IMG/VR virus record: IMGVR_UViG_3300033144_005310
Coordinates: 1-41,990 of that record
Origin: a virus
Reading direction: 5' to 3' (one strand)
Length of the DNA stretch: 41,990 nucleotides
Shown here: one piece after another, positions 1 through 41,990 of the stretch
Layout: each line of letters starts with the position of its first letter
Numbering within the stretch: the stretch's first letter is position 1
Program-made: the position numbers and the translations under genes
Notes under the pieces: generated by a model
The model's database searches: none
Seen by the model: the letters and a program-made list of their open reading frames with translations, nothing else
What the model was told of the DNA's origin: nothing

Positions 1-114
1 CCATTTATTCCTCCACTAATTATATTTATCTCACAAGTTCTTAACCACCAAACTGCTTCTTCATGAACTGGTGCTGCATATGCGGCTTGTATAAGTAATA
101 AACTTTTCCAAGTA
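1..114. repeat. Terminal direct repeat, copy 1 (circular-assembly overlap or terminal redundancy)
   Basis: Bases 1-114 are identical base for base to 41877-41990. An ORF reads through the junction. Confidence 0.95.
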
Positions 115-1448
115 CTATTATAACATTGCCAATCAACCCAATTACTTATTCCAGTATGTTGTTCAACTCTTAATCTTATTTTATCTGCATCAGCATCAAA
201 ACAATCAGAAGGGATAGTAAGATTTCTTGTAGCTGCAGGAGAAATTTGACTCATACTTCTTACTTGCCATATAGCTCCATTTGGATAAGTTGGTTTGGTA
301 TAATTAAAATAAATATGCGTTGTAAGTTCCTCTTCAGGGGAAGACCATGTGTCCCAATCTTCATCATAAGAATTACTACAAGGCTGAGTGACAGACCAAG
401 TTCCATCACAAAAAATTTCATCTGCTGTTTCTTGATAAAATCCAGATGTATTCATTGTTATAAACTTATGTCCATCCATTCCCCAATAAATCGCTTCTTC
501 TGTTATTTGTGATTCAGCTGAGGCACCAGAATATATAGAAATCCATGAAGTGCTATTATAACAATAGAGACTAATAGGAGTAAACATATCAGCAATCCTT
601 GCTTGTAAATAAATATAATCAGCAATACCACTCATACAACTTTCTGGCAAAGTAAAATTATAACTTTCACCAACTGGGTTTGTTTTAAATTGCCATTTTG
701 CTTCAGCTATAGAATCTTCTGGTTTTGTATAATTCCAAGTCATAGCAATAGGAAAAGAGGAAGATTGGTCACGAGAAAAATAAGTGTCCCAATCTCCATC
801 ATTTGCATCATCAGGATTATGTCCTTGAGAACCTACACAACCTGGACAAGTCCAATTATCTGCATGTTCTTGATATTCATAATAAAATGGATTAAAATCA
901 AAAGTAGCATTTAAAGTAAGTGTTCCTGGATTATAAATAGTTATATTTCCGGGTATTGTTTGATTTGAATTAAATATACAATTTTCAGAACAATTTAAAT
1001 TCCAAGTTCCAGAGTAAGGTGCATAACATGGTCCTGTTGGTGCAAGTTTTAAAATAATTCCTGATGGACTTGTATCATTCATAAAAGTAAAGTTTGAATT
1101 AAAAACATCATTTAAATAAAAAGAAAAGTTTTGATTATAAGTTGTTTCATTGAAAGTAACATTAAGATTTACAAATCCATTAGCATCTGTAAGTCCTGAA
1201 TTAATCGTAACTGCTTCTTTTTTAATTGTTACATTTACACTTTCTATATATTCATCAAATTCATCTTTTACAAATATTGGAAAATATCTATTAGCAGAAG
1301 CATTTATGTCCCAATCATAAAGAGCAGTTAAATCAATATAACCATAAATAACTGGTCTATGGTCTCCAGGTACTCCAACTCCATTTATTTCAATATTTGT
1401 AATATCAGAATAGGGGGTTGTGAAATTATTAAGAGAAGTTCCTCTCAT
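1..1448 (-). CDS. Adhesin-like protein with two tandem ~110-aa repeat domains. The ORF wraps the contig junction (483 aa in total).
   Basis: Hand translation from ATG 1448 (ATGA overlap with the upstream stop) is open to base 1. It continues in the repeat copy to TAA at 41873-41875. About 20 N-x-S/T sequons. Absent from the track because it runs off the window edge. Confidence 0.8.
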   Translation of the reverse strand, partial: MRGTSLNNFTTPYSDITNIEINGVGVPGDHRPVIYGYIDLTALYDWDINASANRYFPIFVKDEFDEYIESVNVTIKKEAVTINSGLTDANGFVNLNVTFNETTYNQNFSFYLNDVFNSNFTFMNDTSPSGIILKLAPTGPCYAPYSGTWNLNCSENCIFNSNQTIPGNITIYNPGTLTLNATFDFNPFYYEYQEHADNWTCPGCVGSQGHNPDDANDGDWDTYFSRDQSSSFPIAMTWNYTKPEDSIAEAKWQFKTNPVGESYNFTLPESCMSGIADYIYLQARIADMFTPISLYCYNSTSWISIYSGASAESQITEEAIYWGMDGHKFITMNTSGFYQETADEIFCDGTWSVTQPCSNSYDEDWDTWSSPEEELTTHIYFNYTKPTYPNGAIWQVRSMSQISPAATRNLTIPSDCFDADADKIRLRVEQHTGISNWVDWQCYNSTWKSLLLIQAAYAAPVHEEAVWWLRTCEINIISGGIN

Positions 1449-3940
1449 AGACATATAGTTTCTATACTTGTCCATGTTCCAGAAAAGTCTGTATTTTCTA
1501 CATGAAGTATGCTTGTTGTTCTTATTGAAGATGCATCATTAAAAATAGAATTATTAATATAAGCAATTCCATTTGCTTCTCCTGCATATAATGTATTTGT
1601 AATATTTACCCCAATTAAATCAACATCATAATCACAACCAGTAGCAGTAATATGATTTGTAACAGAAACGTCTGGTTCTAAATCATCTATAAAAACTGTA
1701 CATTCTAAATCTGAATATAAAGACAAAGAAATAATAGTTCCTCCTGTAACTTTATTTGTTGTATCTTCATAAAATTGGACTTTATTGATACTTGTTCCTG
1801 CTCCAGATATATCTACAATAGCCCAATCTGCTGTAATAAAAATATAAGTATCAACTGTTATATTTATTATAGTGCTATTTGAATATTCTTCAAATCTTGT
1901 ATAATAATTAGTTTCAGTATTTGTTAATGTATTGTTTGAATTATTTGTAAACATTAAAAATATCTTATTACTAAAATTTGCAGAATTAAGAATAGATTCT
2001 CCTGCAACATTAAAGTGGGAAAGATAACTTGTTGAGTTCATATAAGTATCATTAAAGTCAACATAAGCTCCAGAATAAGTTGTAAACTCATAATCATAAT
2101 TAGAACTTCCATTCATTATAAAAGTAACATTAGTTAAATTAAGAGAACCACCATTTAAAATATTCACATCACAATTTGCAGTTATTGTTCTATCTGAGAA
2201 ATTTCTTGCTTCATCTATATTACACTCATAGGCTGTATTCCAATTATCATCTATTACTTTGGGGGTATAAGTTATATTAACTTTATGTAATTGTATTGTT
2301 TCTGAAGTATCTGAAGTAGTTAAAAATGCCTTATATTGAAACCATTGTAATTCTCCTGTTCCAGTTAAACTTTCTCCTGAAGTATTATAAAAGGTATTTA
2401 TTGTTCCATCTGGTCCATAAAAAGTTTCTCCAGCACAAGCATTATCATCACAATCTCTTACTTGAAATGTAAGATTTTGAATTGTATTGTTTATGTCAAC
2501 AGACCAACTGATTGTCTCCCAAGTAGAATTGCCTTCAGCATCAAAAACTTTAGAAATGTAATCTCCTGCAGAATCATAAGTTATAGGAAATTCCTCTGTT
2601 TCAGTATGGTTCTGTGGATTATCATTTGCTTGTGAAACAAATTCAATAGAATTATTATCAACATCCATTCCATTACCATAGTTCTCCTGTGCTCCTCCTG
2701 AAGCAAGAAGAACTGCTGTTGAGTTACTTAATGCTTTTCTTTCTATACTTCCTCCATCTGGCGGTTGAGCAGCACAAGTTCCATTGCAGTCTGTTGCAAG
2801 CCCATAACCAACCCAATCAACTATATCTACATCTGTTGGTCCTGATATAGGACCTGTTCCCAAATAAATTGTATTTGAATCTGTTAAAGTAAATCCTGCT
2901 GATGTTCCTATTGCATCTGCCATATCTAAAAAACTCTGGGTTGCATCGTCTTTAACGATTAAATAAAATCCATAAGCAGAAATGGTAACTCCTCCTGGAT
3001 AAGTTCCATCTGCTGCATCTCCTATTCTCATTAAAATAGCTGGGTCTCCTCCTCCAGACGATATTCTTTCAATTCTATATGAACTTGCATTTAAATCTAT
3101 TGCTGAACCAGTTGGATTGTAAATTTCAATCCAATCATCATCAGTTCCACCCGTTCCATCTATGCTGTCTATTTGAATCTCTGAAATAACTAAATGGTCT
3201 GTTATATTTTCATCTTGAGTTGCAACTAAAGTTAAATCTCCTCCTACTGTTGATTCTGTATGGTTATAAGTTCCTAAATCCCAATCTGCTTGTGAATCTG
3301 TAGCCCAAGTAGGATAAGGAACAACATATAAAATATCATTAATTAAAACTGAATAATTAAAAATACCTTCTGTATTTAAAGGAATATAAAAAGAATCTGA
3401 ATAACTATAACTTGTTTCTTTTTCTAATATATCCTCTTTTAATATTTTTGTATCTGAAGTTTCTTTTTCTAATAATTCTTTCTCTTTCTCCATATCTGCG
3501 TTTTCATAGATTTCTGTTTTAAAAGAATCAAAATCTTTAATAGTAACTGCTTCATCATTTGTGTTTTCTACAATTACTTTATAATCACATTTCTGCCTTC
3601 TTTCTCCATCAATTAGATAATATCCATAACATTCAATGTGCTCTGGAGAAAAGGTTATCTTAAAACCATCTTTTGCCATTACTGCATCTCCATCAATATT
3701 CATATAAGGAAAAGTGTCCATATCTACAACTTGTGCTTTGGTTATTCTATAACATCCTTTTTCTGTTGCAGAAAGTCCAGAACAAACTTTATAATCATTA
3801 TTATCTTCACAGAAATAAATATTCTCTTGGTTAGTTTCAATCCAACCTGTTTCACACATTGATTTTCCAGGACCTAATAATAATGTTGCTAAAATTATAG
3901 CAAAGATAGTTGCTGTATTCATAGAAACTATCTTAACCAT
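1445..3940 (-). CDS. Exported adhesin-like protein: signal peptide, Cys-rich motif, lamin-tail domain (LTD), C-terminal beta-helix-like repeats
   Basis: 831-aa ORF. Hydrophobic N-terminus ATIFAIILATLLLGPG. LTD-like stretch ISEIQ..DDDWIEIYNPTGSAIDLN..YGFYLIV. The C-terminal third is made of short N/T/S-rich repeats. Confidence 0.8.
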   Translation of the reverse strand: MVKIVSMNTATIFAIILATLLLGPGKSMCETGWIETNQENIYFCEDNNDYKVCSGLSATEKGCYRITKAQVVDMDTFPYMNIDGDAVMAKDGFKITFSPEHIECYGYYLIDGERRQKCDYKVIVENTNDEAVTIKDFDSFKTEIYENADMEKEKELLEKETSDTKILKEDILEKETSYSYSDSFYIPLNTEGIFNYSVLINDILYVVPYPTWATDSQADWDLGTYNHTESTVGGDLTLVATQDENITDHLVISEIQIDSIDGTGGTDDDWIEIYNPTGSAIDLNASSYRIERISSGGGDPAILMRIGDAADGTYPGGVTISAYGFYLIVKDDATQSFLDMADAIGTSAGFTLTDSNTIYLGTGPISGPTDVDIVDWVGYGLATDCNGTCAAQPPDGGSIERKALSNSTAVLLASGGAQENYGNGMDVDNNSIEFVSQANDNPQNHTETEEFPITYDSAGDYISKVFDAEGNSTWETISWSVDINNTIQNLTFQVRDCDDNACAGETFYGPDGTINTFYNTSGESLTGTGELQWFQYKAFLTTSDTSETIQLHKVNITYTPKVIDDNWNTAYECNIDEARNFSDRTITANCDVNILNGGSLNLTNVTFIMNGSSNYDYEFTTYSGAYVDFNDTYMNSTSYLSHFNVAGESILNSANFSNKIFLMFTNNSNNTLTNTETNYYTRFEEYSNSTIINITVDTYIFITADWAIVDISGAGTSINKVQFYEDTTNKVTGGTIISLSLYSDLECTVFIDDLEPDVSVTNHITATGCDYDVDLIGVNITNTLYAGEANGIAYINNSIFNDASSIRTTSILHVENTDFSGTWTSIETICL

Positions 3941-5668
3941 TTAATTCACCTTTATTACCAATTCACCATCTGTACTATTCCAATAAATATATCCATCTTC
4001 TGAATCGCCAAAGTATATCTTTTTATCATTTGGAATATACATGTCGTCTGAAAAAGAAGAATTACCAACTACTTCTAATTTATGAGTTGGTGTTGCAGTT
4101 CCAATACCTATTTCATTATCATTATAATCTACAACTAAAGTATTTGAATCAATATTTAAGTCAGAAGTTAAATCTCCTGTTGAATCTCCTGTTTTAATAA
4201 TATAAGTTGCATTACCTATTGTTTCTATTGTCTTATTTAATTTAGTTTCATTTAAATGTAATATGTCTGTAATATTGTATAAATAATTACTTCCTGTTAA
4301 ATTCCATCCACTTGTAATGCCAGTTAATAAACTTCCATCTCCATTAAAGAAATCTGTAGTGATATTATAACCTGTATTATCTAAATTCATATCTTTATGA
4401 AATGAAAGAGGGTCTATTTCATATCCTATGGGAGTTCCATATCCTGTTGCTATTGCTAACCAATCAATGTAATAATGGTTATTTGTATTTCCATTGGAAG
4501 ATTTATAAAATCTTAACTGAACTATTCCTCCTGAAATATGACTTGAGGGGTCAAATACTGTTCTGTCTATTATTTTAAAATCAGTAGTTGTACCGATAAT
4601 TGGGTAATCTTCCCATTCAAGAGTATCATAATTCCATAATTGAAGAATAGGATAATCACCAGATAGTTCACTTGTTTTATATCTCATTATCAATAGATTG
4701 AAAGTTTCTCCATCTGTAAAGTTAATTCTAACATCTAACCCTGGGCTTCCTGAAGCTTCTGAAATATTCATTGTAATTCCATCATAACTTCCATCTGAAT
4801 GTGTTGTATTACTTAGACTTCCACCATCTAAAGTTCCAGCAACTATATTCATTGAAATTGCATCATAATAAGTAGTAGATAACATCGATTCGTTAAAATC
4901 AAAAGTTGAACCATCAAAACTACTCCATTCGTCTGTAGTTGTCCAATTAAATTTAGCATTAACATAAGCACCACCAGTAAGAGTTAAATTTCCTGTCATT
5001 TCATCTCCTGAAGTAAGAACATAAACATCTGAAATACCTGTGCAAGTTACACTATCATCTATTTGTGTAACATAAGTATCTACTGGACAAGCTGCAGGAT
5101 AAGTATGTAATCCTGTCCAAGTCATAAAATCTGTTGAATTAGAATTATTAACATTTAAATCTCCTTCTGTTGCTTGTGTTATAAAAGTATTATCTGTATA
5201 AGTTTTCATAGAATCATTAAAAATAACATCTTGTGTATCTACATAAGTTTTCATGCTGGAATTTGCACTAACGACTATTGAATCTATTGTTGCGTTTAGT
5301 TGAGTTTCGTTAAGTGTTAGTGTAGTTCCAGACATATAAATATAAATATCACCCACTGCTGTTATGAATTTATTTAATATCCCACTCCATTCTATAAAAC
5401 TTGTGGTGTTTGAATGATTAACATTTAAATCTGCTTGGGAAGTTTCACTATCCCAATATGTTGAAGTATTTGAATAACTTGAATAATTAGAAGTTATAGC
5501 ATAAGTTGCATTACCACTAAAAGTTCCTGAAAAGTTATCTGCTTCCACTAAAGTAATATTGGTAATATTATATTTGTTATAATTTGTATTATCATAAACA
5601 TATTTTGTTCCACTAACGGAAACTATTAAAAGTAATGATATTAAAATCATTAATATTGTTTTTTTCAT
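3941..5668 (-). CDS. Exported fibre/adhesin-like protein, sequon-dense
   Basis: 575-aa ORF with SD GGAGGA. Classical signal peptide MKKTILMILISLLLIVSVSG. About 28 N-x-S/T sequons by manual count. Confidence 0.75.
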   Translation of the reverse strand: MKKTILMILISLLLIVSVSGTKYVYDNTNYNKYNITNITLVEADNFSGTFSGNATYAITSNYSSYSNTSTYWDSETSQADLNVNHSNTTSFIEWSGILNKFITAVGDIYIYMSGTTLTLNETQLNATIDSIVVSANSSMKTYVDTQDVIFNDSMKTYTDNTFITQATEGDLNVNNSNSTDFMTWTGLHTYPAACPVDTYVTQIDDSVTCTGISDVYVLTSGDEMTGNLTLTGGAYVNAKFNWTTTDEWSSFDGSTFDFNESMLSTTYYDAISMNIVAGTLDGGSLSNTTHSDGSYDGITMNISEASGSPGLDVRINFTDGETFNLLIMRYKTSELSGDYPILQLWNYDTLEWEDYPIIGTTTDFKIIDRTVFDPSSHISGGIVQLRFYKSSNGNTNNHYYIDWLAIATGYGTPIGYEIDPLSFHKDMNLDNTGYNITTDFFNGDGSLLTGITSGWNLTGSNYLYNITDILHLNETKLNKTIETIGNATYIIKTGDSTGDLTSDLNIDSNTLVVDYNDNEIGIGTATPTHKLEVVGNSSFSDDMYIPNDKKIYFGDSEDGYIYWNSTDGELVIKVN

Positions 5669-5875
5669 TTAACTCCATTCCTCCTTCTTGCTTCCATTAA
5701 CCCAAAGTTCTAATCTGCTACTTGTTGAATTATAAAGTAAATAAGTATTTCCACCATAACCATTTAAATAAAATGGTGTTCCACTTGCTACATAAGAATT
5801 AACTGTTGCTACTCCTGTTTCTACTAATATTTCATCTGTTCCAACTGTTATATTTAATGTTTCAGTAGTTGTCAT
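5669..5875 (-). CDS. Small hypothetical protein of the adhesin-like operon
   Basis: 68-aa ORF, SD GAGGGTGG, translationally coupled to its neighbours. Confidence 0.6.
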   Translation of the reverse strand: MTTTETLNITVGTDEILVETGVATVNSYVASGTPFYLNGYGGNTYLLYNSTSSRLELWVNGSKKEEWS

Positions 5876-6216
5876 TATGCCACCCTCACTGTTATATCTT
5901 GTATAACTTCAAATATTCCTGATGTTAATGTTGTTACATTTCCAGATGAATCAACTAACTCTATATCATAATAATATTCTTTTGCATCAACATCAGTATC
6001 TGTTTTAGTTAAAACAATGTTAGTAATTCCACCTATTGCATTTAAATGTGAAGTTACATCTTTTGAAATAATTGCATCAACATCTGCATCTGTTTTAGTT
6101 TCCTTAACTGTAAGAAATATACTTGCACCCACTAAACTAATTGGATTTCCATTCTTGTCTTTAAGTCTTAAAGTCCAAGTCTTATCATCTCTCTTATATA
6201 CTGATAAATTTACCAT
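5875..6216 (-). CDS. Ig-like/beta-sandwich protein; first gene after motif copy A
   Basis: 113-aa ORF. The pattern T..L.D.nG.P..L.GA.i.ltVK....D...I.K resembles phage Ig-like fibre or decoration domains. The ATG has no SD and lies 22 nt after a TTTTATAAA box. Confidence 0.6.
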   Translation of the reverse strand: MVNLSVYKRDDKTWTLRLKDKNGNPISLVGASIFLTVKETKTDADVDAIISKDVTSHLNAIGGITNIVLTKTDTDVDAKEYYYDIELVDSSGNVTTLTSGIFEVIQDITVRVA

Positions 6217-6238
6217 TTTTCTTATTTTGTTTTTTTAA

Positions 6239-6254
6239 TTTATAAAACCAACGA
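6239..6254 (-). promoter_or_regulatory. Conserved 16-nt motif, copy A (coding strand TCGTTGGTTTTATAAA); putative BRE/TATA-type late promoter
   Basis: Identical 16-mer at 9395-9410 and 41555-41570. Exactly 22 nt separate the box from the SD-less ATG at 6216. The motif overlaps the last codons (SLVL-stop) of the upstream gene. Confidence 0.6.
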
Positions 6255-7592
6255 ATTTAAATTTTCTTTTGATTTATATTCTTGAGGTTTTGTTTCTTCT
6301 AAACTAAATTTCTTATGTTCGTTTCCAATTATAGCAACAGGTATTCTTTTTACTTCCATTATGATTGCAGCTATTGCTCTATTTCTTCCCTCGTGGTCTT
6401 TTATCTTTCCTTCACTATAATCTAAAAATCCAGTATCAAGAAAATTTCCTTTTTTAACTCCTTCAATTATATTTAGTATACTTGGAATTTTCATAATTTC
6501 ATGCATTTCTTCTTTACCTTTAACTCCTGCTAATTTTAAAAATTCATTTGGAGACATCCATTCTATATGTCCTCCCTCTCCTTTAAATGCTTGTGTTACT
6601 GCTGGTGTAGTTCCTTTACCAAACCTTACTTTTACATTTTCCCTATGAGAAATTAATTTCTTTTTAAGTGGATTTGATTTTGATTCTCTTAATTTTTTAA
6701 ATTCTGCACTTCTTTTTTCTTTTTGTATACTCGTTGGGTTTTCCCCATATTTATCCCAAATCTTATCAAATTCTTTAATTACTTCTTCATATTCTTTTTT
6801 AATTTCACTTAATTTAGTTTCTTTTTTTTGTTTTTTCTGTTCTTCTTTTCTTTTATTTAGTTCTTTCTTTCTGTTATCGCCAGGATATTCATATTGATAA
6901 CTTCCTCCTGCTCTCCATCTCCTTATATATTTGTGAACTCCTTTTTCTTCTATATTTTTAATTTCTTCTTCCTTAACAAACCTAATTACACTTCTGCAGT
7001 TGGGATGAAACGGAGGAGATTGTGCTCTTATTGTTTTATTATCAACTTTAATTATAAATTCTTGGTCTAAAGGTATTGCTTGGTTTTCTTCTCCATATTT
7101 CTTATCTTCTTTTTTACATATGCTGCTTGTATTTTCATCTTCAACAATATCAATATATTTTCTTAAATTTAAACCACTTTGTTTTGCACCTTCTAATGCA
7201 CCATAATTATTTGCTCTTATCTTTTCTGTTCTTAATACTGTTTTAAGTCTGTTAGTATATTTCTTATCTTTAAAGACATCTTTTATTCTTGTCTTTAATT
7301 GACTTATTTTTTCTTTATTTAATATCCCTCTGCTTAATTCTCCTCTTAATGCTTCTCCCATTGCATCAGTATGAGTTTTTAAGTTATTAAATACATAATC
7401 ATTTAAAAAAGATATTTCCTTTTCATTTGAAACAAAATTCATATTAAATTCAATCTCTGAATTTGTTATTCCTTTTGTATATTCCTCTGAAATAAAATCA
7501 CTTACTTTTAATTTAAAATGTTCAATATTAATAATCTTTATGAATTTATTTATTATCCAATCAATAATATTTTTAACTTCAATACTAACCAT
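6240..7592 (-). CDS. Head morphogenesis protein (SPP1 gp7 / Mu F family) with K/E-rich linker and C-terminal extension
   Basis: 450 aa, immediately downstream of the portal gene. Contains the PPFHPNCRS motif typical of the Mu F family. The C-terminal ~150 aa carries a ParB/Srx-like motif KDHEGRNRAIAA..RIPVAIIG. Confidence 0.85.
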   Translation of the reverse strand: MVSIEVKNIIDWIINKFIKIINIEHFKLKVSDFISEEYTKGITNSEIEFNMNFVSNEKEISFLNDYVFNNLKTHTDAMGEALRGELSRGILNKEKISQLKTRIKDVFKDKKYTNRLKTVLRTEKIRANNYGALEGAKQSGLNLRKYIDIVEDENTSSICKKEDKKYGEENQAIPLDQEFIIKVDNKTIRAQSPPFHPNCRSVIRFVKEEEIKNIEEKGVHKYIRRWRAGGSYQYEYPGDNRKKELNKRKEEQKKQKKETKLSEIKKEYEEVIKEFDKIWDKYGENPTSIQKEKRSAEFKKLRESKSNPLKKKLISHRENVKVRFGKGTTPAVTQAFKGEGGHIEWMSPNEFLKLAGVKGKEEMHEIMKIPSILNIIEGVKKGNFLDTGFLDYSEGKIKDHEGRNRAIAAIIMEVKRIPVAIIGNEHKKFSLEETKPQEYKSKENLNSLVL

Positions 7593-9305
7593 TTATACCT
7601 CTTGGTCTGGTATCTTACTTACAACATCAACTAAAGCATTTCCAATATCATCTATAAAGTTATCCAATTCATCAATTAATTCTTTTGGTTTATCTGTTGC
7701 CTTTTCTTCTGGTTTCTCTTTCTTCTTAAAAGGATTTTCTTTCTTTTTATCTTTGGGTTCTTCATTATCAGAAAAACCAGATTCTTCTTGTGGATTTTGA
7801 TTATTAAATGTTTCTTGTTCTATCTCTCTTTGTTCTTCCTTTTGTTTAACCAATTCTTCAATATCAATTCCTAACTCTTTTGCTACCATTTCAGGTGTCT
7901 TAATTCCCATATTGATTTGTTTAGCAAATAAATCATGTTTTTTATTATCTTCATCTAAATCATATTCATCATAAACAAATTCAATAGGAACATCTCCAGA
8001 ATCTGGTATTTCTTTTCCATTAGCAAAGAACTCGGGCATTATCTGTGTATTAAAGTGATAAGCCAAGACATCAAGTAAAGGTTTAATTGCTTTTCTCTTT
8101 GCTAATTTTGTTTGCTCTTGTGATACTGCTTTATTTGAATTTTCAGTAAATCCCATTTCTTCTGCAGTAACTCCAAAACACATCCAAAGTAATTTAGTAA
8201 ACCATTGTTGTTGGGTTATAACTTCCATTTCTTTTGGATTTAATTGGAATGGTGTAAATTTAACTTCTGTTGTAGTAATAGGATATGTGAAGAACTTCTT
8301 TCTTCTTCTTCCTAAATCATCTGTATATTTAAATTGTTGTTCAAAGTTTTGTCTAAAATTAGTTATTTGTGATTGTTGTGCTCCTAAAAGTTGTATAACC
8401 CCTTCTGGCATATTATTATTAGTATAGAAATCTAAATTAAAGTCTGCTCCATAAATAAGATTAAGTATGATTTCAGTAAGAATCTCAATAGGACTTCTAC
8501 CATAAATACTATCTCCTCTTGGGTTCTGCATAATATAAACAATCTCTCTCTTACCAAAAGGAACTGGCATACTTCCTGCAGTCCATCCATATTGGAAATA
8601 TGCAGCTTGTTGTCTATATAGAATATCATATTGTTTCATTAATTGCTGTTGAGATTCACTTGGACTTCCACCAACACTTATTCCAACTCCAGTAAAACCA
8701 TCTGGTAAAGGTGGGACAAAATCTGCTTTATCTCCCATATAACCATAAATGTCTGGGTTCTTTAAGAAAGTTGCACCATCTCTTGCAAACATTTGCTTAA
8801 ACTCTCCTTTTCTATTAAATACTTTTACTAAAACTCCTGCATCTATTTCAGATATATCAGTAATTAATTGTCTTGTAATGTGTCCTAAACTTTGTTCATT
8901 ACCATTAGGATTATTAAAGAATTTGGTGACTTCTTTTATCTTATTATCATAATTTATTGGTTCTGCTTTTTCTTCTGGTCCTTCTTTATCATCTTCCTCT
9001 TTTTTATCATTATTTGATTCATTAAATTCTTCCTTAACTTTAATTTCCCATCCAACAGAAGTAGCTTCATCACATAAAGTTTTAATAATAGAAAAAACAT
9101 AAGGGTTCTTTGCTAATGTTTTAAATGCCTGTAAGTTTACCTTTCTTGGCATTCCATAAGGTGGTTTATATAAGAAATTAGGAATATATGCTTTAAATAC
9201 ACCATCATCTTTTGCTTCTCTTAATGCTGGTCTATTATTATAAGCACTGTTATCACTAACAGCTTTCACTATAGGTGCTGTATTATATTGAAAAAATTGC
9301 ATCAT
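7593..9305 (-). CDS. Portal protein
   Basis: 570-aa ORF between the terminase and Mu F-like genes. Size and acidic C-terminus are typical of portal proteins. Confidence 0.8.
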   Translation of the reverse strand: MMQFFQYNTAPIVKAVSDNSAYNNRPALREAKDDGVFKAYIPNFLYKPPYGMPRKVNLQAFKTLAKNPYVFSIIKTLCDEATSVGWEIKVKEEFNESNNDKKEEDDKEGPEEKAEPINYDNKIKEVTKFFNNPNGNEQSLGHITRQLITDISEIDAGVLVKVFNRKGEFKQMFARDGATFLKNPDIYGYMGDKADFVPPLPDGFTGVGISVGGSPSESQQQLMKQYDILYRQQAAYFQYGWTAGSMPVPFGKREIVYIMQNPRGDSIYGRSPIEILTEIILNLIYGADFNLDFYTNNNMPEGVIQLLGAQQSQITNFRQNFEQQFKYTDDLGRRRKKFFTYPITTTEVKFTPFQLNPKEMEVITQQQWFTKLLWMCFGVTAEEMGFTENSNKAVSQEQTKLAKRKAIKPLLDVLAYHFNTQIMPEFFANGKEIPDSGDVPIEFVYDEYDLDEDNKKHDLFAKQINMGIKTPEMVAKELGIDIEELVKQKEEQREIEQETFNNQNPQEESGFSDNEEPKDKKKENPFKKKEKPEEKATDKPKELIDELDNFIDDIGNALVDVVSKIPDQEV

Positions 9306-9310
9306 GATGA

Positions 9311-9328
9311 CCCTCCAATTAAGGAGGG
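9311..9328 (-). promoter_or_regulatory. Hairpin that sequesters the portal SD (mRNA CCCUCC-UUAAUU-GGAGGG)
   Basis: Perfect 6-bp GC-rich inverted repeat. Its 3' arm is the portal SD, 5 nt before ATG 9305. A second anti-SD-like CACCTC lies just upstream. Confidence 0.55.
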
Positions 9329-9394
9329 GATTGAGGTGATTTATGTTTCAAAAAAGGTCTAATATCTTCTTCAAAGTCATATATCAAAATACAC

Positions 9395-9410
9395 TTTATA
9401 AAACCAACGA
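9395..9410 (-). promoter_or_regulatory. Conserved 16-nt motif, copy B (putative promoter of the portal transcription unit)
   Basis: Identical to copies A and C. Overlaps SLVL-stop of ORF 9396..9860. Lies about 90 nt upstream of the portal ATG. Confidence 0.55.
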
Positions 9411-9860
9411 TTTTTTTAATGCTTTATGGTCTTTATTTATTAATACAAGTTGTTTTTCTAAGTAGTCTTTATTTTGTAATAGTTGTTTCTTTTTAACAAT
9501 TTGTGCTACCATTTGGTTTAAATTAATAAGTTGTTTCTTAAGTGCCTTACTTCCTTTAGTCATTGACTTTGTTACTTCTTTAATTATTTTATCTGGAATT
9601 AAGTTTTCATCAATATGTTTAAGCTTAACTAATTCTGCTTCTATATTATTCATATTACCATCAGCACTTGCTTTTTGGTTATCAATAAATGCTTGTAGAA
9701 TATGTATTTTGTCTTTATCTATTATTTGTTCTGTTATTTGACTAAAGAATCCTATATCTACATTTTTACCTTTGTGTGGTAATACTAATTTATCTTTACT
9801 ATTAACTATTATTCTTAATTTGCCATTATCTAATTGTTCAAACTTCTTTGTTTCATTCAT
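9396..9860 (-). CDS. Hypothetical coiled-coil protein
   Basis: 154-aa ORF with SD AGGAGGA and K/L/Q-rich heptad-like sequence. Confidence 0.6.
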   Translation of the reverse strand: MNETKKFEQLDNGKLRIIVNSKDKLVLPHKGKNVDIGFFSQITEQIIDKDKIHILQAFIDNQKASADGNMNNIEAELVKLKHIDENLIPDKIIKEVTKSMTKGSKALKKQLINLNQMVAQIVKKKQLLQNKDYLEKQLVLINKDHKALKKSLVL

Positions 9861-10012
9861 TCTCTTATCCTCCTTTGGAATCTACCATATTTATCTTTAT
9901 ACTCTACTAATATATCCATTATTCTTCCCATCTCTGCAACTTTCTCTATTTCAAAAGTTTCATTAGTTATCTCTATTCTCCACTTTCCATCATTCATTTT
10001 TATTCCTATCAT
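9857..10012 (-). CDS. Micro-ORF (51 aa)
   Basis: Hand translated: MIGIKMNDGKWRIEITNETFEIEK.... ATGA overlaps at both ends. Confidence 0.45.
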   Translation of the reverse strand: MIGIKMNDGKWRIEITNETFEIEKVAEMGRIMDILVEYKDKYGRFQRRIRE

Positions 10013-10269
10013 TTTTTATTCCCCCAAGCCATTGGCTTATTTGTATTATATGGACATCCAGGAAAATCATAAGGCGAATCCTTTCTTAATCCACATACAC
10101 TATATTTACTTAATTTCTTTCCTAATCTTGATGAATATATTCTACATAATGTTTTACCATTCTTTAATCTTATTAAATGTTTACATTTATGTCTTGTTAT
10201 CTTATCATCCTTATCTAATAGATAACAACATTGTCCACACATTAAGCATCTTATTTCTTTTTGTTCCAT
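10009..10269 (-). CDS. YkgJ-type CxxCxxCC zinc/iron-binding protein
   Basis: 86 aa containing CLMCGQCC plus further Cys residues (C..C, GCP). Confidence 0.6.
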   Translation of the reverse strand: MEQKEIRCLMCGQCCYLLDKDDKITRHKCKHLIRLKNGKTLCRIYSSRLGKKLSKYSVCGLRKDSPYDFPGCPYNTNKPMAWGNKK

Positions 10270-10508
10270 TTTTTCTGTTTAAATGTTTTCCTTTCTGATG
10301 CACTCATATCATCCCATTTAAGTATTTTACCAACCATTTTTACTCTAAATGTTTTCATACATCTTTGACATTGAAATATTAAAATATAATCTTGTAATAT
10401 CTTTACTCTATATTTACCTATTGTCTTTGGAACTTTACTTCCATGACTTCCTTTCCAATAAGTGCAATAAGGACAAGTAAAATATTTAGTTACCAATATT
10501 ACCTCCAA
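10251..10508 (-). CDS. Small Zn-ribbon protein
   Basis: Contains CPYC ... CQRC. The likely true start is TTG at 10496, behind SD GGAGGT. Confidence 0.55.
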   Translation of the reverse strand: MEVILVTKYFTCPYCTYWKGSHGSKVPKTIGKYRVKILQDYILIFQCQRCMKTFRVKMVGKILKWDDMSASERKTFKQKKWNKKK

Positions 10509-12024
10509 AGTCCAATATTACTTTATTAATTGTCATTAGTTCTAAAGCATAACCTATTGCTATTGGAATATCTGGATGCACTCCTGCTTCTACTAATTTG
10601 CCTTCTACTAACGCATAAGAAGTGCATTCACTTAAGATTCTATCAGCTATGGATTTATCTTTTTCTGTCTTATATGGGATTATAAACCTCTTATTTTCAA
10701 ATGCTGTGCCTAACCTCATGATAAGATTAATCTTTCCAACTGTATGTCTTTTCTCTGTCCAATCATAATCTTTATAAGCTGTCTTTCTTTTAGCTGGGTC
10801 TGATGCTCCAGTCCAGAATAATGTAATAGGTAGATTCCATTGTTGTATATCTTTAGAAATAGATTTAATTGAGTTTTCTTCTAATCCTATTTGGTCATAG
10901 TTTTCTTTAGGGTATAACTCATTTTGTATTATCTTCATTTGTTCAAATACACTTAAACCATGTTCTATTTTACAACATAATAAATAATAAAAGTCATCTT
11001 TTACTCCTAAACCACTAAATACAGAATTATTTGCAGTTATTCTATCACTAAAAGCAAAGTCCACTCCTAATGTTTTCATTTCAAACTGCATTTTAGTAAT
11101 ATCTTCTGCACTAATATCTTCTCTAAAACAACCTTCAATCCATTCTCTTTTAATTAAACTGGCACTATTATCTACAGGATTATTAAGATATTCTTGTTGA
11201 AATGGAATAGAACCAATATCATATTTAATCTTCTTTAGTTTTTCTTTAGTAAATCTATCTTTCCAGAGGATTTTATTAAAATTTTCATCACAAGCTTTGA
11301 ATATCTTACCTTTATGTTTTCTAATCTTCTTCATAAGTAAAGAATCTAATTGTAAAATAGTTCCAATAAACTTCCATCTCCCATTAATATCTAAAGAAGG
11401 AATAATAACTTTGTTTAATTTGTTTGCATCTTTTACTCTTAATTCTGGGTTAAGAACTCTAACATCTTCTTCAATATCATCTAAAATAATAAGTGTTGGT
11501 CGCATATTTCTAAACTTAAATCCTCTTAAGTTCTTTTCAAAAGATACTCCTTCTACTCTGCACCCACCTACATCTAGACAATCTTCCCTATCTCTTGCTC
11601 TATCTGCATTGTTTACTTTCTCAAGTAGGTCGCCATAGATAAATCTTAATAACTCATTATTCTTAAACTCATATTGAACTGGTGTAATAAACTGTACTGT
11701 TTTAGAATGATTTTGAGAAATATATACAATATACTTCTCTAATTTATTTACTATACAAAATATAAGATAAATAATTCCAGTGATAGATGACTTTGCATGA
11801 CCTCTTGGTGCTGCCAATGCTCCACTTTTTTCATCAAATAAAAAATCATAAATCTCACTATGAAATTTGGGTATTTTATTAGTAATAGTTTCTGGAAATA
11901 GAACCTCTGCAAATAAATTGATATTTTCTTTAAAACTAAAGATATATCGAAGTAATTCTTTTAATGTATTATCATCACCACTCTCTTTTATTATTTTGGC
12001 AATCTCTTTTTTTGTTATTTTCAT
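10486..12024 (-). CDS. terL: Terminase large subunit
   Basis: 512 aa. P-loop-like AAPRGHAKSS, Walker B LIILDDIEED, and a C-terminal nuclease-like region. Follows a small HTH gene. Confidence 0.9.
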   Translation of the reverse strand: MKITKKEIAKIIKESGDDNTLKELLRYIFSFKENINLFAEVLFPETITNKIPKFHSEIYDFLFDEKSGALAAPRGHAKSSITGIIYLIFCIVNKLEKYIVYISQNHSKTVQFITPVQYEFKNNELLRFIYGDLLEKVNNADRARDREDCLDVGGCRVEGVSFEKNLRGFKFRNMRPTLIILDDIEEDVRVLNPELRVKDANKLNKVIIPSLDINGRWKFIGTILQLDSLLMKKIRKHKGKIFKACDENFNKILWKDRFTKEKLKKIKYDIGSIPFQQEYLNNPVDNSASLIKREWIEGCFREDISAEDITKMQFEMKTLGVDFAFSDRITANNSVFSGLGVKDDFYYLLCCKIEHGLSVFEQMKIIQNELYPKENYDQIGLEENSIKSISKDIQQWNLPITLFWTGASDPAKRKTAYKDYDWTEKRHTVGKINLIMRLGTAFENKRFIIPYKTEKDKSIADRILSECTSYALVEGKLVEAGVHPDIPIAIGYALELMTINKVILDFGGNIGN

Positions 12025-12434
12025 AAATTAAGTATTCTTCTTATTTCCACCTCTTTTTGTTCAATAGTAAGTGTTATTATTTTCTCTGCAACCTTATTTT
12101 TATATCCCCAATTTTCAAGGAAATTAGTCATCTTATCATTTATGTCCCCTAAAATCTTTATAGCCATCATTACTTCTTTATTATTATTAGAATTAATTGC
12201 TATCTTTCTTAATTTCATAATAGAAGTCTTATAACCTTGATATATTTCTCGGCTTATTACATTAACATCTTCTACATTACATTCATCTTTAATAAGGGTC
12301 ATGTCCCTTTGAACTGCTTGTTTACTAACTTGGTAATGGTCTGCTAAATCTTTTTGTTTAATATTCCAGAATCCTACTTTTTCTACTAACTTTCTTATTT
12401 CATCCCTTCTTGCTTTAGTTGCTAATTTATCCAT
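12021..12434 (-). CDS. Putative terminase small subunit (HTH DNA-binding)
   Basis: 137 aa directly upstream of terL and overlapping it. HTH-like KQKDLADHYQVSKQAVQRDM. Confidence 0.6.
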   Translation of the reverse strand: MDKLATKARRDEIRKLVEKVGFWNIKQKDLADHYQVSKQAVQRDMTLIKDECNVEDVNVISREIYQGYKTSIMKLRKIAINSNNNKEVMMAIKILGDINDKMTNFLENWGYKNKVAEKIITLTIEQKEVEIRRILNL

Positions 12435-12444
12435 CTTTTTTCAT

Positions 12445-12462
12445 TTGACTACCATTGACTAC
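12445..12462 (-). repeat. Direct repeat TTGACTAC x2 with a 10-bp period, upstream of the small terminase gene
   Basis: Plus strand tTTGACTACcaTTGACTAC. Lies 11-28 nt upstream of ATG 12434. Confidence 0.6.
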
Positions 12463-12475
12463 AACCTTTAATCAT

Positions 12476-12492
12476 TGCTTAAAACTTTTAAT
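12476..12492 (-). promoter_or_regulatory. 17-nt motif TGCTTAAAACTTTTAAT, shared with 23905-23921 (operator-like)
   Basis: Exact 17-mer found twice in the genome. Both copies are intergenic and sit at the heads of operons. Confidence 0.6.
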
Positions 12493-12634
12493 CTTCTAAA
12501 TCTTTCCAATCATGTCCATGCATACAATTTGTGCATAAATAAAAACCGCGATTGTTTGTATCATATACTGGTAATGTTACTGGTTCTATATATCCTCTTT
12601 CTTTACAATTAGGACATATTTTATCATAAGTCAA
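12488..12634 (-). CDS. Possible Zn-ribbon micro-ORF (48 aa, TTG start)
   Basis: TYDKICPNCKERGY...YLCTNCMHGHDW. No clear SD; the start overlaps the end of the methyltransferase gene. Confidence 0.35.
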   Translation of the reverse strand: MTYDKICPNCKERGYIEPVTLPVYDTNNRGFYLCTNCMHGHDWKDLED

Positions 12635-13790
12635 TTTTTGTTGCTTTATTTCCTGTGTAATCTTCCCATCTGTCTATTATCACTTGGCAATATATTGGGT
12701 CTAATTCCATCATAAAACATTTTCTTTTAAGTTTTTCAGCAACAATTAAGGTTGTTCCTGAACCACCAAATAAATCTAAAACTTTATCTCCTTGATTAAC
12801 AGATTTTATTAACTCTGAAAATAATTTTATTGGTTTAGGACAAGTATGGAGATTTCTTAATTCTACTCCTTCAACTTTCTGTCTTTCAACAATTATATCT
12901 AAATAATCATCTACTAATTTATTCTTGAACCTTCCCCATATAAATATAGGTTCTGTTCTTCTCCAATTACTATTCTTTCCACCACTTTGTTTATTTCTTG
13001 CTATCCAATAGAATTTATCATAAGGGTCTTTATTCTCCCAAAATTTATTATATGTCCATCCAGTAAATAAAATAATTAGTTTTGATTTTGTTTTTGCTAT
13101 ATTAAACCATGAATCTGAAAATCTTAAATATTCTTCCCCTTTTTCATCTTTATATTGATTATATTCATATCCAATACCATAAGGTGGGTCTGTTAATATT
13201 AAATCAATATTATTATTTTCAATAAGTGTGTTATAATCTTTTTCAATAGTTGCATCTCCACAAAGAAGTCTATGTTCTCCTAATTGATATATATCTCCTA
13301 ACTTTACTTTACAATTAGCTTCTGCTTCTTTTCTTGCTTGTTCTGGGTCAAATTCTTCATCTTTTGCTTCTTTTTGATTAATTAAGTCTAATAATTCTTT
13401 TATATTCTTATTCTGGCTTGGAAGTAAGTTTATCAATTCAACAATCGCATTATTATCATCTAAAAACTTAAACTCTTTCATATCAAAATCTTCTCTATGT
13501 GTTCCTTTTAGTTTGTTTAGCACTTGTCTCAATATTCGCCTATCTACTTCATCAACATCTAAAGCAATAACTGGGACTTCTTTTATATCTAAATCTCTTG
13601 CTGCCTTCCATCTGTGATAACCATCTGCTATTTTATATTCTTTATTTGTAATAATAGGAATAATAAATCCATATTTGCTTATAACCTCTTTTAATGCATC
13701 AAAGTCATTATCATTCATCTCATTAGGATTAGTTTCATCCACTATTAGCTTTGTTCTATCAATTAGTTCTGCTTTTGGTATGTTTATCAT
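12624..13790 (-). CDS. ParB-like nuclease domain fused to a DNA N6-adenine/N4-cytosine methyltransferase
   Basis: N-terminal IADGYHRWKAA..VPVIAL (ParB motif). DPPY motif LILTDPPYGIGY precedes FGGSGTT, which is the beta-class motif order. Confidence 0.9.
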   Translation of the reverse strand: MINIPKAELIDRTKLIVDETNPNEMNDNDFDALKEVISKYGFIIPIITNKEYKIADGYHRWKAARDLDIKEVPVIALDVDEVDRRILRQVLNKLKGTHREDFDMKEFKFLDDNNAIVELINLLPSQNKNIKELLDLINQKEAKDEEFDPEQARKEAEANCKVKLGDIYQLGEHRLLCGDATIEKDYNTLIENNNIDLILTDPPYGIGYEYNQYKDEKGEEYLRFSDSWFNIAKTKSKLIILFTGWTYNKFWENKDPYDKFYWIARNKQSGGKNSNWRRTEPIFIWGRFKNKLVDDYLDIIVERQKVEGVELRNLHTCPKPIKLFSELIKSVNQGDKVLDLFGGSGTTLIVAEKLKRKCFMMELDPIYCQVIIDRWEDYTGNKATKIDL

Positions 13791-14041
13791 TTTATTTTAT
13801 TTATATATGTTCTATTTCCTCCTTTACCTGTTATTCTTTCAATATCTAATATTCCTCTATCCCATAATTCTTTTATTTTTCTATAAAATGTTTTATAAGA
13901 AATACTATTTGGATGTTTTAATATAAAATTATTATACATTACACCCATACTCATTGGAAGTTTGTTTTCTTTTATTATTTCAATTATAGCTCCATCTTGT
14001 TGTTGTGTTGCTAATCCAGATAATCCTTTCCAATTAATCAT
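13787..14041 (-). CDS. Winged-helix DNA-binding protein
   Basis: 84 aa. SYKTFYRKIKELWDRGILDIERITGKGGNRTYI resembles a wHTH recognition helix plus wing. Confidence 0.55.
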   Translation of the reverse strand: MINWKGLSGLATQQQDGAIIEIIKENKLPMSMGVMYNNFILKHPNSISYKTFYRKIKELWDRGILDIERITGKGGNRTYINKIK

Positions 14042-14177
14042 TTTTTCTTGTATTTACCTCTATTTTTTCTAATAAACTCTTTATATCCATTAACTTTGTG
14101 CTTAATTGTAAGTTTGATACTTGTAGCTGTTGTTTAATGTTTATTACTTGTTCTTTAAGTAAGTCTAATTCATCCAT
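14034..14177 (-). CDS. Micro-ORF (47 aa, coiled coil)
   Basis: Hand translated: MDELDLLKEQVINIKQQLQ.... Overlaps both neighbouring genes. Confidence 0.4.
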   Translation of the reverse strand: MDELDLLKEQVINIKQQLQVSNLQLSTKLMDIKSLLEKIEVNTRKND

Positions 14178-14368
14178 TTTAAATATTGTTTTAATTTATC
14201 TATTAAATTAAGATGATGCTCATCATATTTTTTTACTAATTCTATAAATTCCTTATCACTCATATTATTTGTATCATATTCATCAAGAACAAGATTAGTT
14301 CCATAATCATCATCATCTTCAACACAACATATTATATATTTCATTTCTTTTTTTGTTATTTTATCCAT
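14165..14368 (-). CDS. Small acidic protein
   Basis: The track ORF starts at TTG 14383. ATG 14368 (a TAATG junction) is more likely. Contains the acidic run VEDDDDYG. Confidence 0.55.
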   Translation of the reverse strand: MDKITKKEMKYIICCVEDDDDYGTNLVLDEYDTNNMSDKEFIELVKKYDEHHLNLIDKLKQYLKWMN

Positions 14369-14478
14369 TATATTATACTCCAATATTGCATTACCTTAAT
14401 AACAACCCATATAAGAAAGCTATAAAAAGCAATTCCTATTAATACAGGTATTATAAAAAACCATTTTTCTATTTCCAT
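14368..14478 (-). CDS. Micro-ORF (36 aa, single transmembrane helix)
   Basis: SD CTGGAGGAAGA. MEIEKWFFIIPVLIGIAFYSFLIWVVIKV... Confidence 0.4.
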   Translation of the reverse strand: MEIEKWFFIIPVLIGIAFYSFLIWVVIKVMQYWSII

Positions 14479-14606
14479 TCTTCCTCCAGCTTTTGTTCTT
14501 TCTTTAGTAACTCTTTTAATTCTGCACATTCTTCCTTTGTCATCTTACTAAATGGTATTCTTTTTAATTCTTGTTTTCTCCATTTTTCTTTTGGTTTCAG
14601 TTCCAT
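14469..14606 (-). CDS. Micro-ORF (45 aa)
   Basis: Starts at GGAGGGAAAGATGGAA, the same initiation cassette as the four-copy early element. Overlaps the 3' end of the Zn-ribbon ORF. Confidence 0.45.
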   Translation of the reverse strand: MELKPKEKWRKQELKRIPFSKMTKEECAELKELLKKEQKLEEEWK

Positions 14607-14760
14607 CTTTCCCTCCGCTTTTGTTTCTCAATAAGTTCATTATTGAAGCTGTCTTATTCCCACAATACTTACATTTAAACATCTTCCAATTAGAGTTATA
14701 GTTCATTATTGAAGCTGTCTTATTCCCACAATACTTACATTTAAACATCTTTCCCTCCAT
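14548..14760 (-). CDS. Small CxxC protein with an internally duplicated N-terminus
   Basis: MFKCKYCGNKTASIMN occurs twice. The likely start is ATG 14748, behind GGAGGG. The track start at 14760 lies inside the upstream motif. Confidence 0.6.
   Translation of the reverse strand: MEGKMFKCKYCGNKTASIMNYNSNWKMFKCKYCGNKTASIMNLLRNKSGGKDGTETKRKMEKTRIKKNTI
14634..14751 (-). repeat. Tandem duplication: 51-52 bp perfect direct repeat with a 66-bp period
   Basis: 14635-14685 is identical to 14701-14751. Each copy carries its own ATG and a CxxC motif. Confidence 0.9.
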
Positions 14761-14783
14761 TTATGCGTGTTGATTATACGAAC
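14749..14783 (-). promoter_or_regulatory. Early upstream element, copy 1 (GTTCGTATAA-N-ACGCATAAATGGAGGGAAAGATG)
   Basis: One of four related copies (14899-14931, 16560-16594, 16720-16758). Each directly precedes a micro-gene. Confidence 0.6.
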
Positions 14784-14898
14784 TCCCCTGAATTACTTTC
14801 CGATATTCTTCTAATGTTCCTTTAAATACAATTTTCCCATCTTTCTTCACAAAACTAACATACCTTGGAAACCCTGTATTTATTTCTTCCAATTTCAT
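14761..14898 (-). CDS. Micro-ORF (45 aa)
   Basis: MKLEEINTGFPRYVSFVKKDGKIVFKG.... Its stop is the TAA inside element copy 1. Confidence 0.5.
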   Translation of the reverse strand: MKLEEINTGFPRYVSFVKKDGKIVFKGTLEEYRKVIQGSSYNQHA

Positions 14899-14931
14899 TT
14901 TATTTATGCGTATAATAGTTATTAGACGAAC
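14899..14931 (-). promoter_or_regulatory. Early upstream element, copy 4 (variant, no SD)
   Basis: Coding strand GTTCGTCTAATAACTATTATACGCATAAATAAAATG. Contains an imperfect hairpin CGTCTAAT/ATTATACG. Confidence 0.5.
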
Positions 14932-14934
14932 TAT

Positions 14935-15243
14935 TCATCTATACCTCTTTATATTCAAATTTGCTTTTCTTAATAAAAAGTTTCTTTCTGAATTGATTTT
15001 TAATATATTATTTTTCATCTCTCTTAAGTTTTTCATTAATTTTAAATTAAATTTTATCAATTCTACTTTTTTCATTAACTTTAATTCTTCTTTTGTCTTT
15101 CTATATCTATATTCATTTTCTACCATATTATTTATTTTCTTTTTATTATTTGTTTTTGTTTTTTCAATAGTTGCAAGTTCTTCAATATATTCTTCTACAT
15201 CTTTATCTTCATTAAGTAATCTTGTAAATAAATCTTTTATCAT
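14935..15243 (-). CDS. Hypothetical K/E-rich coiled-coil protein
   Basis: Track ORF trimmed to ATG 15243 (ATGA overlap with the upstream stop). Confidence 0.55.
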   Translation of the reverse strand: MIKDLFTRLLNEDKDVEEYIEELATIEKTKTNNKKKINNMVENEYRYRKTKEELKLMKKVELIKFNLKLMKNLREMKNNILKINSERNFLLRKANLNIKRYR

Positions 15244-15590
15244 TGTTCCCAACCTTTTATTACTATTACTCCTTCTTCTCCTTTGAATCGTTCAGCTCTC
15301 TTGGGATTTAACTCAATTTCAAACTCAATATTGGCAGAAAGGTCTACAATATCAACCCTTCTTATCTTTCCATTATCATCTTTTCTATTTCTACAAGCTT
15401 CAGTAATAAATTTTCCACCATTTGAAAGAATCTCATAACAAGTCTTTGCTTTTAATAACTCATGTTTAAGACTATTTGCTGGACTAAAAAAACAAGCATT
15501 AATCTTTCTCTTGTGTAAATTAGAGCAACCAGGCAAATGGTATTTGTTATATACTTCTTTTATTCTTTTATTCACTTCTTTTTTGTTCAT
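15240..15590 (-). CDS. Hypothetical protein, possibly a PD-(D/E)XK-like nuclease
   Basis: 116 aa. HELLKAK..E..RRVDIVDL..IEFEIE resembles the acidic motifs of the restriction-endonuclease fold. This is a weak call. Confidence 0.5.
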   Translation of the reverse strand: MNKKEVNKRIKEVYNKYHLPGCSNLHKRKINACFFSPANSLKHELLKAKTCYEILSNGGKFITEACRNRKDDNGKIRRVDIVDLSANIEFEIELNPKRAERFKGEEGVIVIKGWEQ

Positions 15591-15787
15591 CCTATATAGC
15601 TTTTGTCTTCAAATTCTGTTTTAATCTCAACTTCTTTTCCATCATTTTCTGGAAACTTGATATAAATAATATAAGGTAGTTTGCATTTAGGACAAATTGC
15701 TTTTATTTCCATTTTATTTAATCCATATCCTGATGCTTTCCATTCTATATTATTAATTTTTTTACATCTTTTACATTTTATTTTCAT
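15587..15787 (-). CDS. Zn-ribbon protein
   Basis: 66 aa with CKRC ... CPKC. Confidence 0.6.
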   Translation of the reverse strand: MKIKCKRCKKINNIEWKASGYGLNKMEIKAICPKCKLPYIIYIKFPENDGKEVEIKTEFEDKSYIG

Positions 15788-16057
15788 TTATAACCCCTTC
15801 TTTAATGTTGCACTATCTCTTTTATCTACTATTATCCATTTATCTCCTTCTTTTTCTATTATTGCCTTTGCATTTTCTACTGAAGAATTTATTTCTTCTA
15901 AATTATCACAAGGACTTCCACCACCATATTTTACTCCTTTATTACTTCCATAATCAACACTTGTATAAGGTGCACCATTCTTAACTGATTCAACATAATG
16001 GTTTGGTTCTCCTCTAAAATCGTTTTCACTTATTGTTATTTCAACTTTCTTATTCAT
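15788..16057 (-). CDS. Hypothetical protein
   Basis: 89-aa ORF, translationally coupled to its neighbours. Confidence 0.6.
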   Translation of the reverse strand: MNKKVEITISENDFRGEPNHYVESVKNGAPYTSVDYGSNKGVKYGGGSPCDNLEEINSSVENAKAIIEKEGDKWIIVDKRDSATLKKGL

Positions 16058-16194
16058 TTTAAACTATTCTTACTTTTTTCATAATCTTTACAATTAGCAC
16101 ACATTTTTATTTCTTTTTTCATTAATAATGATTTATGATGTTTCATGCAATACATAGTTGTATAATATTTACAATCTGTTCTTTCTTTTTGCAT
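16054..16194 (-). CDS. Micro-ORF (46 aa, Cys-rich)
   Basis: MQKERTDCKYYTTMYCMKHH...CANCKDY. ATGA overlap with the next gene. Confidence 0.45.
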   Translation of the reverse strand: MQKERTDCKYYTTMYCMKHHKSLLMKKEIKMCANCKDYEKSKNSLK

Positions 16195-16276
16195 CTTTTA
16201 TCATCCAATCTCTTATTGCTTTTCTTCTTTTTGCTCCTGGTTTGTATTTTGCTCTTATTTCTTCAAGTTCTTTCAT
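16169..16276 (-). CDS. Micro-ORF (35 aa, basic)
   Basis: No SD. The ATG lies 22 nt after a TTATATAA box. Confidence 0.3.
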   Translation of the reverse strand: MKELEEIRAKYKPGAKRRKAIRDWMIKDAKRKNRL

Positions 16277-16317
16277 TTTTTAATTATCAACTTATATCTT
16301 ATATAATAAATCTATTG

Positions 16318-16410
16318 TTATATTAACCATTTTAAAATTATCATTATTAAATTAGCTACAACAACTGCTATTGTCACATTTCTTATTTGTATATAATCTG
16401 TTTTATTCAT
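16318..16410 (-). CDS. Micro-ORF (30 aa, hydrophobic)
   Basis: ATGA overlap with the upstream micro-ORF. IAVVVANLIMIILKWLI. Confidence 0.3.
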   Translation of the reverse strand: MNKTDYIQIRNVTIAVVVANLIMIILKWLI

Positions 16411-16559
16411 ATCTTCTCCAGTTTATGTTTTAATACTTTCCTTACTCTACAAGACATAGTTGTATCATCAATAACCTTAAAGACTTCTTTCATTCTATTA
16501 TTGAGAGCCATCTTAATTGTATCAGCACAAACATCACAATTAGTTTCGTTCATTTCCAT
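16407..16559 (-). CDS. Micro-ORF (50 aa)
   Basis: Directly follows element copy 2. MEMNETNCDVCADTIKMALNN... Confidence 0.5.
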   Translation of the reverse strand: MEMNETNCDVCADTIKMALNNRMKEVFKVIDDTTMSCRVRKVLKHKLEKI

Positions 16560-16594
16560 CTTTCCCTCCATTTATGCGTGTTGGTTATACAAAC
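16560..16594 (-). promoter_or_regulatory. Early upstream element, copy 2
   Basis: Coding strand GTTTGTATAACCAACACGCATAAATGGAGGGAAAGATG. Confidence 0.6.
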
Positions 16595-16719
16595 AATCTT
16601 CTTATTCCTTGCTCTCTAATATTTAATTCTGTCTCTTGTTCATATATTTCTATTTCCTCAATAGTATGATTATTCCCATACGAAAGCCAAACATTCTTCT
16701 CTTCATATATTAGTTCCAT
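16585..16719 (-). CDS. Micro-ORF (44 aa)
   Basis: Follows element copy 3. Its stop codon lies inside element copy 2. Confidence 0.5.
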   Translation of the reverse strand: MELIYEEKNVWLSYGNNHTIEEIEIYEQETELNIREQGIRRLFV

Positions 16720-16758
16720 CTTTCCTCCCATTTATGCGTATACTATAATTATACGAAC
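16720..16758 (-). promoter_or_regulatory. Early upstream element, copy 3 (with hairpin CGTATA-N7-TATACG)
   Basis: Coding strand GTTCGTATAATTATAGTATACGCATAAATGGGAGGAAAGATG. Confidence 0.6.
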
Positions 16759-16761
16759 TTA

Positions 16762-16986
16762 TTAATCATGTCCTTCTCTTGCTTGTTGTTTTCCATCTTC
16801 ACAATTAGGACATAAATTATTCTCCTTAGGGTAATCTGCTGGAAGCTTACATTCACAACATTCACAAGTTCTATATGAAGTCATGCTTCCATTCTTGTAT
16901 CCATGCAAATCCATAACTCTCATTATGTCATCTACTAATGCTTGTGGCATTTGTTCTTTTCCTTTTACTTTAATTTCAATTTTCAT
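16762..16986 (-). CDS. Small Cys-rich (Zn-binding) protein
   Basis: 74 aa with CECCEC ... CPNC. Confidence 0.6.
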   Translation of the reverse strand: MKIEIKVKGKEQMPQALVDDIMRVMDLHGYKNGSMTSYRTCECCECKLPADYPKENNLCPNCEDGKQQAREGHD

Positions 16987-17147
16987 TTTTTTACCTCCTC
17001 TGCTTCATCACAGATTATTGTATCTATTTTTTCTCCTGTTAATACTCCTCCAAAATCCCTTCTTTCAACCTTTAACTCAACAAATCTTTTTAACCATCTT
17101 AACCAAACAGGCAAGACGATTGTTACAATAGTAAATTTATGTTTCAT
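16983..17147 (-). CDS. Micro-ORF (54 aa)
   Basis: ATGA overlaps at both ends. MKHKFTIVTIVLPVWLRWLKRF... Confidence 0.45.
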   Translation of the reverse strand: MKHKFTIVTIVLPVWLRWLKRFVELKVERRDFGGVLTGEKIDTIICDEAEEVKK

Positions 17148-17251
17148 AATAATGCCTCATAATCTTTTGGTTCAAGTACAAGATGGTGTTCTATATCCCA
17201 ACCTAATACTAATTTATTCATTCCCTTTGGTAAAACTCTTAATTTTTTCAT
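17144..17251 (-). CDS. Micro-ORF (35 aa)
   Basis: SD CAGGAGGAAC. MKKLRVLPKGMNKLVLGWDIEHH... Confidence 0.45.
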   Translation of the reverse strand: MKKLRVLPKGMNKLVLGWDIEHHLVLEPKDYEALL

Positions 17252-17252
17252 T

Positions 17253-17528
17253 TTAGTTCCTCCTGTCTTCCTCAAATGTTATTTTATACGACCCATATCC
17301 AATCGTTGCACCAAAGTTAACAAAAATCAACATAAATATCCAATTCCAAACATTCCAATTTGAGTTGGTTATCATTGCTTCTCCCACAAAAAAAATAATT
17401 ATTGCCATAATAACTACTGCCATTAACCAAATAAAAAACATAACTTTTTTATTCCAACCATTTATAATCCCCATAATTAGTCCTATTACAAATGACCTAA
17501 TAGATGTTAAAAGTAAAGATTCTATCAT
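17253..17528 (-). CDS. Small multi-pass membrane protein
   Basis: Track ORF trimmed to ATG 17528 (SD AAGGAG). Three hydrophobic segments. Confidence 0.6.
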   Translation of the reverse strand: MIESLLLTSIRSFVIGLIMGIINGWNKKVMFFIWLMAVVIMAIIIFFVGEAMITNSNWNVWNWIFMLIFVNFGATIGYGSYKITFEEDRRN

Positions 17529-17529
17529 T

Positions 17530-18093
17530 TTAAAATCTCCTTCTTGCTTTATTAGCAAATGTATCTGTTTTTATATGACATTCTAAACATAATGTTCTTC
17601 CATTATTTATATTCCATAATTCTTCACACATCATTCCTTCTTCAAAACTTTTAATATTATTGTCTTTAATTATATGAGAAAATGGTTTAATATGGTCGGC
17701 ATTTAATTTTCCACCAATTTTTTCACACTTTTGACATACATAATCATCTCTTTGAAAAACATCGCATCTCCATTGTCTATATTTCAAAGACATTCTTAAT
17801 CTCATAACTAAAGGGGTTATTGCTTTGTCACCTTTCCAATTTCCATTATTCTTTCCTTTTTGATTTCTTAATTTGTTTCTTATAATTAAATCTGGTCTTT
17901 TCTTTCCTTTCATAGGATTTTTTAATCCTTCTTTATATCTTTTTTTAAGAGATTTACTATGATTTTTCTTCCATAAATCTGATTTATTTTGGGCAGGATG
18001 CTTTCCAATTTTAGCTAAATTTTTTAGAAATTTAGAGTGTTCAGGTCTTTTTCTACCTCTAATCTTTCTATGGTCATATTTTCCCTTAACCAT
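17530..18093 (-). CDS. HNH homing-type endonuclease with a basic repeat N-terminus
   Basis: CQKCEK..LNADHIKPF...NGRTLCLECHIKT. The N-terminus has K/R-rich NUMOD-like repeats. Confidence 0.85.
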   Translation of the reverse strand: MVKGKYDHRKIRGRKRPEHSKFLKNLAKIGKHPAQNKSDLWKKNHSKSLKKRYKEGLKNPMKGKKRPDLIIRNKLRNQKGKNNGNWKGDKAITPLVMRLRMSLKYRQWRCDVFQRDDYVCQKCEKIGGKLNADHIKPFSHIIKDNNIKSFEEGMMCEELWNINNGRTLCLECHIKTDTFANKARRRF

Positions 18094-18364
18094 TGGACAA
18101 ATCCTCTTCTGTTATATTAAAGAAATGTTGAATCCATATAATTGCTTGGTCTAAATGATTTAAATCTGAACAAGTTAAATCTTCGTTTTCTATTATTTTT
18201 TCAAAAATACCTTTTGGTGTTTTATTAGCATATCTATAAGATTCCATTTCTTTCATCCATTTAATTGCTTCTTGTCTTAATATATGTTTATATTGTTCTA
18301 TAAATCCTTCTGCATTTTCAGATTTATGATATATATCTTTTAAGGTTTTCAATTCATCTGTCAT
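18086..18364 (-). CDS. Hypothetical protein
   Basis: 92-aa ORF overlapping its neighbours. Confidence 0.6.
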   Translation of the reverse strand: MTDELKTLKDIYHKSENAEGFIEQYKHILRQEAIKWMKEMESYRYANKTPKGIFEKIIENEDLTCSDLNHLDQAIIWIQHFFNITEEDLSNG

Positions 18365-18590
18365 TATAATCCTCCAAAAACTTTGCTTGGTCTATTATAT
18401 TCATACACTCACTAACTGCATCATATTTAGGACACTCTTGTTCTCTGCATTCAATTAACTTCTCATATAGAAAAGATTCTCTACACTCATAGGCAGGACA
18501 TTCATTAGTCACTGGGCGGAAAACTAAAGAAAGAACAATCCCACCTATAAATGCGAGAAATATTACCCCCAAAAATGTAATATTTTTCAT
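18354..18590 (-). CDS. Small membrane-anchored Cys-containing protein
   Basis: 78 aa. N-terminal transmembrane segment FLGVIFLAFIGGIVLSLVF. Confidence 0.6.
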   Translation of the reverse strand: MKNITFLGVIFLAFIGGIVLSLVFRPVTNECPAYECRESFLYEKLIECREQECPKYDAVSECMNIIDQAKFLEDYNDR

Positions 18591-18775
18591 AATAATCTAA
18601 TTCTCCTATTTGCTTTTAATTTATTAGCATAAGTTACCATTGTTAATCCTATAATTAAAAGGATAGAGAATAACCAAATTACTCCACTAATTAAAAAAGT
18701 AATACTTCCTATAAAAAAGAATATAGAAAATATTTTAAGAACCACCGATATTAAACTTTCCATTATTTCATTCAT
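18587..18775 (-). CDS. Small two-helix membrane protein
   Basis: 62 aa with two hydrophobic segments. Confidence 0.55.
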   Translation of the reverse strand: MNEIMESLISVVLKIFSIFFFIGSITFLISGVIWLFSILLIIGLTMVTYANKLKANRRIRLL

Positions 18776-18986
18776 CTTTATCCCTCCTTCTTAATGAGCA
18801 ATCTATCCAATTATTTTTTTTAAGATACTCACACTCTTTTCTATATTTACAAATCCCGCAACCTGGTGGATATTTTCTTTTATATTTTTTTTCTGGTTTT
18901 TGATATAAATGAACTAAACAATATCCCTTAAGTACTGCATCTTTTTTGCATCTCTTTCCATCATGTTGTATACCTTTGCATCTCAT
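18768..18986 (-). CDS. Small basic Cys-rich protein
   Basis: 72 aa. C..........C.........C..H followed by CGIC..C. Confidence 0.55.
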   Translation of the reverse strand: MRCKGIQHDGKRCKKDAVLKGYCLVHLYQKPEKKYKRKYPPGCGICKYRKECEYLKKNNWIDCSLRRRDKDE

Positions 18987-19184
18987 TTATTTTTCTTCTT
19001 TTTGACAGTTAAAACAGAGTATTTTTTTAAAGTTTTTAATACTATATTCTTTAATCTTATCTGATACTTTTACTCCACATTTATAACAAACAGGTTCTAA
19101 CTTCTCTTGTGTTCCTTTGTTTAAATCAATATTAGGTATATATTCTTCTGCTGTTTTATCTTTTTTATCACATCTCTTAAACAT
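18987..19184 (-). CDS. Segment 3 (Zn-ribbon C-terminus) of the doubly frameshifted gene
   Basis: Its own ATG has no SD and lies inside the RAKARCLRD motif of segment 2. The frame is -1 relative to segment 2, entered at A_AAA_AAG. Confidence 0.55.
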   Translation of the reverse strand: MFKRCDKKDKTAEEYIPNIDLNKGTQEKLEPVCYKCGVKVSDKIKEYSIKNFKKILCFNCQKEEK

Positions 19185-19357
19185 CTTGCTTTTGCTCTCG
19201 TATGTGCCATTTCAACAAAATGTGCTTTTACCATTGCACCACAATTAGATTGTGTTCCACTTCCTACACCCATAAATTCTTTATCCCCAACTTTACAAGA
19301 AACAACACACCAAGCAGATTGATTACCCCAATCAACTTCTAAATTAACTACTCTCAT
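19121..19357 (-). CDS. Segment 2 of the doubly frameshifted gene (conserved AHTRAKARCLRD motif)
   Basis: No SD. Frame is -1 relative to segment 1. The tail after the slippery site is low complexity (IKQQKNIYLILI). Confidence 0.6.
   Translation of the reverse strand: MRVVNLEVDWGNQSAWCVVSCKVGDKEFMGVGSGTQSNCGAMVKAHFVEMAHTRAKARCLRDVIKKIKQQKNIYLILI
19160..19166 (-). promoter_or_regulatory. Slippery heptamer A_AAA_AAG (candidate -1 frameshift site 2)
   Basis: Incoming frame reads GTG ATA AAA AAG. A -1 shift reads GAT AAA ACA GCA, which is segment 3. Confidence 0.5.
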
Positions 19358-19362
19358 TTCTG

Positions 19363-19449
19363 TTATTTTTTTTCATGTGCTAAATCAAGTAACCCATTAT
19401 ATGTTACAAAATCTTTTCCCTTAATATTTACAATATATTTTTTATCCAT
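19363..19449 (-). CDS. Segment 1 (28 aa) of the doubly frameshifted gene
   Basis: SD GGGGG. MDKKYIVNIKGKDFVTYNGLLDLAHEKK, then TAA directly after an A8 run. Confidence 0.55.
   Translation of the reverse strand: MDKKYIVNIKGKDFVTYNGLLDLAHEKK
19366..19372 (-). promoter_or_regulatory. Slippery heptamer A_AAA_AAA followed by TAA (candidate -1 frameshift site 1)
   Basis: GAA AAA AAA TAA. A -1 shift reads ATA ACA GAA ATG AGA, running into segment 2. Confidence 0.5.
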
Positions 19450-19450
19450 T

Positions 19451-19537
19451 TTAAAACCCCCATTCTTTTAATATTAATATTGAATAAATTAATAAAATTA
19501 AAATATAAATAAATAATATATGATAATCATTATCCAT
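19451..19537 (-). CDS. Possible hydrophobic micro-ORF (28 aa)
   Basis: TAAATG junction with the upstream gene. Very AT-rich, so it may be non-coding. Confidence 0.2.
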   Translation of the reverse strand: MDNDYHILFIYILILLIYSILILKEWGF

Positions 19538-19918
19538 TTAAGCTACCTCACTTATTAATTTAACAATAGTTTCAGCACTTCTAAACTTTCTTTTCAAAAA
19601 ACTGATAAGAAGTTTCTCTGTTTCTATTTCTTGCTTTCTGTTTTTAATTCTTTCAATCAATTCAATACTATCTTTATTAGTTAAAAGAAGTCTATCTGTT
19701 TCTGCTTTTCTTTTAGTTTCATTACTAAAAATCTTCTTACCTGCTTCATCTGTTTTCATTTCAACATCAAAGTAAGTATTACTTTCTATTAACCTTTTTT
19801 TAAGAATTAACTCCTCTAACTCATTAGATGCTTTCAAAAGTTCAATCTCTTTATCAAATATCTTCTGTGGCATCTGCTCTAATCCTTGCTTTATGTTTTC
19901 CTTTTCTGATTCATTCAC
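19538..19918 (-). CDS. Hypothetical coiled-coil protein (GTG start)
   Basis: 126 aa. SD GGAGGTGG lies 7 nt before the GTG. Confidence 0.6.
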   Translation of the reverse strand: MNESEKENIKQGLEQMPQKIFDKEIELLKASNELEELILKKRLIESNTYFDVEMKTDEAGKKIFSNETKRKAETDRLLLTNKDSIELIERIKNRKQEIETEKLLISFLKRKFRSAETIVKLISEVA

Positions 19919-19936
19919 TTAAACCACCTCCATGAT

Positions 19937-20050
19937 TTATTTATTTTTATCCAGTAACCTCTTTATAATATCTTCAAATGTTTCTCCTTTATTTCCTATA
20001 TCTTCTAATTCTTTATGAACTTCATCTGATATTCTTATTGTTTTTACCAT
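19937..20050 (-). CDS. RHH/CopG-like small protein resembling archaeal VapB-type antitoxins
   Basis: 37 aa: MVKTIRISDEVHKELEDIGNKGETFEDIIKRLL. No SD. AT-rich TATA-like repeats lie upstream. Confidence 0.5.
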   Translation of the reverse strand: MVKTIRISDEVHKELEDIGNKGETFEDIIKRLLDKNK

Positions 20051-20063
20051 TGTATAACTTTTA

Positions 20064-20084
20064 TATATAATATATAATATATAA
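20064..20084 (-). repeat. TATATAA x3 tandem heptamers (TATA-box-like array)
   Basis: Plus strand tatataa tatataa tatataa, 14-34 nt upstream of ATG 20050. A TTTATATA box lies just beyond. Confidence 0.7.
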
Positions 20085-20108
20085 TAACTATATAAACCTT
20101 TCTATTTT

Positions 20109-20127
20109 GAAAAAGAAAAAGAAAAAG
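20109..20127 (-). terminator. Oligo-T terminator candidate (CTTTTT)x3
   Basis: Three T5 tracts immediately after stop 20128 on the coding strand. No hairpin. Confidence 0.5.
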
Positions 20128-20280
20128 TTATTTTATTAATGAATCCAAATTAACTTCATTATCAATATCATTTAATACATTCTGCCTTCCAATTTCTATT
20201 AAAGGAACATCACTATGATATGTATTTAATATTTTATGAATTAACTTCAACTTTTTAAAAAGTTCTTTTTTTGTTATCAT
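20128..20280 (-). CDS. Micro-ORF (50 aa)
   Basis: ATGA overlap with the upstream gene. MITKKELFKKLKLIHKILNTYH... Confidence 0.45.
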   Translation of the reverse strand: MITKKELFKKLKLIHKILNTYHSDVPLIEIGRQNVLNDIDNEVNLDSLIK

Positions 20281-20609
20281 TTTAAACTTTCAATTAAAGT
20301 TTTAATTTTATTCATCTTTTTAATTACCATTCCAAGCAAATCTTCCAACACATCTGCAGTTAATGGTATCTCAAAAGAAATATAACCCAAGTCAGAATCT
20401 ATAGATACAAGGATGTGTTCATCTGTTATCTCATCTATCACTATATTTTCATTTATTTCTTCGTACATTAAATTATCTTTTCCATCATCGCCTGATTCAG
20501 AAATAGATTTCTCTTTTGCTTTTTTTTTAGTTCTTTCTAAAAATTTTTCATTTAAATTTACATACATTCTTTCATCTCCATCAGCAAGTTTCCCTTCAGA
20601 TTTCTCCAA
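20277..20609 (-). CDS. Acidic hypothetical protein
   Basis: 110 aa from TTG 20609. An alternative ATG at 20567 follows GGAG. Contains an in-frame A9 run. Confidence 0.6.
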   Translation of the reverse strand: MEKSEGKLADGDERMYVNLNEKFLERTKKKAKEKSISESGDDGKDNLMYEEINENIVIDEITDEHILVSIDSDLGYISFEIPLTADVLEDLLGMVIKKMNKIKTLIESLK

Positions 20610-20644
20610 ATTAAGCTGATAAATATATATTATTTAGATATTAT

Positions 20645-20770
20645 TTAAACCTTTGTATTTTTTTCTTCTACTTCAAACATTGCCTTACAAGTTTTACAAA
20701 CATAAATCTTTCTTTTTTCTGATATTCTTATTGCTATCCCACTACACCAAACACAATTTATTGTTTCCAT
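20645..20770 (-). CDS. Zn-ribbon micro-ORF (41 aa)
   Basis: SD GGAGGTGA. CVWC ... CKTC. Confidence 0.5.
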   Translation of the reverse strand: METINCVWCSGIAIRISEKRKIYVCKTCKAMFEVEEKNTKV

Positions 20771-21039
20771 TATTTCACCTCCTTTAAATTATCTGCTTGG
20801 TCTTTCATATACTGAAACTCTTGAAATTTTAAATAATAGTATTTACTCATTTCTCTAAAATATTCAGTATCTTTTAGAATAATCTGTTTGCAGAGCATAT
20901 TCACTATATTACTTGCAGTAGTTCCTTCTATTCTTGCTTTATCTTCTATCTTTTTTAGAACTATTTTATCAAAGTTTATAGTTTTAGCTGCTTTTCCAAA
21001 ACTTGGTTTTTGCTTATCTATTTTTCTCAATTTAATCAC
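20770..21039 (-). CDS. Putative RHH-type DNA-binding protein
   Basis: KTINFDKIVLKKIEDKARIEGTTASNIVNMLCKQII fits a strand-helix-helix pattern. The start is GTG 21039 or, more likely, TTG 21030 behind GAGGTGA. Confidence 0.55.
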   Translation of the reverse strand: MIKLRKIDKQKPSFGKAAKTINFDKIVLKKIEDKARIEGTTASNIVNMLCKQIILKDTEYFREMSKYYYLKFQEFQYMKDQADNLKEVK

Positions 21040-21049
21040 CTCTGATTAA
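21032..21049 (-). promoter_or_regulatory. Inverted repeat TTAATCA-CCTC-TGATTAA spanning the SD of the RHH gene
   Basis: Perfect 7-bp arms. The same half-site recurs at 21187-21223. Confidence 0.55.
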
Positions 21050-21186
21050 TAAGGGTTAATAGTTTCTAACATTTTCTTAATACAAACCATTTTTATTTTT
21101 TATCGTCTGTAAAAAGTTAAAAAAATATTTTTTAATCTTTTTTTATCATTTTTCTAATTATTAAAAACCATACCTTTATAAAGAAA

Positions 21187-21223
21187 AAGTGATTACTTCT
21201 CATTGCTAAATGATTAATCACTT
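21187..21223 (-). promoter_or_regulatory. Operator-like inverted repeat AAGTGATTA-N19-TAATCACTT, containing the palindrome TGATTAATCA
   Basis: Perfect 9-bp arms. 10-bp perfect palindrome at 21211-21220. A palindromic TATA-like CTTTATAAAG lies at 21174-21183. Confidence 0.55.
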
Positions 21224-21295
21224 ATTTCTTTTTTTCTTTTGTATTATATTTATATTAAATTAAATATATATTAACTTTGAAAGCATAAGACATAT

Positions 21296-21433
21296 TTAAA
21301 TCTTTTTATTTCCAAAATATTTTTCAATAGCCATACTTACTATTGCAGATTTGCTTCTATATTCATTTTTAGATTTTAAATTTAATAATTTATTTAAATC
21401 TTTATCTATTGATATACATATTACTTTTTTCAT
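21296..21433 (-). CDS. Ribbon-helix-helix (CopG/Arc-like) protein, 45 aa
   Basis: SD GGGAGG. MKKVICISIDKDLNKLLNLKSKNEYRSKSAIVSMAIEKYF. Confidence 0.6.
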   Translation of the reverse strand: MKKVICISIDKDLNKLLNLKSKNEYRSKSAIVSMAIEKYFGNKKI

Positions 21434-21582
21434 TTCTTATACCTCCCTTGATTATTTAATCTCATAATCAATCTATATGTTTTTAGTTCTTTTATTATTC
21501 TTTTATTTTTCAGTTCTAAATCTTTTATCATGTTTATTAAGTCTACTTTTTTTATTTTTCTCAATTCGCTTACTTGTGTCAT
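21430..21582 (-). CDS. Micro-ORF (50 aa, basic coiled coil)
   Basis: SD GAGGTGA. ATGA overlap with the RHH gene. Confidence 0.5.
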   Translation of the reverse strand: MTQVSELRKIKKVDLINMIKDLELKNKRIIKELKTYRLIMRLNNQGRYKK

Positions 21583-21589
21583 TTTCACC

Positions 21590-22453
21590 TCATCTGAACT
21601 TTGGTCTTGTTCTTACCAAAAGATTCTTTTTTCCAATATATCTCTGTTTTGATTTCTCTTTATAGTCTATCTTGCTACATACTTTACTCCATAAATCACA
21701 AAATTCATCCCTTCCTTTGCACCATTTACAAGGAAGTGTCTTATCTAAATAATAAAGTCCTGCACCCATATATTTTCTTTTACTTCTTGCTTTGCTCATA
21801 AATCCCATACATAGATTTTTAACATCATCAGAAAGCTGGTTGTTTTTTACCATATTGATATATTTTATTTTGCCAGTTTTCCAATTATGAATATATCCAT
21901 CAATATTAAGAATCCTATCTCTAAAAGGGAATAGCTTAAAAGGGATATTTTTAGTTTTATTCTTTGTCTTTAATTTCTTTTTATAATAAACAAGGCAGTT
22001 TACATCATTTAAAATCATTGCATAACAACCTAATTGCATAATATAATGTGCTATATCCCACCCCGCTTTATAATCTGTTATTTTTATATTTACTGTTTTA
22101 TTTTTTAAATCCATTTGAATATCCATTCTATCAATATATCCTCTATAACCATTGAGTGGAGAACAAATACCAACTTCAGAAAGAGTTATTTCTTTTCCTT
22201 TAAGTAAATCTTTTCTAAATTTAATATGACCATAATCTTTCATCTCTTTCATTCCAACTTGAAGTTTTCTATGTGCTTCAATACCTGCAGTCATATATTT
22301 ATTTCTTCCTTGTCTTACTCCTAAAATACTTAATATAAACTTTCTTTTCTCTGATAAAACTCTACTTGGACTTAAACATATATTTCTAACAGAACAATTA
22401 ACACACCCTTCTCCGAAAAAACTTCTTGTCTCGGATTTTATTATTTGATTCAT
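21590..22453 (-). CDS. Cas4/RecB-like PD-(D/E)XK nuclease with Cys clusters
   Basis: GYIDRMD ... ITDYK ... MQLGCYAMIL motifs (D, DxK, QxxxY). Cys clusters at the N-terminus (CVNC..C) and C-terminus (CKWC..C..C). Confidence 0.75.
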   Translation of the reverse strand: MNQIIKSETRSFFGEGCVNCSVRNICLSPSRVLSEKRKFILSILGVRQGRNKYMTAGIEAHRKLQVGMKEMKDYGHIKFRKDLLKGKEITLSEVGICSPLNGYRGYIDRMDIQMDLKNKTVNIKITDYKAGWDIAHYIMQLGCYAMILNDVNCLVYYKKKLKTKNKTKNIPFKLFPFRDRILNIDGYIHNWKTGKIKYINMVKNNQLSDDVKNLCMGFMSKARSKRKYMGAGLYYLDKTLPCKWCKGRDEFCDLWSKVCSKIDYKEKSKQRYIGKKNLLVRTRPKFR

Positions 22454-22590
22454 TCTACCTCTGCATATTTTCTTTTATCTTCTACTGATAAAGTTAAATA
22501 CAATTTTCTTGAAATTGTCCATTTATAATTTCCAGAGCAATTTTTTAATACTCCATATTCTGACCTCAAATCTCTTCTTGCATATCTCAT
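22450..22590 (-). CDS. Micro-ORF (46 aa)
   Basis: ATGA overlaps at both ends. MRYARRDLRSEYGVLKNCSGNYKW... Confidence 0.45.
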   Translation of the reverse strand: MRYARRDLRSEYGVLKNCSGNYKWTISRKLYLTLSVEDKRKYAEVE

Positions 22591-23006
22591 TGTTCTAAAA
22601 GCATAATGCCACCTCTACCAAAAAAAGCTATCTTTCCTATCGCCTCTAAAATTTTTACTGGAAAATAATAATAAGGAAAATAGTAAAGACTACGATTCCT
22701 CCCTCCATTAAATGCTTCCATAAAAATATCTATTGGACACTTTTCTTCTTCATGGAATTTATAATGCTCTAAAACTTTTCTCACTAAATATTTATATTTA
22801 TATTCTACTTGTAAATCGCAGTTATCTTTTATTATTTTAAGCAAAGTTCTTACATTCTCTTTTGGAATAATATGTTCATCTGTATATGCTTCTCCTGTTT
22901 CTTTTGATTTTCTTGTTTCTCTCAATATATAATTATCTTTTCTTTCTCCTATGTATAAATCTCCACGACCTTTCCAACCAGTTATTTCAATTATTTCATC
23001 TGCCAT
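22587..23006 (-). CDS. Hypothetical protein
   Basis: 139-aa ORF. No motif recognised. Confidence 0.65.
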   Translation of the reverse strand: MADEIIEITGWKGRGDLYIGERKDNYILRETRKSKETGEAYTDEHIIPKENVRTLLKIIKDNCDLQVEYKYKYLVRKVLEHYKFHEEEKCPIDIFMEAFNGGRNRSLYYFPYYYFPVKILEAIGKIAFFGRGGIMLLEQ

Positions 23007-23124
23007 TTTCCACCCATATTTTTAATTCATATTGATATTCTCTCATTTCTTCTTCTGTCAAAGCACTTCTTTCATATTTTTCATCTAACTCTTTTAATCT
23101 TCCTTTCATTTTACCGAATTTCAT
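22996..23124 (-). CDS. Micro-ORF (42 aa)
   Basis: SD GGAGGAGGA. MKFGKMKGRLKELDEKYERSALTEEE... Confidence 0.45.
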   Translation of the reverse strand: MKFGKMKGRLKELDEKYERSALTEEEMREYQYELKIWVENGR

Positions 23125-23125
23125 T

Positions 23126-23338
23126 TTATCCTCCTCCATAACATACAAAAGCTTCTGGTTTTGATATAATCTTATATTTAGTTGGTGGAAATGAGTTCAT
23201 ACAATGATTACATTTTTTTTCTATTAGTTTAAGGGCTTCTTCCAAATTATTTGCTAAAACACATATCATTCCATCAGTATAATCTGTTAATACTCCTTCT
23301 CCTTCCCATACAAATAACTTCAATTTATTTTCACTCAT
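23126..23338 (-). CDS. Conserved small phage protein (KLFVWEG..VLTDYTDGM type)
   Basis: 70 aa. The N-terminal motif recalls a widespread family of uncharacterised phage proteins. Confidence 0.6.
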   Translation of the reverse strand: MSENKLKLFVWEGEGVLTDYTDGMICVLANNLEEALKLIEKKCNHCMNSFPPTKYKIISKPEAFVCYGGG

Positions 23339-23457
23339 TCTTCCACCTCGGTAGTTGGATAATTAAATAATAAACAAATTTCATCAATTATACAATCGCC
23401 AAATTCTTCACATTCATACTTCATAAGTATTTTCCTTAATTCATTATATTTATTCAT
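23335..23457 (-). CDS. Micro-ORF (40 aa)
   Basis: ATGA overlaps at both ends. Confidence 0.4.
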   Translation of the reverse strand: MNKYNELRKILMKYECEEFGDCIIDEICLLFNYPTTEVEE

Positions 23458-23585
23458 TCTTGTATCTCATTAGCATCTCTTTCACCATCTTCTGATTCTT
23501 GTGCTAACTCTCTTTTCTTTTCATCTCGCATTTCTATTTCATATTCTAACTCTAACTCCTCTATTTTATCTTTAGATAAAGTCAT
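23454..23585 (-). CDS. Micro-ORF (43 aa, acidic)
   Basis: SD GGGGTGA. MTLSKDKIEELELEYEIEMRDEKK... Confidence 0.4.
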   Translation of the reverse strand: MTLSKDKIEELELEYEIEMRDEKKRELAQESEDGERDANEIQE

Positions 23586-23652
23586 TTCATTCACCCCATT
23601 CCATTTTAGTTATTAAGTTTCCTTTTTCATCACATTCATAGTATATCATTTT

Positions 23653-23814
23653 TTATCTCATTACCTCCCTTGCATGTTCCATACAAACCTTTTGAAATAT
23701 TGCACAAGGTTCATTAACTCCAATTCCAATCTCTACATCTGCTTCTTTTTTACAAAACTGACATTTTCCTGTTGTGTGCCAAAATTTAGTTTCACTCATT
23801 TTTGTTTTTTCCAT
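23653..23814 (-). CDS. First early micro-ORF (53 aa, Cys/His-containing)
   Basis: SD GGGAGG. CQFC ... C ... C..H. A TTTATATA box lies about 60 nt upstream. Confidence 0.5.
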   Translation of the reverse strand: MEKTKMSETKFWHTTGKCQFCKKEADVEIGIGVNEPCAIFQKVCMEHAREVMR

Positions 23815-23904
23815 TTTTAGTTTTCCTCCCTTATATGTTATTAAACATATATAATTCTATTAAGATATACTTATATATAAAGGTTGCTATTTTGAATAGA
23901 ATTG

Positions 23905-23921
23905 TGCTTAAAACTTTTAAT
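23905..23921 (-). promoter_or_regulatory. 17-nt motif TGCTTAAAACTTTTAAT (second copy)
   Basis: Identical to 12476-12492. Confidence 0.6.
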
Positions 23922-23923
23922 AA

Positions 23924-23944
23924 TTGCTTAAATAGTTTAAGCAA
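23924..23944 (-). promoter_or_regulatory. Perfect palindrome TTGCTTAAA-TAG-TTTAAGCAA (operator or hairpin)
   Basis: 9-bp perfect arms sharing the GCTTAAA core with the 17-mer. Lies between the late-operon end and the early-operon start. Confidence 0.6.
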
Positions 23945-23971
23945 ATCAGAGAAAAAGACCTATTTTCAGCT

Positions 23972-24001
23972 AAAAAAAACAAAATAAAACAGACAAAAAA
24001 A
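23972..24001 (-). terminator. Oligo-T tracts (T7 and T8) ending the late operon
   Basis: Coding strand TGCTTTTTTTGTCTGTTTTATTTTGTTTTTTTT, 30 nt after the holin-like stop. No hairpin seen. Confidence 0.5.
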
Positions 24002-24030
24002 GCATTGGGGGATTACTTAAATTGCCTGTT

Positions 24031-24231
24031 TTACTTGCCAGATAAATATTTCCGACAAACATTAATCAATACTCCAGACATTGCTACAACCAATGCCGTA
24101 TATTGTCCCCAATCTATCGCTGGGATTATTTCTGATGCATAAACTACTAAAGCTGAAGCCATAGCAATTCCTGCTCCTTTTATAATCTTTTTTCCATCCT
24201 TTTTGTCTAATTTATATTGTTTACTTGCCAT
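24031..24231 (-). CDS. Holin-like protein (two transmembrane helices)
   Basis: 66 aa. Lys-rich N-terminus, two hydrophobic helices, basic C-terminus. Last gene of the late operon. Confidence 0.55.
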   Translation of the reverse strand: MASKQYKLDKKDGKKIIKGAGIAMASALVVYASEIIPAIDWGQYTALVVAMSGVLINVCRKYLSGK

Positions 24232-24241
24232 ATTACACCTC

Positions 24242-24499
24242 CTATGTGTTTATTTGAACTTGAATATTTGTTATAGTAAAATTTGTGCCAGTTGCTTTCC
24301 ACCTTATCCATTTTCCATTAGCTGTAAAAGTATGTTTAACTCCACTTGTAACTTCTTCATAAGTATAAACTCCATCAATATTTGGACTTAAACCTAATTC
24401 AAAAGTAAGTGAAGTTCCTGCTCCTGTAATTGTGGCTGTTGCTGTATCTATTTCAACATCATTTCCCCAAAAAGGTTTACTAATCATATCTTGTGTCAT
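24242..24499 (-). CDS. Hypothetical small beta-rich protein
   Basis: 85-aa ORF. Confidence 0.6.
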   Translation of the reverse strand: MTQDMISKPFWGNDVEIDTATATITGAGTSLTFELGLSPNIDGVYTYEEVTSGVKHTFTANGKWIRWKATGTNFTITNIQVQINT

Positions 24500-24501
24500 T
24501 C

Positions 24502-24789
24502 TTATCTGTATTTATCATATTGTTCTTTTAAATAAACTTTATATTGCTCTTTAAGTGCTTTATACTCTTCATCTATTCTTTTTTTAATATAAGGAACTAC
24601 TTTTTTAAGGTATTGTTTATTGTGTTCTTTCCTGCATTCATCTCCCCATTGTTGAAATATCTCTCTTGCATAATCTGAACCATATATTTCTTTTATATAA
24701 TCCCATTTGAAAAGATACTTATCATTAAGACAAGTTTTCTTTTTAGTAGGTGTGATTATCTTCTCTATTTTATCTGATATATCTGCCAT
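24502..24789 (-). CDS. Hypothetical protein
   Basis: 95-aa ORF, K/Y/E-rich. Confidence 0.6.
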   Translation of the reverse strand: MADISDKIEKIITPTKKKTCLNDKYLFKWDYIKEIYGSDYAREIFQQWGDECRKEHNKQYLKKVVPYIKKRIDEEYKALKEQYKVYLKEQYDKYR

Positions 24790-24790
24790 T

Positions 24791-25039
24791 TTACATAATA
24801 ATAACTGCTAAATTTGTTACTAAAGCTATTATAACAACCCCAACAAACCATTGAAGATATTTAATAGAAGTTCTATTAACAGATATTTTTCCTGCTCCTT
24901 TTCTTAATATTTCCTTTACTTCATTAATATCTCTTTTATTTTCTTGGTGTCCTTCTTTGATATAGTGAATATCATTTTGAATAACTGCCAGAGTTGGTAT
25001 TACTTCATCTCTAAATATCTTTTTTTCTTTTCCATTCAT
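24791..25039 (-). CDS. C-terminally membrane-anchored small protein (lysis-associated?)
   Basis: 82 aa. C-terminal transmembrane segment WFVGVVIIALVTNLAVIIM. Confidence 0.55.
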   Translation of the reverse strand: MNGKEKKIFRDEVIPTLAVIQNDIHYIKEGHQENKRDINEVKEILRKGAGKISVNRTSIKYLQWFVGVVIIALVTNLAVIIM

Positions 25040-25142
25040 TTGTATTTCCTCTTTATTTTTCTCCCCATTGTGTCTATTTCACGATATTCATCATTAAAAC
25101 TATCATAAATAAAATCTATTATTTTAAACCAGATTTTTTTGA

Positions 25143-25625
25143 TTAAATTAATATTAACCACCCACGATAACTCTTTGGAACTTCATAGATTAAATCATTT
25201 TGAGGTTCTATGATAGCAACTTTAATGTCTCCTTTAGAATCTGCAACTAAAGCTATATTGAGTGCGTGAGCAAAAGGTGCTTTAATCCAAAGAATACCTG
25301 CACAAATATCACTTCTCCATTTCTTTAAATGATAATAAAGTGCTACAGAAAAATCATCACAATCAAAGTCCTCTGAATATTTATTTAAATTAGTTTTATC
25401 TTGTTTAAGAAAAGTTTTAAGAGAATCCAAAGAAGGCACAGAATATAAAGGGTCTGCCAAATATATATCTGTATTTCTTAAAGCATGATTTAATACTTCT
25501 CTTACAGTGTTAATATCCAAACTTGCTATAATTTCAGGCTCTACAATAGACTTTTCCTTGTTAAGCTTATCTACGATATTAAAAGTATCTGCAAATAGCT
25601 TTAAAATTGATTTAAATAGATTCAT
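25143..25625 (-). CDS. Papain/transglutaminase-like cysteine peptidase candidate (possible lysin)
   Basis: 160 aa. FDCDDFSVAL ... FAHALN ... IIEPQ are spaced like a Cys-His-Glu/Asp triad. Confidence 0.5.
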   Translation of the reverse strand: MNLFKSILKLFADTFNIVDKLNKEKSIVEPEIIASLDINTVREVLNHALRNTDIYLADPLYSVPSLDSLKTFLKQDKTNLNKYSEDFDCDDFSVALYYHLKKWRSDICAGILWIKAPFAHALNIALVADSKGDIKVAIIEPQNDLIYEVPKSYRGWLILI

Positions 25626-26638
25626 TTATATCCCCAGATTTCTATTGTAAAATGGTCTGTATTAGAACCAAGACTAAATTGAACCGATGTACTTGGTGAG
25701 GCATTAGTATCTTCCATATTTCCACCAGTCATTATAGTAGTTCCATCTATAAATGGACTACTGGCATTAGAATCACGATTAAATATAACTTGCATACCAT
25801 AATTTGACCCATCATAAGGAAACCAAATCTCTCCATCTAATTGTCCTAAATCTCCAGTTGCAGTAATTAAAGAGAGATGTATTCTACTTATATTATTTTC
25901 TCCAGCCCATCTTGCTAAAGGCAAGGAATCTGGGTCTACATCAACCATATCTAAAGTTACTGCACCATAGCTATAATCATTAGTAGCTCCTACATTCCAA
26001 TTTTGAGTAAGTCCAAAACTCTTACTATCTGGGTCTCTTGCAGTTATTCTCATTCTAAAATGATTATAAGTATTTGGATAAGCAGTTGGAAACCAACATC
26101 TACATCCACCAGGCAACATAGCACCCGCATCTGTAAAAGTAAAAGCAGTCATATCCATAGAAAATATTTTATCCATTACTGGACTCCATAAAGTTCTCAT
26201 ATCTCCAACATCATTAGTGCTTGTTGTATTATCATTTATATCCCTAAAAACATATCCTAAAATTGTATGGTCTGCTGGAACTGATGGAATAACTGGTGCT
26301 GTTGCACTTGGTGTTCCTGTTGTTTCAGTAATTGTTCCAGCATCATTTATTGTTATTAAATCATATCTATAATTAGTTGCTCCTTCTGCCGCACTTAATG
26401 CAAATGTAGCATTTCCTGCTGAATATCTTGCTTTCCCATCACTACCTACATAATATCCTGCTGCAACATTTATAGTCTGAGCACCAGTTCCAGTCATAGT
26501 TAATCCTTCTAATACTGTTTTTCTGGCAGCAGAAGAATAATTAGTACTTAATTTTGTATTTAAAGTATCACTCAAATCTGCTGAATAAAGAATATCCCCA
26601 TCAACCCATTCTGTTCCCACTAAATCTTTTATTGCCAT
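25622..26638 (-). CDS. Tail fibre / receptor-binding protein candidate
   Basis: 338 aa in the distal tail module, beta-rich and Thr/Gly/Asn-rich. Confidence 0.6.
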   Translation of the reverse strand: MAIKDLVGTEWVDGDILYSADLSDTLNTKLSTNYSSAARKTVLEGLTMTGTGAQTINVAAGYYVGSDGKARYSAGNATFALSAAEGATNYRYDLITINDAGTITETTGTPSATAPVIPSVPADHTILGYVFRDINDNTTSTNDVGDMRTLWSPVMDKIFSMDMTAFTFTDAGAMLPGGCRCWFPTAYPNTYNHFRMRITARDPDSKSFGLTQNWNVGATNDYSYGAVTLDMVDVDPDSLPLARWAGENNISRIHLSLITATGDLGQLDGEIWFPYDGSNYGMQVIFNRDSNASSPFIDGTTIMTGGNMEDTNASPSTSVQFSLGSNTDHFTIEIWGYK

Positions 26639-26866
26639 TTAAATATCCTCCGAAGCAACTATTGTCTTTGACACATCGCCTTTTATTATAAATCTGATTA
26701 CATCTCCTCCCGAAATAATCCATTGTCTTTGTTTAATAATGGAAATTAATCTTTCTAAGTGTTCTTCACAATTATCAAGTTTTGTAATAATATCTAAAGC
26801 TTGTTTTGATATTGTTATATTTGATTCTTTTTTCAACCTTTCAATTATTTTTTCTTTATTTATCAT
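26639..26866 (-). CDS. Small hypothetical protein (fibre chaperone?)
   Basis: 75-aa ORF between two fibre-like genes. Confidence 0.5.
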   Translation of the reverse strand: MINKEKIIERLKKESNITISKQALDIITKLDNCEEHLERLISIIKQRQWIISGGDVIRFIIKGDVSKTIVASEDI

Positions 26867-26877
26867 TTTATTCTCAT

Positions 26878-27855
26878 TTAACTTATCTGAAATGTATGTG
26901 ATATTCCATTACCACCATTACCACCATTACCGCCATCAGACAAACTTCCATTAGTTCCAGCAGTACCATTACTTCCTTCTCCAGAGGCTCCGCCACCGCC
27001 TCCGCCACTATAATCGGTTGAACCTCCAGTACCTCCAGTACCTCCAGTACCTCCAGCAACAGTAAGAGTTCCAGCAGTATATGTTCCTGTATAAGTAAGA
27101 ATTATTACTCCTCCTGCTCCAGCACCACCAGCACCACCACAACCATCACTTTTAGATTCTCCATCAGAACCATCATTTCCACTAACATCAATTTCTCCAC
27201 CAGTCATATCAAGGTTTCCTTCACAAATTATTATAATAGAACCTCCGCCTGCTCCACCATCTCCCCCATCTCCAGAAGTTCCTGAACTATGATAACCTGA
27301 ACCTCCACCAGCACCAGAAGCTCCAGGCACTATGTTAAACATGTGTGTTAAATCATCAGGCTCTTCGGCAGTTCCATCAACCTTTGTATACGTTCCAGCT
27401 ATACCCCCAGTTCCATGAGACCCATCATTTCCTGCAATTCCCTTAACTCCAGCCCCATCAAAGTAGGTATTCCAATCATCATCAGGAGAATAATCATTCC
27501 CATCTGTTCCATTGTCTGAACCCCCATAAGGTGCATCTCCACCAGCACCTCCTGCATATCCTTTGCCTTTTAAATCAATTTTTCCTGCAATTGTGCAATT
27601 CCCATGAACAATTAAAATTAATGGAGCTGATGAACAATCTGCTGTTAAAGTTGCCCCAGATGCCAAATTAAAAGAAGAAAAATGATGTTTTTTTCCTGCT
27701 TCCAATGTTACAGAATTTGCTGCTTGGCTGTATGCCATCTGATGAATTTCCTCTATGCTATTTCCTGTTTTAGAAAGTGATTCAGTTAAATCAAAATTTG
27801 TATTAACCTCATCTGCATCAGCAGTTGTTCCATTTGTAAAAGTATATGTTACCAT
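26878..27855 (-). CDS. Glycine-rich fibre-like protein
   Basis: 325 aa with long GGxGG/GTGG runs, e.g. GGTGGTGGTGGSTDYSGGGGGGASGEGSNGTAGTNG. Confidence 0.7.
   Translation of the reverse strand: MVTYTFTNGTTADADEVNTNFDLTESLSKTGNSIEEIHQMAYSQAANSVTLEAGKKHHFSSFNLASGATLTADCSSAPLILIVHGNCTIAGKIDLKGKGYAGGAGGDAPYGGSDNGTDGNDYSPDDDWNTYFDGAGVKGIAGNDGSHGTGGIAGTYTKVDGTAEEPDDLTHMFNIVPGASGAGGGSGYHSSGTSGDGGDGGAGGGSIIIICEGNLDMTGGEIDVSGNDGSDGESKSDGCGGAGGAGAGGVIILTYTGTYTAGTLTVAGGTGGTGGTGGSTDYSGGGGGGASGEGSNGTAGTNGSLSDGGNGGNGGNGISHTFQIS
27022..27057 (-). repeat. 9-bp tandem repeat (acctccagt x3 plus one variant) encoding GTG repeats
   Basis: Plus strand 27022-27048 has three perfect copies. The fourth copy differs by 1 nt. 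Confidence 0.85.
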
Positions 27856-27867
27856 TTTTTATTCCTC

Positions 27868-28755
27868 CTATTCTAATATCGTTCGAGTTATGAATATCAA
27901 CTCATCATCTGAACTTTTTGAAACTGCAGTAAAAATATCTCTGCTTTCCATTAAAGGCGTTCCATCTTCATTAAATATTCCTATTTCTGTTACTGCATAT
28001 CCATTTGCTTCTAATGTGCTTAATCTTGTTCTTATTGTTGCTTCAAGAGCTGTATAATCTAAAGTAGGATAACTTGTTTCAAAACTTTTAATATAATCTC
28101 CTGAACTAATTAATTTAATATCATCCATAGCAAAATCTCCTGCACTCCAAACTGTTGCAGAAGCATCTGCAGTAAGTCCGACATAAGTATAATCTGAACT
28201 TGCTATTACTGGACTCCCTGTTGTGCTATCTGCATTTGCACTCGTAAGTCCATCAATCAATGTCCATGCTCCTGAATTTAAATCTGCTTTATCTTTTTTC
28301 CATTCATAATAATTTGAACTATCGCTTCCGAATCTAATTACAAGACAATCAGTAGTTGCTAATTTTGCATAAGCAGTTGCATCTTTAATATAAATCCAAA
28401 GGCTTAATTCTTTAGAAGTAAAATCTCTACTTGTTGTTGTTTTATAAGTATAAGCAGTTGCACTTGCTCCTGCATCTTTTGTAAGATTAAGACTTGATGT
28501 GCCTTCTTTAAAAGTATCAGTATTCAAAGCAGTTGTCATATCAGCAGAATCTGTCCAGTTAGCAGTATCACAACTATCTACACTTTCTGTTCCAGATATA
28601 GGTATTGCGTGTTCTAAATCAGTATCAGTAACAACGGGCGTTGTTGTTCCAACTCCTATTTTAAATTTAGTAACTTCTGCTCTTGTAGGTGCTGCATTAT
28701 ACGTTCTATCCAACATAATCTTTCTTCCTTCGTTTGTTACAACTCCTCCTGCCAT
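27868..28755 (-). CDS. Tail-collar-fibre-like protein with a large inserted domain
   Basis: N-terminus GRKIMLDR...FKIGVGTTTPVVTDTDLE and C-terminus YAVTEIGIFNEDGTPLM resemble the phage tail-collar fibre N-domain. About 180 aa are inserted between them. Confidence 0.55.
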   Translation of the reverse strand: MAGGVVTNEGRKIMLDRTYNAAPTRAEVTKFKIGVGTTTPVVTDTDLEHAIPISGTESVDSCDTANWTDSADMTTALNTDTFKEGTSSLNLTKDAGASATAYTYKTTTSRDFTSKELSLWIYIKDATAYAKLATTDCLVIRFGSDSSNYYEWKKDKADLNSGAWTLIDGLTSANADSTTGSPVIASSDYTYVGLTADASATVWSAGDFAMDDIKLISSGDYIKSFETSYPTLDYTALEATIRTRLSTLEANGYAVTEIGIFNEDGTPLMESRDIFTAVSKSSDDELIFITRTILE

Positions 28756-28764
28756 TTTACCTCC

Positions 28765-30432
28765 TTATGTTAATACTAATTGTTTATTTGCTGTGTCCCA
28801 ATTTCCTGTTCCACTATCTTTAAAATCTTCATCAATAAATTTTTCAATATATTTTTCATCTTTCCAAAGTATTCTTAATGTAAGTTCTGGATTTCCTGTA
28901 TCTCCCCAAGTTGCTGTTCCCCAAATACCCATTATTGAATGTCCCCAAATCATACCAACAAGATAAGGGTCGCCTAACATACTTGTTCCCAATATACCTT
29001 TAGTTACACTTCCTAATATAAAACCATCGCCCAATCCTGACTTAATTAAAACTTGTGAGTATCTTCTTTTGAAATAAGTAGTATTTTCAAACTTTTTAAT
29101 TTGAATTATTAAATCTGTATTCTTTTGGCTTTCTTCTTCTAATCTTCTTATTCTTTCTAAAGTAAATTTTCCCCATTCTGATATTTTCCACTCTCTATCT
29201 CCTAATTGTAATTCATCTCCACTATGAGGGTATCTTTTCTTTATTTGATTTATAACTAACTCTATACTCTCATTATTTAAAATATCAATAATCTCCACCT
29301 TTTGTCCAGCTTCATAATCAACTAAAAGAATAGGTTTAATCATTGTTTGTGTAAATGGTTCTGAATATTTATTTAACCAAGCATTTCCTCTTTGCTCTGC
29401 ATCTGATACTGTTTGAATATCACTAAAAAACTTCTCTGCTTTTTTAATTCCATATTTATCTTGACTTACATCATCTTCAACTTGAATTGGAACGGGAATT
29501 GCATTTGTATAAACCACTTTAACATTATCTGTATCAGTTGCTGGTGTCCAATTTGTTGTGCATTCTATTGTTTTTAATTCCTTATCTATTGTATAATCAT
29601 AATCCCCACTTGTAGAATTTTCTACTCCTGGTGTTTTAAGTGTCCAAGTTCCAGCAACATCTTCCCATACTTGAACTGTTATGGGTTTTTTTGCTAATGT
29701 AAATATTTGTTCTGCACTATTATCTCCACTAAAATATACTTCATCTTGAACTTCCTGAACTGCACCTTTTACTATTAATTGATTTACTGTTTGGGTATTA
29801 TCTCTTATCCATTTAGGCAAATTACTTACATTATTACTTACTCCACCTACATAAAGAGTAGTTCCACTTGTTGTATATCCTTTTGGTTCAAAATGAACTT
29901 TTCCATCATCTGCATCATAATAAACTTGATAATCATAAATCTCTGCTAAAACAATTAATCTACTAAAAACATCTGTTCCATTACAAATAAATTTCTTTAA
30001 AGTTAATGTCGTCCCTGTATCAACTACTTCTGCTGTCATTCCACCATAAGTTTCAATTAAATCCTCTGCTATATCACTTCCTTTTGCTTCTGTAGAAGGA
30101 AAACTAACACCATCATAAGTATAAGTTACACTTGCATTAATTAAATCAACCATTTTATCTTTTCCATAAATAGTTATGTTTGGTCCTTGTTTGTCTATTC
30201 TATCAATATAACCATCAAAAACAAATTGGTCTGTTGCTGTTGTAAATCCTCTTTTAATAGAAATAGACATTCCACTTCTTAAATCTGCAATATCAGTAAA
30301 TACGCTATTTGTGCAAGTTATAAAACATTCTTTTACTTCATCCTCTACTCCTTCAGTTATTATCCAACCAGTTAATCTTGTAGCTATATCTGTGCTATTC
30401 AATTTAACTTCTGTCTTCATAGTTTGTGCCAT
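28765..30432 (-). CDS. Tail tip / baseplate hub-like protein
   Basis: 555-aa ORF, second gene after the tape measure. Confidence 0.6.
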   Translation of the reverse strand: MAQTMKTEVKLNSTDIATRLTGWIITEGVEDEVKECFITCTNSVFTDIADLRSGMSISIKRGFTTATDQFVFDGYIDRIDKQGPNITIYGKDKMVDLINASVTYTYDGVSFPSTEAKGSDIAEDLIETYGGMTAEVVDTGTTLTLKKFICNGTDVFSRLIVLAEIYDYQVYYDADDGKVHFEPKGYTTSGTTLYVGGVSNNVSNLPKWIRDNTQTVNQLIVKGAVQEVQDEVYFSGDNSAEQIFTLAKKPITVQVWEDVAGTWTLKTPGVENSTSGDYDYTIDKELKTIECTTNWTPATDTDNVKVVYTNAIPVPIQVEDDVSQDKYGIKKAEKFFSDIQTVSDAEQRGNAWLNKYSEPFTQTMIKPILLVDYEAGQKVEIIDILNNESIELVINQIKKRYPHSGDELQLGDREWKISEWGKFTLERIRRLEEESQKNTDLIIQIKKFENTTYFKRRYSQVLIKSGLGDGFILGSVTKGILGTSMLGDPYLVGMIWGHSIMGIWGTATWGDTGNPELTLRILWKDEKYIEKFIDEDFKDSGTGNWDTANKQLVLT

Positions 30433-30803
30433 TATTCTACTTCTGTTCCTTGTATTAATTTAATATCATAAGTGCAATGAAATCCTGGTAAGTCCCATGT
30501 TGTATTTACACTTGATACCATGACATTTATAGTTCCAGTTTGGTCACTTGAAAATGCTATAACACTTTGGTCACCATCTACAATTCCTTCTAAAGCATCA
30601 ACTTTTGCTTTTGTTGCTGCTATTGTGCTTTCTCCAAAATCCCCACTTATACCAATTACTTTTAAAACACCCAACATATCAAATAATTCTGTTTCATTAC
30701 TATCCTTTGTTGGCATTGGTAATGATACTATATTTCCAGCTTTCTCTACTCTGATACCACTTACACCTGTAATTGTTATTCCACCTAATATTATACTTGC
30801 CAT
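30432..30803 (-). CDS. Distal tail protein candidate
   Basis: 123-aa ORF directly after the tape measure. Confidence 0.5.
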   Translation of the reverse strand: MASIILGGITITGVSGIRVEKAGNIVSLPMPTKDSNETELFDMLGVLKVIGISGDFGESTIAATKAKVDALEGIVDGDQSVIAFSSDQTGTINVMVSSVNTTWDLPGFHCTYDIKLIQGTEVE

Positions 30804-30804
30804 T

Positions 30805-32073
30805 TTATATTCCTATACTTTCTGTAGTTCTACCAGAAAGCCCTCTTTTCATTACTTCATCTACTGCTCTTGCTATTTTATCTAAAACATTTCTATCAAA
30901 TGAACTTGCATCTAAAGCATTTACACTTATATTAATTGTTGTGCTTCCACCAGCTAATGATTGTGGATTTTTAGTAGCAATTAAATAATCTTTAGGGTCT
31001 GTTGTAATTATATCCCCTTTTGGTGTTATTATTGCATCTCTTACTGATTTTCTTCCTCCTGAAAATGAACTTGAAATTTTACTAACTGCACTACTTGCTT
31101 TATCTTTTAATGATTTTCCAAAACTTTTTATACTATCCCATTTCTTTTTTATCATATCAATAGCTGAAGTAAACCAGCCAGGTATTGTTTTTGTAAAAAA
31201 TATCTTAACTGCTTCAAAAGCTGTTTCTATTTTAGTTGGAATTGAAACAATAAACTCTTTTAGTTTTTCCCAAGCTTCAATCACAGCTTCTGGTAGTGTA
31301 ACTACTATAAATTTCTTAATTGCTTCCCAAACATCATTAAATAATTCTAAAATAGTTTCAAAGGCATATCCTGCTGCGAAAGGTAATGTTTCTAAAAAGA
31401 ATGTAGCTATCATATCCCAAGCAACTTGTGTTATTTCTGGTAAAGTTTCAGTAAAAAATATTATAAGTCCTTGCCATAATTCCACCCAATCAATAGATTT
31501 AAAAAATGAATAAATAGATTTTGACCATTCTTCAATCATTGCACCAAAGTTTATACCAAGTAAAACACCTAATCCTGCAAGAAAAACTCCTGCAATAACA
31601 CCAAGTGCAGTTCCCACTGGTCCAGCTATACTTCCAGCAATGGCACTCGCTGCAATAGTTCCACCAATTATACCTACTGCTCCTCCAACTGCTCCTCCAA
31701 CTTTTCCACCTGTTGTTTTTAATTTTGTAACAGACATTTTATAAAATGGAATTGCATATTTTAACAACAATAAAGCAAGTGGTCTAAAAATAACACTTAA
31801 TAAATCTCCTATTGGTCTTAAAATTAACATCATAGATTTAGAAAATATAGAAAGAGTTTGTTGTAATTTGGGACTTGCTTTCATTAAAGAACCCATGCTC
31901 TTTTTTATTATAGCTAATGCTCCTGCACCTATTATAACTCCTGCTGCGATTTTACTAATATCTTTGGATGTTCCACCTGTGCTTGATGTTACTCTCTTTC
32001 CAGCACTACCCATAGGTCCAGCTATTCCTGATGTATCAAATACAATCCTTGCTTTAATTGTGTCTTCTGGCAT
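30805..32073 (-). CDS. Tape measure protein
   Basis: 422 aa downstream of the G/GT chaperone. Central Gly/Ala-rich hydrophobic segments and helical flanks. Confidence 0.75.
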   Translation of the reverse strand: MPEDTIKARIVFDTSGIAGPMGSAGKRVTSSTGGTSKDISKIAAGVIIGAGALAIIKKSMGSLMKASPKLQQTLSIFSKSMMLILRPIGDLLSVIFRPLALLLLKYAIPFYKMSVTKLKTTGGKVGGAVGGAVGIIGGTIAASAIAGSIAGPVGTALGVIAGVFLAGLGVLLGINFGAMIEEWSKSIYSFFKSIDWVELWQGLIIFFTETLPEITQVAWDMIATFFLETLPFAAGYAFETILELFNDVWEAIKKFIVVTLPEAVIEAWEKLKEFIVSIPTKIETAFEAVKIFFTKTIPGWFTSAIDMIKKKWDSIKSFGKSLKDKASSAVSKISSSFSGGRKSVRDAIITPKGDIITTDPKDYLIATKNPQSLAGGSTTINISVNALDASSFDRNVLDKIARAVDEVMKRGLSGRTTESIGI

Positions 32074-32529
32074 TTTTTTCTAAATCCTCTATCTCTTTTT
32101 TCCTTATTTCTTGCTCTATTAAATTTAATATATCCACATCCTCTGCAAGACAAGTGTAATATTCCTCTGAACTAACTCTAAATGTTCTACAAAATTGATA
32201 CATTCTTATCTTTTCGCCAAGCCACCCATTAGGCACTAATCCTTTTCTGATGGCACTTCTAACTTTTTTTCTGTGTCCTCTTTTGGATTTATCAATTCTG
32301 CAAGTCCAGTAATTATCTTATCATAATCCTCTATTGAAAGACTATCTAAAGCATTTCTTAATGGTGCAGTTCCAAAGGGATGACTTAAAATACAATATGG
32401 TAATAACTCAACCATTAAAACTGTATTTTTAATTCCATCTGGTGTTTCTGCTTTCATTAATGCTTTATTTCTTGCTCCTGCTGTTGGTTTTTTTAAAACC
32501 ACTTTTCCATTTGTTATATTAATTTCCAT
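32054..32529 (-). CDS. Tail assembly chaperone G and G-T (-1 frameshift fusion)
   Basis: The 97-aa ORF 32236..32529 contains GAA AAA AAG. A -1 shift gives an open frame running into ORF 32054..32236. The position between the major tail and tape measure genes is canonical. Confidence 0.7.
32263..32269 (-). promoter_or_regulatory. Slippery heptamer A_AAA_AAG of the G/GT frameshift
   Basis: Fits X_XXY_YYZ in the zero frame. The -1 frame is open for the 9 codons up to the start of the downstream ORF. Confidence 0.7.
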
Positions 32530-32551
32530 TTATTTTACCCCCTGTTTAAAT

Positions 32552-33586
32552 TTAAACAACAATAGTCCACCATCTAATTGGGACTTTTGCTGCTCCATCT
32601 GTTAATCCACTCAATGCATATCCTGTTATTGTTATTTCCATTGCACCATCTTCTAAAGAAATTGGTGATGAATAACTTTCAAAATAAACATTTTCAAAAT
32701 CAAAGTTTACTACTCTGTCATCATTTGCTGCACCTTCTACCAAATCTAAACTCATCGTAACTGCTGTGTTTTGTGCTGAATCTAATGGTGTAGTTCCTGC
32801 TGGTAATCCACTAAATACAATACCTCTTGCTTCTAATCCACTTAAAGTTGAAGCTATATCATTATAATTTAGTTTCATGGTAAGAGTAAAGTCATACCTT
32901 CTAACTCCTGCAACTGGTTGCTGTATTAATCTGCTTCCCATAGTTCTATATAAGAACATATTATTAGCACAAGTAATCTCTGCACTCATTAATGCTCCAA
33001 CTGTGTCAGAACCAACTGTTACACTACCATCAATAAAAGTAAAAGGTCTATTTGTTGGTGCTGTATAAGTTAATAGAGTTGTTGAACTTGTTGCTGTTCT
33101 TGCAATCCAATCTGCACTTACTTTTACTGTTTCTCCTTGTGTTGCTGAAAGTGTAAAGTTATTTATTACAACTCCATCATAAGTCATAACATCATCATTT
33201 GCTCCACCTTCACTTCCTACTTCTAAAGTAAGAGTATTTACTTGTCCTGCTGCATAACCTATTTCATCTACTTCTGAAATCTCATAGGGGTCTGCTGCAG
33301 TTCCTGCTCCCGCTTTTGCTCCAATAATACAATATTGTAAAAATGAGGGGTCAGTTAATTCCCATTCCATACTTCCTGTACAATCTAAATTTCCATTAAC
33401 TACATGGGTAGCATTTCTGCCTTCTCCTATCCCATGCACTCTTATCATATTATTTGTAAGACTTGCTGAAAATGAACTTACTTTATCTACATAATCTGTT
33501 CCTGTTGGTGTTCCTGCTGTTCCAAATGCTGTATCTTCTGCATATACAACATAAGTATCTATTCCTTTATAATATGATATACTCAT
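32552..33586 (-). CDS. Major tail (tube) protein
   Basis: 344 aa immediately upstream of the chaperone and tape measure genes. No sheath-like gene is present. Confidence 0.65.
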   Translation of the reverse strand: MSISYYKGIDTYVVYAEDTAFGTAGTPTGTDYVDKVSSFSASLTNNMIRVHGIGEGRNATHVVNGNLDCTGSMEWELTDPSFLQYCIIGAKAGAGTAADPYEISEVDEIGYAAGQVNTLTLEVGSEGGANDDVMTYDGVVINNFTLSATQGETVKVSADWIARTATSSTTLLTYTAPTNRPFTFIDGSVTVGSDTVGALMSAEITCANNMFLYRTMGSRLIQQPVAGVRRYDFTLTMKLNYNDIASTLSGLEARGIVFSGLPAGTTPLDSAQNTAVTMSLDLVEGAANDDRVVNFDFENVYFESYSSPISLEDGAMEITITGYALSGLTDGAAKVPIRWWTIVV

Positions 33587-34272
33587 AGTAATTCACCTAC
33601 TTCTAATCCATTAATATTATTCATTTTTATTTCCTCCGTTTTTATTTTCATTTGTTTTTGTTCTTGTACAATTTTACGTTCAACTTTTGTATGACAATTT
33701 CTACATAAAGTTATTAAATTTTTTAATGAGTTATCACCAGAATATAAAAAAGGGATAATGTGGTGTACATCCATAGCTTTTCCATATTCATTCATAGTAA
33801 TACCACACATTTTACATTGAAAATTATCTCTTTTATAAATAAGTAATCTTATTGCTTCCCAATCATCACCATATCTTGCTGGGGAAAGCAATTTACTTCT
33901 GCCATCAATATAATTCCAAGGTCTCCTACCTTTTAATTTTTCTATTGTATTAAGTGATAGTTTTCTTCCATTAAGTTTTTTACTTATTTTTTCTTTTGTT
34001 TTTTCTGACCTTTTTTTTCCATATAAAGGATGTTTAAAACTACTAAATTCTGGTCTTTTTTTTCCTTCCCAATAACCTTTTCTTCCAATCATTTTTTTCT
34101 TTGTTTCTTCAGATAGTTTTCTTCCTTTTAAAGTTAAAGAAATTTTCCTTTTTATTTCATCTGATAGTTTTTTACCTTTCTTTCCTGAAGGTTTTCCTTT
34201 ATGTGCTTTACTAAGTGCTTTTTTATGGGAATCTGATAGTTTTTTACCTTTATTCCAAGCACTTCTTACCAT
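33583..34272 (-). CDS. HNH homing endonuclease with NUMOD3-like repeats
   Basis: Repeated GKKLSDxxKxKIS motifs. CKMCG...VHHIIPF...NLITLCRNCHTKVE. Confidence 0.85.
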   Translation of the reverse strand: MVRSAWNKGKKLSDSHKKALSKAHKGKPSGKKGKKLSDEIKRKISLTLKGRKLSEETKKKMIGRKGYWEGKKRPEFSSFKHPLYGKKRSEKTKEKISKKLNGRKLSLNTIEKLKGRRPWNYIDGRSKLLSPARYGDDWEAIRLLIYKRDNFQCKMCGITMNEYGKAMDVHHIIPFLYSGDNSLKNLITLCRNCHTKVERKIVQEQKQMKIKTEEIKMNNINGLEVGELL

Positions 34273-34499
34273 TATTCCTTTCCTCCTTGTTTTTCTAATA
34301 TTTCTTCTATTAGTTTTGTTTTACTTCTATCTGTTGTATTATAATTAGTTTTAGCCCACTCTCTGAACTTTTCAAAACCTAATTTCTTTTCAAGTTTTTC
34401 TAAATCTGATTTTGTAAATATATTCTTTGTTTCTATTTTTACTTTTTGTTTTTGGCTTCCCCAATTTTTTTGGTTACCCCAATTTTCTGATGGTGTCAT
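34272..34499 (-). CDS. Small hypothetical protein
   Basis: 75-aa ORF, K/E-rich. Confidence 0.5.
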   Translation of the reverse strand: MTPSENWGNQKNWGSQKQKVKIETKNIFTKSDLEKLEKKLGFEKFREWAKTNYNTTDRSKTKLIEEILEKQGGKE

Positions 34500-34503
34500 T
34501 TTT

Positions 34504-34650
34504 TTATTCCTCCTTTGTTGCTTTTTTAATTATATTATTCCATGATATTTCTCTTACAATACCATCTTTCTTTTTTATTTCTTTTCCTGCATTTTTTATT
34601 TCTTTAACAAATGCTTTCAATACTTTTTCTTCATCATTTGTTAGTACCAT
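34504..34650 (-). CDS. Micro-ORF (48 aa)
   Basis: TAAATG junction. MVLTNDEEKVLKAFVKEIKNAGKE... Confidence 0.45.
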   Translation of the reverse strand: MVLTNDEEKVLKAFVKEIKNAGKEIKKKDGIVREISWNNIIKKATKEE

Positions 34651-35298
34651 TTAATTCTCATAAATAAATCTTATTTTAAAATCTTGGTTTCTTTGAAATA
34701 TTTTATTAACACCAAAAGGACTTACCATTAATGGTCCCATAGCAGTTGGTGTTATGAATGTAATATTATAAAATGTTTTTTTATTATCTTGAAAATTACT
34801 TCTTATACTTGCAACCAATTCTTCAATATCATTTTGGTCTTTATCATAAGCAACAATAGTTACACCATATTCTGTCCAATTTGCTCCTGCTCCCAATTCA
34901 AATTCAGTAGTAACTCCACTAATAATATCTACTGCTATTCTTGGAAAGGAACTTAACTTTAAATGTGGTTGTGGATAATCTGGAAATATACTATCGGTTG
35001 TTCCCTGGTCATAATTTATAATATAAGCACCTGTTTGTGCTGAAGTAAAACTTATTACTCCAGTTATATAATTTACTGTATAATCAGTTCCAAAAGATAA
35101 TAATGTGGTCGCAACTGTTACATCTCTAACATTTTTAACTAATGTAGGATTTATTGCAAGTGTATGAGAATTAGCACCAACAAAATCTCCAGTATCTTGA
35201 GAAGTTGTTACACCCCTATTTCCTATAGAAATTATATCAGAGTTTCTTAAGAAAACTACAAGTTCTTTTTTTATATCTAATATATTTACTTTTGCCAT
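34651..35298 (-). CDS. Neck/tail terminator candidate
   Basis: 215-aa ORF between the gp10-like gene and the major tail gene. Called from position only. Confidence 0.45.
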   Translation of the reverse strand: MAKVNILDIKKELVVFLRNSDIISIGNRGVTTSQDTGDFVGANSHTLAINPTLVKNVRDVTVATTLLSFGTDYTVNYITGVISFTSAQTGAYIINYDQGTTDSIFPDYPQPHLKLSSFPRIAVDIISGVTTEFELGAGANWTEYGVTIVAYDKDQNDIEELVASIRSNFQDNKKTFYNITFITPTAMGPLMVSPFGVNKIFQRNQDFKIRFIYEN

Positions 35299-35316
35299 TC
35301 TGACCCTCTTGGATTT

Positions 35317-35745
35317 TTATTTGAATGCACTAATTAAATTACTTTTAACAATTTTCAATACTTCATTATTAAATGTTGGTCTGATAAAAGGATAAGGTCT
35401 TGTTCCTCTCCTTTTTATTGCATAAGCCAAAGCCCATGCTAAATCTTCATCGCCTAACTTTCTTCTTGCCCACCCTTTTAATGCATCAACTGGTGGCATA
35501 TGTGGTGGAGTTCCAAACTCAATCCACTTTCCTTGTTCAGCCATACTAATTTCAATAGTCTGGTTTTTTACTTCTCCTTTTATACTTGATTGTAATAAAC
35601 CTGTATCTTTGCCATGTTCTTTGGTTAATTTCTTTTTTAAACTCTCTTGAGTTTCAAAAGCAATACCTTTCATAGCTTGATTAAGTTTTCTTTCAAAATC
35701 TTCCTTATCTATTTCTATTCTCATTCTATTAAAAATAGATTGCAA
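35317..35745 (-). CDS. HK97 gp10-family neck/tail-completion protein
   Basis: GKDTGLLQSSIKGEV...IEFGTPPHMPP...RGTRPYPFIRP matches the gp10-family pattern. Confidence 0.65.
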   Translation of the reverse strand: MQSIFNRMRIEIDKEDFERKLNQAMKGIAFETQESLKKKLTKEHGKDTGLLQSSIKGEVKNQTIEISMAEQGKWIEFGTPPHMPPVDALKGWARRKLGDEDLAWALAYAIKRRGTRPYPFIRPTFNNEVLKIVKSNLISAFK

Positions 35746-36107
35746 CTGGTATAGGTCATTTCTGTATCTGAACCAGTACTATCAAATACTCCTGGAATAT
35801 TATATGCTTCTTTTACTCTATATGTTCTGCTATCAGCAGTTATTTTATCATCTTTTACAACATTATCAACAATTTTTGCCAAGACTACTGCATCTCCTTT
35901 TTCTAAAAATCCTGCTTTTTGAAAATCAAAACTTTGTCCAGTTCTCATAAAATATGCTTTAATAGTAACAGCCGTTCCATCCGTTAATGTTTCTTGTCCT
36001 GTAATGTTTGAAGTTGTTTGAACAACTGGTATATGTGATATTGTTCTCCCTGCATAATTATCAAGTATCTGATTAAAATCTTTTGTTGTTAAAACCTTTT
36101 GTGTCAT
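35721..36107 (-). CDS. Head-closure (head-tail joining) protein candidate
   Basis: 128 aa. Position and the C-terminal ...DDKITADSRTYRVKEAYNI pattern fit. Confidence 0.5.
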   Translation of the reverse strand: MTQKVLTTKDFNQILDNYAGRTISHIPVVQTTSNITGQETLTDGTAVTIKAYFMRTGQSFDFQKAGFLEKGDAVVLAKIVDNVVKDDKITADSRTYRVKEAYNIPGVFDSTGSDTEMTYTSCNLFLIE

Positions 36108-36319
36108 TATTTACCTACTAATTTAGTTCCACATTTAGGACATTTCTTTTCATTACAAATAACTCCTTTTTTATGTTTTACTTTATAACCACATTTAGAA
36201 CATACACAATAGTCAGCTCCACCATCTTCTTGTTTTGCTCCTCCTACTCCTTGTCCTTGTCCTCTTGCTTTTATATTAATCAAATCTAACATTTCCATTA
36301 TCTTTTCGCCTCTTTCCAT
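36107..36319 (-). CDS. Gly-rich / Zn-ribbon small protein
   Basis: GQGQGVGG...CVCSKCG...CPKCG. Confidence 0.55.
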   Translation of the reverse strand: MERGEKIMEMLDLINIKARGQGQGVGGAKQEDGGADYCVCSKCGYKVKHKKGVICNEKKCPKCGTKLVGK

Positions 36320-36500
36320 TATACCAACCCACCACGTCAGGAGAGTTTGTTTTTATTTGAATATTATCTAACATGCTTTTTTCTGAAGGGTATTTGCCTG
36401 TAATCTTTTTTTCAAGATATGCACAAAAACCTTCAGGATTTTCTTTATCTTGATTCTTACTTACGCAATCATCAAAGCTTGAATATTTCCCAAATGGCAT
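36276..36500 (-). CDS. Small conserved protein (FDDCV...PEGFCAYL motif)
   Basis: Track ORF trimmed to ATG 36500, directly after the upstream stop. Confidence 0.5.
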   Translation of the reverse strand: MPFGKYSSFDDCVSKNQDKENPEGFCAYLEKKITGKYPSEKSMLDNIQIKTNSPDVVGWYNGKRRKDNGNVRFD

Positions 36501-36504
36501 TTTC

Positions 36505-37380
36505 TTATCCAAACAATGTAAAAGGAATATATGATGCTCCAGTTCTAAAATCTCCACTTACTTGTCCAGTAGTTTGACTTCCATAAACTATTCCTCTTGC
36601 TTCTCCTTGTAAATAATCTATTCCTGCTTTAATATTCATATATGGTTCTCCTTTACTTGCACTAAATCCTGCTGGTAATCCTACACTTGTAAAATCATCA
36701 TAAGTTCCTGCTGTTTGTGCAATTAAAGTTCTAATCCCTGCAATACAAATACAAAGTCTTTTTATTATTCTTGGCATAGGATAAACTCCATAAGTATATT
36801 TCATATTAACTAATTGTCTATCTCTATCTGAAAAATAAGAAGCTTCTGCATCTGTTCCTAAAATTAATCTTCCTGAATCATTATATTGATGAACATAACT
36901 TGTAGTTACATCTGTGCTATCAATAGTAAGTGCATTTAAATTTATTAATGGCTGTCTTGTAACAAATTGAGTATTTGTTCCAGTTCCATCAACTGTTTCA
37001 TCTCTATAACCTAATTTTGTTATTCTATAAGTTGAAGTTGCATCGGGTGTAATTGTAAATGCTGGACTAACTGTAATCTTATGTGCATCATTATCTGTTA
37101 TCTCTCTATATTGTCCTTCTCCAGTTCCACCATAAATCCAAACAACATATCCAATATAACCATCTGTTTCCCACTCTTTTGTACTATCAGAAAAAGTAGT
37201 TGTTGCATAATCCCCATCAGCAGTTCCTTTATCTTCTACCACACCAAAATTAGTATGATAAATCTGTTCTATTTCTTCTTCTGATTGTAATATAAATTCT
37301 TGAATAGAATCATCATCTATTGGTGCATCTATATTGGGAAAATTTACTGCTTCTTTGACTTCTTGGATTGTACAAAACAT
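36505..37380 (-). CDS. Head-tail connector/adaptor-like protein with an extra domain
   Basis: N-terminus IQEVKEAVNFP..DDDSIQEFILQSEEEIEQ resembles gp6-like connector proteins. Confidence 0.55.
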   Translation of the reverse strand: MFCTIQEVKEAVNFPNIDAPIDDDSIQEFILQSEEEIEQIYHTNFGVVEDKGTADGDYATTTFSDSTKEWETDGYIGYVVWIYGGTGEGQYREITDNDAHKITVSPAFTITPDATSTYRITKLGYRDETVDGTGTNTQFVTRQPLINLNALTIDSTDVTTSYVHQYNDSGRLILGTDAEASYFSDRDRQLVNMKYTYGVYPMPRIIKRLCICIAGIRTLIAQTAGTYDDFTSVGLPAGFSASKGEPYMNIKAGIDYLQGEARGIVYGSQTTGQVSGDFRTGASYIPFTLFG

Positions 37381-37385
37381 TTTTT

Positions 37386-37955
37386 TTAATCACTTACATA
37401 AACTAAAAATCTATAAGTTGCTCCAGCACGAATTATCGTTCCTGTTGCTTCTGCTTCAATATTATGGGTAGTATCAGCAATAGTAAATGTATCTGCATCT
37501 GTTTTTGTTGCAACAACATAAGTTCCATCATATCCTACTGTTCCAGCTATAGTAACTGAATCTCCTGCACTTAAATTATGTGCTGCACTTGTATCAACTG
37601 TAATTGTGGTTGTATCTCCATCAATAGCACTTATTGCTACTGTGCTTCCTGATACTACTGCTTTTATTTTTTCAGTAATAAATATCTTTTCTGCTACATC
37701 TGTAAATGCACTTCCATCAGCTACTTTATTTGATAAACTTCTTGGCATCCAAGTTAAATCTGCTACACCCATATTTGCTAATGTTAAAACAGGTTGTGAT
37801 ACTGGTCCTTCTTCAGTAATTACTAAATCTGCTATTGCATCACCATCCGACCAATCATAAACAATTTTTTCAATATGTCCATTAACATTAATGGTTGATG
37901 TAATTGTTAAATCTCCAGATGTATCTGCTGTTCCTGTTAATTCTATAATTTTCAT
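37386..37955 (-). CDS. Hypothetical structural protein
   Basis: 189-aa ORF in the head module, Thr/Ala/Gly-rich. Confidence 0.55.
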   Translation of the reverse strand: MKIIELTGTADTSGDLTITSTINVNGHIEKIVYDWSDGDAIADLVITEEGPVSQPVLTLANMGVADLTWMPRSLSNKVADGSAFTDVAEKIFITEKIKAVVSGSTVAISAIDGDTTTITVDTSAAHNLSAGDSVTIAGTVGYDGTYVVATKTDADTFTIADTTHNIEAEATGTIIRAGATYRFLVYVSD

Positions 37956-38128
37956 TATTTCCTCTTTTTAGATTTTTTCTTTTTAACTTCTACTTCTTTT
38001 ACTTCTTCTACTTCTTTTTTAAATTCGTGAAAATAACCTTTTCCTTCTGAATTTACTCTAACTTCTCCTATTGGTTTTACTTCTTCTACTATTTCTTTTT
38101 TATCCATTGATTTTGTTGATAATACCAT
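37955..38128 (-). CDS. Small K/E-rich protein
   Basis: Track ORF trimmed to ATG 38128 behind GGAGGA. The longer N-terminus overlaps the upstream gene. Confidence 0.5.
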   Translation of the reverse strand: MVLSTKSMDKKEIVEEVKPIGEVRVNSEGKGYFHEFKKEVEEVKEVEVKKKKSKKRK

Positions 38129-38198
38129 TTTAATTATCCTCCATAATTTATATATAATCTTTACAATTTTCATTTTAAAAATAAAAAAATAAAAAAAT

Positions 38199-38516
38199 TT
38201 ATGCAAATACTCCTAAATCTGCTCTACCTGTAAGTTCTACAAATCTACAAGCATTTGTATTTGCACTTTGAACTGTTACTGTAACTACACCATCTGCTAC
38301 TGAACAAGTTGCAATGTCTGTTACTATCACACTTCCACTTGTAGTATGAACCCAACTTCTTATGGTTAATAATCCAGTTTTGGATATTCCATAATCAGCA
38401 AGAGTAACTGTAAAAGTATCGTTTTCATCAGTTGTATTTGGAGTAAGGAAACATACTGTTTTTAACCCTGCATTAGGGACTTGTTCCCAATACTTCAATA
38501 TACTTGTTGCTGTCAT
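38199..38516 (-). CDS. 105-aa paralogue B (putative capsid decoration or accessory protein)
   Basis: About 65% identical by eye to ORF 38518..38835. Both end in TGRADLGVF. Confidence 0.7.
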   Translation of the reverse strand: MTATSILKYWEQVPNAGLKTVCFLTPNTTDENDTFTVTLADYGISKTGLLTIRSWVHTTSGSVIVTDIATCSVADGVVTVTVQSANTNACRFVELTGRADLGVFA

Positions 38517-38517
38517 T

Positions 38518-38835
38518 TTATACGAATACTCCTAAATCTGCTCTACCTGTTATTTGAATTACTCTCATATCATCATCAGTTCCTGCTGCGATTGTTACAG
38601 TAAGAACACCATCTGATACTGCACAGGTGTTTAATTCAGTTGTAATGATACTGCCATCTGCTGTATGCACCCAACTTTCTACTGCCAATAAACCTGTTTT
38701 TGAAATACCATAATCTGCTAATGTTATTTCCAAAGTATCAGTTGCATCTGCAGTATTTGGTGTAATGAATAATACTTGTTTTAATCCAGAGTTCGGAACT
38801 TGTTCCCAACTTTTTAATATACTTGTTGCCGTCAT
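38518..38835 (-). CDS. 105-aa paralogue A
   Basis: Tandem duplicate of 38199..38516. Confidence 0.7.
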   Translation of the reverse strand: MTATSILKSWEQVPNSGLKQVLFITPNTADATDTLEITLADYGISKTGLLAVESWVHTADGSIITTELNTCAVSDGVLTVTIAAGTDDDMRVIQITGRADLGVFV

Positions 38836-38858
38836 TTTTCTTTTTCCTCCTTATTATT

Positions 38859-39128
38859 TTAACTTCTATAAATTACGAATCCAGTTGCTGTTCCTGTAGA
38901 TGCATTTGTTAATGTCGCTACATTTGCAGCCCAAGTTGGTTCTTCCAATATTCCTGTGCTATCATCAGTAATTATTGCTAAATATACTTGCTTTACTCCT
39001 ATTAATGTCCATGTATCGTTTTGTGCTGCTTTTGCACCAGCCGTAATCGTTCCAATTTTCATACCAGAATTATTACCACCAGCATTTAAGCCCATTTCAA
39101 CCACACTTACATTAGTATTTGTTGCCAT
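38859..39128 (-). CDS. 89-aa paralogue D
   Basis: About 40% identical by eye to 39131..39400. Shares G.K.G....G.KAAQNDT. Confidence 0.7.
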   Translation of the reverse strand: MATNTNVSVVEMGLNAGGNNSGMKIGTITAGAKAAQNDTWTLIGVKQVYLAIITDDSTGILEEPTWAANVATLTNASTGTATGFVIYRS

Positions 39129-39130
39129 TT

Positions 39131-39400
39131 TTATGCCTGTCTATAAACTAAAAATATAGTTCCAGCTGTTGCTGTAGCACTTGTTAATGTCATTACATTA
39201 GTTGAAATAGTTATTGGGTCTGAAACCCCATCTGCATCTGTTAAACAACAAGCATAAAGAACTGCTTTTGCATTGTTTACAGTAATAGTATCATTTTGTG
39301 CTGCTTTTGTTCCACTAACTATAATTCCTAATTTAAGTCCATCATTAGTTGCTCCACCAAGAGTTGCTAATTCAGTTGCACTTATGTCTGTATTTGTCAT
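39131..39400 (-). CDS. 89-aa paralogue C (first gene after the capsid gene)
   Basis: SD GGAGGA. Tandem duplicate pair with 38859..39128. Confidence 0.7.
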   Translation of the reverse strand: MTNTDISATELATLGGATNDGLKLGIIVSGTKAAQNDTITVNNAKAVLYACCLTDADGVSDPITISTNVMTLTSATATAGTIFLVYRQA

Positions 39401-39414
39401 GTTGTCCTCCTATT

Positions 39415-39447
39415 GAAAAGAAAAAAACATAAGGGAAAACCCTTATG
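39415..39447 (-). terminator. Hairpin plus T-tract terminator/attenuator after the capsid gene
   Basis: mRNA CAUAAGGG-UUUU-CCCUUAUG followed by U7. The stem overlaps the capsid gene stop codon. Confidence 0.7.
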
Positions 39448-40564
39448 CGATTTCTCCAATAAAGCTGTTAAATGCTGTATTTTTTATGATTAATGTTTCA
39501 TAAATTTTCAACATAAACTTTTCACTGTCATTAGTTTTTGCAAGGTCTTCGTATGTCAAATCTTGTAATACTCTCATTTCTATAACACTCATATCAAGGA
39601 AGTAGATTGCTTTTTCAGCTGTGGTATTACTCATATACATACTTGGAATTACTGGTATTTGTCCGACCATTGTGTTTAAAACAATAGTTGAAAATCCCCA
39701 GAATACTTGCTGTGTAGGTTGCATATAACCAATTTTAGCTGTCAATAATCCAAGTAAATCAGTAAATACTGCACTTGCACAAACTGCTAAATTAGGTCTT
39801 CCACCATCATCAAATGCATATTGTATTGCTGTTTCAATATCATTTAAAGTCATTGCTGTGGTGTTTTTATCTACTTTATTTGTGGTTGATTGTAATGCAA
39901 TAATACCATCAAATTGTGTAGGGTCTGTTGCTGTTGCACCATTAACAATTAAGCTTTCTTCTAATTCTCTCATTTCTCTTGTTTTAACTAAAACTTCAAG
40001 TTGTTTTGCATTCATTGCTGATTGGTCATTGAAAGGTCCTGTTGCTCCACCTTGTGATGCAATTCCTCCTAAAATCCAACTTGGCATTGATGCGATTGCT
40101 GGACCAGTTACTCTACCAACTGAATACAAGAACTTAATAGCTGTGCTTTTTCTATCATAAGTTGTATTTGTTTCTGAGGTTGCTCCATCTTCAACTGCTG
40201 TGTATGCTCCACCTTTTGCAGTTAATTGGTTGTAATCTGCATACATACCCATGTTAGTTACTCTTGGAACTAACTCAACTAATGGTGTGTATTTTCTTGT
40301 AATATCAACAATTCTTGGGTCTACATAAATTGGGACCATAGCATAACCTGCTGTTCCTGCTCCACCTGCTGTGGTTGTTAATGCTTTCATTCCTATCTTC
40401 GCTGTATCGCCAATTTGTTCTCTTAAATCAACTTCATACTTCATTTCTCCAACACTTTTTAAATCTACTTTTTGATATACTGTTTTATTAGGTAAGTTAC
40501 CAAATGATTGTGCATAAGCACCTCCTGTGGTAAATCCTAAATCTATTGCTTGTGTTTCTGCCAT
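39443..40564 (-). CDS. Major capsid protein (HK97 fold)
   Basis: 373 aa directly after the prohead protease gene. Strong SD. Size and composition are typical. Confidence 0.8.
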   Translation of the reverse strand: MAETQAIDLGFTTGGAYAQSFGNLPNKTVYQKVDLKSVGEMKYEVDLREQIGDTAKIGMKALTTTAGGAGTAGYAMVPIYVDPRIVDITRKYTPLVELVPRVTNMGMYADYNQLTAKGGAYTAVEDGATSETNTTYDRKSTAIKFLYSVGRVTGPAIASMPSWILGGIASQGGATGPFNDQSAMNAKQLEVLVKTREMRELEESLIVNGATATDPTQFDGIIALQSTTNKVDKNTTAMTLNDIETAIQYAFDDGGRPNLAVCASAVFTDLLGLLTAKIGYMQPTQQVFWGFSTIVLNTMVGQIPVIPSMYMSNTTAEKAIYFLDMSVIEMRVLQDLTYEDLAKTNDSEKFMLKIYETLIIKNTAFNSFIGEIA

Positions 40565-40581
40565 TTTTCTTTTTCCTCCTT

Positions 40582-41532
40582 TTATCTTATCATACCTAAT
40601 ATTGAAATAGGTTTTTCTGATTTTACTTCTGGTTGTTCTGGGGTTACTGATTTAAAAACATCAGTTTCTTTTAATGATTTTAATTCTTTTTCTTGAACTT
40701 CCATTTTATCTGCCATTGCTTTTAACTCTGCTGTTAATTTTTCAATAGCTTTTTCATCTACTTTTGCTTCAGCTGGTGCTTCTGCAACTTCTTCTTTTAC
40801 TTCTTCTTTAGTTTCTTCTTTTGATTCTTCTTTCACTTCTTCAGTAGCTTCTGCTGGTTTTTCTTCAACAGGTGCTTCTGATGGTTTTTCAATTTGTTCA
40901 TCTTTTGTTTCCATTGTTTCCTCCTTTGCTAATTTATTATTAATACACTCTTGTCTCATTTCAGTATCTCCAAAATCTTCTATTGCTTTAAGCATAACTG
41001 CTTTCATTCCAAAATCTGTCATTACTGCACTTTGATTTACTGGATTTCCTGTTAAGGCAACATTTAATAATGTTAAATCCTCTATAAGTCTAACTTGTGT
41101 ATCTCCTATTGTTTTCATTACTGTTTTAATTGGTTTAAATGCTATAGAAAATGCTTTAATAAATCCATCTTTAATACTCTCCCATAAATTACTAAATTTA
41201 GGACTTGCTTTATTTAATTGTGCTTTTACCCATAAACCTTTGTCGTCTATCTTTGCATCTACTATCTTTCCTGCTGGTAATATTGTTGAATCATCTCTCC
41301 AAGTTTCATGTTCGTAGTCTAACATTATTGTGCTTTCTGTTATTTGTTTCAACATGGATTTAAGTGCTGTTGGTGTTACCAAATCATTATATAAATCAAT
41401 TTCTGGAACTGAAATATATCCTGTAACATAATGTTTTTTACCTTCTAAAGTATCAACTGCCTTAAATGAAATTGTATCAGTTAGGAAAGAATAAGATTTC
41501 TCTTTAATTATTTCTTGTTTAGATTGTTCCAT
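40582..41532 (-). CDS. Prohead protease (HK97/S78-like) fused to an acidic scaffold-like C-terminus
   Basis: VTGYISVPEIDLYNDLV...MLDYEHE...DDKGLWV...AFSIAF pattern. C-terminal E/K/A-rich coiled coil. The SD-less ATG lies 22 nt after motif copy C. Confidence 0.75.
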   Translation of the reverse strand: MEQSKQEIIKEKSYSFLTDTISFKAVDTLEGKKHYVTGYISVPEIDLYNDLVTPTALKSMLKQITESTIMLDYEHETWRDDSTILPAGKIVDAKIDDKGLWVKAQLNKASPKFSNLWESIKDGFIKAFSIAFKPIKTVMKTIGDTQVRLIEDLTLLNVALTGNPVNQSAVMTDFGMKAVMLKAIEDFGDTEMRQECINNKLAKEETMETKDEQIEKPSEAPVEEKPAEATEEVKEESKEETKEEVKEEVAEAPAEAKVDEKAIEKLTAELKAMADKMEVQEKELKSLKETDVFKSVTPEQPEVKSEKPISILGMIR

Positions 41533-41554
41533 TTTACTTTTTTAGTTGTTTTTG

Positions 41555-41570
41555 TTTATAAAACCAACGA
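41555..41570 (-). promoter_or_regulatory. Conserved 16-nt motif, copy C (putative promoter of the protease-capsid unit)
   Basis: Identical to copies A and B. Starts 1 nt after stop 41572. There are 22 nt from the TTTTATAAA box to ATG 41532. Confidence 0.6.
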
Positions 41571-41571
41571 T

Positions 41572-41880
41572 TTATTCTATAATAGAACAACCTTGATTAT
41601 CACAACTATATTTTACTCCAATATTCTTTTCTGTTATTATTTGTTCTTGCTCAAAGTCATTTTCAATTTCCATCCAACCACTTCTACACAATTTATTTCC
41701 AATTTCTGCATTCCAACATTTTCCACTATCTAATCCATAATATGCTGTTAATTTATCACATTGCATAACTATATTTCTATCTTCACAAAAATAAGTATCA
41801 TCACTTAAAATATTTACTCCACCTAAAAATAGGATAGAAGTTAAAAATACACTTAATATGCTTGTTTTAATTTTATCCAT
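41572..41880 (-). CDS. Small exported Cys-rich protein
   Basis: 102 aa. Signal peptide ILSVFLTSILFLGGVNI. YFCEDRN and CRSGWMEIE motifs are shared with the 831-aa LTD protein. Confidence 0.7.
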   Translation of the reverse strand: MDKIKTSILSVFLTSILFLGGVNILSDDTYFCEDRNIVMQCDKLTAYYGLDSGKCWNAEIGNKLCRSGWMEIENDFEQEQIITEKNIGVKYSCDNQGCSIIE

Positions 41881-41990
41881 TTATTCCTCCACTAATTATA
41901 TTTATCTCACAAGTTCTTAACCACCAAACTGCTTCTTCATGAACTGGTGCTGCATATGCGGCTTGTATAAGTAATAAACTTTTCCAAGTA
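41873..41990 (-). CDS. 3' end (with stop codon) of the wrap-around ORF 1..1448, seen in the duplicated terminus
   Basis: ...SGGING then TAA at 41873-41875. Same sequence as 1-114. Confidence 0.8.
   Translation of the reverse strand, partial: TWKSLLLIQAAYAAPVHEEAVWWLRTCEINIISGGING
41877..41990. repeat. Terminal direct repeat, copy 2
   Basis: Identical to 1-114. Confidence 0.95.

What the first reader, a model, noticed from the sequence alone, without database searches (positions are those of the whole stretch)
1..41990. Host-domain clues conflict; on balance they point to an archaeal host
**Clues favouring an archaeon:**
- TATA-box-like 8-mers lie exactly 22 nt before SD-less ATGs at 6216, 41532 and 16276.
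- Operon ends are marked only by oligo-T tracts (20109-20127, 23972-24001).
- The exported proteins are sequon-dense.
- A 37-aa RHH protein (19937..20050) resembles the mostly archaeal VapB/CopG-like antitoxin family.
- A Cas4-like nuclease is present, as is common in archaeal viruses.

**Clues favouring a bacterium:**
- A textbook hairpin plus U7 terminator follows the capsid gene (39415-39447).
- TATAAT-like boxes occur in the early element.
- NUMOD3/HNH homing endonucleases are present.
- There is a holin-like final gene.

Strong GGAGGTGA SDs fit both low-GC Firmicutes and methanogen-type archaea. If the host is archaeal, this would be a low-GC archaeal tailed virus with an unusual cargo.
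Basis: inference. Interest (0 to 1): 0.6.

Follow-up and report, generated by a model that had tools for sequence, protein, structure and literature searches.

The report
Tailed virus of a DPANN archaeon
The window is the complete 42-kb genome of an uncultivated head-tailed virus, and several independent lines of evidence point to an archaeal host, most likely a tiny DPANN archaeon of the Woesearchaeales group, rather than a bacterium.

Summary

**What the window is.** It is a whole IMG/VR virus record: 41,990 nt with a 114-nt terminal overlap and all genes on the minus strand.

**Evidence for an archaeal host:**
- **Promoter geometry.** A TATA-like 8-mer lies 21-24 nt before an SD-less ATG at the head-protease gene. 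This holds in the window and in seven diverged relatives. About 1% of ATGs in the window have such a box.
- **Linked relative.** A TerL 72% identical to the window's sits 6.4 kb from a seryl-tRNA synthetase on an 89.7-kb metagenome contig. Every named close homologue of that synthetase is from Nanoarchaeota, Woesearchaeota or "archaeon".
- **Shared geometry.** That synthetase gene has the same TATA-21 nt-ATG arrangement.
- **Sequons.** N-X-S/T is enriched 2-2.7-fold only in three large, mostly signal-peptide-bearing proteins. There is no bacterial -2 acidic signature.
- **Archaeal gene family.** The 37-aa RHH gene passes Pfam's VAPB_antitox cut-off. That family rang only in archaeal control genomes and in 1 of 301 Patescibacteria.
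- **No bacterial signal excess.** Sigma-70-like promoters and hairpin terminators are not enriched.

**Counter-clues.** Distant TerL relatives lie in CPR prophages, and the LTD domain is nearest to CPR proteins. Both are remote or ambiguous.

**Limits.** No CRISPR spacer test was possible.

**Odds.** Archaeal about 0.85; DPANN about 0.65.

The parts
1..114 (.). Terminal direct repeat, identical to 41877-41990. It is an assembly overlap of a circular or terminally redundant genome; the unique length is 41,876 bp.
41555..41570 (-). Promoter motif copy C (TCGTTGGTTTTATAAA). The TATA-like box ends 22 nt before the SD-less ATG at 41532.
40582..41532 (-). Prohead protease/scaffold-like gene, first gene of the capsid operon, with a leaderless-type start.
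   Evidence: weak Peptidase_S78_2 hit; relatives
39443..40564 (-). Major capsid protein, SU10 type (HK97 fold family).
   Evidence: PF17236, 81 bits
39427..39448 (-). 9-bp hairpin followed by T7 after the capsid gene. Relatives keep only the oligo-T run, not the hairpin.
32552..33586 (-). Tail tube protein.
   Evidence: PF18906
33583..34272 (-). NUMOD3-HNH homing endonuclease.
30805..32073 (-). Tape measure protein (422 aa, implying a short tail).
   Evidence: phrog_58
24031..24231 (-). Last late gene: 66 aa with two hydrophobic segments (holin-like). No lysin domain was found anywhere in the genome.
23972..24001 (-). Oligo-T tract at the end of the late operon.
21590..22453 (-). Cas4/Dna2-like PD-(D/E)XK nuclease with conserved cysteines.
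20109..20127 (-). Oligo-T tract at an operon end.
19937..20050 (-). 37-aa RHH protein of the VAPB_antitox family (PF02697) and DUF7557. The family match runs on in frame through two TAA stops into the next ORF.
17530..18093 (-). Second HNH endonuclease.
12624..13790 (-). ParB-N / N6-N4 DNA methyltransferase fusion.
10486..12024 (-). Terminase large subunit. It is the marker that links the family to a Woesearchaeal contig.
9395..9410 (-). Promoter motif copy B, 89 nt before the SD-led portal ATG.
7593..9305 (-). Portal protein.
   Evidence: PF04860
6240..7592 (-). Mu F-like head morphogenesis protein.
6239..6254 (-). Promoter motif copy A. The box ends 22 nt before the SD-less ATG at 6216.
3941..5668 (-). 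575-aa protein with an N-terminal signal-like segment; N-X-S/T sequons 28 observed versus 12.5 expected.
1445..3940 (-). 831-aa protein with an N-terminal hydrophobic segment and an LTD domain; sequons 26 observed versus 13.3 expected.
3..1475 (-). Protein of at least 490 aa that runs into the terminal repeat; sequons 20 observed versus 7.3 expected.

Best explanation
The window is the complete genome of a lytic head-tailed virus (Caudoviricetes). It belongs to a large uncultivated family of roughly 40-42-kb genomes. Its host is an archaeon, most probably a DPANN archaeon of the Woesearchaeales (GTDB phylum Nanoarchaeota).

Proposed workings:
- **Transcription start (inferred).** The late operons start at TBP/TFB-type promoters. 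The TATA box (TTTATAAA and variants) is centred about 26-27 nt before the start codon, so the first gene of each unit is translated from a leaderless or near-leaderless mRNA.
- **Internal genes (shown from sequence).** Genes inside the operons use strong GGAGG-type Shine-Dalgarno sites.
- **Termination (inferred).** Transcription units end at oligo-T runs.
- **Glycoproteins (sequon enrichment shown; glycosylation and export inferred).** Three large proteins, two of them with signal-like N-termini, are exported and N-glycosylated by the host AglB on their over-represented N-X-S/T sites.
- **Lysis (inferred).** The virus has no recognisable peptidoglycan hydrolase, which fits a host without murein.
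For: 1. **Conserved geometry.**
   - A TATA-like 8-mer lies 21-24 nt before an SD-less ATG at the window's protease gene and at its BppU_N-like gene (22 nt each).
   - The same holds at the protease-position gene of L003 (21), L084 (24), L085 (21), L173 (21), L093 (21) and L002 (22), and at an HTH gene of L003 (24). The spacer sequences have diverged.
   - Only 12 of 1207 ATGs in the window have such a box at that distance.
2. **Contig link.**
   - Contig Ga0208647_1000029 (89.7 kb) carries a TerL 72% identical to the window's and 82% identical to that of the bona fide relative L085.
   - That TerL lies 6.4 kb from a seryl-tRNA synthetase.
   - All eight organism-named homologues among the synthetase's top 120 are Nanoarchaeota, Woesearchaeota or 'archaeon', at 67-81% identity. 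Four of them are on contigs of 100-263 kb.
3. **Same geometry on that contig.** The synthetase gene and its divergent neighbour share one TTTAAATA box, 21 nt from each SD-less ATG.
4. **Bin name.** A TerL 72% identical to the window's, on a 40.7-kb contig, is deposited under 'Candidatus Woesearchaeota archaeon'.
5. **Archaeal gene family.**
   - The RHH gene passes the PF02697 cut-off.
   - PF02697 rang in 3 of the 4 archaeal control genomes and in none of the other control genomes. It passed the cut-off in 1 of 301 Patescibacteria.
6. **Sequons.**
   - Enrichment is specific to three proteins and specific to N-X-S/T. It recurs in signal-peptide proteins of relatives L091 and L082.
   - STT3 rang in all four archaeal controls, but gave only weak partial hits in 11 of 301 Patescibacteria.
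7. **No bacterial signal excess.**
   - Sigma-70-like sites: 90 versus 129 expected, and 95 versus 107 expected.
   - Hairpin terminators: 3 versus 4.8, and 4 versus 5.0.
   - Relatives keep oligo-T, not the hairpin, after the capsid gene.
8. **No lysin, few known phage families.** No lysin domain was found, and almost no PHROG matched outside the structural genes.
Against: - No CRISPR spacer match and no full-length provirus of this family in an archaeal chromosome was obtained.
- The linked contig carries only a primase-TerS-TerL block, with no head or tail genes within 10 kb. The rest of that contig could not be fetched. The link therefore rests on one gene module and one housekeeping gene, which could itself be virus-borne.
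- Bin names of other close relatives conflict: Heimdallarchaeaceae, Bacillota, Akkermansia, Alphaproteobacteria.
- The 80 best TerL matches in species genomes include no archaeon. At 25-35% identity they are mostly Patescibacteria prophages.
- The LTD domain's named relatives are CPR bacteria and Elusimicrobia.
- A GC-rich hairpin plus T7 follows the capsid gene.
- Relatives carry a DnaG-type CHC2 zinc ribbon and a BT4734-like primase domain.
- Promoter function, leaderless starts and glycosylation are all inferred from sequence only.
Confidence: 0.65

Rival explanations
1. The host is an archaeon, but not a DPANN one. Candidates are an Asgard archaeon (Heimdallarchaeia or Lokiarchaeia), or another low-GC sediment or water-column archaeon. 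The virus would use the same archaeal promoter, oligo-T terminator and AglB logic.
For: - One close TerL (74% identity, carrying a LAGLIDADG intein) on a 39-kb contig is deposited under Heimdallarchaeaceae.
- Relative L085 comes from sample Ga0114923, the same sample that yielded the Asgard verdandivirus VerdaV6.
- All the domain-level clues (promoter geometry, PF02697, sequons) fit any archaeon.
Against: - The only relative with a housekeeping gene on the same contig points to Woesearchaeales/Nanoarchaeota.
- A second bin name is Woesearchaeota.
- Verdandiviruses are about 20 kb, and their TerL is reported to have no similarity to other viruses, so this is not that family.
- Bin names of whole viral contigs are unreliable either way.
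Confidence: 0.2
2. The host is a CPR bacterium (Patescibacteria). The virus would be a phage whose TATA-like motif is a -10-type element or a phage-specific promoter giving a short SD-less leader.
For: - Most of the 80 best TerL matches in species genomes are Patescibacteria, many on contigs of 100 kb to 1.4 Mb. They are therefore prophages, but at only 25-35% identity.
- The LTD domain of the 831-aa protein is nearest to proteins named Gracilibacteria, Parcubacteria and Staskawiczbacteria.
- Strong SD use, low GC and the NUMOD3-HNH endonuclease all fit.
Against: - The best CPR TerL is 34% identical, against 72-82% for the Woesearchaeal contig.
- PF02697 passed its cut-off in 1 of 301 sampled Patescibacteria.
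- STT3 gave only weak partial hits in 11 of 301, so a sequon-reading oligosaccharyltransferase is not evident there.
- No sigma-70 promoter or terminator excess.
- No peptidoglycan lysin was found, although CPR bacteria have murein (my own knowledge, not tested here).
- A box ending at -23 has no rationale as a bacterial -10 element for a leaderless gene.
Confidence: 0.1
3. The host is another bacterium, such as a low-GC Bacillota, Verrucomicrobiota or Alphaproteobacteria, as the MAG bin names of some relatives suggest.
For: - Close relatives L002, L003 and L004 sit in MAGs named Bacillota, Akkermansia and Alphaproteobacteria.
- TerL's nearest isolate phages infect Bacteroides, Bacillus, Paenibacillus and Clostridium, at 24-33% identity.
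- A hairpin plus T7 terminator follows the capsid gene, and there is a holin-like gene.
Against: - Those contigs are short (3.6-18 kb), wholly viral, and binned into three different phyla, so the bin names cannot all be right.
- No isolate phage matched the capsid protein or the DNA.
- No lysin was found.
- All the archaeal clues listed above also count against this.
Confidence: 0.05

Closest known systems
Archaeal tailed viruses (arTV, class Caudoviricetes), including the two Woesearchaeales tailed proviruses (WATPVs) described in PMC11705971
   Same: HK97-type capsid, portal, TerL, tail tube and tape measure are all present. The host is inferred to be archaeal, probably of the same order (Woesearchaeales).
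   Different: - The WATPVs are integrated proviruses carrying DISARM and Dnd defence systems. This genome has no integrase and was never seen integrated.
- All but one of the 120 best TerL relatives sit on contigs of at most about 42 kb, and the largest contig is 50 kb.
- No sequence comparison with the WATPVs could be made here.
Verdandiviruses (tailed viruses of Asgard archaea; bioRxiv 10.1101/2021.07.29.453957)
   Same: Uncultivated siphovirus-like archaeal viruses from marine sediment, with short tape measure proteins, arrays of small early genes and no replication genes of their own.
   Different: Verdandivirus genomes are about 20 kb, and their TerL and capsid proteins lack similarity to other viruses. 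This genome is 42 kb, and its capsid matches Pfam SU10_MCP directly.
DPANN/CPR viruses predicted in groundwater and acid-mine-drainage metagenomes (PMC11310336, PMC12647753)
   Same: Metagenome-derived Caudoviricetes assigned to DPANN hosts by computation.
   Different: Those are bulk catalogues. I read only their abstracts and did not compare sequences. Here the assignment rests on promoter geometry, gene content and a linked contig.
Prophages of Patescibacteria carrying the same TerL family
   Same: The TerL is of the same broad family (25-35% identity).
   Different: The one candidate compared (L005) has no detectable capsid or portal similarity. The identity is far below that seen within the window's own family.

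Membership tests
Caudoviricetes (tailed dsDNA viruses) | HK97-fold major capsid protein | tested here: met
   PF17236 SU10_MCP, 81.3 bits against a cut-off of 24.1.
Caudoviricetes (tailed dsDNA viruses) | Terminase large subunit and portal protein | tested here: met
   phrog_38 TerL at E 1e-49; PF04860 portal at 76.9 bits.
Caudoviricetes (tailed dsDNA viruses) | Tail genes (tube, tape measure) | tested here: met
   PF18906 tail tube; phrog_58 tape measure.
Virus of an archaeal host | Archaeal promoter geometry: TATA box centred about -26/-27 of the start, often giving a leaderless mRNA | tested here: met
   The box ends 21-24 nt before SD-less ATGs at 9 gene starts in the window and 6 relatives. 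The background rate is 1%. Transcription starts were not mapped.
Virus of an archaeal host | CRISPR spacer from an archaeal array matching the genome | not testable with these tools
   No archaeal genome handle could be reached.
Virus of an archaeal host | A close relative physically linked to archaeal chromosomal genes | tested here: inconclusive
   A TerL at 72-82% identity lies 6.4 kb from a Woesearchaeal-type seryl-tRNA synthetase on an 89.7-kb contig. No head or tail genes are nearby, and the rest of the contig could not be fetched.
Virus of an archaeal host | Genes of archaea-restricted families | tested here: met
   PF02697 is over its cut-off. It rang only in archaeal controls and passed the cut-off in 1 of 301 Patescibacteria. 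The DUF7557 match (E 1.6e-6) rang only in Haloferax and Methanosarcina.
Virus of an archaeal host | Use of N-X-S/T N-glycosylation on exported proteins | tested here: inconclusive
   Sequon enrichment has z 4.0-5.7 in three proteins only, and the control motifs are flat. Glycosylation itself is not shown.
Bacteriophage (bacterial host) | Excess of sigma-70-type promoters and hairpin-oligoU terminators | tested here: not met
   Promoter-like sites: 90 versus 129±12, and 95 versus 107±10. Terminator-like sites: 3 versus 4.8, and 4 versus 5.0. One good hairpin-T7 exists at 39427-39448.
Bacteriophage (bacterial host) | Peptidoglycan-degrading endolysin | tested here: not met
   No lysin family was found by Pfam or PHROGs in the large ORFs scanned. 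A novel lysin cannot be excluded.
Bacteriophage (bacterial host) | Close relative integrated in a bacterial chromosome | tested here: not met
   In 185,579 species genomes, matches at or above 55% TerL identity lie only on wholly viral contigs of 3.6-18 kb. Matches on long contigs are at most about 31% identical.
Verdandiviruses | About 20-kb genome whose capsid and TerL lack similarity to other viruses | tested here: not met
   This genome is 41.9 kb and its capsid is recognised by Pfam. No direct sequence comparison was possible.
Cas4 family nuclease (for 21590-22453) | PD-(D/E)XK fold with the QxxxY motif and iron-sulfur cysteines | tested here: met
   Conserved residues are D108, K129 (consensus ELK), Q140, Y144 and six cysteines. 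The model has pLDDT 93.6. The best fold hits are Cas4 8d3l at E 4.5e-5, then AdnAB, MGME1 and Dna2. The cysteine arrangement differs from canonical Cas4, so 'Cas4-like' is as far as this goes.

The most novel reading that the evidence does not exclude
This is a complete reference genome for a large, widely distributed and so far undescribed family of lytic tailed viruses of Woesearchaeales (DPANN). More than 470 TerL relatives at 57-73% identity were found, many on 40-42-kb contigs. Members of the family carry, inside the head-gene block, an operon of secreted, N-glycosylated adhesin-like proteins that could remodel the surface of an episymbiotic host cell during infection.
Probability: 0.35. 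Interest if true: 0.7.

Novelty: new member of a known kind. Interest (0 to 1): 0.5.

Why it matters
DPANN archaea are abundant, uncultivated and mostly episymbiotic. Their viruses are known almost only from bulk host predictions and two proviruses.

A complete genome with several independent host clues gives two things:
- A concrete model for how such viruses are transcribed, through a conserved, readable late promoter.
- A marker family (TerL/capsid) for tracing them in sediments and waters.

The case also shows that MAG bin names are unreliable for whole viral contigs. Contigs of this one virus family are deposited under five different phyla in two domains.

Tried and rejected
- **The look-up of sequencing runs:** none was listed.
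- **The listing of cluster members** on ten NCBI-sourced TerL relatives gave no names.
- **Isolate phages:** megablast of 14 kb and tblastn of the capsid against 50,697 phage records found no match. TerL matched only bacterial phages at 23-33% identity, which is uninformative for domain.
- **The genome search:** The control genomes give no handles, so no archaeal genomes could be searched for spacers or proviruses.
- **The L180 record** is not held, so the 89.7-kb contig could not be extended.
- **Earlier scan notes** by relatives or by sequence returned nothing.
- **ESM Atlas** on the capsid gave only 'Viruses'. On the 575-aa protein all scores were below 0.9.
- **Single-sequence AlphaFold2** of the 287-aa protein failed (pLDDT 32). 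The alignment-based model worked.
- **Rfam:** no family matched. **tRNAs:** none found.
- **Other promoter readings of the motif.** I considered sigma-54, extended -10, a T4-late-type TATAAATA and Bacteroidota -7 readings. I rejected them by eye because the spacing or flanking bases do not fit. This is inference, not a test.
- **Verdandivirus membership** was considered and rejected on genome size and on the reported lack of similarity.

Full report
**What the window is.**
- The window is a whole IMG/VR virus record of 41,990 nt, rated 100% complete with direct terminal repeats.
- The repeat is a 114-nt exact overlap (1-114 = 41877-41990), so the unique genome is 41,876 bp.
- GC content is 24-37% across 2-kb windows, and GC skew is negative throughout. 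All plausible genes lie on the minus strand. No tRNA genes and no Rfam families were found.
- Pfam and PHROGs identify the following genes:
  - TerL, 10486-12024
  - an HTH small-terminase-like gene, 12021-12434
  - a ParB-N/N6-N4 methyltransferase, 12624-13790
  - portal, 7593-9305
  - a Mu F-like protein, 6240-7592
  - a prohead-protease-like gene, 40582-41532
  - an SU10-type major capsid protein, 39443-40564
  - tail tube, 32552-33586
  - tape measure, 30805-32073
  - a NUMOD3-HNH endonuclease, 33583-34272
  - a second HNH, 17530-18093
- It is therefore a tailed virus of the class Caudoviricetes.
- No isolate phage resembles its DNA or its capsid protein.

**Check of the listed clues.**
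- *TATA motif.* The 16-nt motif TCGTTGGTTTTATAAA occurs three times. At two copies the box is followed by exactly 22 nt and an ATG with no Shine-Dalgarno sequence. At the third copy it lies 89 nt before the SD-led portal start.
- *Oligo-T tracts.* Both are present.
- *SD use.* Roughly two-thirds of 94 crudely called ORFs have a match of at least 4 nt to GGAGGTGA upstream.
- *Hairpin.* The hairpin plus T7 after the capsid gene is real.
- *RHH gene.* The 37-aa RHH gene passes the Pfam cut-off for VAPB_antitox.
- *Cas4-like nuclease.* The 287-aa protein at 21590-22453 had no Pfam hit on its own. It has 80 homologues with conserved D108, K129 (consensus ELK), Q140, Y144 and six cysteines. The alignment-based model has pLDDT 93.6, and its best fold match is Cas4 (8d3l, E 4.5e-5).
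- *Holin-like gene.* The last late gene encodes 66 aa with two hydrophobic segments.

**Are the bacterial-type signals more than chance?** No.
- Sigma-70-like sites number 90 against 129±12 in shuffles for 1-20000, and 95 against 107±10 for 20001-40000.
- Hairpin-oligoT sites number 3 against 4.8, and 4 against 5.0.
- Only the site after the capsid gene looks like a textbook terminator.
- In relatives, the same position keeps long oligo-T runs with at most weak AT-rich hairpins. The conserved element is the T run, as expected for archaeal termination (established knowledge).

**Promoter geometry across relatives.**
- TerL has more than 470 relatives at 57-73% identity, many on contigs of 39-42 kb. 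This is a large family of similar-sized genomes.
- In the nearest subgroup (L003, L084, L086) the motif is kept as GATGGTTTTAWAWA at the same places: protease, portal and an HTH gene.
- In more distant members (capsid 36-54% identical) the flanking bases differ. A TATA-like 8-mer (TTTATAAC or TTTAAATA) still ends 21-22 nt before the SD-less ATG of the protease-position gene in L085, L173, L093 and L002.
- In all, nine gene starts in seven genomes show spacings of 21-24 nt with unrelated spacer sequences.
- In the window itself, only 12 of 1207 ATGs (1%) have such a box at that distance.
- With the box ending at -23, its centre is at about -26.5 of the A of the ATG. That is the canonical place of an archaeal TATA box relative to the transcription start (established knowledge). 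It implies leaderless or nearly leaderless mRNAs.
- A bacterial -10 element at that place would give a leader of about 15 nt without an SD, in a genome where most genes have strong SDs.
- This step is inference. No transcript ends were mapped.

**A physical link to an archaeal lineage.**
- The single metagenome scan returned L180, part of the 89.7-kb contig Ga0208647_1000029.
- Its TerL is 72% identical to the window's, 82% to that of L085 and 79% to that of L173. L085 and L173 are true relatives that share portal, protease and capsid with the window.
- Next to the TerL lie a TerS of the same family and a DUF5906 primase-helicase. No head or tail genes lie within 10 kb downstream. Instead there are HARE-HTH, EVE, exonuclease, nucleotidyltransferase-HEPN and S24 peptidase genes.
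- A seryl-tRNA synthetase lies 6.4 kb upstream of the TerL.
- Among the 120 best homologues of that synthetase, all eight organism-named ones are 'Nanoarchaeota archaeon', 'Candidatus Woesearchaeota archaeon' or 'archaeon', at 67-81% identity. Four of them are on contigs of 100-263 kb.
- The synthetase gene and its divergent neighbour share one TTTAAATA box, 21 nt from each SD-less ATG. This is the same geometry as the viral late promoter.
- Whether the block is a provirus remnant, a satellite, or part of a larger virus that captured a host synthetase, it ties this terminase lineage to Woesearchaeales.
- One 40.7-kb relative is also deposited under Woesearchaeota.

**Gene content.**
- PF02697 rang in *Methanocaldococcus*, *Sulfolobus* and *Methanosarcina*, and in none of the other control genomes. 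It passed its cut-off in 1 of 301 sampled Patescibacteria.
- The weaker DUF7557 match rang only in *Haloferax* and *Methanosarcina*.
- Outside the structural genes, almost nothing matches PHROGs.
- No lysin domain was found.

**Sequons.**
- N-X-S/T (X not P) is enriched only in the three large proteins:

| Protein | Observed | Expected | z |
|---|---|---|---|
| 3941-5668 | 28 | 12.5 | 5.3 |
| 1445-3940 | 26 | 13.3 | 4.0 |
| 3-1475 | 20 | 7.3 | 5.7 |

- All 34 other proteins of at least 100 aa lie between z -1.5 and 2.7.
- Reverse, adjacent and shifted motifs, and D/Q-X-S/T, are mostly flat; the highest is z 2.4. The bacterial PglB-type acidic residue at -2 is not generally enriched.
- Two of the three proteins begin with signal-like hydrophobic segments.
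- Signal-peptide proteins of relatives show the same trend: L091 at z 3.7 and L082 at z 2.7.
- The STT3 family rang in all four archaeal controls. In Patescibacteria it gave only weak, partial matches, over the cut-off in 11 of 301.
- This fits AglB-type N-glycosylation, which is nearly universal in Archaea (my own knowledge). Glycosylation itself is not shown.

**Evidence pulling the other way.**
- In 185,579 species genomes, the three close TerL matches lie on short, wholly viral contigs binned into Bacillota, Akkermansia and Alphaproteobacteria MAGs. The remaining best matches (25-35% identity) are mostly Patescibacteria, often on long contigs, and none is archaeal.
- The named relatives of the LTD domain in the 831-aa protein are CPR bacteria and Elusimicrobia.
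- Relatives carry Prim-Pol with a DnaG-type zinc ribbon and a BT4734-like domain.
- At 25-35% identity a terminase says little about host domain.
- Bin names spanning five phyla and two domains cannot all be right, so whole viral contigs are evidently mis-binned.
- These points keep a CPR host alive as the main bacterial rival, at about 0.1.

**Comparison with known viruses.**
- Verdandiviruses of Asgard archaea are about 20 kb, with capsid and TerL lacking similarity to other viruses. This is not one of them.
- Two Woesearchaeales tailed proviruses have been described (PMC11705971). DPANN viruses have been predicted in bulk from groundwater and mine drainage (abstracts only).
- A DPANN tailed virus is therefore a known kind. 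This genome would be a new, complete and well-supported member, from a family that appears large.

**Verdict.**
- Odds: archaeal about 0.85, DPANN about 0.65, CPR about 0.1, other bacteria about 0.05.
- The decisive spacer test remains to be done.

Noticed in passing
L180:7730-11641 (contig Ga0208647_1000029): A primase-helicase/TerS/TerL block lies on an 89.7-kb contig next to a Woesearchaeal-type seryl-tRNA synthetase. No portal, capsid or tail genes lie within 10 kb. It could be a provirus remnant, a satellite-like element or part of a larger virus.
   Followed up: partly
window 19871-20050 (-): The PF02697 match continues in frame past the 37-aa ORF, through two TAA stops, into the start of the next ORF (19538-19918). 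The model is matched at positions 1-64 of 69. Possible explanations are a split or decaying longer gene, or stop-codon read-through.
   Followed up: no
P0017, P0080, P0094 (TerL relatives): Three TerL relatives of 833-839 aa carry LAGLIDADG/intein-type Pfam domains (PF05204, PF14528). This suggests inteins inside the terminase gene in some family members.
   Followed up: no
L082:3264-4394 and L083:881-2005: In two relatives the capsid gene is split into two adjacent ORFs (172+190 aa and 104+268 aa), each 72-76% identical to the window's capsid. The cause could be a frameshift, an intron or an assembly error.
   Followed up: no
window 14634-14751: A perfect 52-nt direct repeat with 66-nt spacing lies in the early region (family D6). 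Three copies of a roughly 40-54-nt element carrying GTATAA...GCATAAATGGAGGG precede small early genes (families D3 and D4). In these elements the TATA-like GTATAA ends 25 nt before the ATG, so the SD-like GGAGGG would lie upstream of a leaderless-type start.
   Followed up: partly
window 38199-39400: Two tandem gene duplications follow the capsid gene: two 105-aa genes and two 89-aa genes. A 246-nt repeat is 73% identical between its copies. Relatives vary in copy number and order.
   Followed up: no
window 18768-18986 (-): A 72-aa early protein passes the Pfam cut-off for DUF5763 (36.3 bits). That family rang in none of the 14 control genomes.
   Followed up: partly
L085:9921-12173, L173:11581-13848, L093:4614-6881, L002:3077-5233: Portal genes of several relatives encode 718-755 aa, against 570 aa in the window, and no separate Mu F-like gene follows in L085, L173 or L093. 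This suggests a portal-Mu F fusion or a different head-gene order in part of the family.
   Followed up: no
window 12476-12492 and 23905-23921 (-): A shared TAAAAGTTTTAAGCA motif lies upstream of the small-terminase gene and of the early operon. Its function was not examined.
   Followed up: no

Follow-up and report, generated by a model that had tools for sequence, protein, structure and literature searches.

A putative Rad52-fold annealing protein gene divided by two A-run frame breaks in an AT-rich phage genome

Slippage on A-runs has been described for both the ribosome and the RNA polymerase. In E. coli, no heptamer is more prone to shifting than A_AAA_AAG, and A_AAA_AAA is much less so (PMC5009743). 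For the bacterial RNA polymerase, slippage requires at least 7 T and a higher number of A (PMC6260861), and it becomes appreciable only on runs of about 9 bases (PMC5009743, PMC6260861). An A11 run directly before a stop codon is found in the transcriptionally rescued tssM of Citrobacter (PMC4256274). Compensatory frameshifting at "saviour indels" is also a described class, e.g. at the G7 run of the herpesvirus thymidine kinase (PMC5009743). In the GeneTack survey of Antonov et al. 2013, BLAST-validated frame transitions seen as singletons were assigned to errors or recent indels, and only conserved clusters were attributed to recoding (PMC3711429).

We analysed a locus with two such frame transitions on the minus strand of the IMG/VR virus record IMGVR_UViG_3300033144_005310 (the window hereafter, i.e. 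the whole stretch of 41,990 nt). The locus is located in the early/replication module of this complete 41.9-kb phage genome. Three ORFs were called in it, namely 19449-19363 (28 aa), 19357-19121 (78 aa) and 19184-18987 (65 aa), at the same coordinates as in the initial annotation, which had read them as one gene decoded through two programmed -1 shifts. Re-reading one base at each of two sites indeed joins them into a protein of exactly 154 aa (18987..19449), predicted to consist of a Rad52-fold domain resembling the single-strand annealing proteins (SSAPs) and a C-terminal zinc ribbon. Segment 1 (19363..19449) encodes residues 1-28 and ends with TAA; in the predicted structure it covers a beta-hairpin and the helix 17-26. 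Segment 2 (19121..19366) encodes residues 29-97, predicted to form three strands and the conserved helix EMAHTRAKARCLRD, followed by an out-of-frame tail of 12 codons (IKQQKNIYLILI) and a stop. Segment 3 (18987..19160) encodes residues 98-154, i.e. a linker and a CxxC...CxxC zinc ribbon. A shift at the first site only gives a product of 109 aa, which corrects the previous estimate of ~100 aa.

The pattern of the Shine-Dalgarno (SD) sequences is also as initially described. The only SD-like sequence among the three ORFs is a GGGGG located 9-13 nt upstream of the ATG of segment 1, and none is found upstream of the 19357-19121 ORF. The ATG of this second ORF (19357) lies 5 nt past the stop of segment 1 and corresponds to an internal Met in the homologues (DMRV/EMRV). 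The ATG of the third ORF, without SD, is out of frame within the ARCLRD codons of segment 2, 63 nt before the segment 2 stop. We also considered an alternative genetic code and rejected it, since table 11 leaves the long ORFs intact and, up to the A-run, the zero frame agrees with the homologues.

The first frame break is at an A8 run (19366..19373, minus strand) in the sequence CAT GAA AAA AAA TAA, where the in-frame heptamer A_AAA_AAA (19372-19366) is directly followed by the zero-frame TAA (19365-19363). A TGA in the -1 frame (19375-19373) lies just 5' of the run, and hence the sole stop-free path between the two frames passes through the A-run. A9 in place of A8 would give an intact frame. 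The second break is at an in-frame A_AAA_AAG (19160..19166, minus strand) in the sequence GAT GTG ATA AAA AAG ATA AAA CAG, the frame of the third ORF being -1 relative to the second. Here A7, or GG for G, would give an intact frame, and the missing base could equally well be a G (AAGGAT to AAGAT) or an A. Both heptamers fit X_XXY_YYZ in the incoming frame, as had been claimed.

We predicted the 3D structure of the fusion using AlphaFold2 with the family alignment as input, and the model has a mean pLDDT of 85 and is confident across the first junction. The core (residues 1-97, pLDDT 85-97) is predicted to have a beta-hairpin, the helix 17-26, three strands and a long basic helix 78-95 with MAHTRAKARCLRD, which carries the pattern MAxTRAKARxLRD. 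The linker (residues 98-115, pLDDT <50) is predicted to be disordered, and the zinc ribbon (C122, C125, C146 and C149; residues ~120-154) is modelled with pLDDT >90 for residues 121-154. In this model the first break (residues 28/29) falls in the loop between the helix 17-26 and the strand 29-40, inside the conserved core, and the second (residues 97/98) falls where the core helix gives way to the disordered linker. The 28-aa zero-frame product would therefore be a domain fragment with no plausible use.

The sequence searches do not place the protein in a named family. None of the Pfam annealing-protein families matches the fusion or any of 16 family members at E up to 0.1, and a profile search of the PDB sequences gives nothing at E up to 1. 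The family corresponds to phrog_22961 of PHROGs, labelled "unknown function", and segment 3 matches phrog_13782 (E 2e-6). The lead comes from the fold comparison. Foldseek against PDB finds the N-terminal domain of human Rad52 (1h2i, E 5.8e-4), 5xs0, Mgm101 (9yi6) and Sak of phage 80alpha (8pq8), and against the viral models of BFVD it finds proteins named ERF, Sak3 and Rad52/22; the TM-scores are modest (0.3-0.55). A relative in the Rossellomorea phage phiT1, encoded between replication genes, is annotated as "DNA repair and recombination protein".

The predicted structure has the elements of the Rad52-superfamily core, i.e. hairpin, helix, three-stranded sheet and long basic helix, and the protein resembles the annealing proteins Rad52, ERF, Sak, Sak3 and Mgm101 in this fold, in the Foldseek matches and in its position in the early region. 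It differs from them in the lack of Pfam and PDB sequence-profile matches, in the TM-scores of 0.3-0.55 and in the very small core of ~97 aa. The accessory domains are unusual compared with these proteins, too: the present protein carries a zinc ribbon at its C-terminus, and some relatives have a SWIM finger at the N-terminus. Judged by fold similarity rather than profile membership, we read the gene product as a minimal Rad52-fold single-strand annealing protein. In a 50%-identity library the family counts 3,976 representatives (E up to 1e-3), including core-only members of 113-127 aa and the members with the SWIM finger.

Homologues of the fusion span both junctions as single proteins, which was the check proposed with the initial annotation. 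Proteins of 160-178 aa align over 95-100% of its length, among them P0001-P0004 (46-56% identical), L019 and L032-L034, the closest relative being 56% identical. The alignment is gap-free at both junctions (junctions marked by a slash): LLDLAHEKK/ITEMRVV against LLDLAHTKGLNDMRVI at the first and ARCLRDVIKK/DKTAEEY against ARALRDILNVDMVSLEEL at the second. We collected ~40 related loci from IMG/VR, JGI metagenomes, GTDB genomes and the contigs encoding P0001-P0004. In each of them tblastn places the whole match in one frame as one segment and adds none in a different frame, and no frame break was found at either position among these loci. The first junction (28/29) is covered in all of them except L025 and L029, which match residues 59-151 only. 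The matches either stop where the core does (residues 92-95) or continue through the second junction (97/98). That the three ORFs are one gene is thus well supported, because ~40 relatives encode the protein uninterrupted across both junctions; none is split into three independent genes, and the confident model across the first junction agrees with this reading.

The DNA of the four nearest relatives, which we checked, shows neither an A-run nor another slippery motif at the two sites; they read AAA GGT TTA at the first and TTA AAT GTA GAT at the second. We also looked for a conserved frameshift at the boundary between the core and the C-terminal domain. The relatives ending around residue 95 have no slippery heptamers in the overlaps, with one exception (L034), in which an A7 lies at the very end of a full-length gene, past the zinc ribbon. 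The -1 or +1 ORFs downstream of core-only relatives were considered as frameshift extensions and rejected, being separate genes with their own ATG.

No copy of this locus was recovered from another source. The phage GenBank collection gave no near-identical one, either by blastn set for distant matches or by megablast with the whole window. IMG/VR has no match to the exact pattern with the A-run length left free, and the protein patterns scanned against IMG/VR, JGI metagenomes and GTDB genomes retrieved nothing above 56% identity. In an exact-sequence look-up, the ORFs of the window occur once, on their own JGI contig.

The remainder of the gene looks undamaged. All 19 family-invariant and 6 zinc-ribbon-subfamily-invariant residues, spread over the three segments, are intact, i.e. 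G11, K12, F14, G19, L20, L21 and H25 in segment 1, A46, G63, N69, M81, A82, T84, R85, A86, K87, R89, R92 and D93 in segment 2, and the subfamily residues C122, C125, S137, C146, C149 and Q150 in segment 3. No other lesion was seen.

We consider recent, lineage-specific one-base deletions in the phage DNA, rescued at most by leaky slippage, as the best explanation of this locus, with a probability of roughly 0.42. Two ordinary one-base deletions, whether real or made by the assembly, fit the data better than an evolved double frameshift, because the ~40 relatives are unbroken and those checked at the DNA level are without slippery motifs. In the proposed scenario, a single gene for a small Rad52-fold annealing protein with a zinc ribbon would have been shortened by a single base at two mutation-prone A-runs each: A9 would have become A8 at codons 27-29, and A7 would have become A6, or GG a single G, at codons 96-98. 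The first deletion may have removed the selection on the gene, or may itself have been selected for, and this would account for a second break in the same gene; clustering of the breaks is expected once a gene is already inactivated or its loss is selected. As written, the gene would yield mainly the useless 28-aa peptide, and occasional slippage of the ribosome or the RNA polymerase on the A8-stop and A_AAA_AAG might still produce the 109-aa core and the 154-aa full-length protein in trace amounts, which would reflect leakiness and not design. A protein ending shortly past the second break resembles the natural core-only relatives, and such a truncation is tolerable. The inactivation would have to be very recent, because all the invariant residues are intact and no other lesion is present. 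This undamaged remainder is equally expected if the gene is in fact intact and the assembly wrong, or if it is still expressed through recoding. We infer that the deletions are in the phage DNA and not in the assembly, and that any rescue is only leaky.

The next explanation, which we regard as possible though doubtful, is an assembly or base-calling artefact: the real phage would have A9 and A7 (or GG) and an intact 154-aa gene, and two homopolymers would have been under-called in a locally poor stretch. Both breaks are one-nucleotide deficits at homopolymers, the classic form of an under-call. The contig has been observed only once, every conserved residue in the three segments is intact with no other damage, and singleton transitions validated by BLAST are mostly ascribed to sequencing error (PMC3711429). 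Against this, the run census of the window shows 97 other A/T runs of at least 6 bases read in frame inside ORFs, including seven 8-mers and a single A9 (20528-20520, in the ORF 20609-20277). That A9 had led the initial annotation to see no evidence of blanket homopolymer error, and the census agrees. All the other ORF junctions in the window look normal and no second broken gene is found in 42 kb. A TTG ORF after the large terminase gene (10508-10251) was examined as a candidate and rejected, as its SD is a perfect GGAGGT and the gene is normal. In other respects the contig is clean and represents a complete genome, whose ends share an exact repeat of 114 bp. Blanket homopolymer error is excluded, because the other runs are in frame, the other junctions are normal and the genome is complete.

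The gene (465 nt) holds 4 of the ~100 A/T runs of at least 6 bases, against ~1.6 expected (p ~0.08, Poisson estimate), and two independent random errors would share this one gene with p ~0.03. In addition, for most platforms A6 is a short run to be miscalled in the consensus. Random assembly error is thus an awkward fit, because 97 other runs are in frame and both breaks lie in one 465-nt gene. We also tried to derive the sequencing platform from the 114-bp overlap, which was uninformative since 114 is not a standard k-mer size.

An evolved double recoding, as proposed initially, seems unlikely to us. Of the ribosomes starting at 19449, a fraction would shift -1 on A_AAA_AAA with TAA in the A site, or the RNA polymerase would add an A there, and a second fraction would shift -1 on A_AAA_AAG, which would set the ratio of the core-only product (109 aa) and the one with the zinc ribbon (154 aa). 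Both breaks need a -1 shift and permit perfect re-pairing of tRNA-Lys, for which the chance is ~1 in 12. The second break is located exactly at the boundary of core and linker, where two isoforms would be sensible given the natural core-only relatives, and the conserved residues downstream of both breaks are all kept. The A-run abutting a stop has the layout of tssM of Citrobacter, though the run is A11 there (PMC4256274).

The same phage offers a comparator. A 97-aa ORF in the locus 32054..32529 (minus strand) has an in-frame A_AAA_AAG (32269-32263) near its 3' end, identical to the heptamer at the second break, as the initial annotation had pointed out. The -1 frame there is open to 32054, giving a 158-aa fusion, and the ORF lies immediately upstream of the tape-measure gene (32073-30805; phrog_58, E 2.5e-13). 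The ORF itself has no PHROG match. From synteny and layout, i.e. a small ORF that has a slippery heptamer close to the 3' end, extends in the -1 frame and adjoins the tape-measure gene, 32529-32054 is probably the tail assembly chaperone G/GT. Its site has a GAGGA 5 nt upstream and a hairpin of -15 kcal/mol 9 nt downstream, whereas neither break of the annealing-protein gene has such elements. The downstream RNA at the first break is no more structured than shuffles (z -0.4), and that at the second is worse than them (85 nt at -3.8 kcal/mol, z +1.6). No GGAGG-like or SD-like element lies within 20 nt upstream of either site. Some known frameshift sites need no stimulator.

The heptamers themselves are cheap in this genome. 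It has 28% GC, AAA makes up 922 of its 12,487 codons, and 118 in-frame X_XXY_YYZ heptamers occur in 75 ORFs, including 10 A_AAA_AAG and 17 A_AAA_AAA; 27 other in-frame poly-A heptamers of both types sit in ordinary genes. The two sites had been called canonical heptamers, and they are in frame, but at such a background a heptamer match is of low specificity and weak evidence for recoding. For a programmed site, the motif and the transition are expected to be conserved in homologues; the transition is absent from the ~40 loci and the motif from the nearest ones checked at the DNA level, although the closest relative is only 56% identical. The first site would also depend on the much less shifty A_AAA_AAA (PMC5009743). 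For the RNA polymerase, which typically needs runs of at least 9, A8 is borderline and A6 too short (PMC6260861, PMC5009743). No phage-encoded single-subunit RNA polymerase was found among the ORFs scanned. The 28-aa product ends inside the core, and since the two efficiencies multiply, the yield of full-length protein would poorly suit a ring-forming protein needed in quantity. Two programmed shifts are favoured by no test that we ran.

Lactococcal sak genes were named for sensitivity to AbiK, and an alternative hypothesis could be that the loss is adaptive: slippage in the A-runs, at a saviour indel or contingency locus, would reversibly turn the annealing protein off, e.g. to escape a host abortive-infection system that responds to annealing proteins of phages, and low-level slippage would keep a trickle of function. 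We regard this as quite improbable. Both breaks do lie in mutable A-runs, their clustering in one gene would fit selection for loss, and compensatory frameshifting of this kind is described for the G7 run mentioned above (PMC5009743). However, A-runs are not significantly denser in the gene than in the genome as a whole (4 against ~1.6), and the relatives have no runs at the two sites. Taken as one proposal, expression through two successive slippage events, with the A8-stop as a throttle, by a slip in the ribosomal P site or a stutter of the RNA polymerase, and A_AAA_AAG at the boundary of core and linker setting the ratio of the isoforms with and without zinc ribbon, or a reversible off-switch evading host defences that annealing proteins trigger, is rather unlikely.

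Three separate small genes, or a split protein that assembles from its parts, with segment 2 made by termination-reinitiation, would be very improbable indeed: each segment has an ATG, and the one 5 nt after the TAA would permit translational coupling, but no relative is split, this ATG is the ancestral internal Met, that of segment 3 is out of frame and without SD, and the first break cuts a single compact domain.

Should the breaks be indels or assembly errors, the annotation ought to combine the three small ORFs into a single gene, marked as a frameshifted recombinase, and in AT-rich phages a slippery heptamer ought to count as evidence of recoding only where it is conserved. The more useful by-product is the protein family, a very large one of ~4,000 clusters at 50% identity that lacks a Pfam model and is listed under "unknown function" in PHROGs; by its predicted fold it appears to consist of minimal Rad52-fold annealing proteins with exchangeable zinc-finger modules. 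Provided that the sequence is correct and both shifts are efficient, a non-structural phage gene would here be controlled by two frameshifts in succession, which would be rare. If either the double slippage or the off-switch is real, double recoding or contingency control would be described for the first time in a phage recombination gene.

Compared with the known systems, the second site is closest to the -1 frameshifting of the dnaX and G/GT types on A_AAA_AAG. It has the identical heptamer in frame, a zero-frame stop soon after and a position at a domain boundary, so that short and long isoforms are conceivable; unlike them, it has no upstream SD-like element, downstream hairpin or conservation in homologues, and the gene needs a prior obligatory shift inside the core domain. 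The first site resembles the rescue by poly-A slippage in tssM of Citrobacter and Yersinia (A11), dnaX of Thermus (A9) and the poly(A) genes of endosymbionts, in that an A-run is followed by a stop and one extra A restores the frame; it differs from these in having only A8, with an A6 at the second site that is too short, and in the run not being conserved. The locus as a whole resembles the singleton transitions of the GeneTack survey (PMC3711429), being validated by homology, unshared by relatives and located in A-runs with neither a conserved motif nor a stimulator. It differs from those singletons in that two transitions fall in one short gene while ~100 other runs are intact, and in that both lie on in-frame -1 heptamers.

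The contig is a complete phage genome of ~41.9 kb, either circularly closed or terminally redundant, because an exact direct terminal repeat of 114 bp is found at its two ends (positions 1-114 are identical to 41877-41990). All genes of the window are carried by the minus strand.

The region 32529-32054 on the minus strand, directly preceding the tape-measure gene (32073-30805), looks like a tail-chaperone G/GT locus. It encodes a 97-aa ORF with an in-frame A_AAA_AAG at 32269-32263, and the -1 extension of this ORF gives a 158-aa fusion. The heptamer is preceded by GAGGA at a distance of 5 nt and followed by a hairpin at a distance of 9 nt. Neither the 97-aa ORF nor the 158-aa fusion matched any PHROG.

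Two HNH endonuclease genes were found in the window, both on the minus strand and both possibly encoding homing endonucleases. The one at 34272-33583 is an insertion in the tail-gene module, flanked by the ORF 34499-34272 and by the gene for the minor tail protein (33586-32552). The second (18093-17530) belongs to the early region, where it follows the annealing-protein gene at a distance of 0.9 kb on the downstream side. A 388-aa protein fusing a ParB N-terminal domain to an N6/N4 DNA methyltransferase is encoded at 13790-12624 (minus strand), shortly upstream of an HTH protein and the large terminase (12024-10486). The HTH protein is a possible small terminase.

The family of the annealing-protein gene (19449-18987) is very large, with 3,976 representatives at 50% identity. 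Pfam has no model for this family, and its PHROGs entry, phrog_22961, is labelled 'unknown function'; structural modelling predicts a Rad52-like fold. The accessory modules differ across the family: some members carry an N-terminal SWIM zinc finger, others a C-terminal zinc ribbon or a C-terminal helical domain, and some consist of the core only.

Several small Cys-rich, zinc-ribbon-like ORFs occur in two regions on the minus strand of the window, 18986-18354 (ORFs 18986-18768 and 18590-18354) and 10508-10009 (ORFs 10508-10251, with a TTG start and a perfect GGAGGT SD, and 10269-10009). The zinc ribbon may be supplied in trans in some relatives with a core-only annealing protein, since their next gene opens with a CxxC zinc-ribbon motif. 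Such genes are found in the related loci L014 and L015 (3303-3740), where the motif is fused to pentapeptide repeats, and in the related locus L036 (4478-5110).

Follow-up and report, generated by a model that had tools for sequence, protein, structure and literature searches.

A 16-nucleotide repeat that probably acts as an archaeal-type core promoter of structural operons in an uncultivated tailed virus

One 16-nucleotide sequence, TCGTTGGTTTTATAAA, stands unchanged at three gene junctions of the virus genome IMGVR_UViG_3300033144_005310, and the question is what it does there. The window, meaning the whole stretch of 41,990 nucleotides that was analysed, represents a complete genome of about 41.9 kb in a circular assembly with a 114-bp terminal overlap. 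The base composition is about 29% G+C and nearly every gene is found on the minus strand of the window. The virus is tailed, has the HK97 fold and belongs to uncultivated hosts. The 16-mer is probably an archaeal-type core promoter of the structural ('late') operons of this virus, the host of which is probably archaeal. A signal of this kind is already known, and a promoter is expected biology and not a new mechanism. What is distinctive is the non-canonical element at the BRE position, and the use of the motif as a domain-level host marker for a large family of uncultivated viruses. The features concerned are listed below, numbered from first to twelfth in their order along the minus strand.

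10486-12024, minus strand: large terminase gene (first).
9396-9860, minus strand: gene for a 154-aa protein (second); its stop codon, 9396-9398, lies inside copy B.
9395-9410, minus strand: copy B (third), exact TCGTTGGTTTTATAAA.
9306-9394, minus strand: region upstream of the portal gene, with a T6 run and a hairpin at 9311-9328 (CCCTCC/GGAGGG) that pairs the SD.
7593-9305, minus strand: portal gene (fourth; PF04860, 2e-21; phrog_2662).
6240-7592, minus strand: gene for a Mu F-like minor head protein (fifth; PF04233, 1e-9; phrog_115), with its stop codon at 6240-6242.
6239-6254, minus strand: copy A (sixth), exact TCGTTGGTTTTATAAA, with the Mu F stop codon inside its TATA-like box.
6217-6238, minus strand: spacer of copy A, 22 nt without SD; the predicted start is the A at 6216.
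1-6216 and on across the junction, minus strand: accessory module (seventh), possibly receptor-binding or adhesin-like, downstream of copy A.
5875-6216, minus strand: gene for 113 aa in the accessory module, the first after copy A.
Within 1-6216, minus strand: accessory module genes for 68 aa and 575 aa.
1445-3940, minus strand: accessory module gene for 831 aa with a lamin-tail domain (sub-threshold match).
Wrapping the contig ends, minus strand: Cys-rich accessory module ORF of 492 aa.
41572-41880, minus strand: gene for 102 aa, the last of the accessory module (eighth).
41555-41570, minus strand: copy C (ninth), exact TCGTTGGTTTTATAAA, beginning 1 nt past the stop of the 102-aa gene.
41564-41570, minus strand: non-canonical segment TCGTTGG at the BRE position of copy C.
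41555-41563, minus strand: TATA-like box of copy C, TTTTATAAA.
41533-41554, minus strand: spacer of copy C, 22 nt, A+T-rich and without SD; transcription is predicted to start at the A at 41532 or no more than about 2 nt from it.
40582-41532, minus strand: prohead protease/scaffold gene (tenth; phrog_80, 8e-22; weak Peptidase_S78_2 match), which heads the protease-capsid-tail operon.
39443-40564, minus strand: gene for the SU10-type major capsid protein (eleventh; PF17236, 1e-22).
Downstream of the capsid gene, minus strand: tail genes (twelfth).

The original prediction held that the 16-mer is found at these three sites only. This is correct, and a search allowing up to three mismatches gives no further match in the window. 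The base composition leads to an expectation of 4.6e-5 copies of this sequence per strand, and any 16-mer present three times was obtained in one of 200 dinucleotide shuffles. All three copies are on the strand of the genes. In copies A and C the motif is followed by exactly 22 nt and then by an ATG (at 6216 and 41532) without SD-like sequence, just as had been described, while the portal ATG at 9305 comes 89 nt downstream of copy B. The TATA-like box TTTA(T/A)AAA is invariant across the three copies and the conserved core of the relatives, as is required of an archaeal TATA box.

In copies A and B the upstream ORF enters the motif and stops at the TAA within TATAAA. The two ORFs (6240-7592, encoding the Mu F protein, and 9396-9860) both terminate with TCG TTG GTT TTA TAA and their proteins thus end in SLVL, which had been taken for a coding constraint. 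However, the upstream gene stops ahead of the motif in relatives, and the SLVL tail is therefore a by-product and not a notable constraint on the protein. The modules said to be bracketed by the copies are right as regards the portal, Mu F, protease and capsid identities, but the 'adhesin-like' operon shows only a sub-threshold lamin-tail match and a weak match to BppU_N. A motif of module boundaries, as first proposed, is better read as the promoter of each structural operon.

Relatives of the virus were gathered by similarity to the portal (50-63% identity) and the capsid protein (61-79% identity). There are 1341 capsid homologues in metagenomes, many on contigs of 36-41 kb, and 389 relatives by capsid in IMG/VR; many of the relatives were sampled at Ace Lake, Antarctica. 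The core TGGTTTTA(T/A)AAA is kept in about 100 related viral contigs upstream of portal, prohead-protease and tail genes. A search of related contigs for the motif at these boundaries had been suggested, and the core TGGTTTTAWAAA is indeed retained at the same gene boundaries, those of the portal and prohead protease included, while the flanking intergenic sequence has diverged. At the portal site, the core in the form TGGTTTTA(T/A)A(A/T)A is present in 16 of 17 contigs found by portal, directly after the stop of the homologue of the 154-aa gene. Most of the closer relatives have it upstream of the prohead protease as well, and many also have it upstream of a 215-aa tail-terminator-like gene. 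A more distant clade has a different box, AAATACTTTTAAAAAGATTAAAA, at the protease junction. Across the approximately 100 loci, 69 copies are on the gene strand and 6 are antisense (binomial p = 6e-15), and the motif is rare, at 2-6 copies in each genome.

Measured from the end of the core, the next real ATG is found at one of three classes of distance: 21-24, 29-38 and 61-70 nt. The shortest class comprises 24 of the 67 oriented copies (p = 7e-19 against a uniform distribution, a signal part of which reflects inherited orthology of protease promoters and not independent events), distributed as 14 copies at 21 nt, five at 22 nt, two at 23 nt and three at 24 nt. It spans unrelated genes: the protease gene, the 113-aa gene of the window and others in the relatives L038, L039, L048 and L014 (81, 131, 132, 135 and 399 aa). 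The class of 29-38 nt is mostly made up of portal genes; in relatives the portal ATG is found at this distance past the motif, usually without an SD. The class of 61-70 nt belongs to the tail gene and has a leader with a conserved CAAGAG(A/G)G.

The genes of the shortest class also differ from other genes in their translation signals. SD-like sequences precede 3 of 23 genes in the 21-24-nt class compared with 692 of 1068 other genes on the same contigs (Fisher p = 6e-7), which is the depletion expected of leaderless mRNAs. The statement that nearly all internal genes of the window have strong SD sequences of GGAGG type was overstated, since strong SD-like sequences are found at 46 of 86 putative genes and weak ones at another 11 of the 86. 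When the 21-24-nt class is aligned at the ATG, 20 of 24 sequences have T or C at position -1 and all 24 have A at +1, as in a pyrimidine-purine initiator. Positions -12 to -2 are 88% A+T against a background of about 65%, in agreement with an A+T-rich proximal element.

These features can be compared with promoters mapped in archaea. In promoters mapped in Methanocaldococcus jannaschii, the TATA box has its 3' edge 23 ± 2 nt from the start site in 94% of cases, with T preferred at position -1, A or G at position +1 and a proximal element of 86% A+T (PMC2699501). The viral motif has an 8-9-bp box, TTTA(T/A)AAA, at 21-24 nt from the presumed start, with a pyrimidine at -1, a purine at +1 and a spacer of about 88% A+T; the viral distance is measured to the start codon and equals the archaeal one if transcription starts at the ATG (PMC2699501). 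In Sulfolobales and the virus SSV1 the TATA box is TTTAWA(TR) with its centre about 27 bp upstream, preceded by a BRE of the form RNWAAW, and the initiator is pyrimidine-purine (bioRxiv 10.64898/2026.06.17.732947). A further likeness is that the near-palindromic box has a conserved, asymmetric element immediately upstream. However, the archaeal BRE is rich in purines and A, with A at -34, whereas the virus has (T/A)TGG with a genome-specific extension and thus G where the conserved A is expected. The prediction of BRE/TATA geometry stands for the TATA box and its spacing to the ATG, while the upstream bases are not a canonical BRE, although an oriented conserved element is present at that position.

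In archaea, leaderless genes carry a TA-like signal roughly 30 bp upstream of their start codon; in bacteria they have a TANNNT box instead, some 12 bp upstream (PMC3160421). The viral box, ending 21-24 nt before an ATG that lacks an SD, resembles the archaeal arrangement. About two thirds of the viral genes have an SD-like sequence, so that leaderless initiation would be confined to the genes that open certain operons. Taken as a prediction, an archaeal-type promoter that gives leaderless or nearly leaderless mRNAs is favoured by the conservation, orientation and spacing of the motif, by the SD depletion, by the features of the start site and by the archaeal geometry.

The motif might work as follows, in a scheme where we infer the binding factors and the late timing of expression, and the start sites from geometry. 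TBP would bind the quasi-palindromic TTTTA(T/A)AAA as a TATA box. Just upstream, at the BRE position, the invariant TGG with its 4-7 genome-specific bases would set the direction of transcription, and would probably confer specificity for the promoter class through TFB or a dedicated factor. RNA polymerase would then start some 22-24 nt past the box. In copies A and C this position would be the A of the ATG (6216 and 41532), resulting in leaderless mRNAs for the 113-aa and prohead-protease genes. For copy B the start would be near 9372, and the portal gene would have a leader of about 67 nt that is structured and includes an SD. The leader of copy B is predicted to fold with an MFE of -24 kcal/mol (z = -2.4), with its own SD paired.

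Compared with general archaeal promoters the motif is far more specific, given the low number of copies per genome. As in SSV1, the viral genes would be read by the host machinery from BRE/TATA promoters. In SSV1 the temporal promoter classes could not be told apart by any sequence signature (bioRxiv 10.64898/2026.06.17.732947), whereas a distinct, highly conserved signature marks the structural operons here. The promoters of SIRV1 and SIRV2 are a further parallel, in that they reportedly carry virus-specific bases, GTC, after the TATA box (a finding attributed to Kessler et al. 2004). Class-specific promoters of phages, such as the T4 late promoter with TATAAATA and the T7 promoters, consist of a near-identical short sequence repeated before late or structural units. 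The virus differs from these in polymerase machinery and geometry, and its distance from box to start does not fit theirs. The UV-inducible promoters of Sulfolobus that are linked to tfb3 have a regulon-specific hexanucleotide upstream of the BRE/TATA, at about -46 to -39, the function of which was demonstrated with reporters (PMC5817253). In both cases a short non-palindromic element upstream of the core would mark a co-regulated class, but the hexanucleotide stands apart from the TATA box and the virus-specific bases abut it.

The alternative that survives best is a bacteriophage promoter, to which sigma-70, or an alternative sigma factor directed by the phage, would guide a bacterial RNA polymerase. 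TATAAA/TAAAAA would be a -10-like element, or (T)TGG would be part of a -35 or -24 element. The box does look like an A/T-rich -10 element, and like TATAAATA of the T4 late promoters. Many relatives have TTGATGG in the flank, where TTGA makes up four of the six bases of TTGACA, and a 17-bp spacer would then put a -10 element at -14 to -9 and the start near the ATG as well. However, the TTG is not conserved, since any of the four bases can precede TGG, and the alignment of the 21-24-nt class has no conserved -10-like column in the spacer from motif to ATG. If the box itself were the -10 element, it would be without the invariant final T, and a start 7 nt past it would give a leader of 14-15 nt lacking an SD in genomes whose genes have one in 65% of cases.

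The particular bacterial signals fare no better. A sigma-70 promoter would have TTGACA and TATAAT 16-18 bp apart, and sites of this type are fewer in the sequence than in shuffles (90 compared with 129 ± 12, and 89 compared with 102 ± 9.5). A sigma-54 promoter is excluded because there is no GC 12 nt after the invariant GG of the -24 element, where TA(A/T)AAA is found instead of the -12 element. A late promoter of T4 type, with TATAAATA at -10 read with gp55, does not agree with the TAAAAA of most relatives or with TATAAA(C/G/T) in the window. Neither a sigma factor nor an RNA polymerase gene was detected in the window, which also disposes of a promoter of T7 type. Two relatives are binned with bacteria, and a cassette in the early region with TATAAT and an SD is compatible with a bacterial -10 element, but the window also has a gene of an archaea-specific family. 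A bacterial promoter is considered unlikely.

This gene is the ORF at 19937-20050, which matches PF02697/DUF217 above threshold (E = 4e-8), a family described as specific to archaea (PMC2701414). The host is likely to be an archaeon. Neither the window nor the 145 accessory protein clusters of the relatives gave a match to a peptidoglycan hydrolase or holin family, and a number of intergenic regions have a T run but no hairpin at their end, a feature that was counted toward an archaeal host. The labels of genome bins are suggestive. Among the six relatives with labels from bins or names, four are archaeal (Methanosarcinales, Heimdallarchaeaceae, Woesearchaeota and 'archaeon', where Heimdallarchaeaceae and Woesearchaeota are taken from protein names), and these belong to different phyla. 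The other two are in bacterial bins, Akkermansia and WOR-3. The contig binned as Akkermansia has 33% GC, far below the GC content of that genus, and is therefore probably mis-binned.

Other genes say less about the domain of the host. The terminase is less than 30% identical to that of any deposited phage, so that close cultured relatives are lacking, and the capsid protein gives only two weak matches among 50,697 deposited phage genomes. For the portal protein no identical sequence is on record, and a search for homologues of the ParB-methylase gave none with an organism name. The 145 accessory clusters include no domain-diagnostic family; they match family-B DNA polymerase, primase-polymerase, glycosyltransferases and Laminin_G_3. 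No tRNA genes are present in the window or in 50 loci of relatives. In some relatives the portal is fused to a zeta-toxin-like kinase, a domain best known from bacterial systems. This fusion is the extra part of their long portals, for which an intein had been considered.

A TATA box about 26 nt before an ATG without SD is hard to square with a bacterial host, and the motif would therefore give hundreds of contigs, now in unrelated archaeal and bacterial bins, a host assignment at the level of domain that can be tested. Once confirmed, the motif would be a handle, from sequence only, on the transcription programme of a large and global family of tailed viruses of about 40 kb without a cultivated member. 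The bases at the BRE position would also be an entry point to late versus early transcription in archaeal viruses, a separation that to our knowledge is poorly understood beyond a few Sulfolobus and haloarchaeal models.

These upstream bases are variable between genomes but similar within them. Their conserved part follows the pattern (C/T)G(T/A)TGG, and the copies in one genome share 4-7 bases upstream of TGG and often also bases downstream of the box. Examples of such genome-specific extensions are TCGT in the window, GTGACAC in L078, TAACGC in L102 and TAGA in L038 and L048. Over seven upstream bases, the mean identity is 3.83 within genomes compared with 2.92 between genomes. A shared extension could result from a co-evolving specificity factor, or equally from copying or gene conversion of promoter cassettes. 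A more speculative proposal, which we regard as rather doubtful, is that TGG and the 4-7 bases are the recognition site of a dedicated specificity factor, either encoded by the virus or an alternative TFB of the host, which co-evolves with its site in each virus and switches the archaeal polymerase to the structural genes. Such a factor, if real, would be an archaeal counterpart of the late sigma factors of phages. As a corollary of this proposal, the promoter geometry would place the hosts of a very large uncultivated family (1341 capsid homologues, 389 IMG/VR contigs) among the archaea, possibly in DPANN or Asgard lineages. Candidate early DNA-binding proteins of the window with which the extension might co-vary include those of a winged-helix gene (13787-14041) and two ribbon-helix-helix genes (21296-21433 and 20770-21030), besides several zinc-ribbon proteins.

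Copies A and C have more in common than the 16-mer: the segments 6213-6257 and 41529-41573, 45 nt with the spacer included, have 84% identity. Between Mu F and the protease the relatives have a hypervariable stretch, with different and shorter cargo, and no motif copy belonging to this stretch was seen in the relatives examined. Copy A is therefore probably a duplicate of the protease promoter, copy C, and serves the enlarged accessory module. According to the proposed mechanism, this duplication would have given a newly acquired 9-kb module a promoter of its own.

The same observations could be explained by repeats that are substrates or scars of recombination, either linkers for module exchange or repeats formed by insertion of the accessory module, and that would not primarily serve transcription. 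Copies A and C flank the accessory module as direct repeats, its position is the hypervariable stretch, and within a genome the copies have flanking bases in common on either side of the core, as copying or gene conversion predicts. But the core is present throughout the family at orthologous sites, also in genomes without the insertion, and the strict orientation and strict spacing to start codons without SD are not expected of recombination scars. An att-like site for site-specific recombination does not agree with the gene content either, as none of the ORFs in the window matches an integrase or recombinase family. Recombination as the function of the repeats is very unlikely. Homologous recombination between the copies is possible, and at identical promoter cassettes it would be a plausible side effect and not an alternative function.

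Also very unlikely is a motif that acts in RNA, as a processing site, as a translation enhancer or standby site for genes without SD, or as a terminator of the upstream gene. The motif always adjoins the stop codon of the upstream gene, holds a run of four T's and in one class has a fixed distance to the ATG. Yet there are three classes of distance which depend on the downstream gene, in agreement with a promoter that gives different leaders but not with a translation element; by reading, the motif has no complementarity to the 3' end of 16S rRNA. A terminator is contradicted by the absence of any inverted repeat in or beside the motif, which has neither a hairpin nor a long T run, and the terminator scan placed none at the copies and found no enrichment of intrinsic terminators. 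No Rfam family was matched. A diversity-generating retroelement (no reverse transcriptase) and a packaging site (multiple oriented copies) were dismissed.

The distance between TATA boxes and ATG codons in general was compared in a small control of SIRV2 and three low-GC Firmicutes phages, which have 2-10 boxes per genome, too few to discriminate, and in which the Clostridium phage phi3626 has two boxes at 23 nt. A family-wide peak of TATA-to-ATG distances may include variants of the same motif and was given no weight. The cassette in the early region has another layout, with TATAAT followed after about 18 nt by GGAGGG and then ATG.

The portal gene in the window is preceded by a leader with a predicted fold of -24 kcal/mol (z = -2.4), in which the Shine-Dalgarno sequence (SD) is paired in a CCCTCC/GGAGGG hairpin and which also has a T6 run. 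An equivalent of this leader is absent in the related tailed viruses. The window may therefore have gained control of its portal gene, either translational or by attenuation. In some relatives a Zeta_toxin/AAA_33 kinase domain (E = 2e-26) is fused to the C-terminus of the portal protein. The same fusion is probably present in the related loci L015 and L016. To our knowledge, a portal-toxin fusion has no earlier description.

Portal features
9306-9394: portal leader in the window, hairpin at 9311-9328
L008 (related locus), 1033-3735: portal-kinase fusion
L017 (related locus), 833-3229: portal-kinase fusion

In the early region of the window a 54-nt cassette occurs in three to four copies, laid out on the - strand as AGTTCGTATAAT..ACGCATAAATGGAGGGAAAG-ATG. 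The cassette may be an early promoter with its 5' leader. The combination of TATAAT and SD gives it a bacterial look, and archaeal spacing is likewise compatible with it, the distance from the end of TATAAT to the ATG being 24 nt. A small zinc-ribbon gene has an internal exact tandem duplication of 52 nt (14634-14685 and 14700-14751) by which the peptide MFKCKYCGNKTASIMN is doubled.

Cassette, other repeated sequence and mini-ORF in the window
14743-14796, - strand: 54-nt cassette
near 14898: degenerate copy of the cassette
16554-16607, - strand: 54-nt cassette
16714-16767, - strand: 54-nt cassette
12476-12489, - strand: AAAAGTTTTAAGCA, in a long intergenic gap
23905-23918, - strand: AAAAGTTTTAAGCA, in a long intergenic gap
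19937-20050: 37-codon ORF, below the length for the ORF list

The sequence AAAAGTTTTAAGCA is found in exactly two copies in the window compared with 0.18 expected, one preceding a small-terminase-like gene of 137 aa and the other preceding an early operon, and it may constitute a second class of promoter or operator. The 37-codon ORF matches PF02697/DUF217, an archaea-specific antitoxin family (PMC2701414), and also DUF7557; upstream of it lies GAAAGGTTTATATA, which looks like a canonical methanogen-type BRE/TATA. A clade that is more distantly related within the family has a different conserved box, AAATACTTTTAAAAAGATTAAAA, at the protease junction; it stands upstream of the protease in L057, L061, L063-L065, L070, L072, L076, L077, L090, L097 and L098 and is followed in most cases by an SD. 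In the window, AAAAAGATTAAAA occurs once, at 21130-21142 within an early intergenic gap of 265 nt.

Several relatives have G+C-rich inverted repeats immediately 5' of the large terminase gene; these repeats may serve in packaging, as its site, or form a structured leader.

Inverted repeats 5' of the large terminase gene in related loci
L085, about 1800-1885
L022, about 2215-2300
L001, about 1300-1388
L019, about 7610-7700

A Cys-rich ORF of 492 aa, in which N-x-S/T sequons are numerous and a D-W-D-T motif recurs, was missed by the ORF tool because it spans the contig ends; a Pfam search with it gave no match.

ORF across the ends and features of the capsid-tail region in the window
1-1475, continuing at 41873-41876: 492-aa ORF, spanning the circular junction
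33583-34272: HNH + NUMOD3 homing-type endonuclease gene, within the tail module
35299-35316: CCAAGAGG/ACTCAAGAGAG site, the same site being found in about 40 loci
38199-38835 and 38859-39400: tandem paralogous gene pairs

Either CCAAGAGG or ACTCAAGAGAG is conserved family-wide directly 5' of a tail-terminator-like gene of 215 aa, independently of the presence of the promoter motif at that gene. The endonuclease gene shares sequence with the beginning of the tail tube gene, which it overlaps, and the HNH_3 or GIY-YIG genes in relatives are in other positions. The downstream neighbours of the capsid gene are small tandem paralogues in two pairs (105 aa twice and 89 aa twice), and their repeats, 246 nt and 60 nt long, share 72-73% identity.
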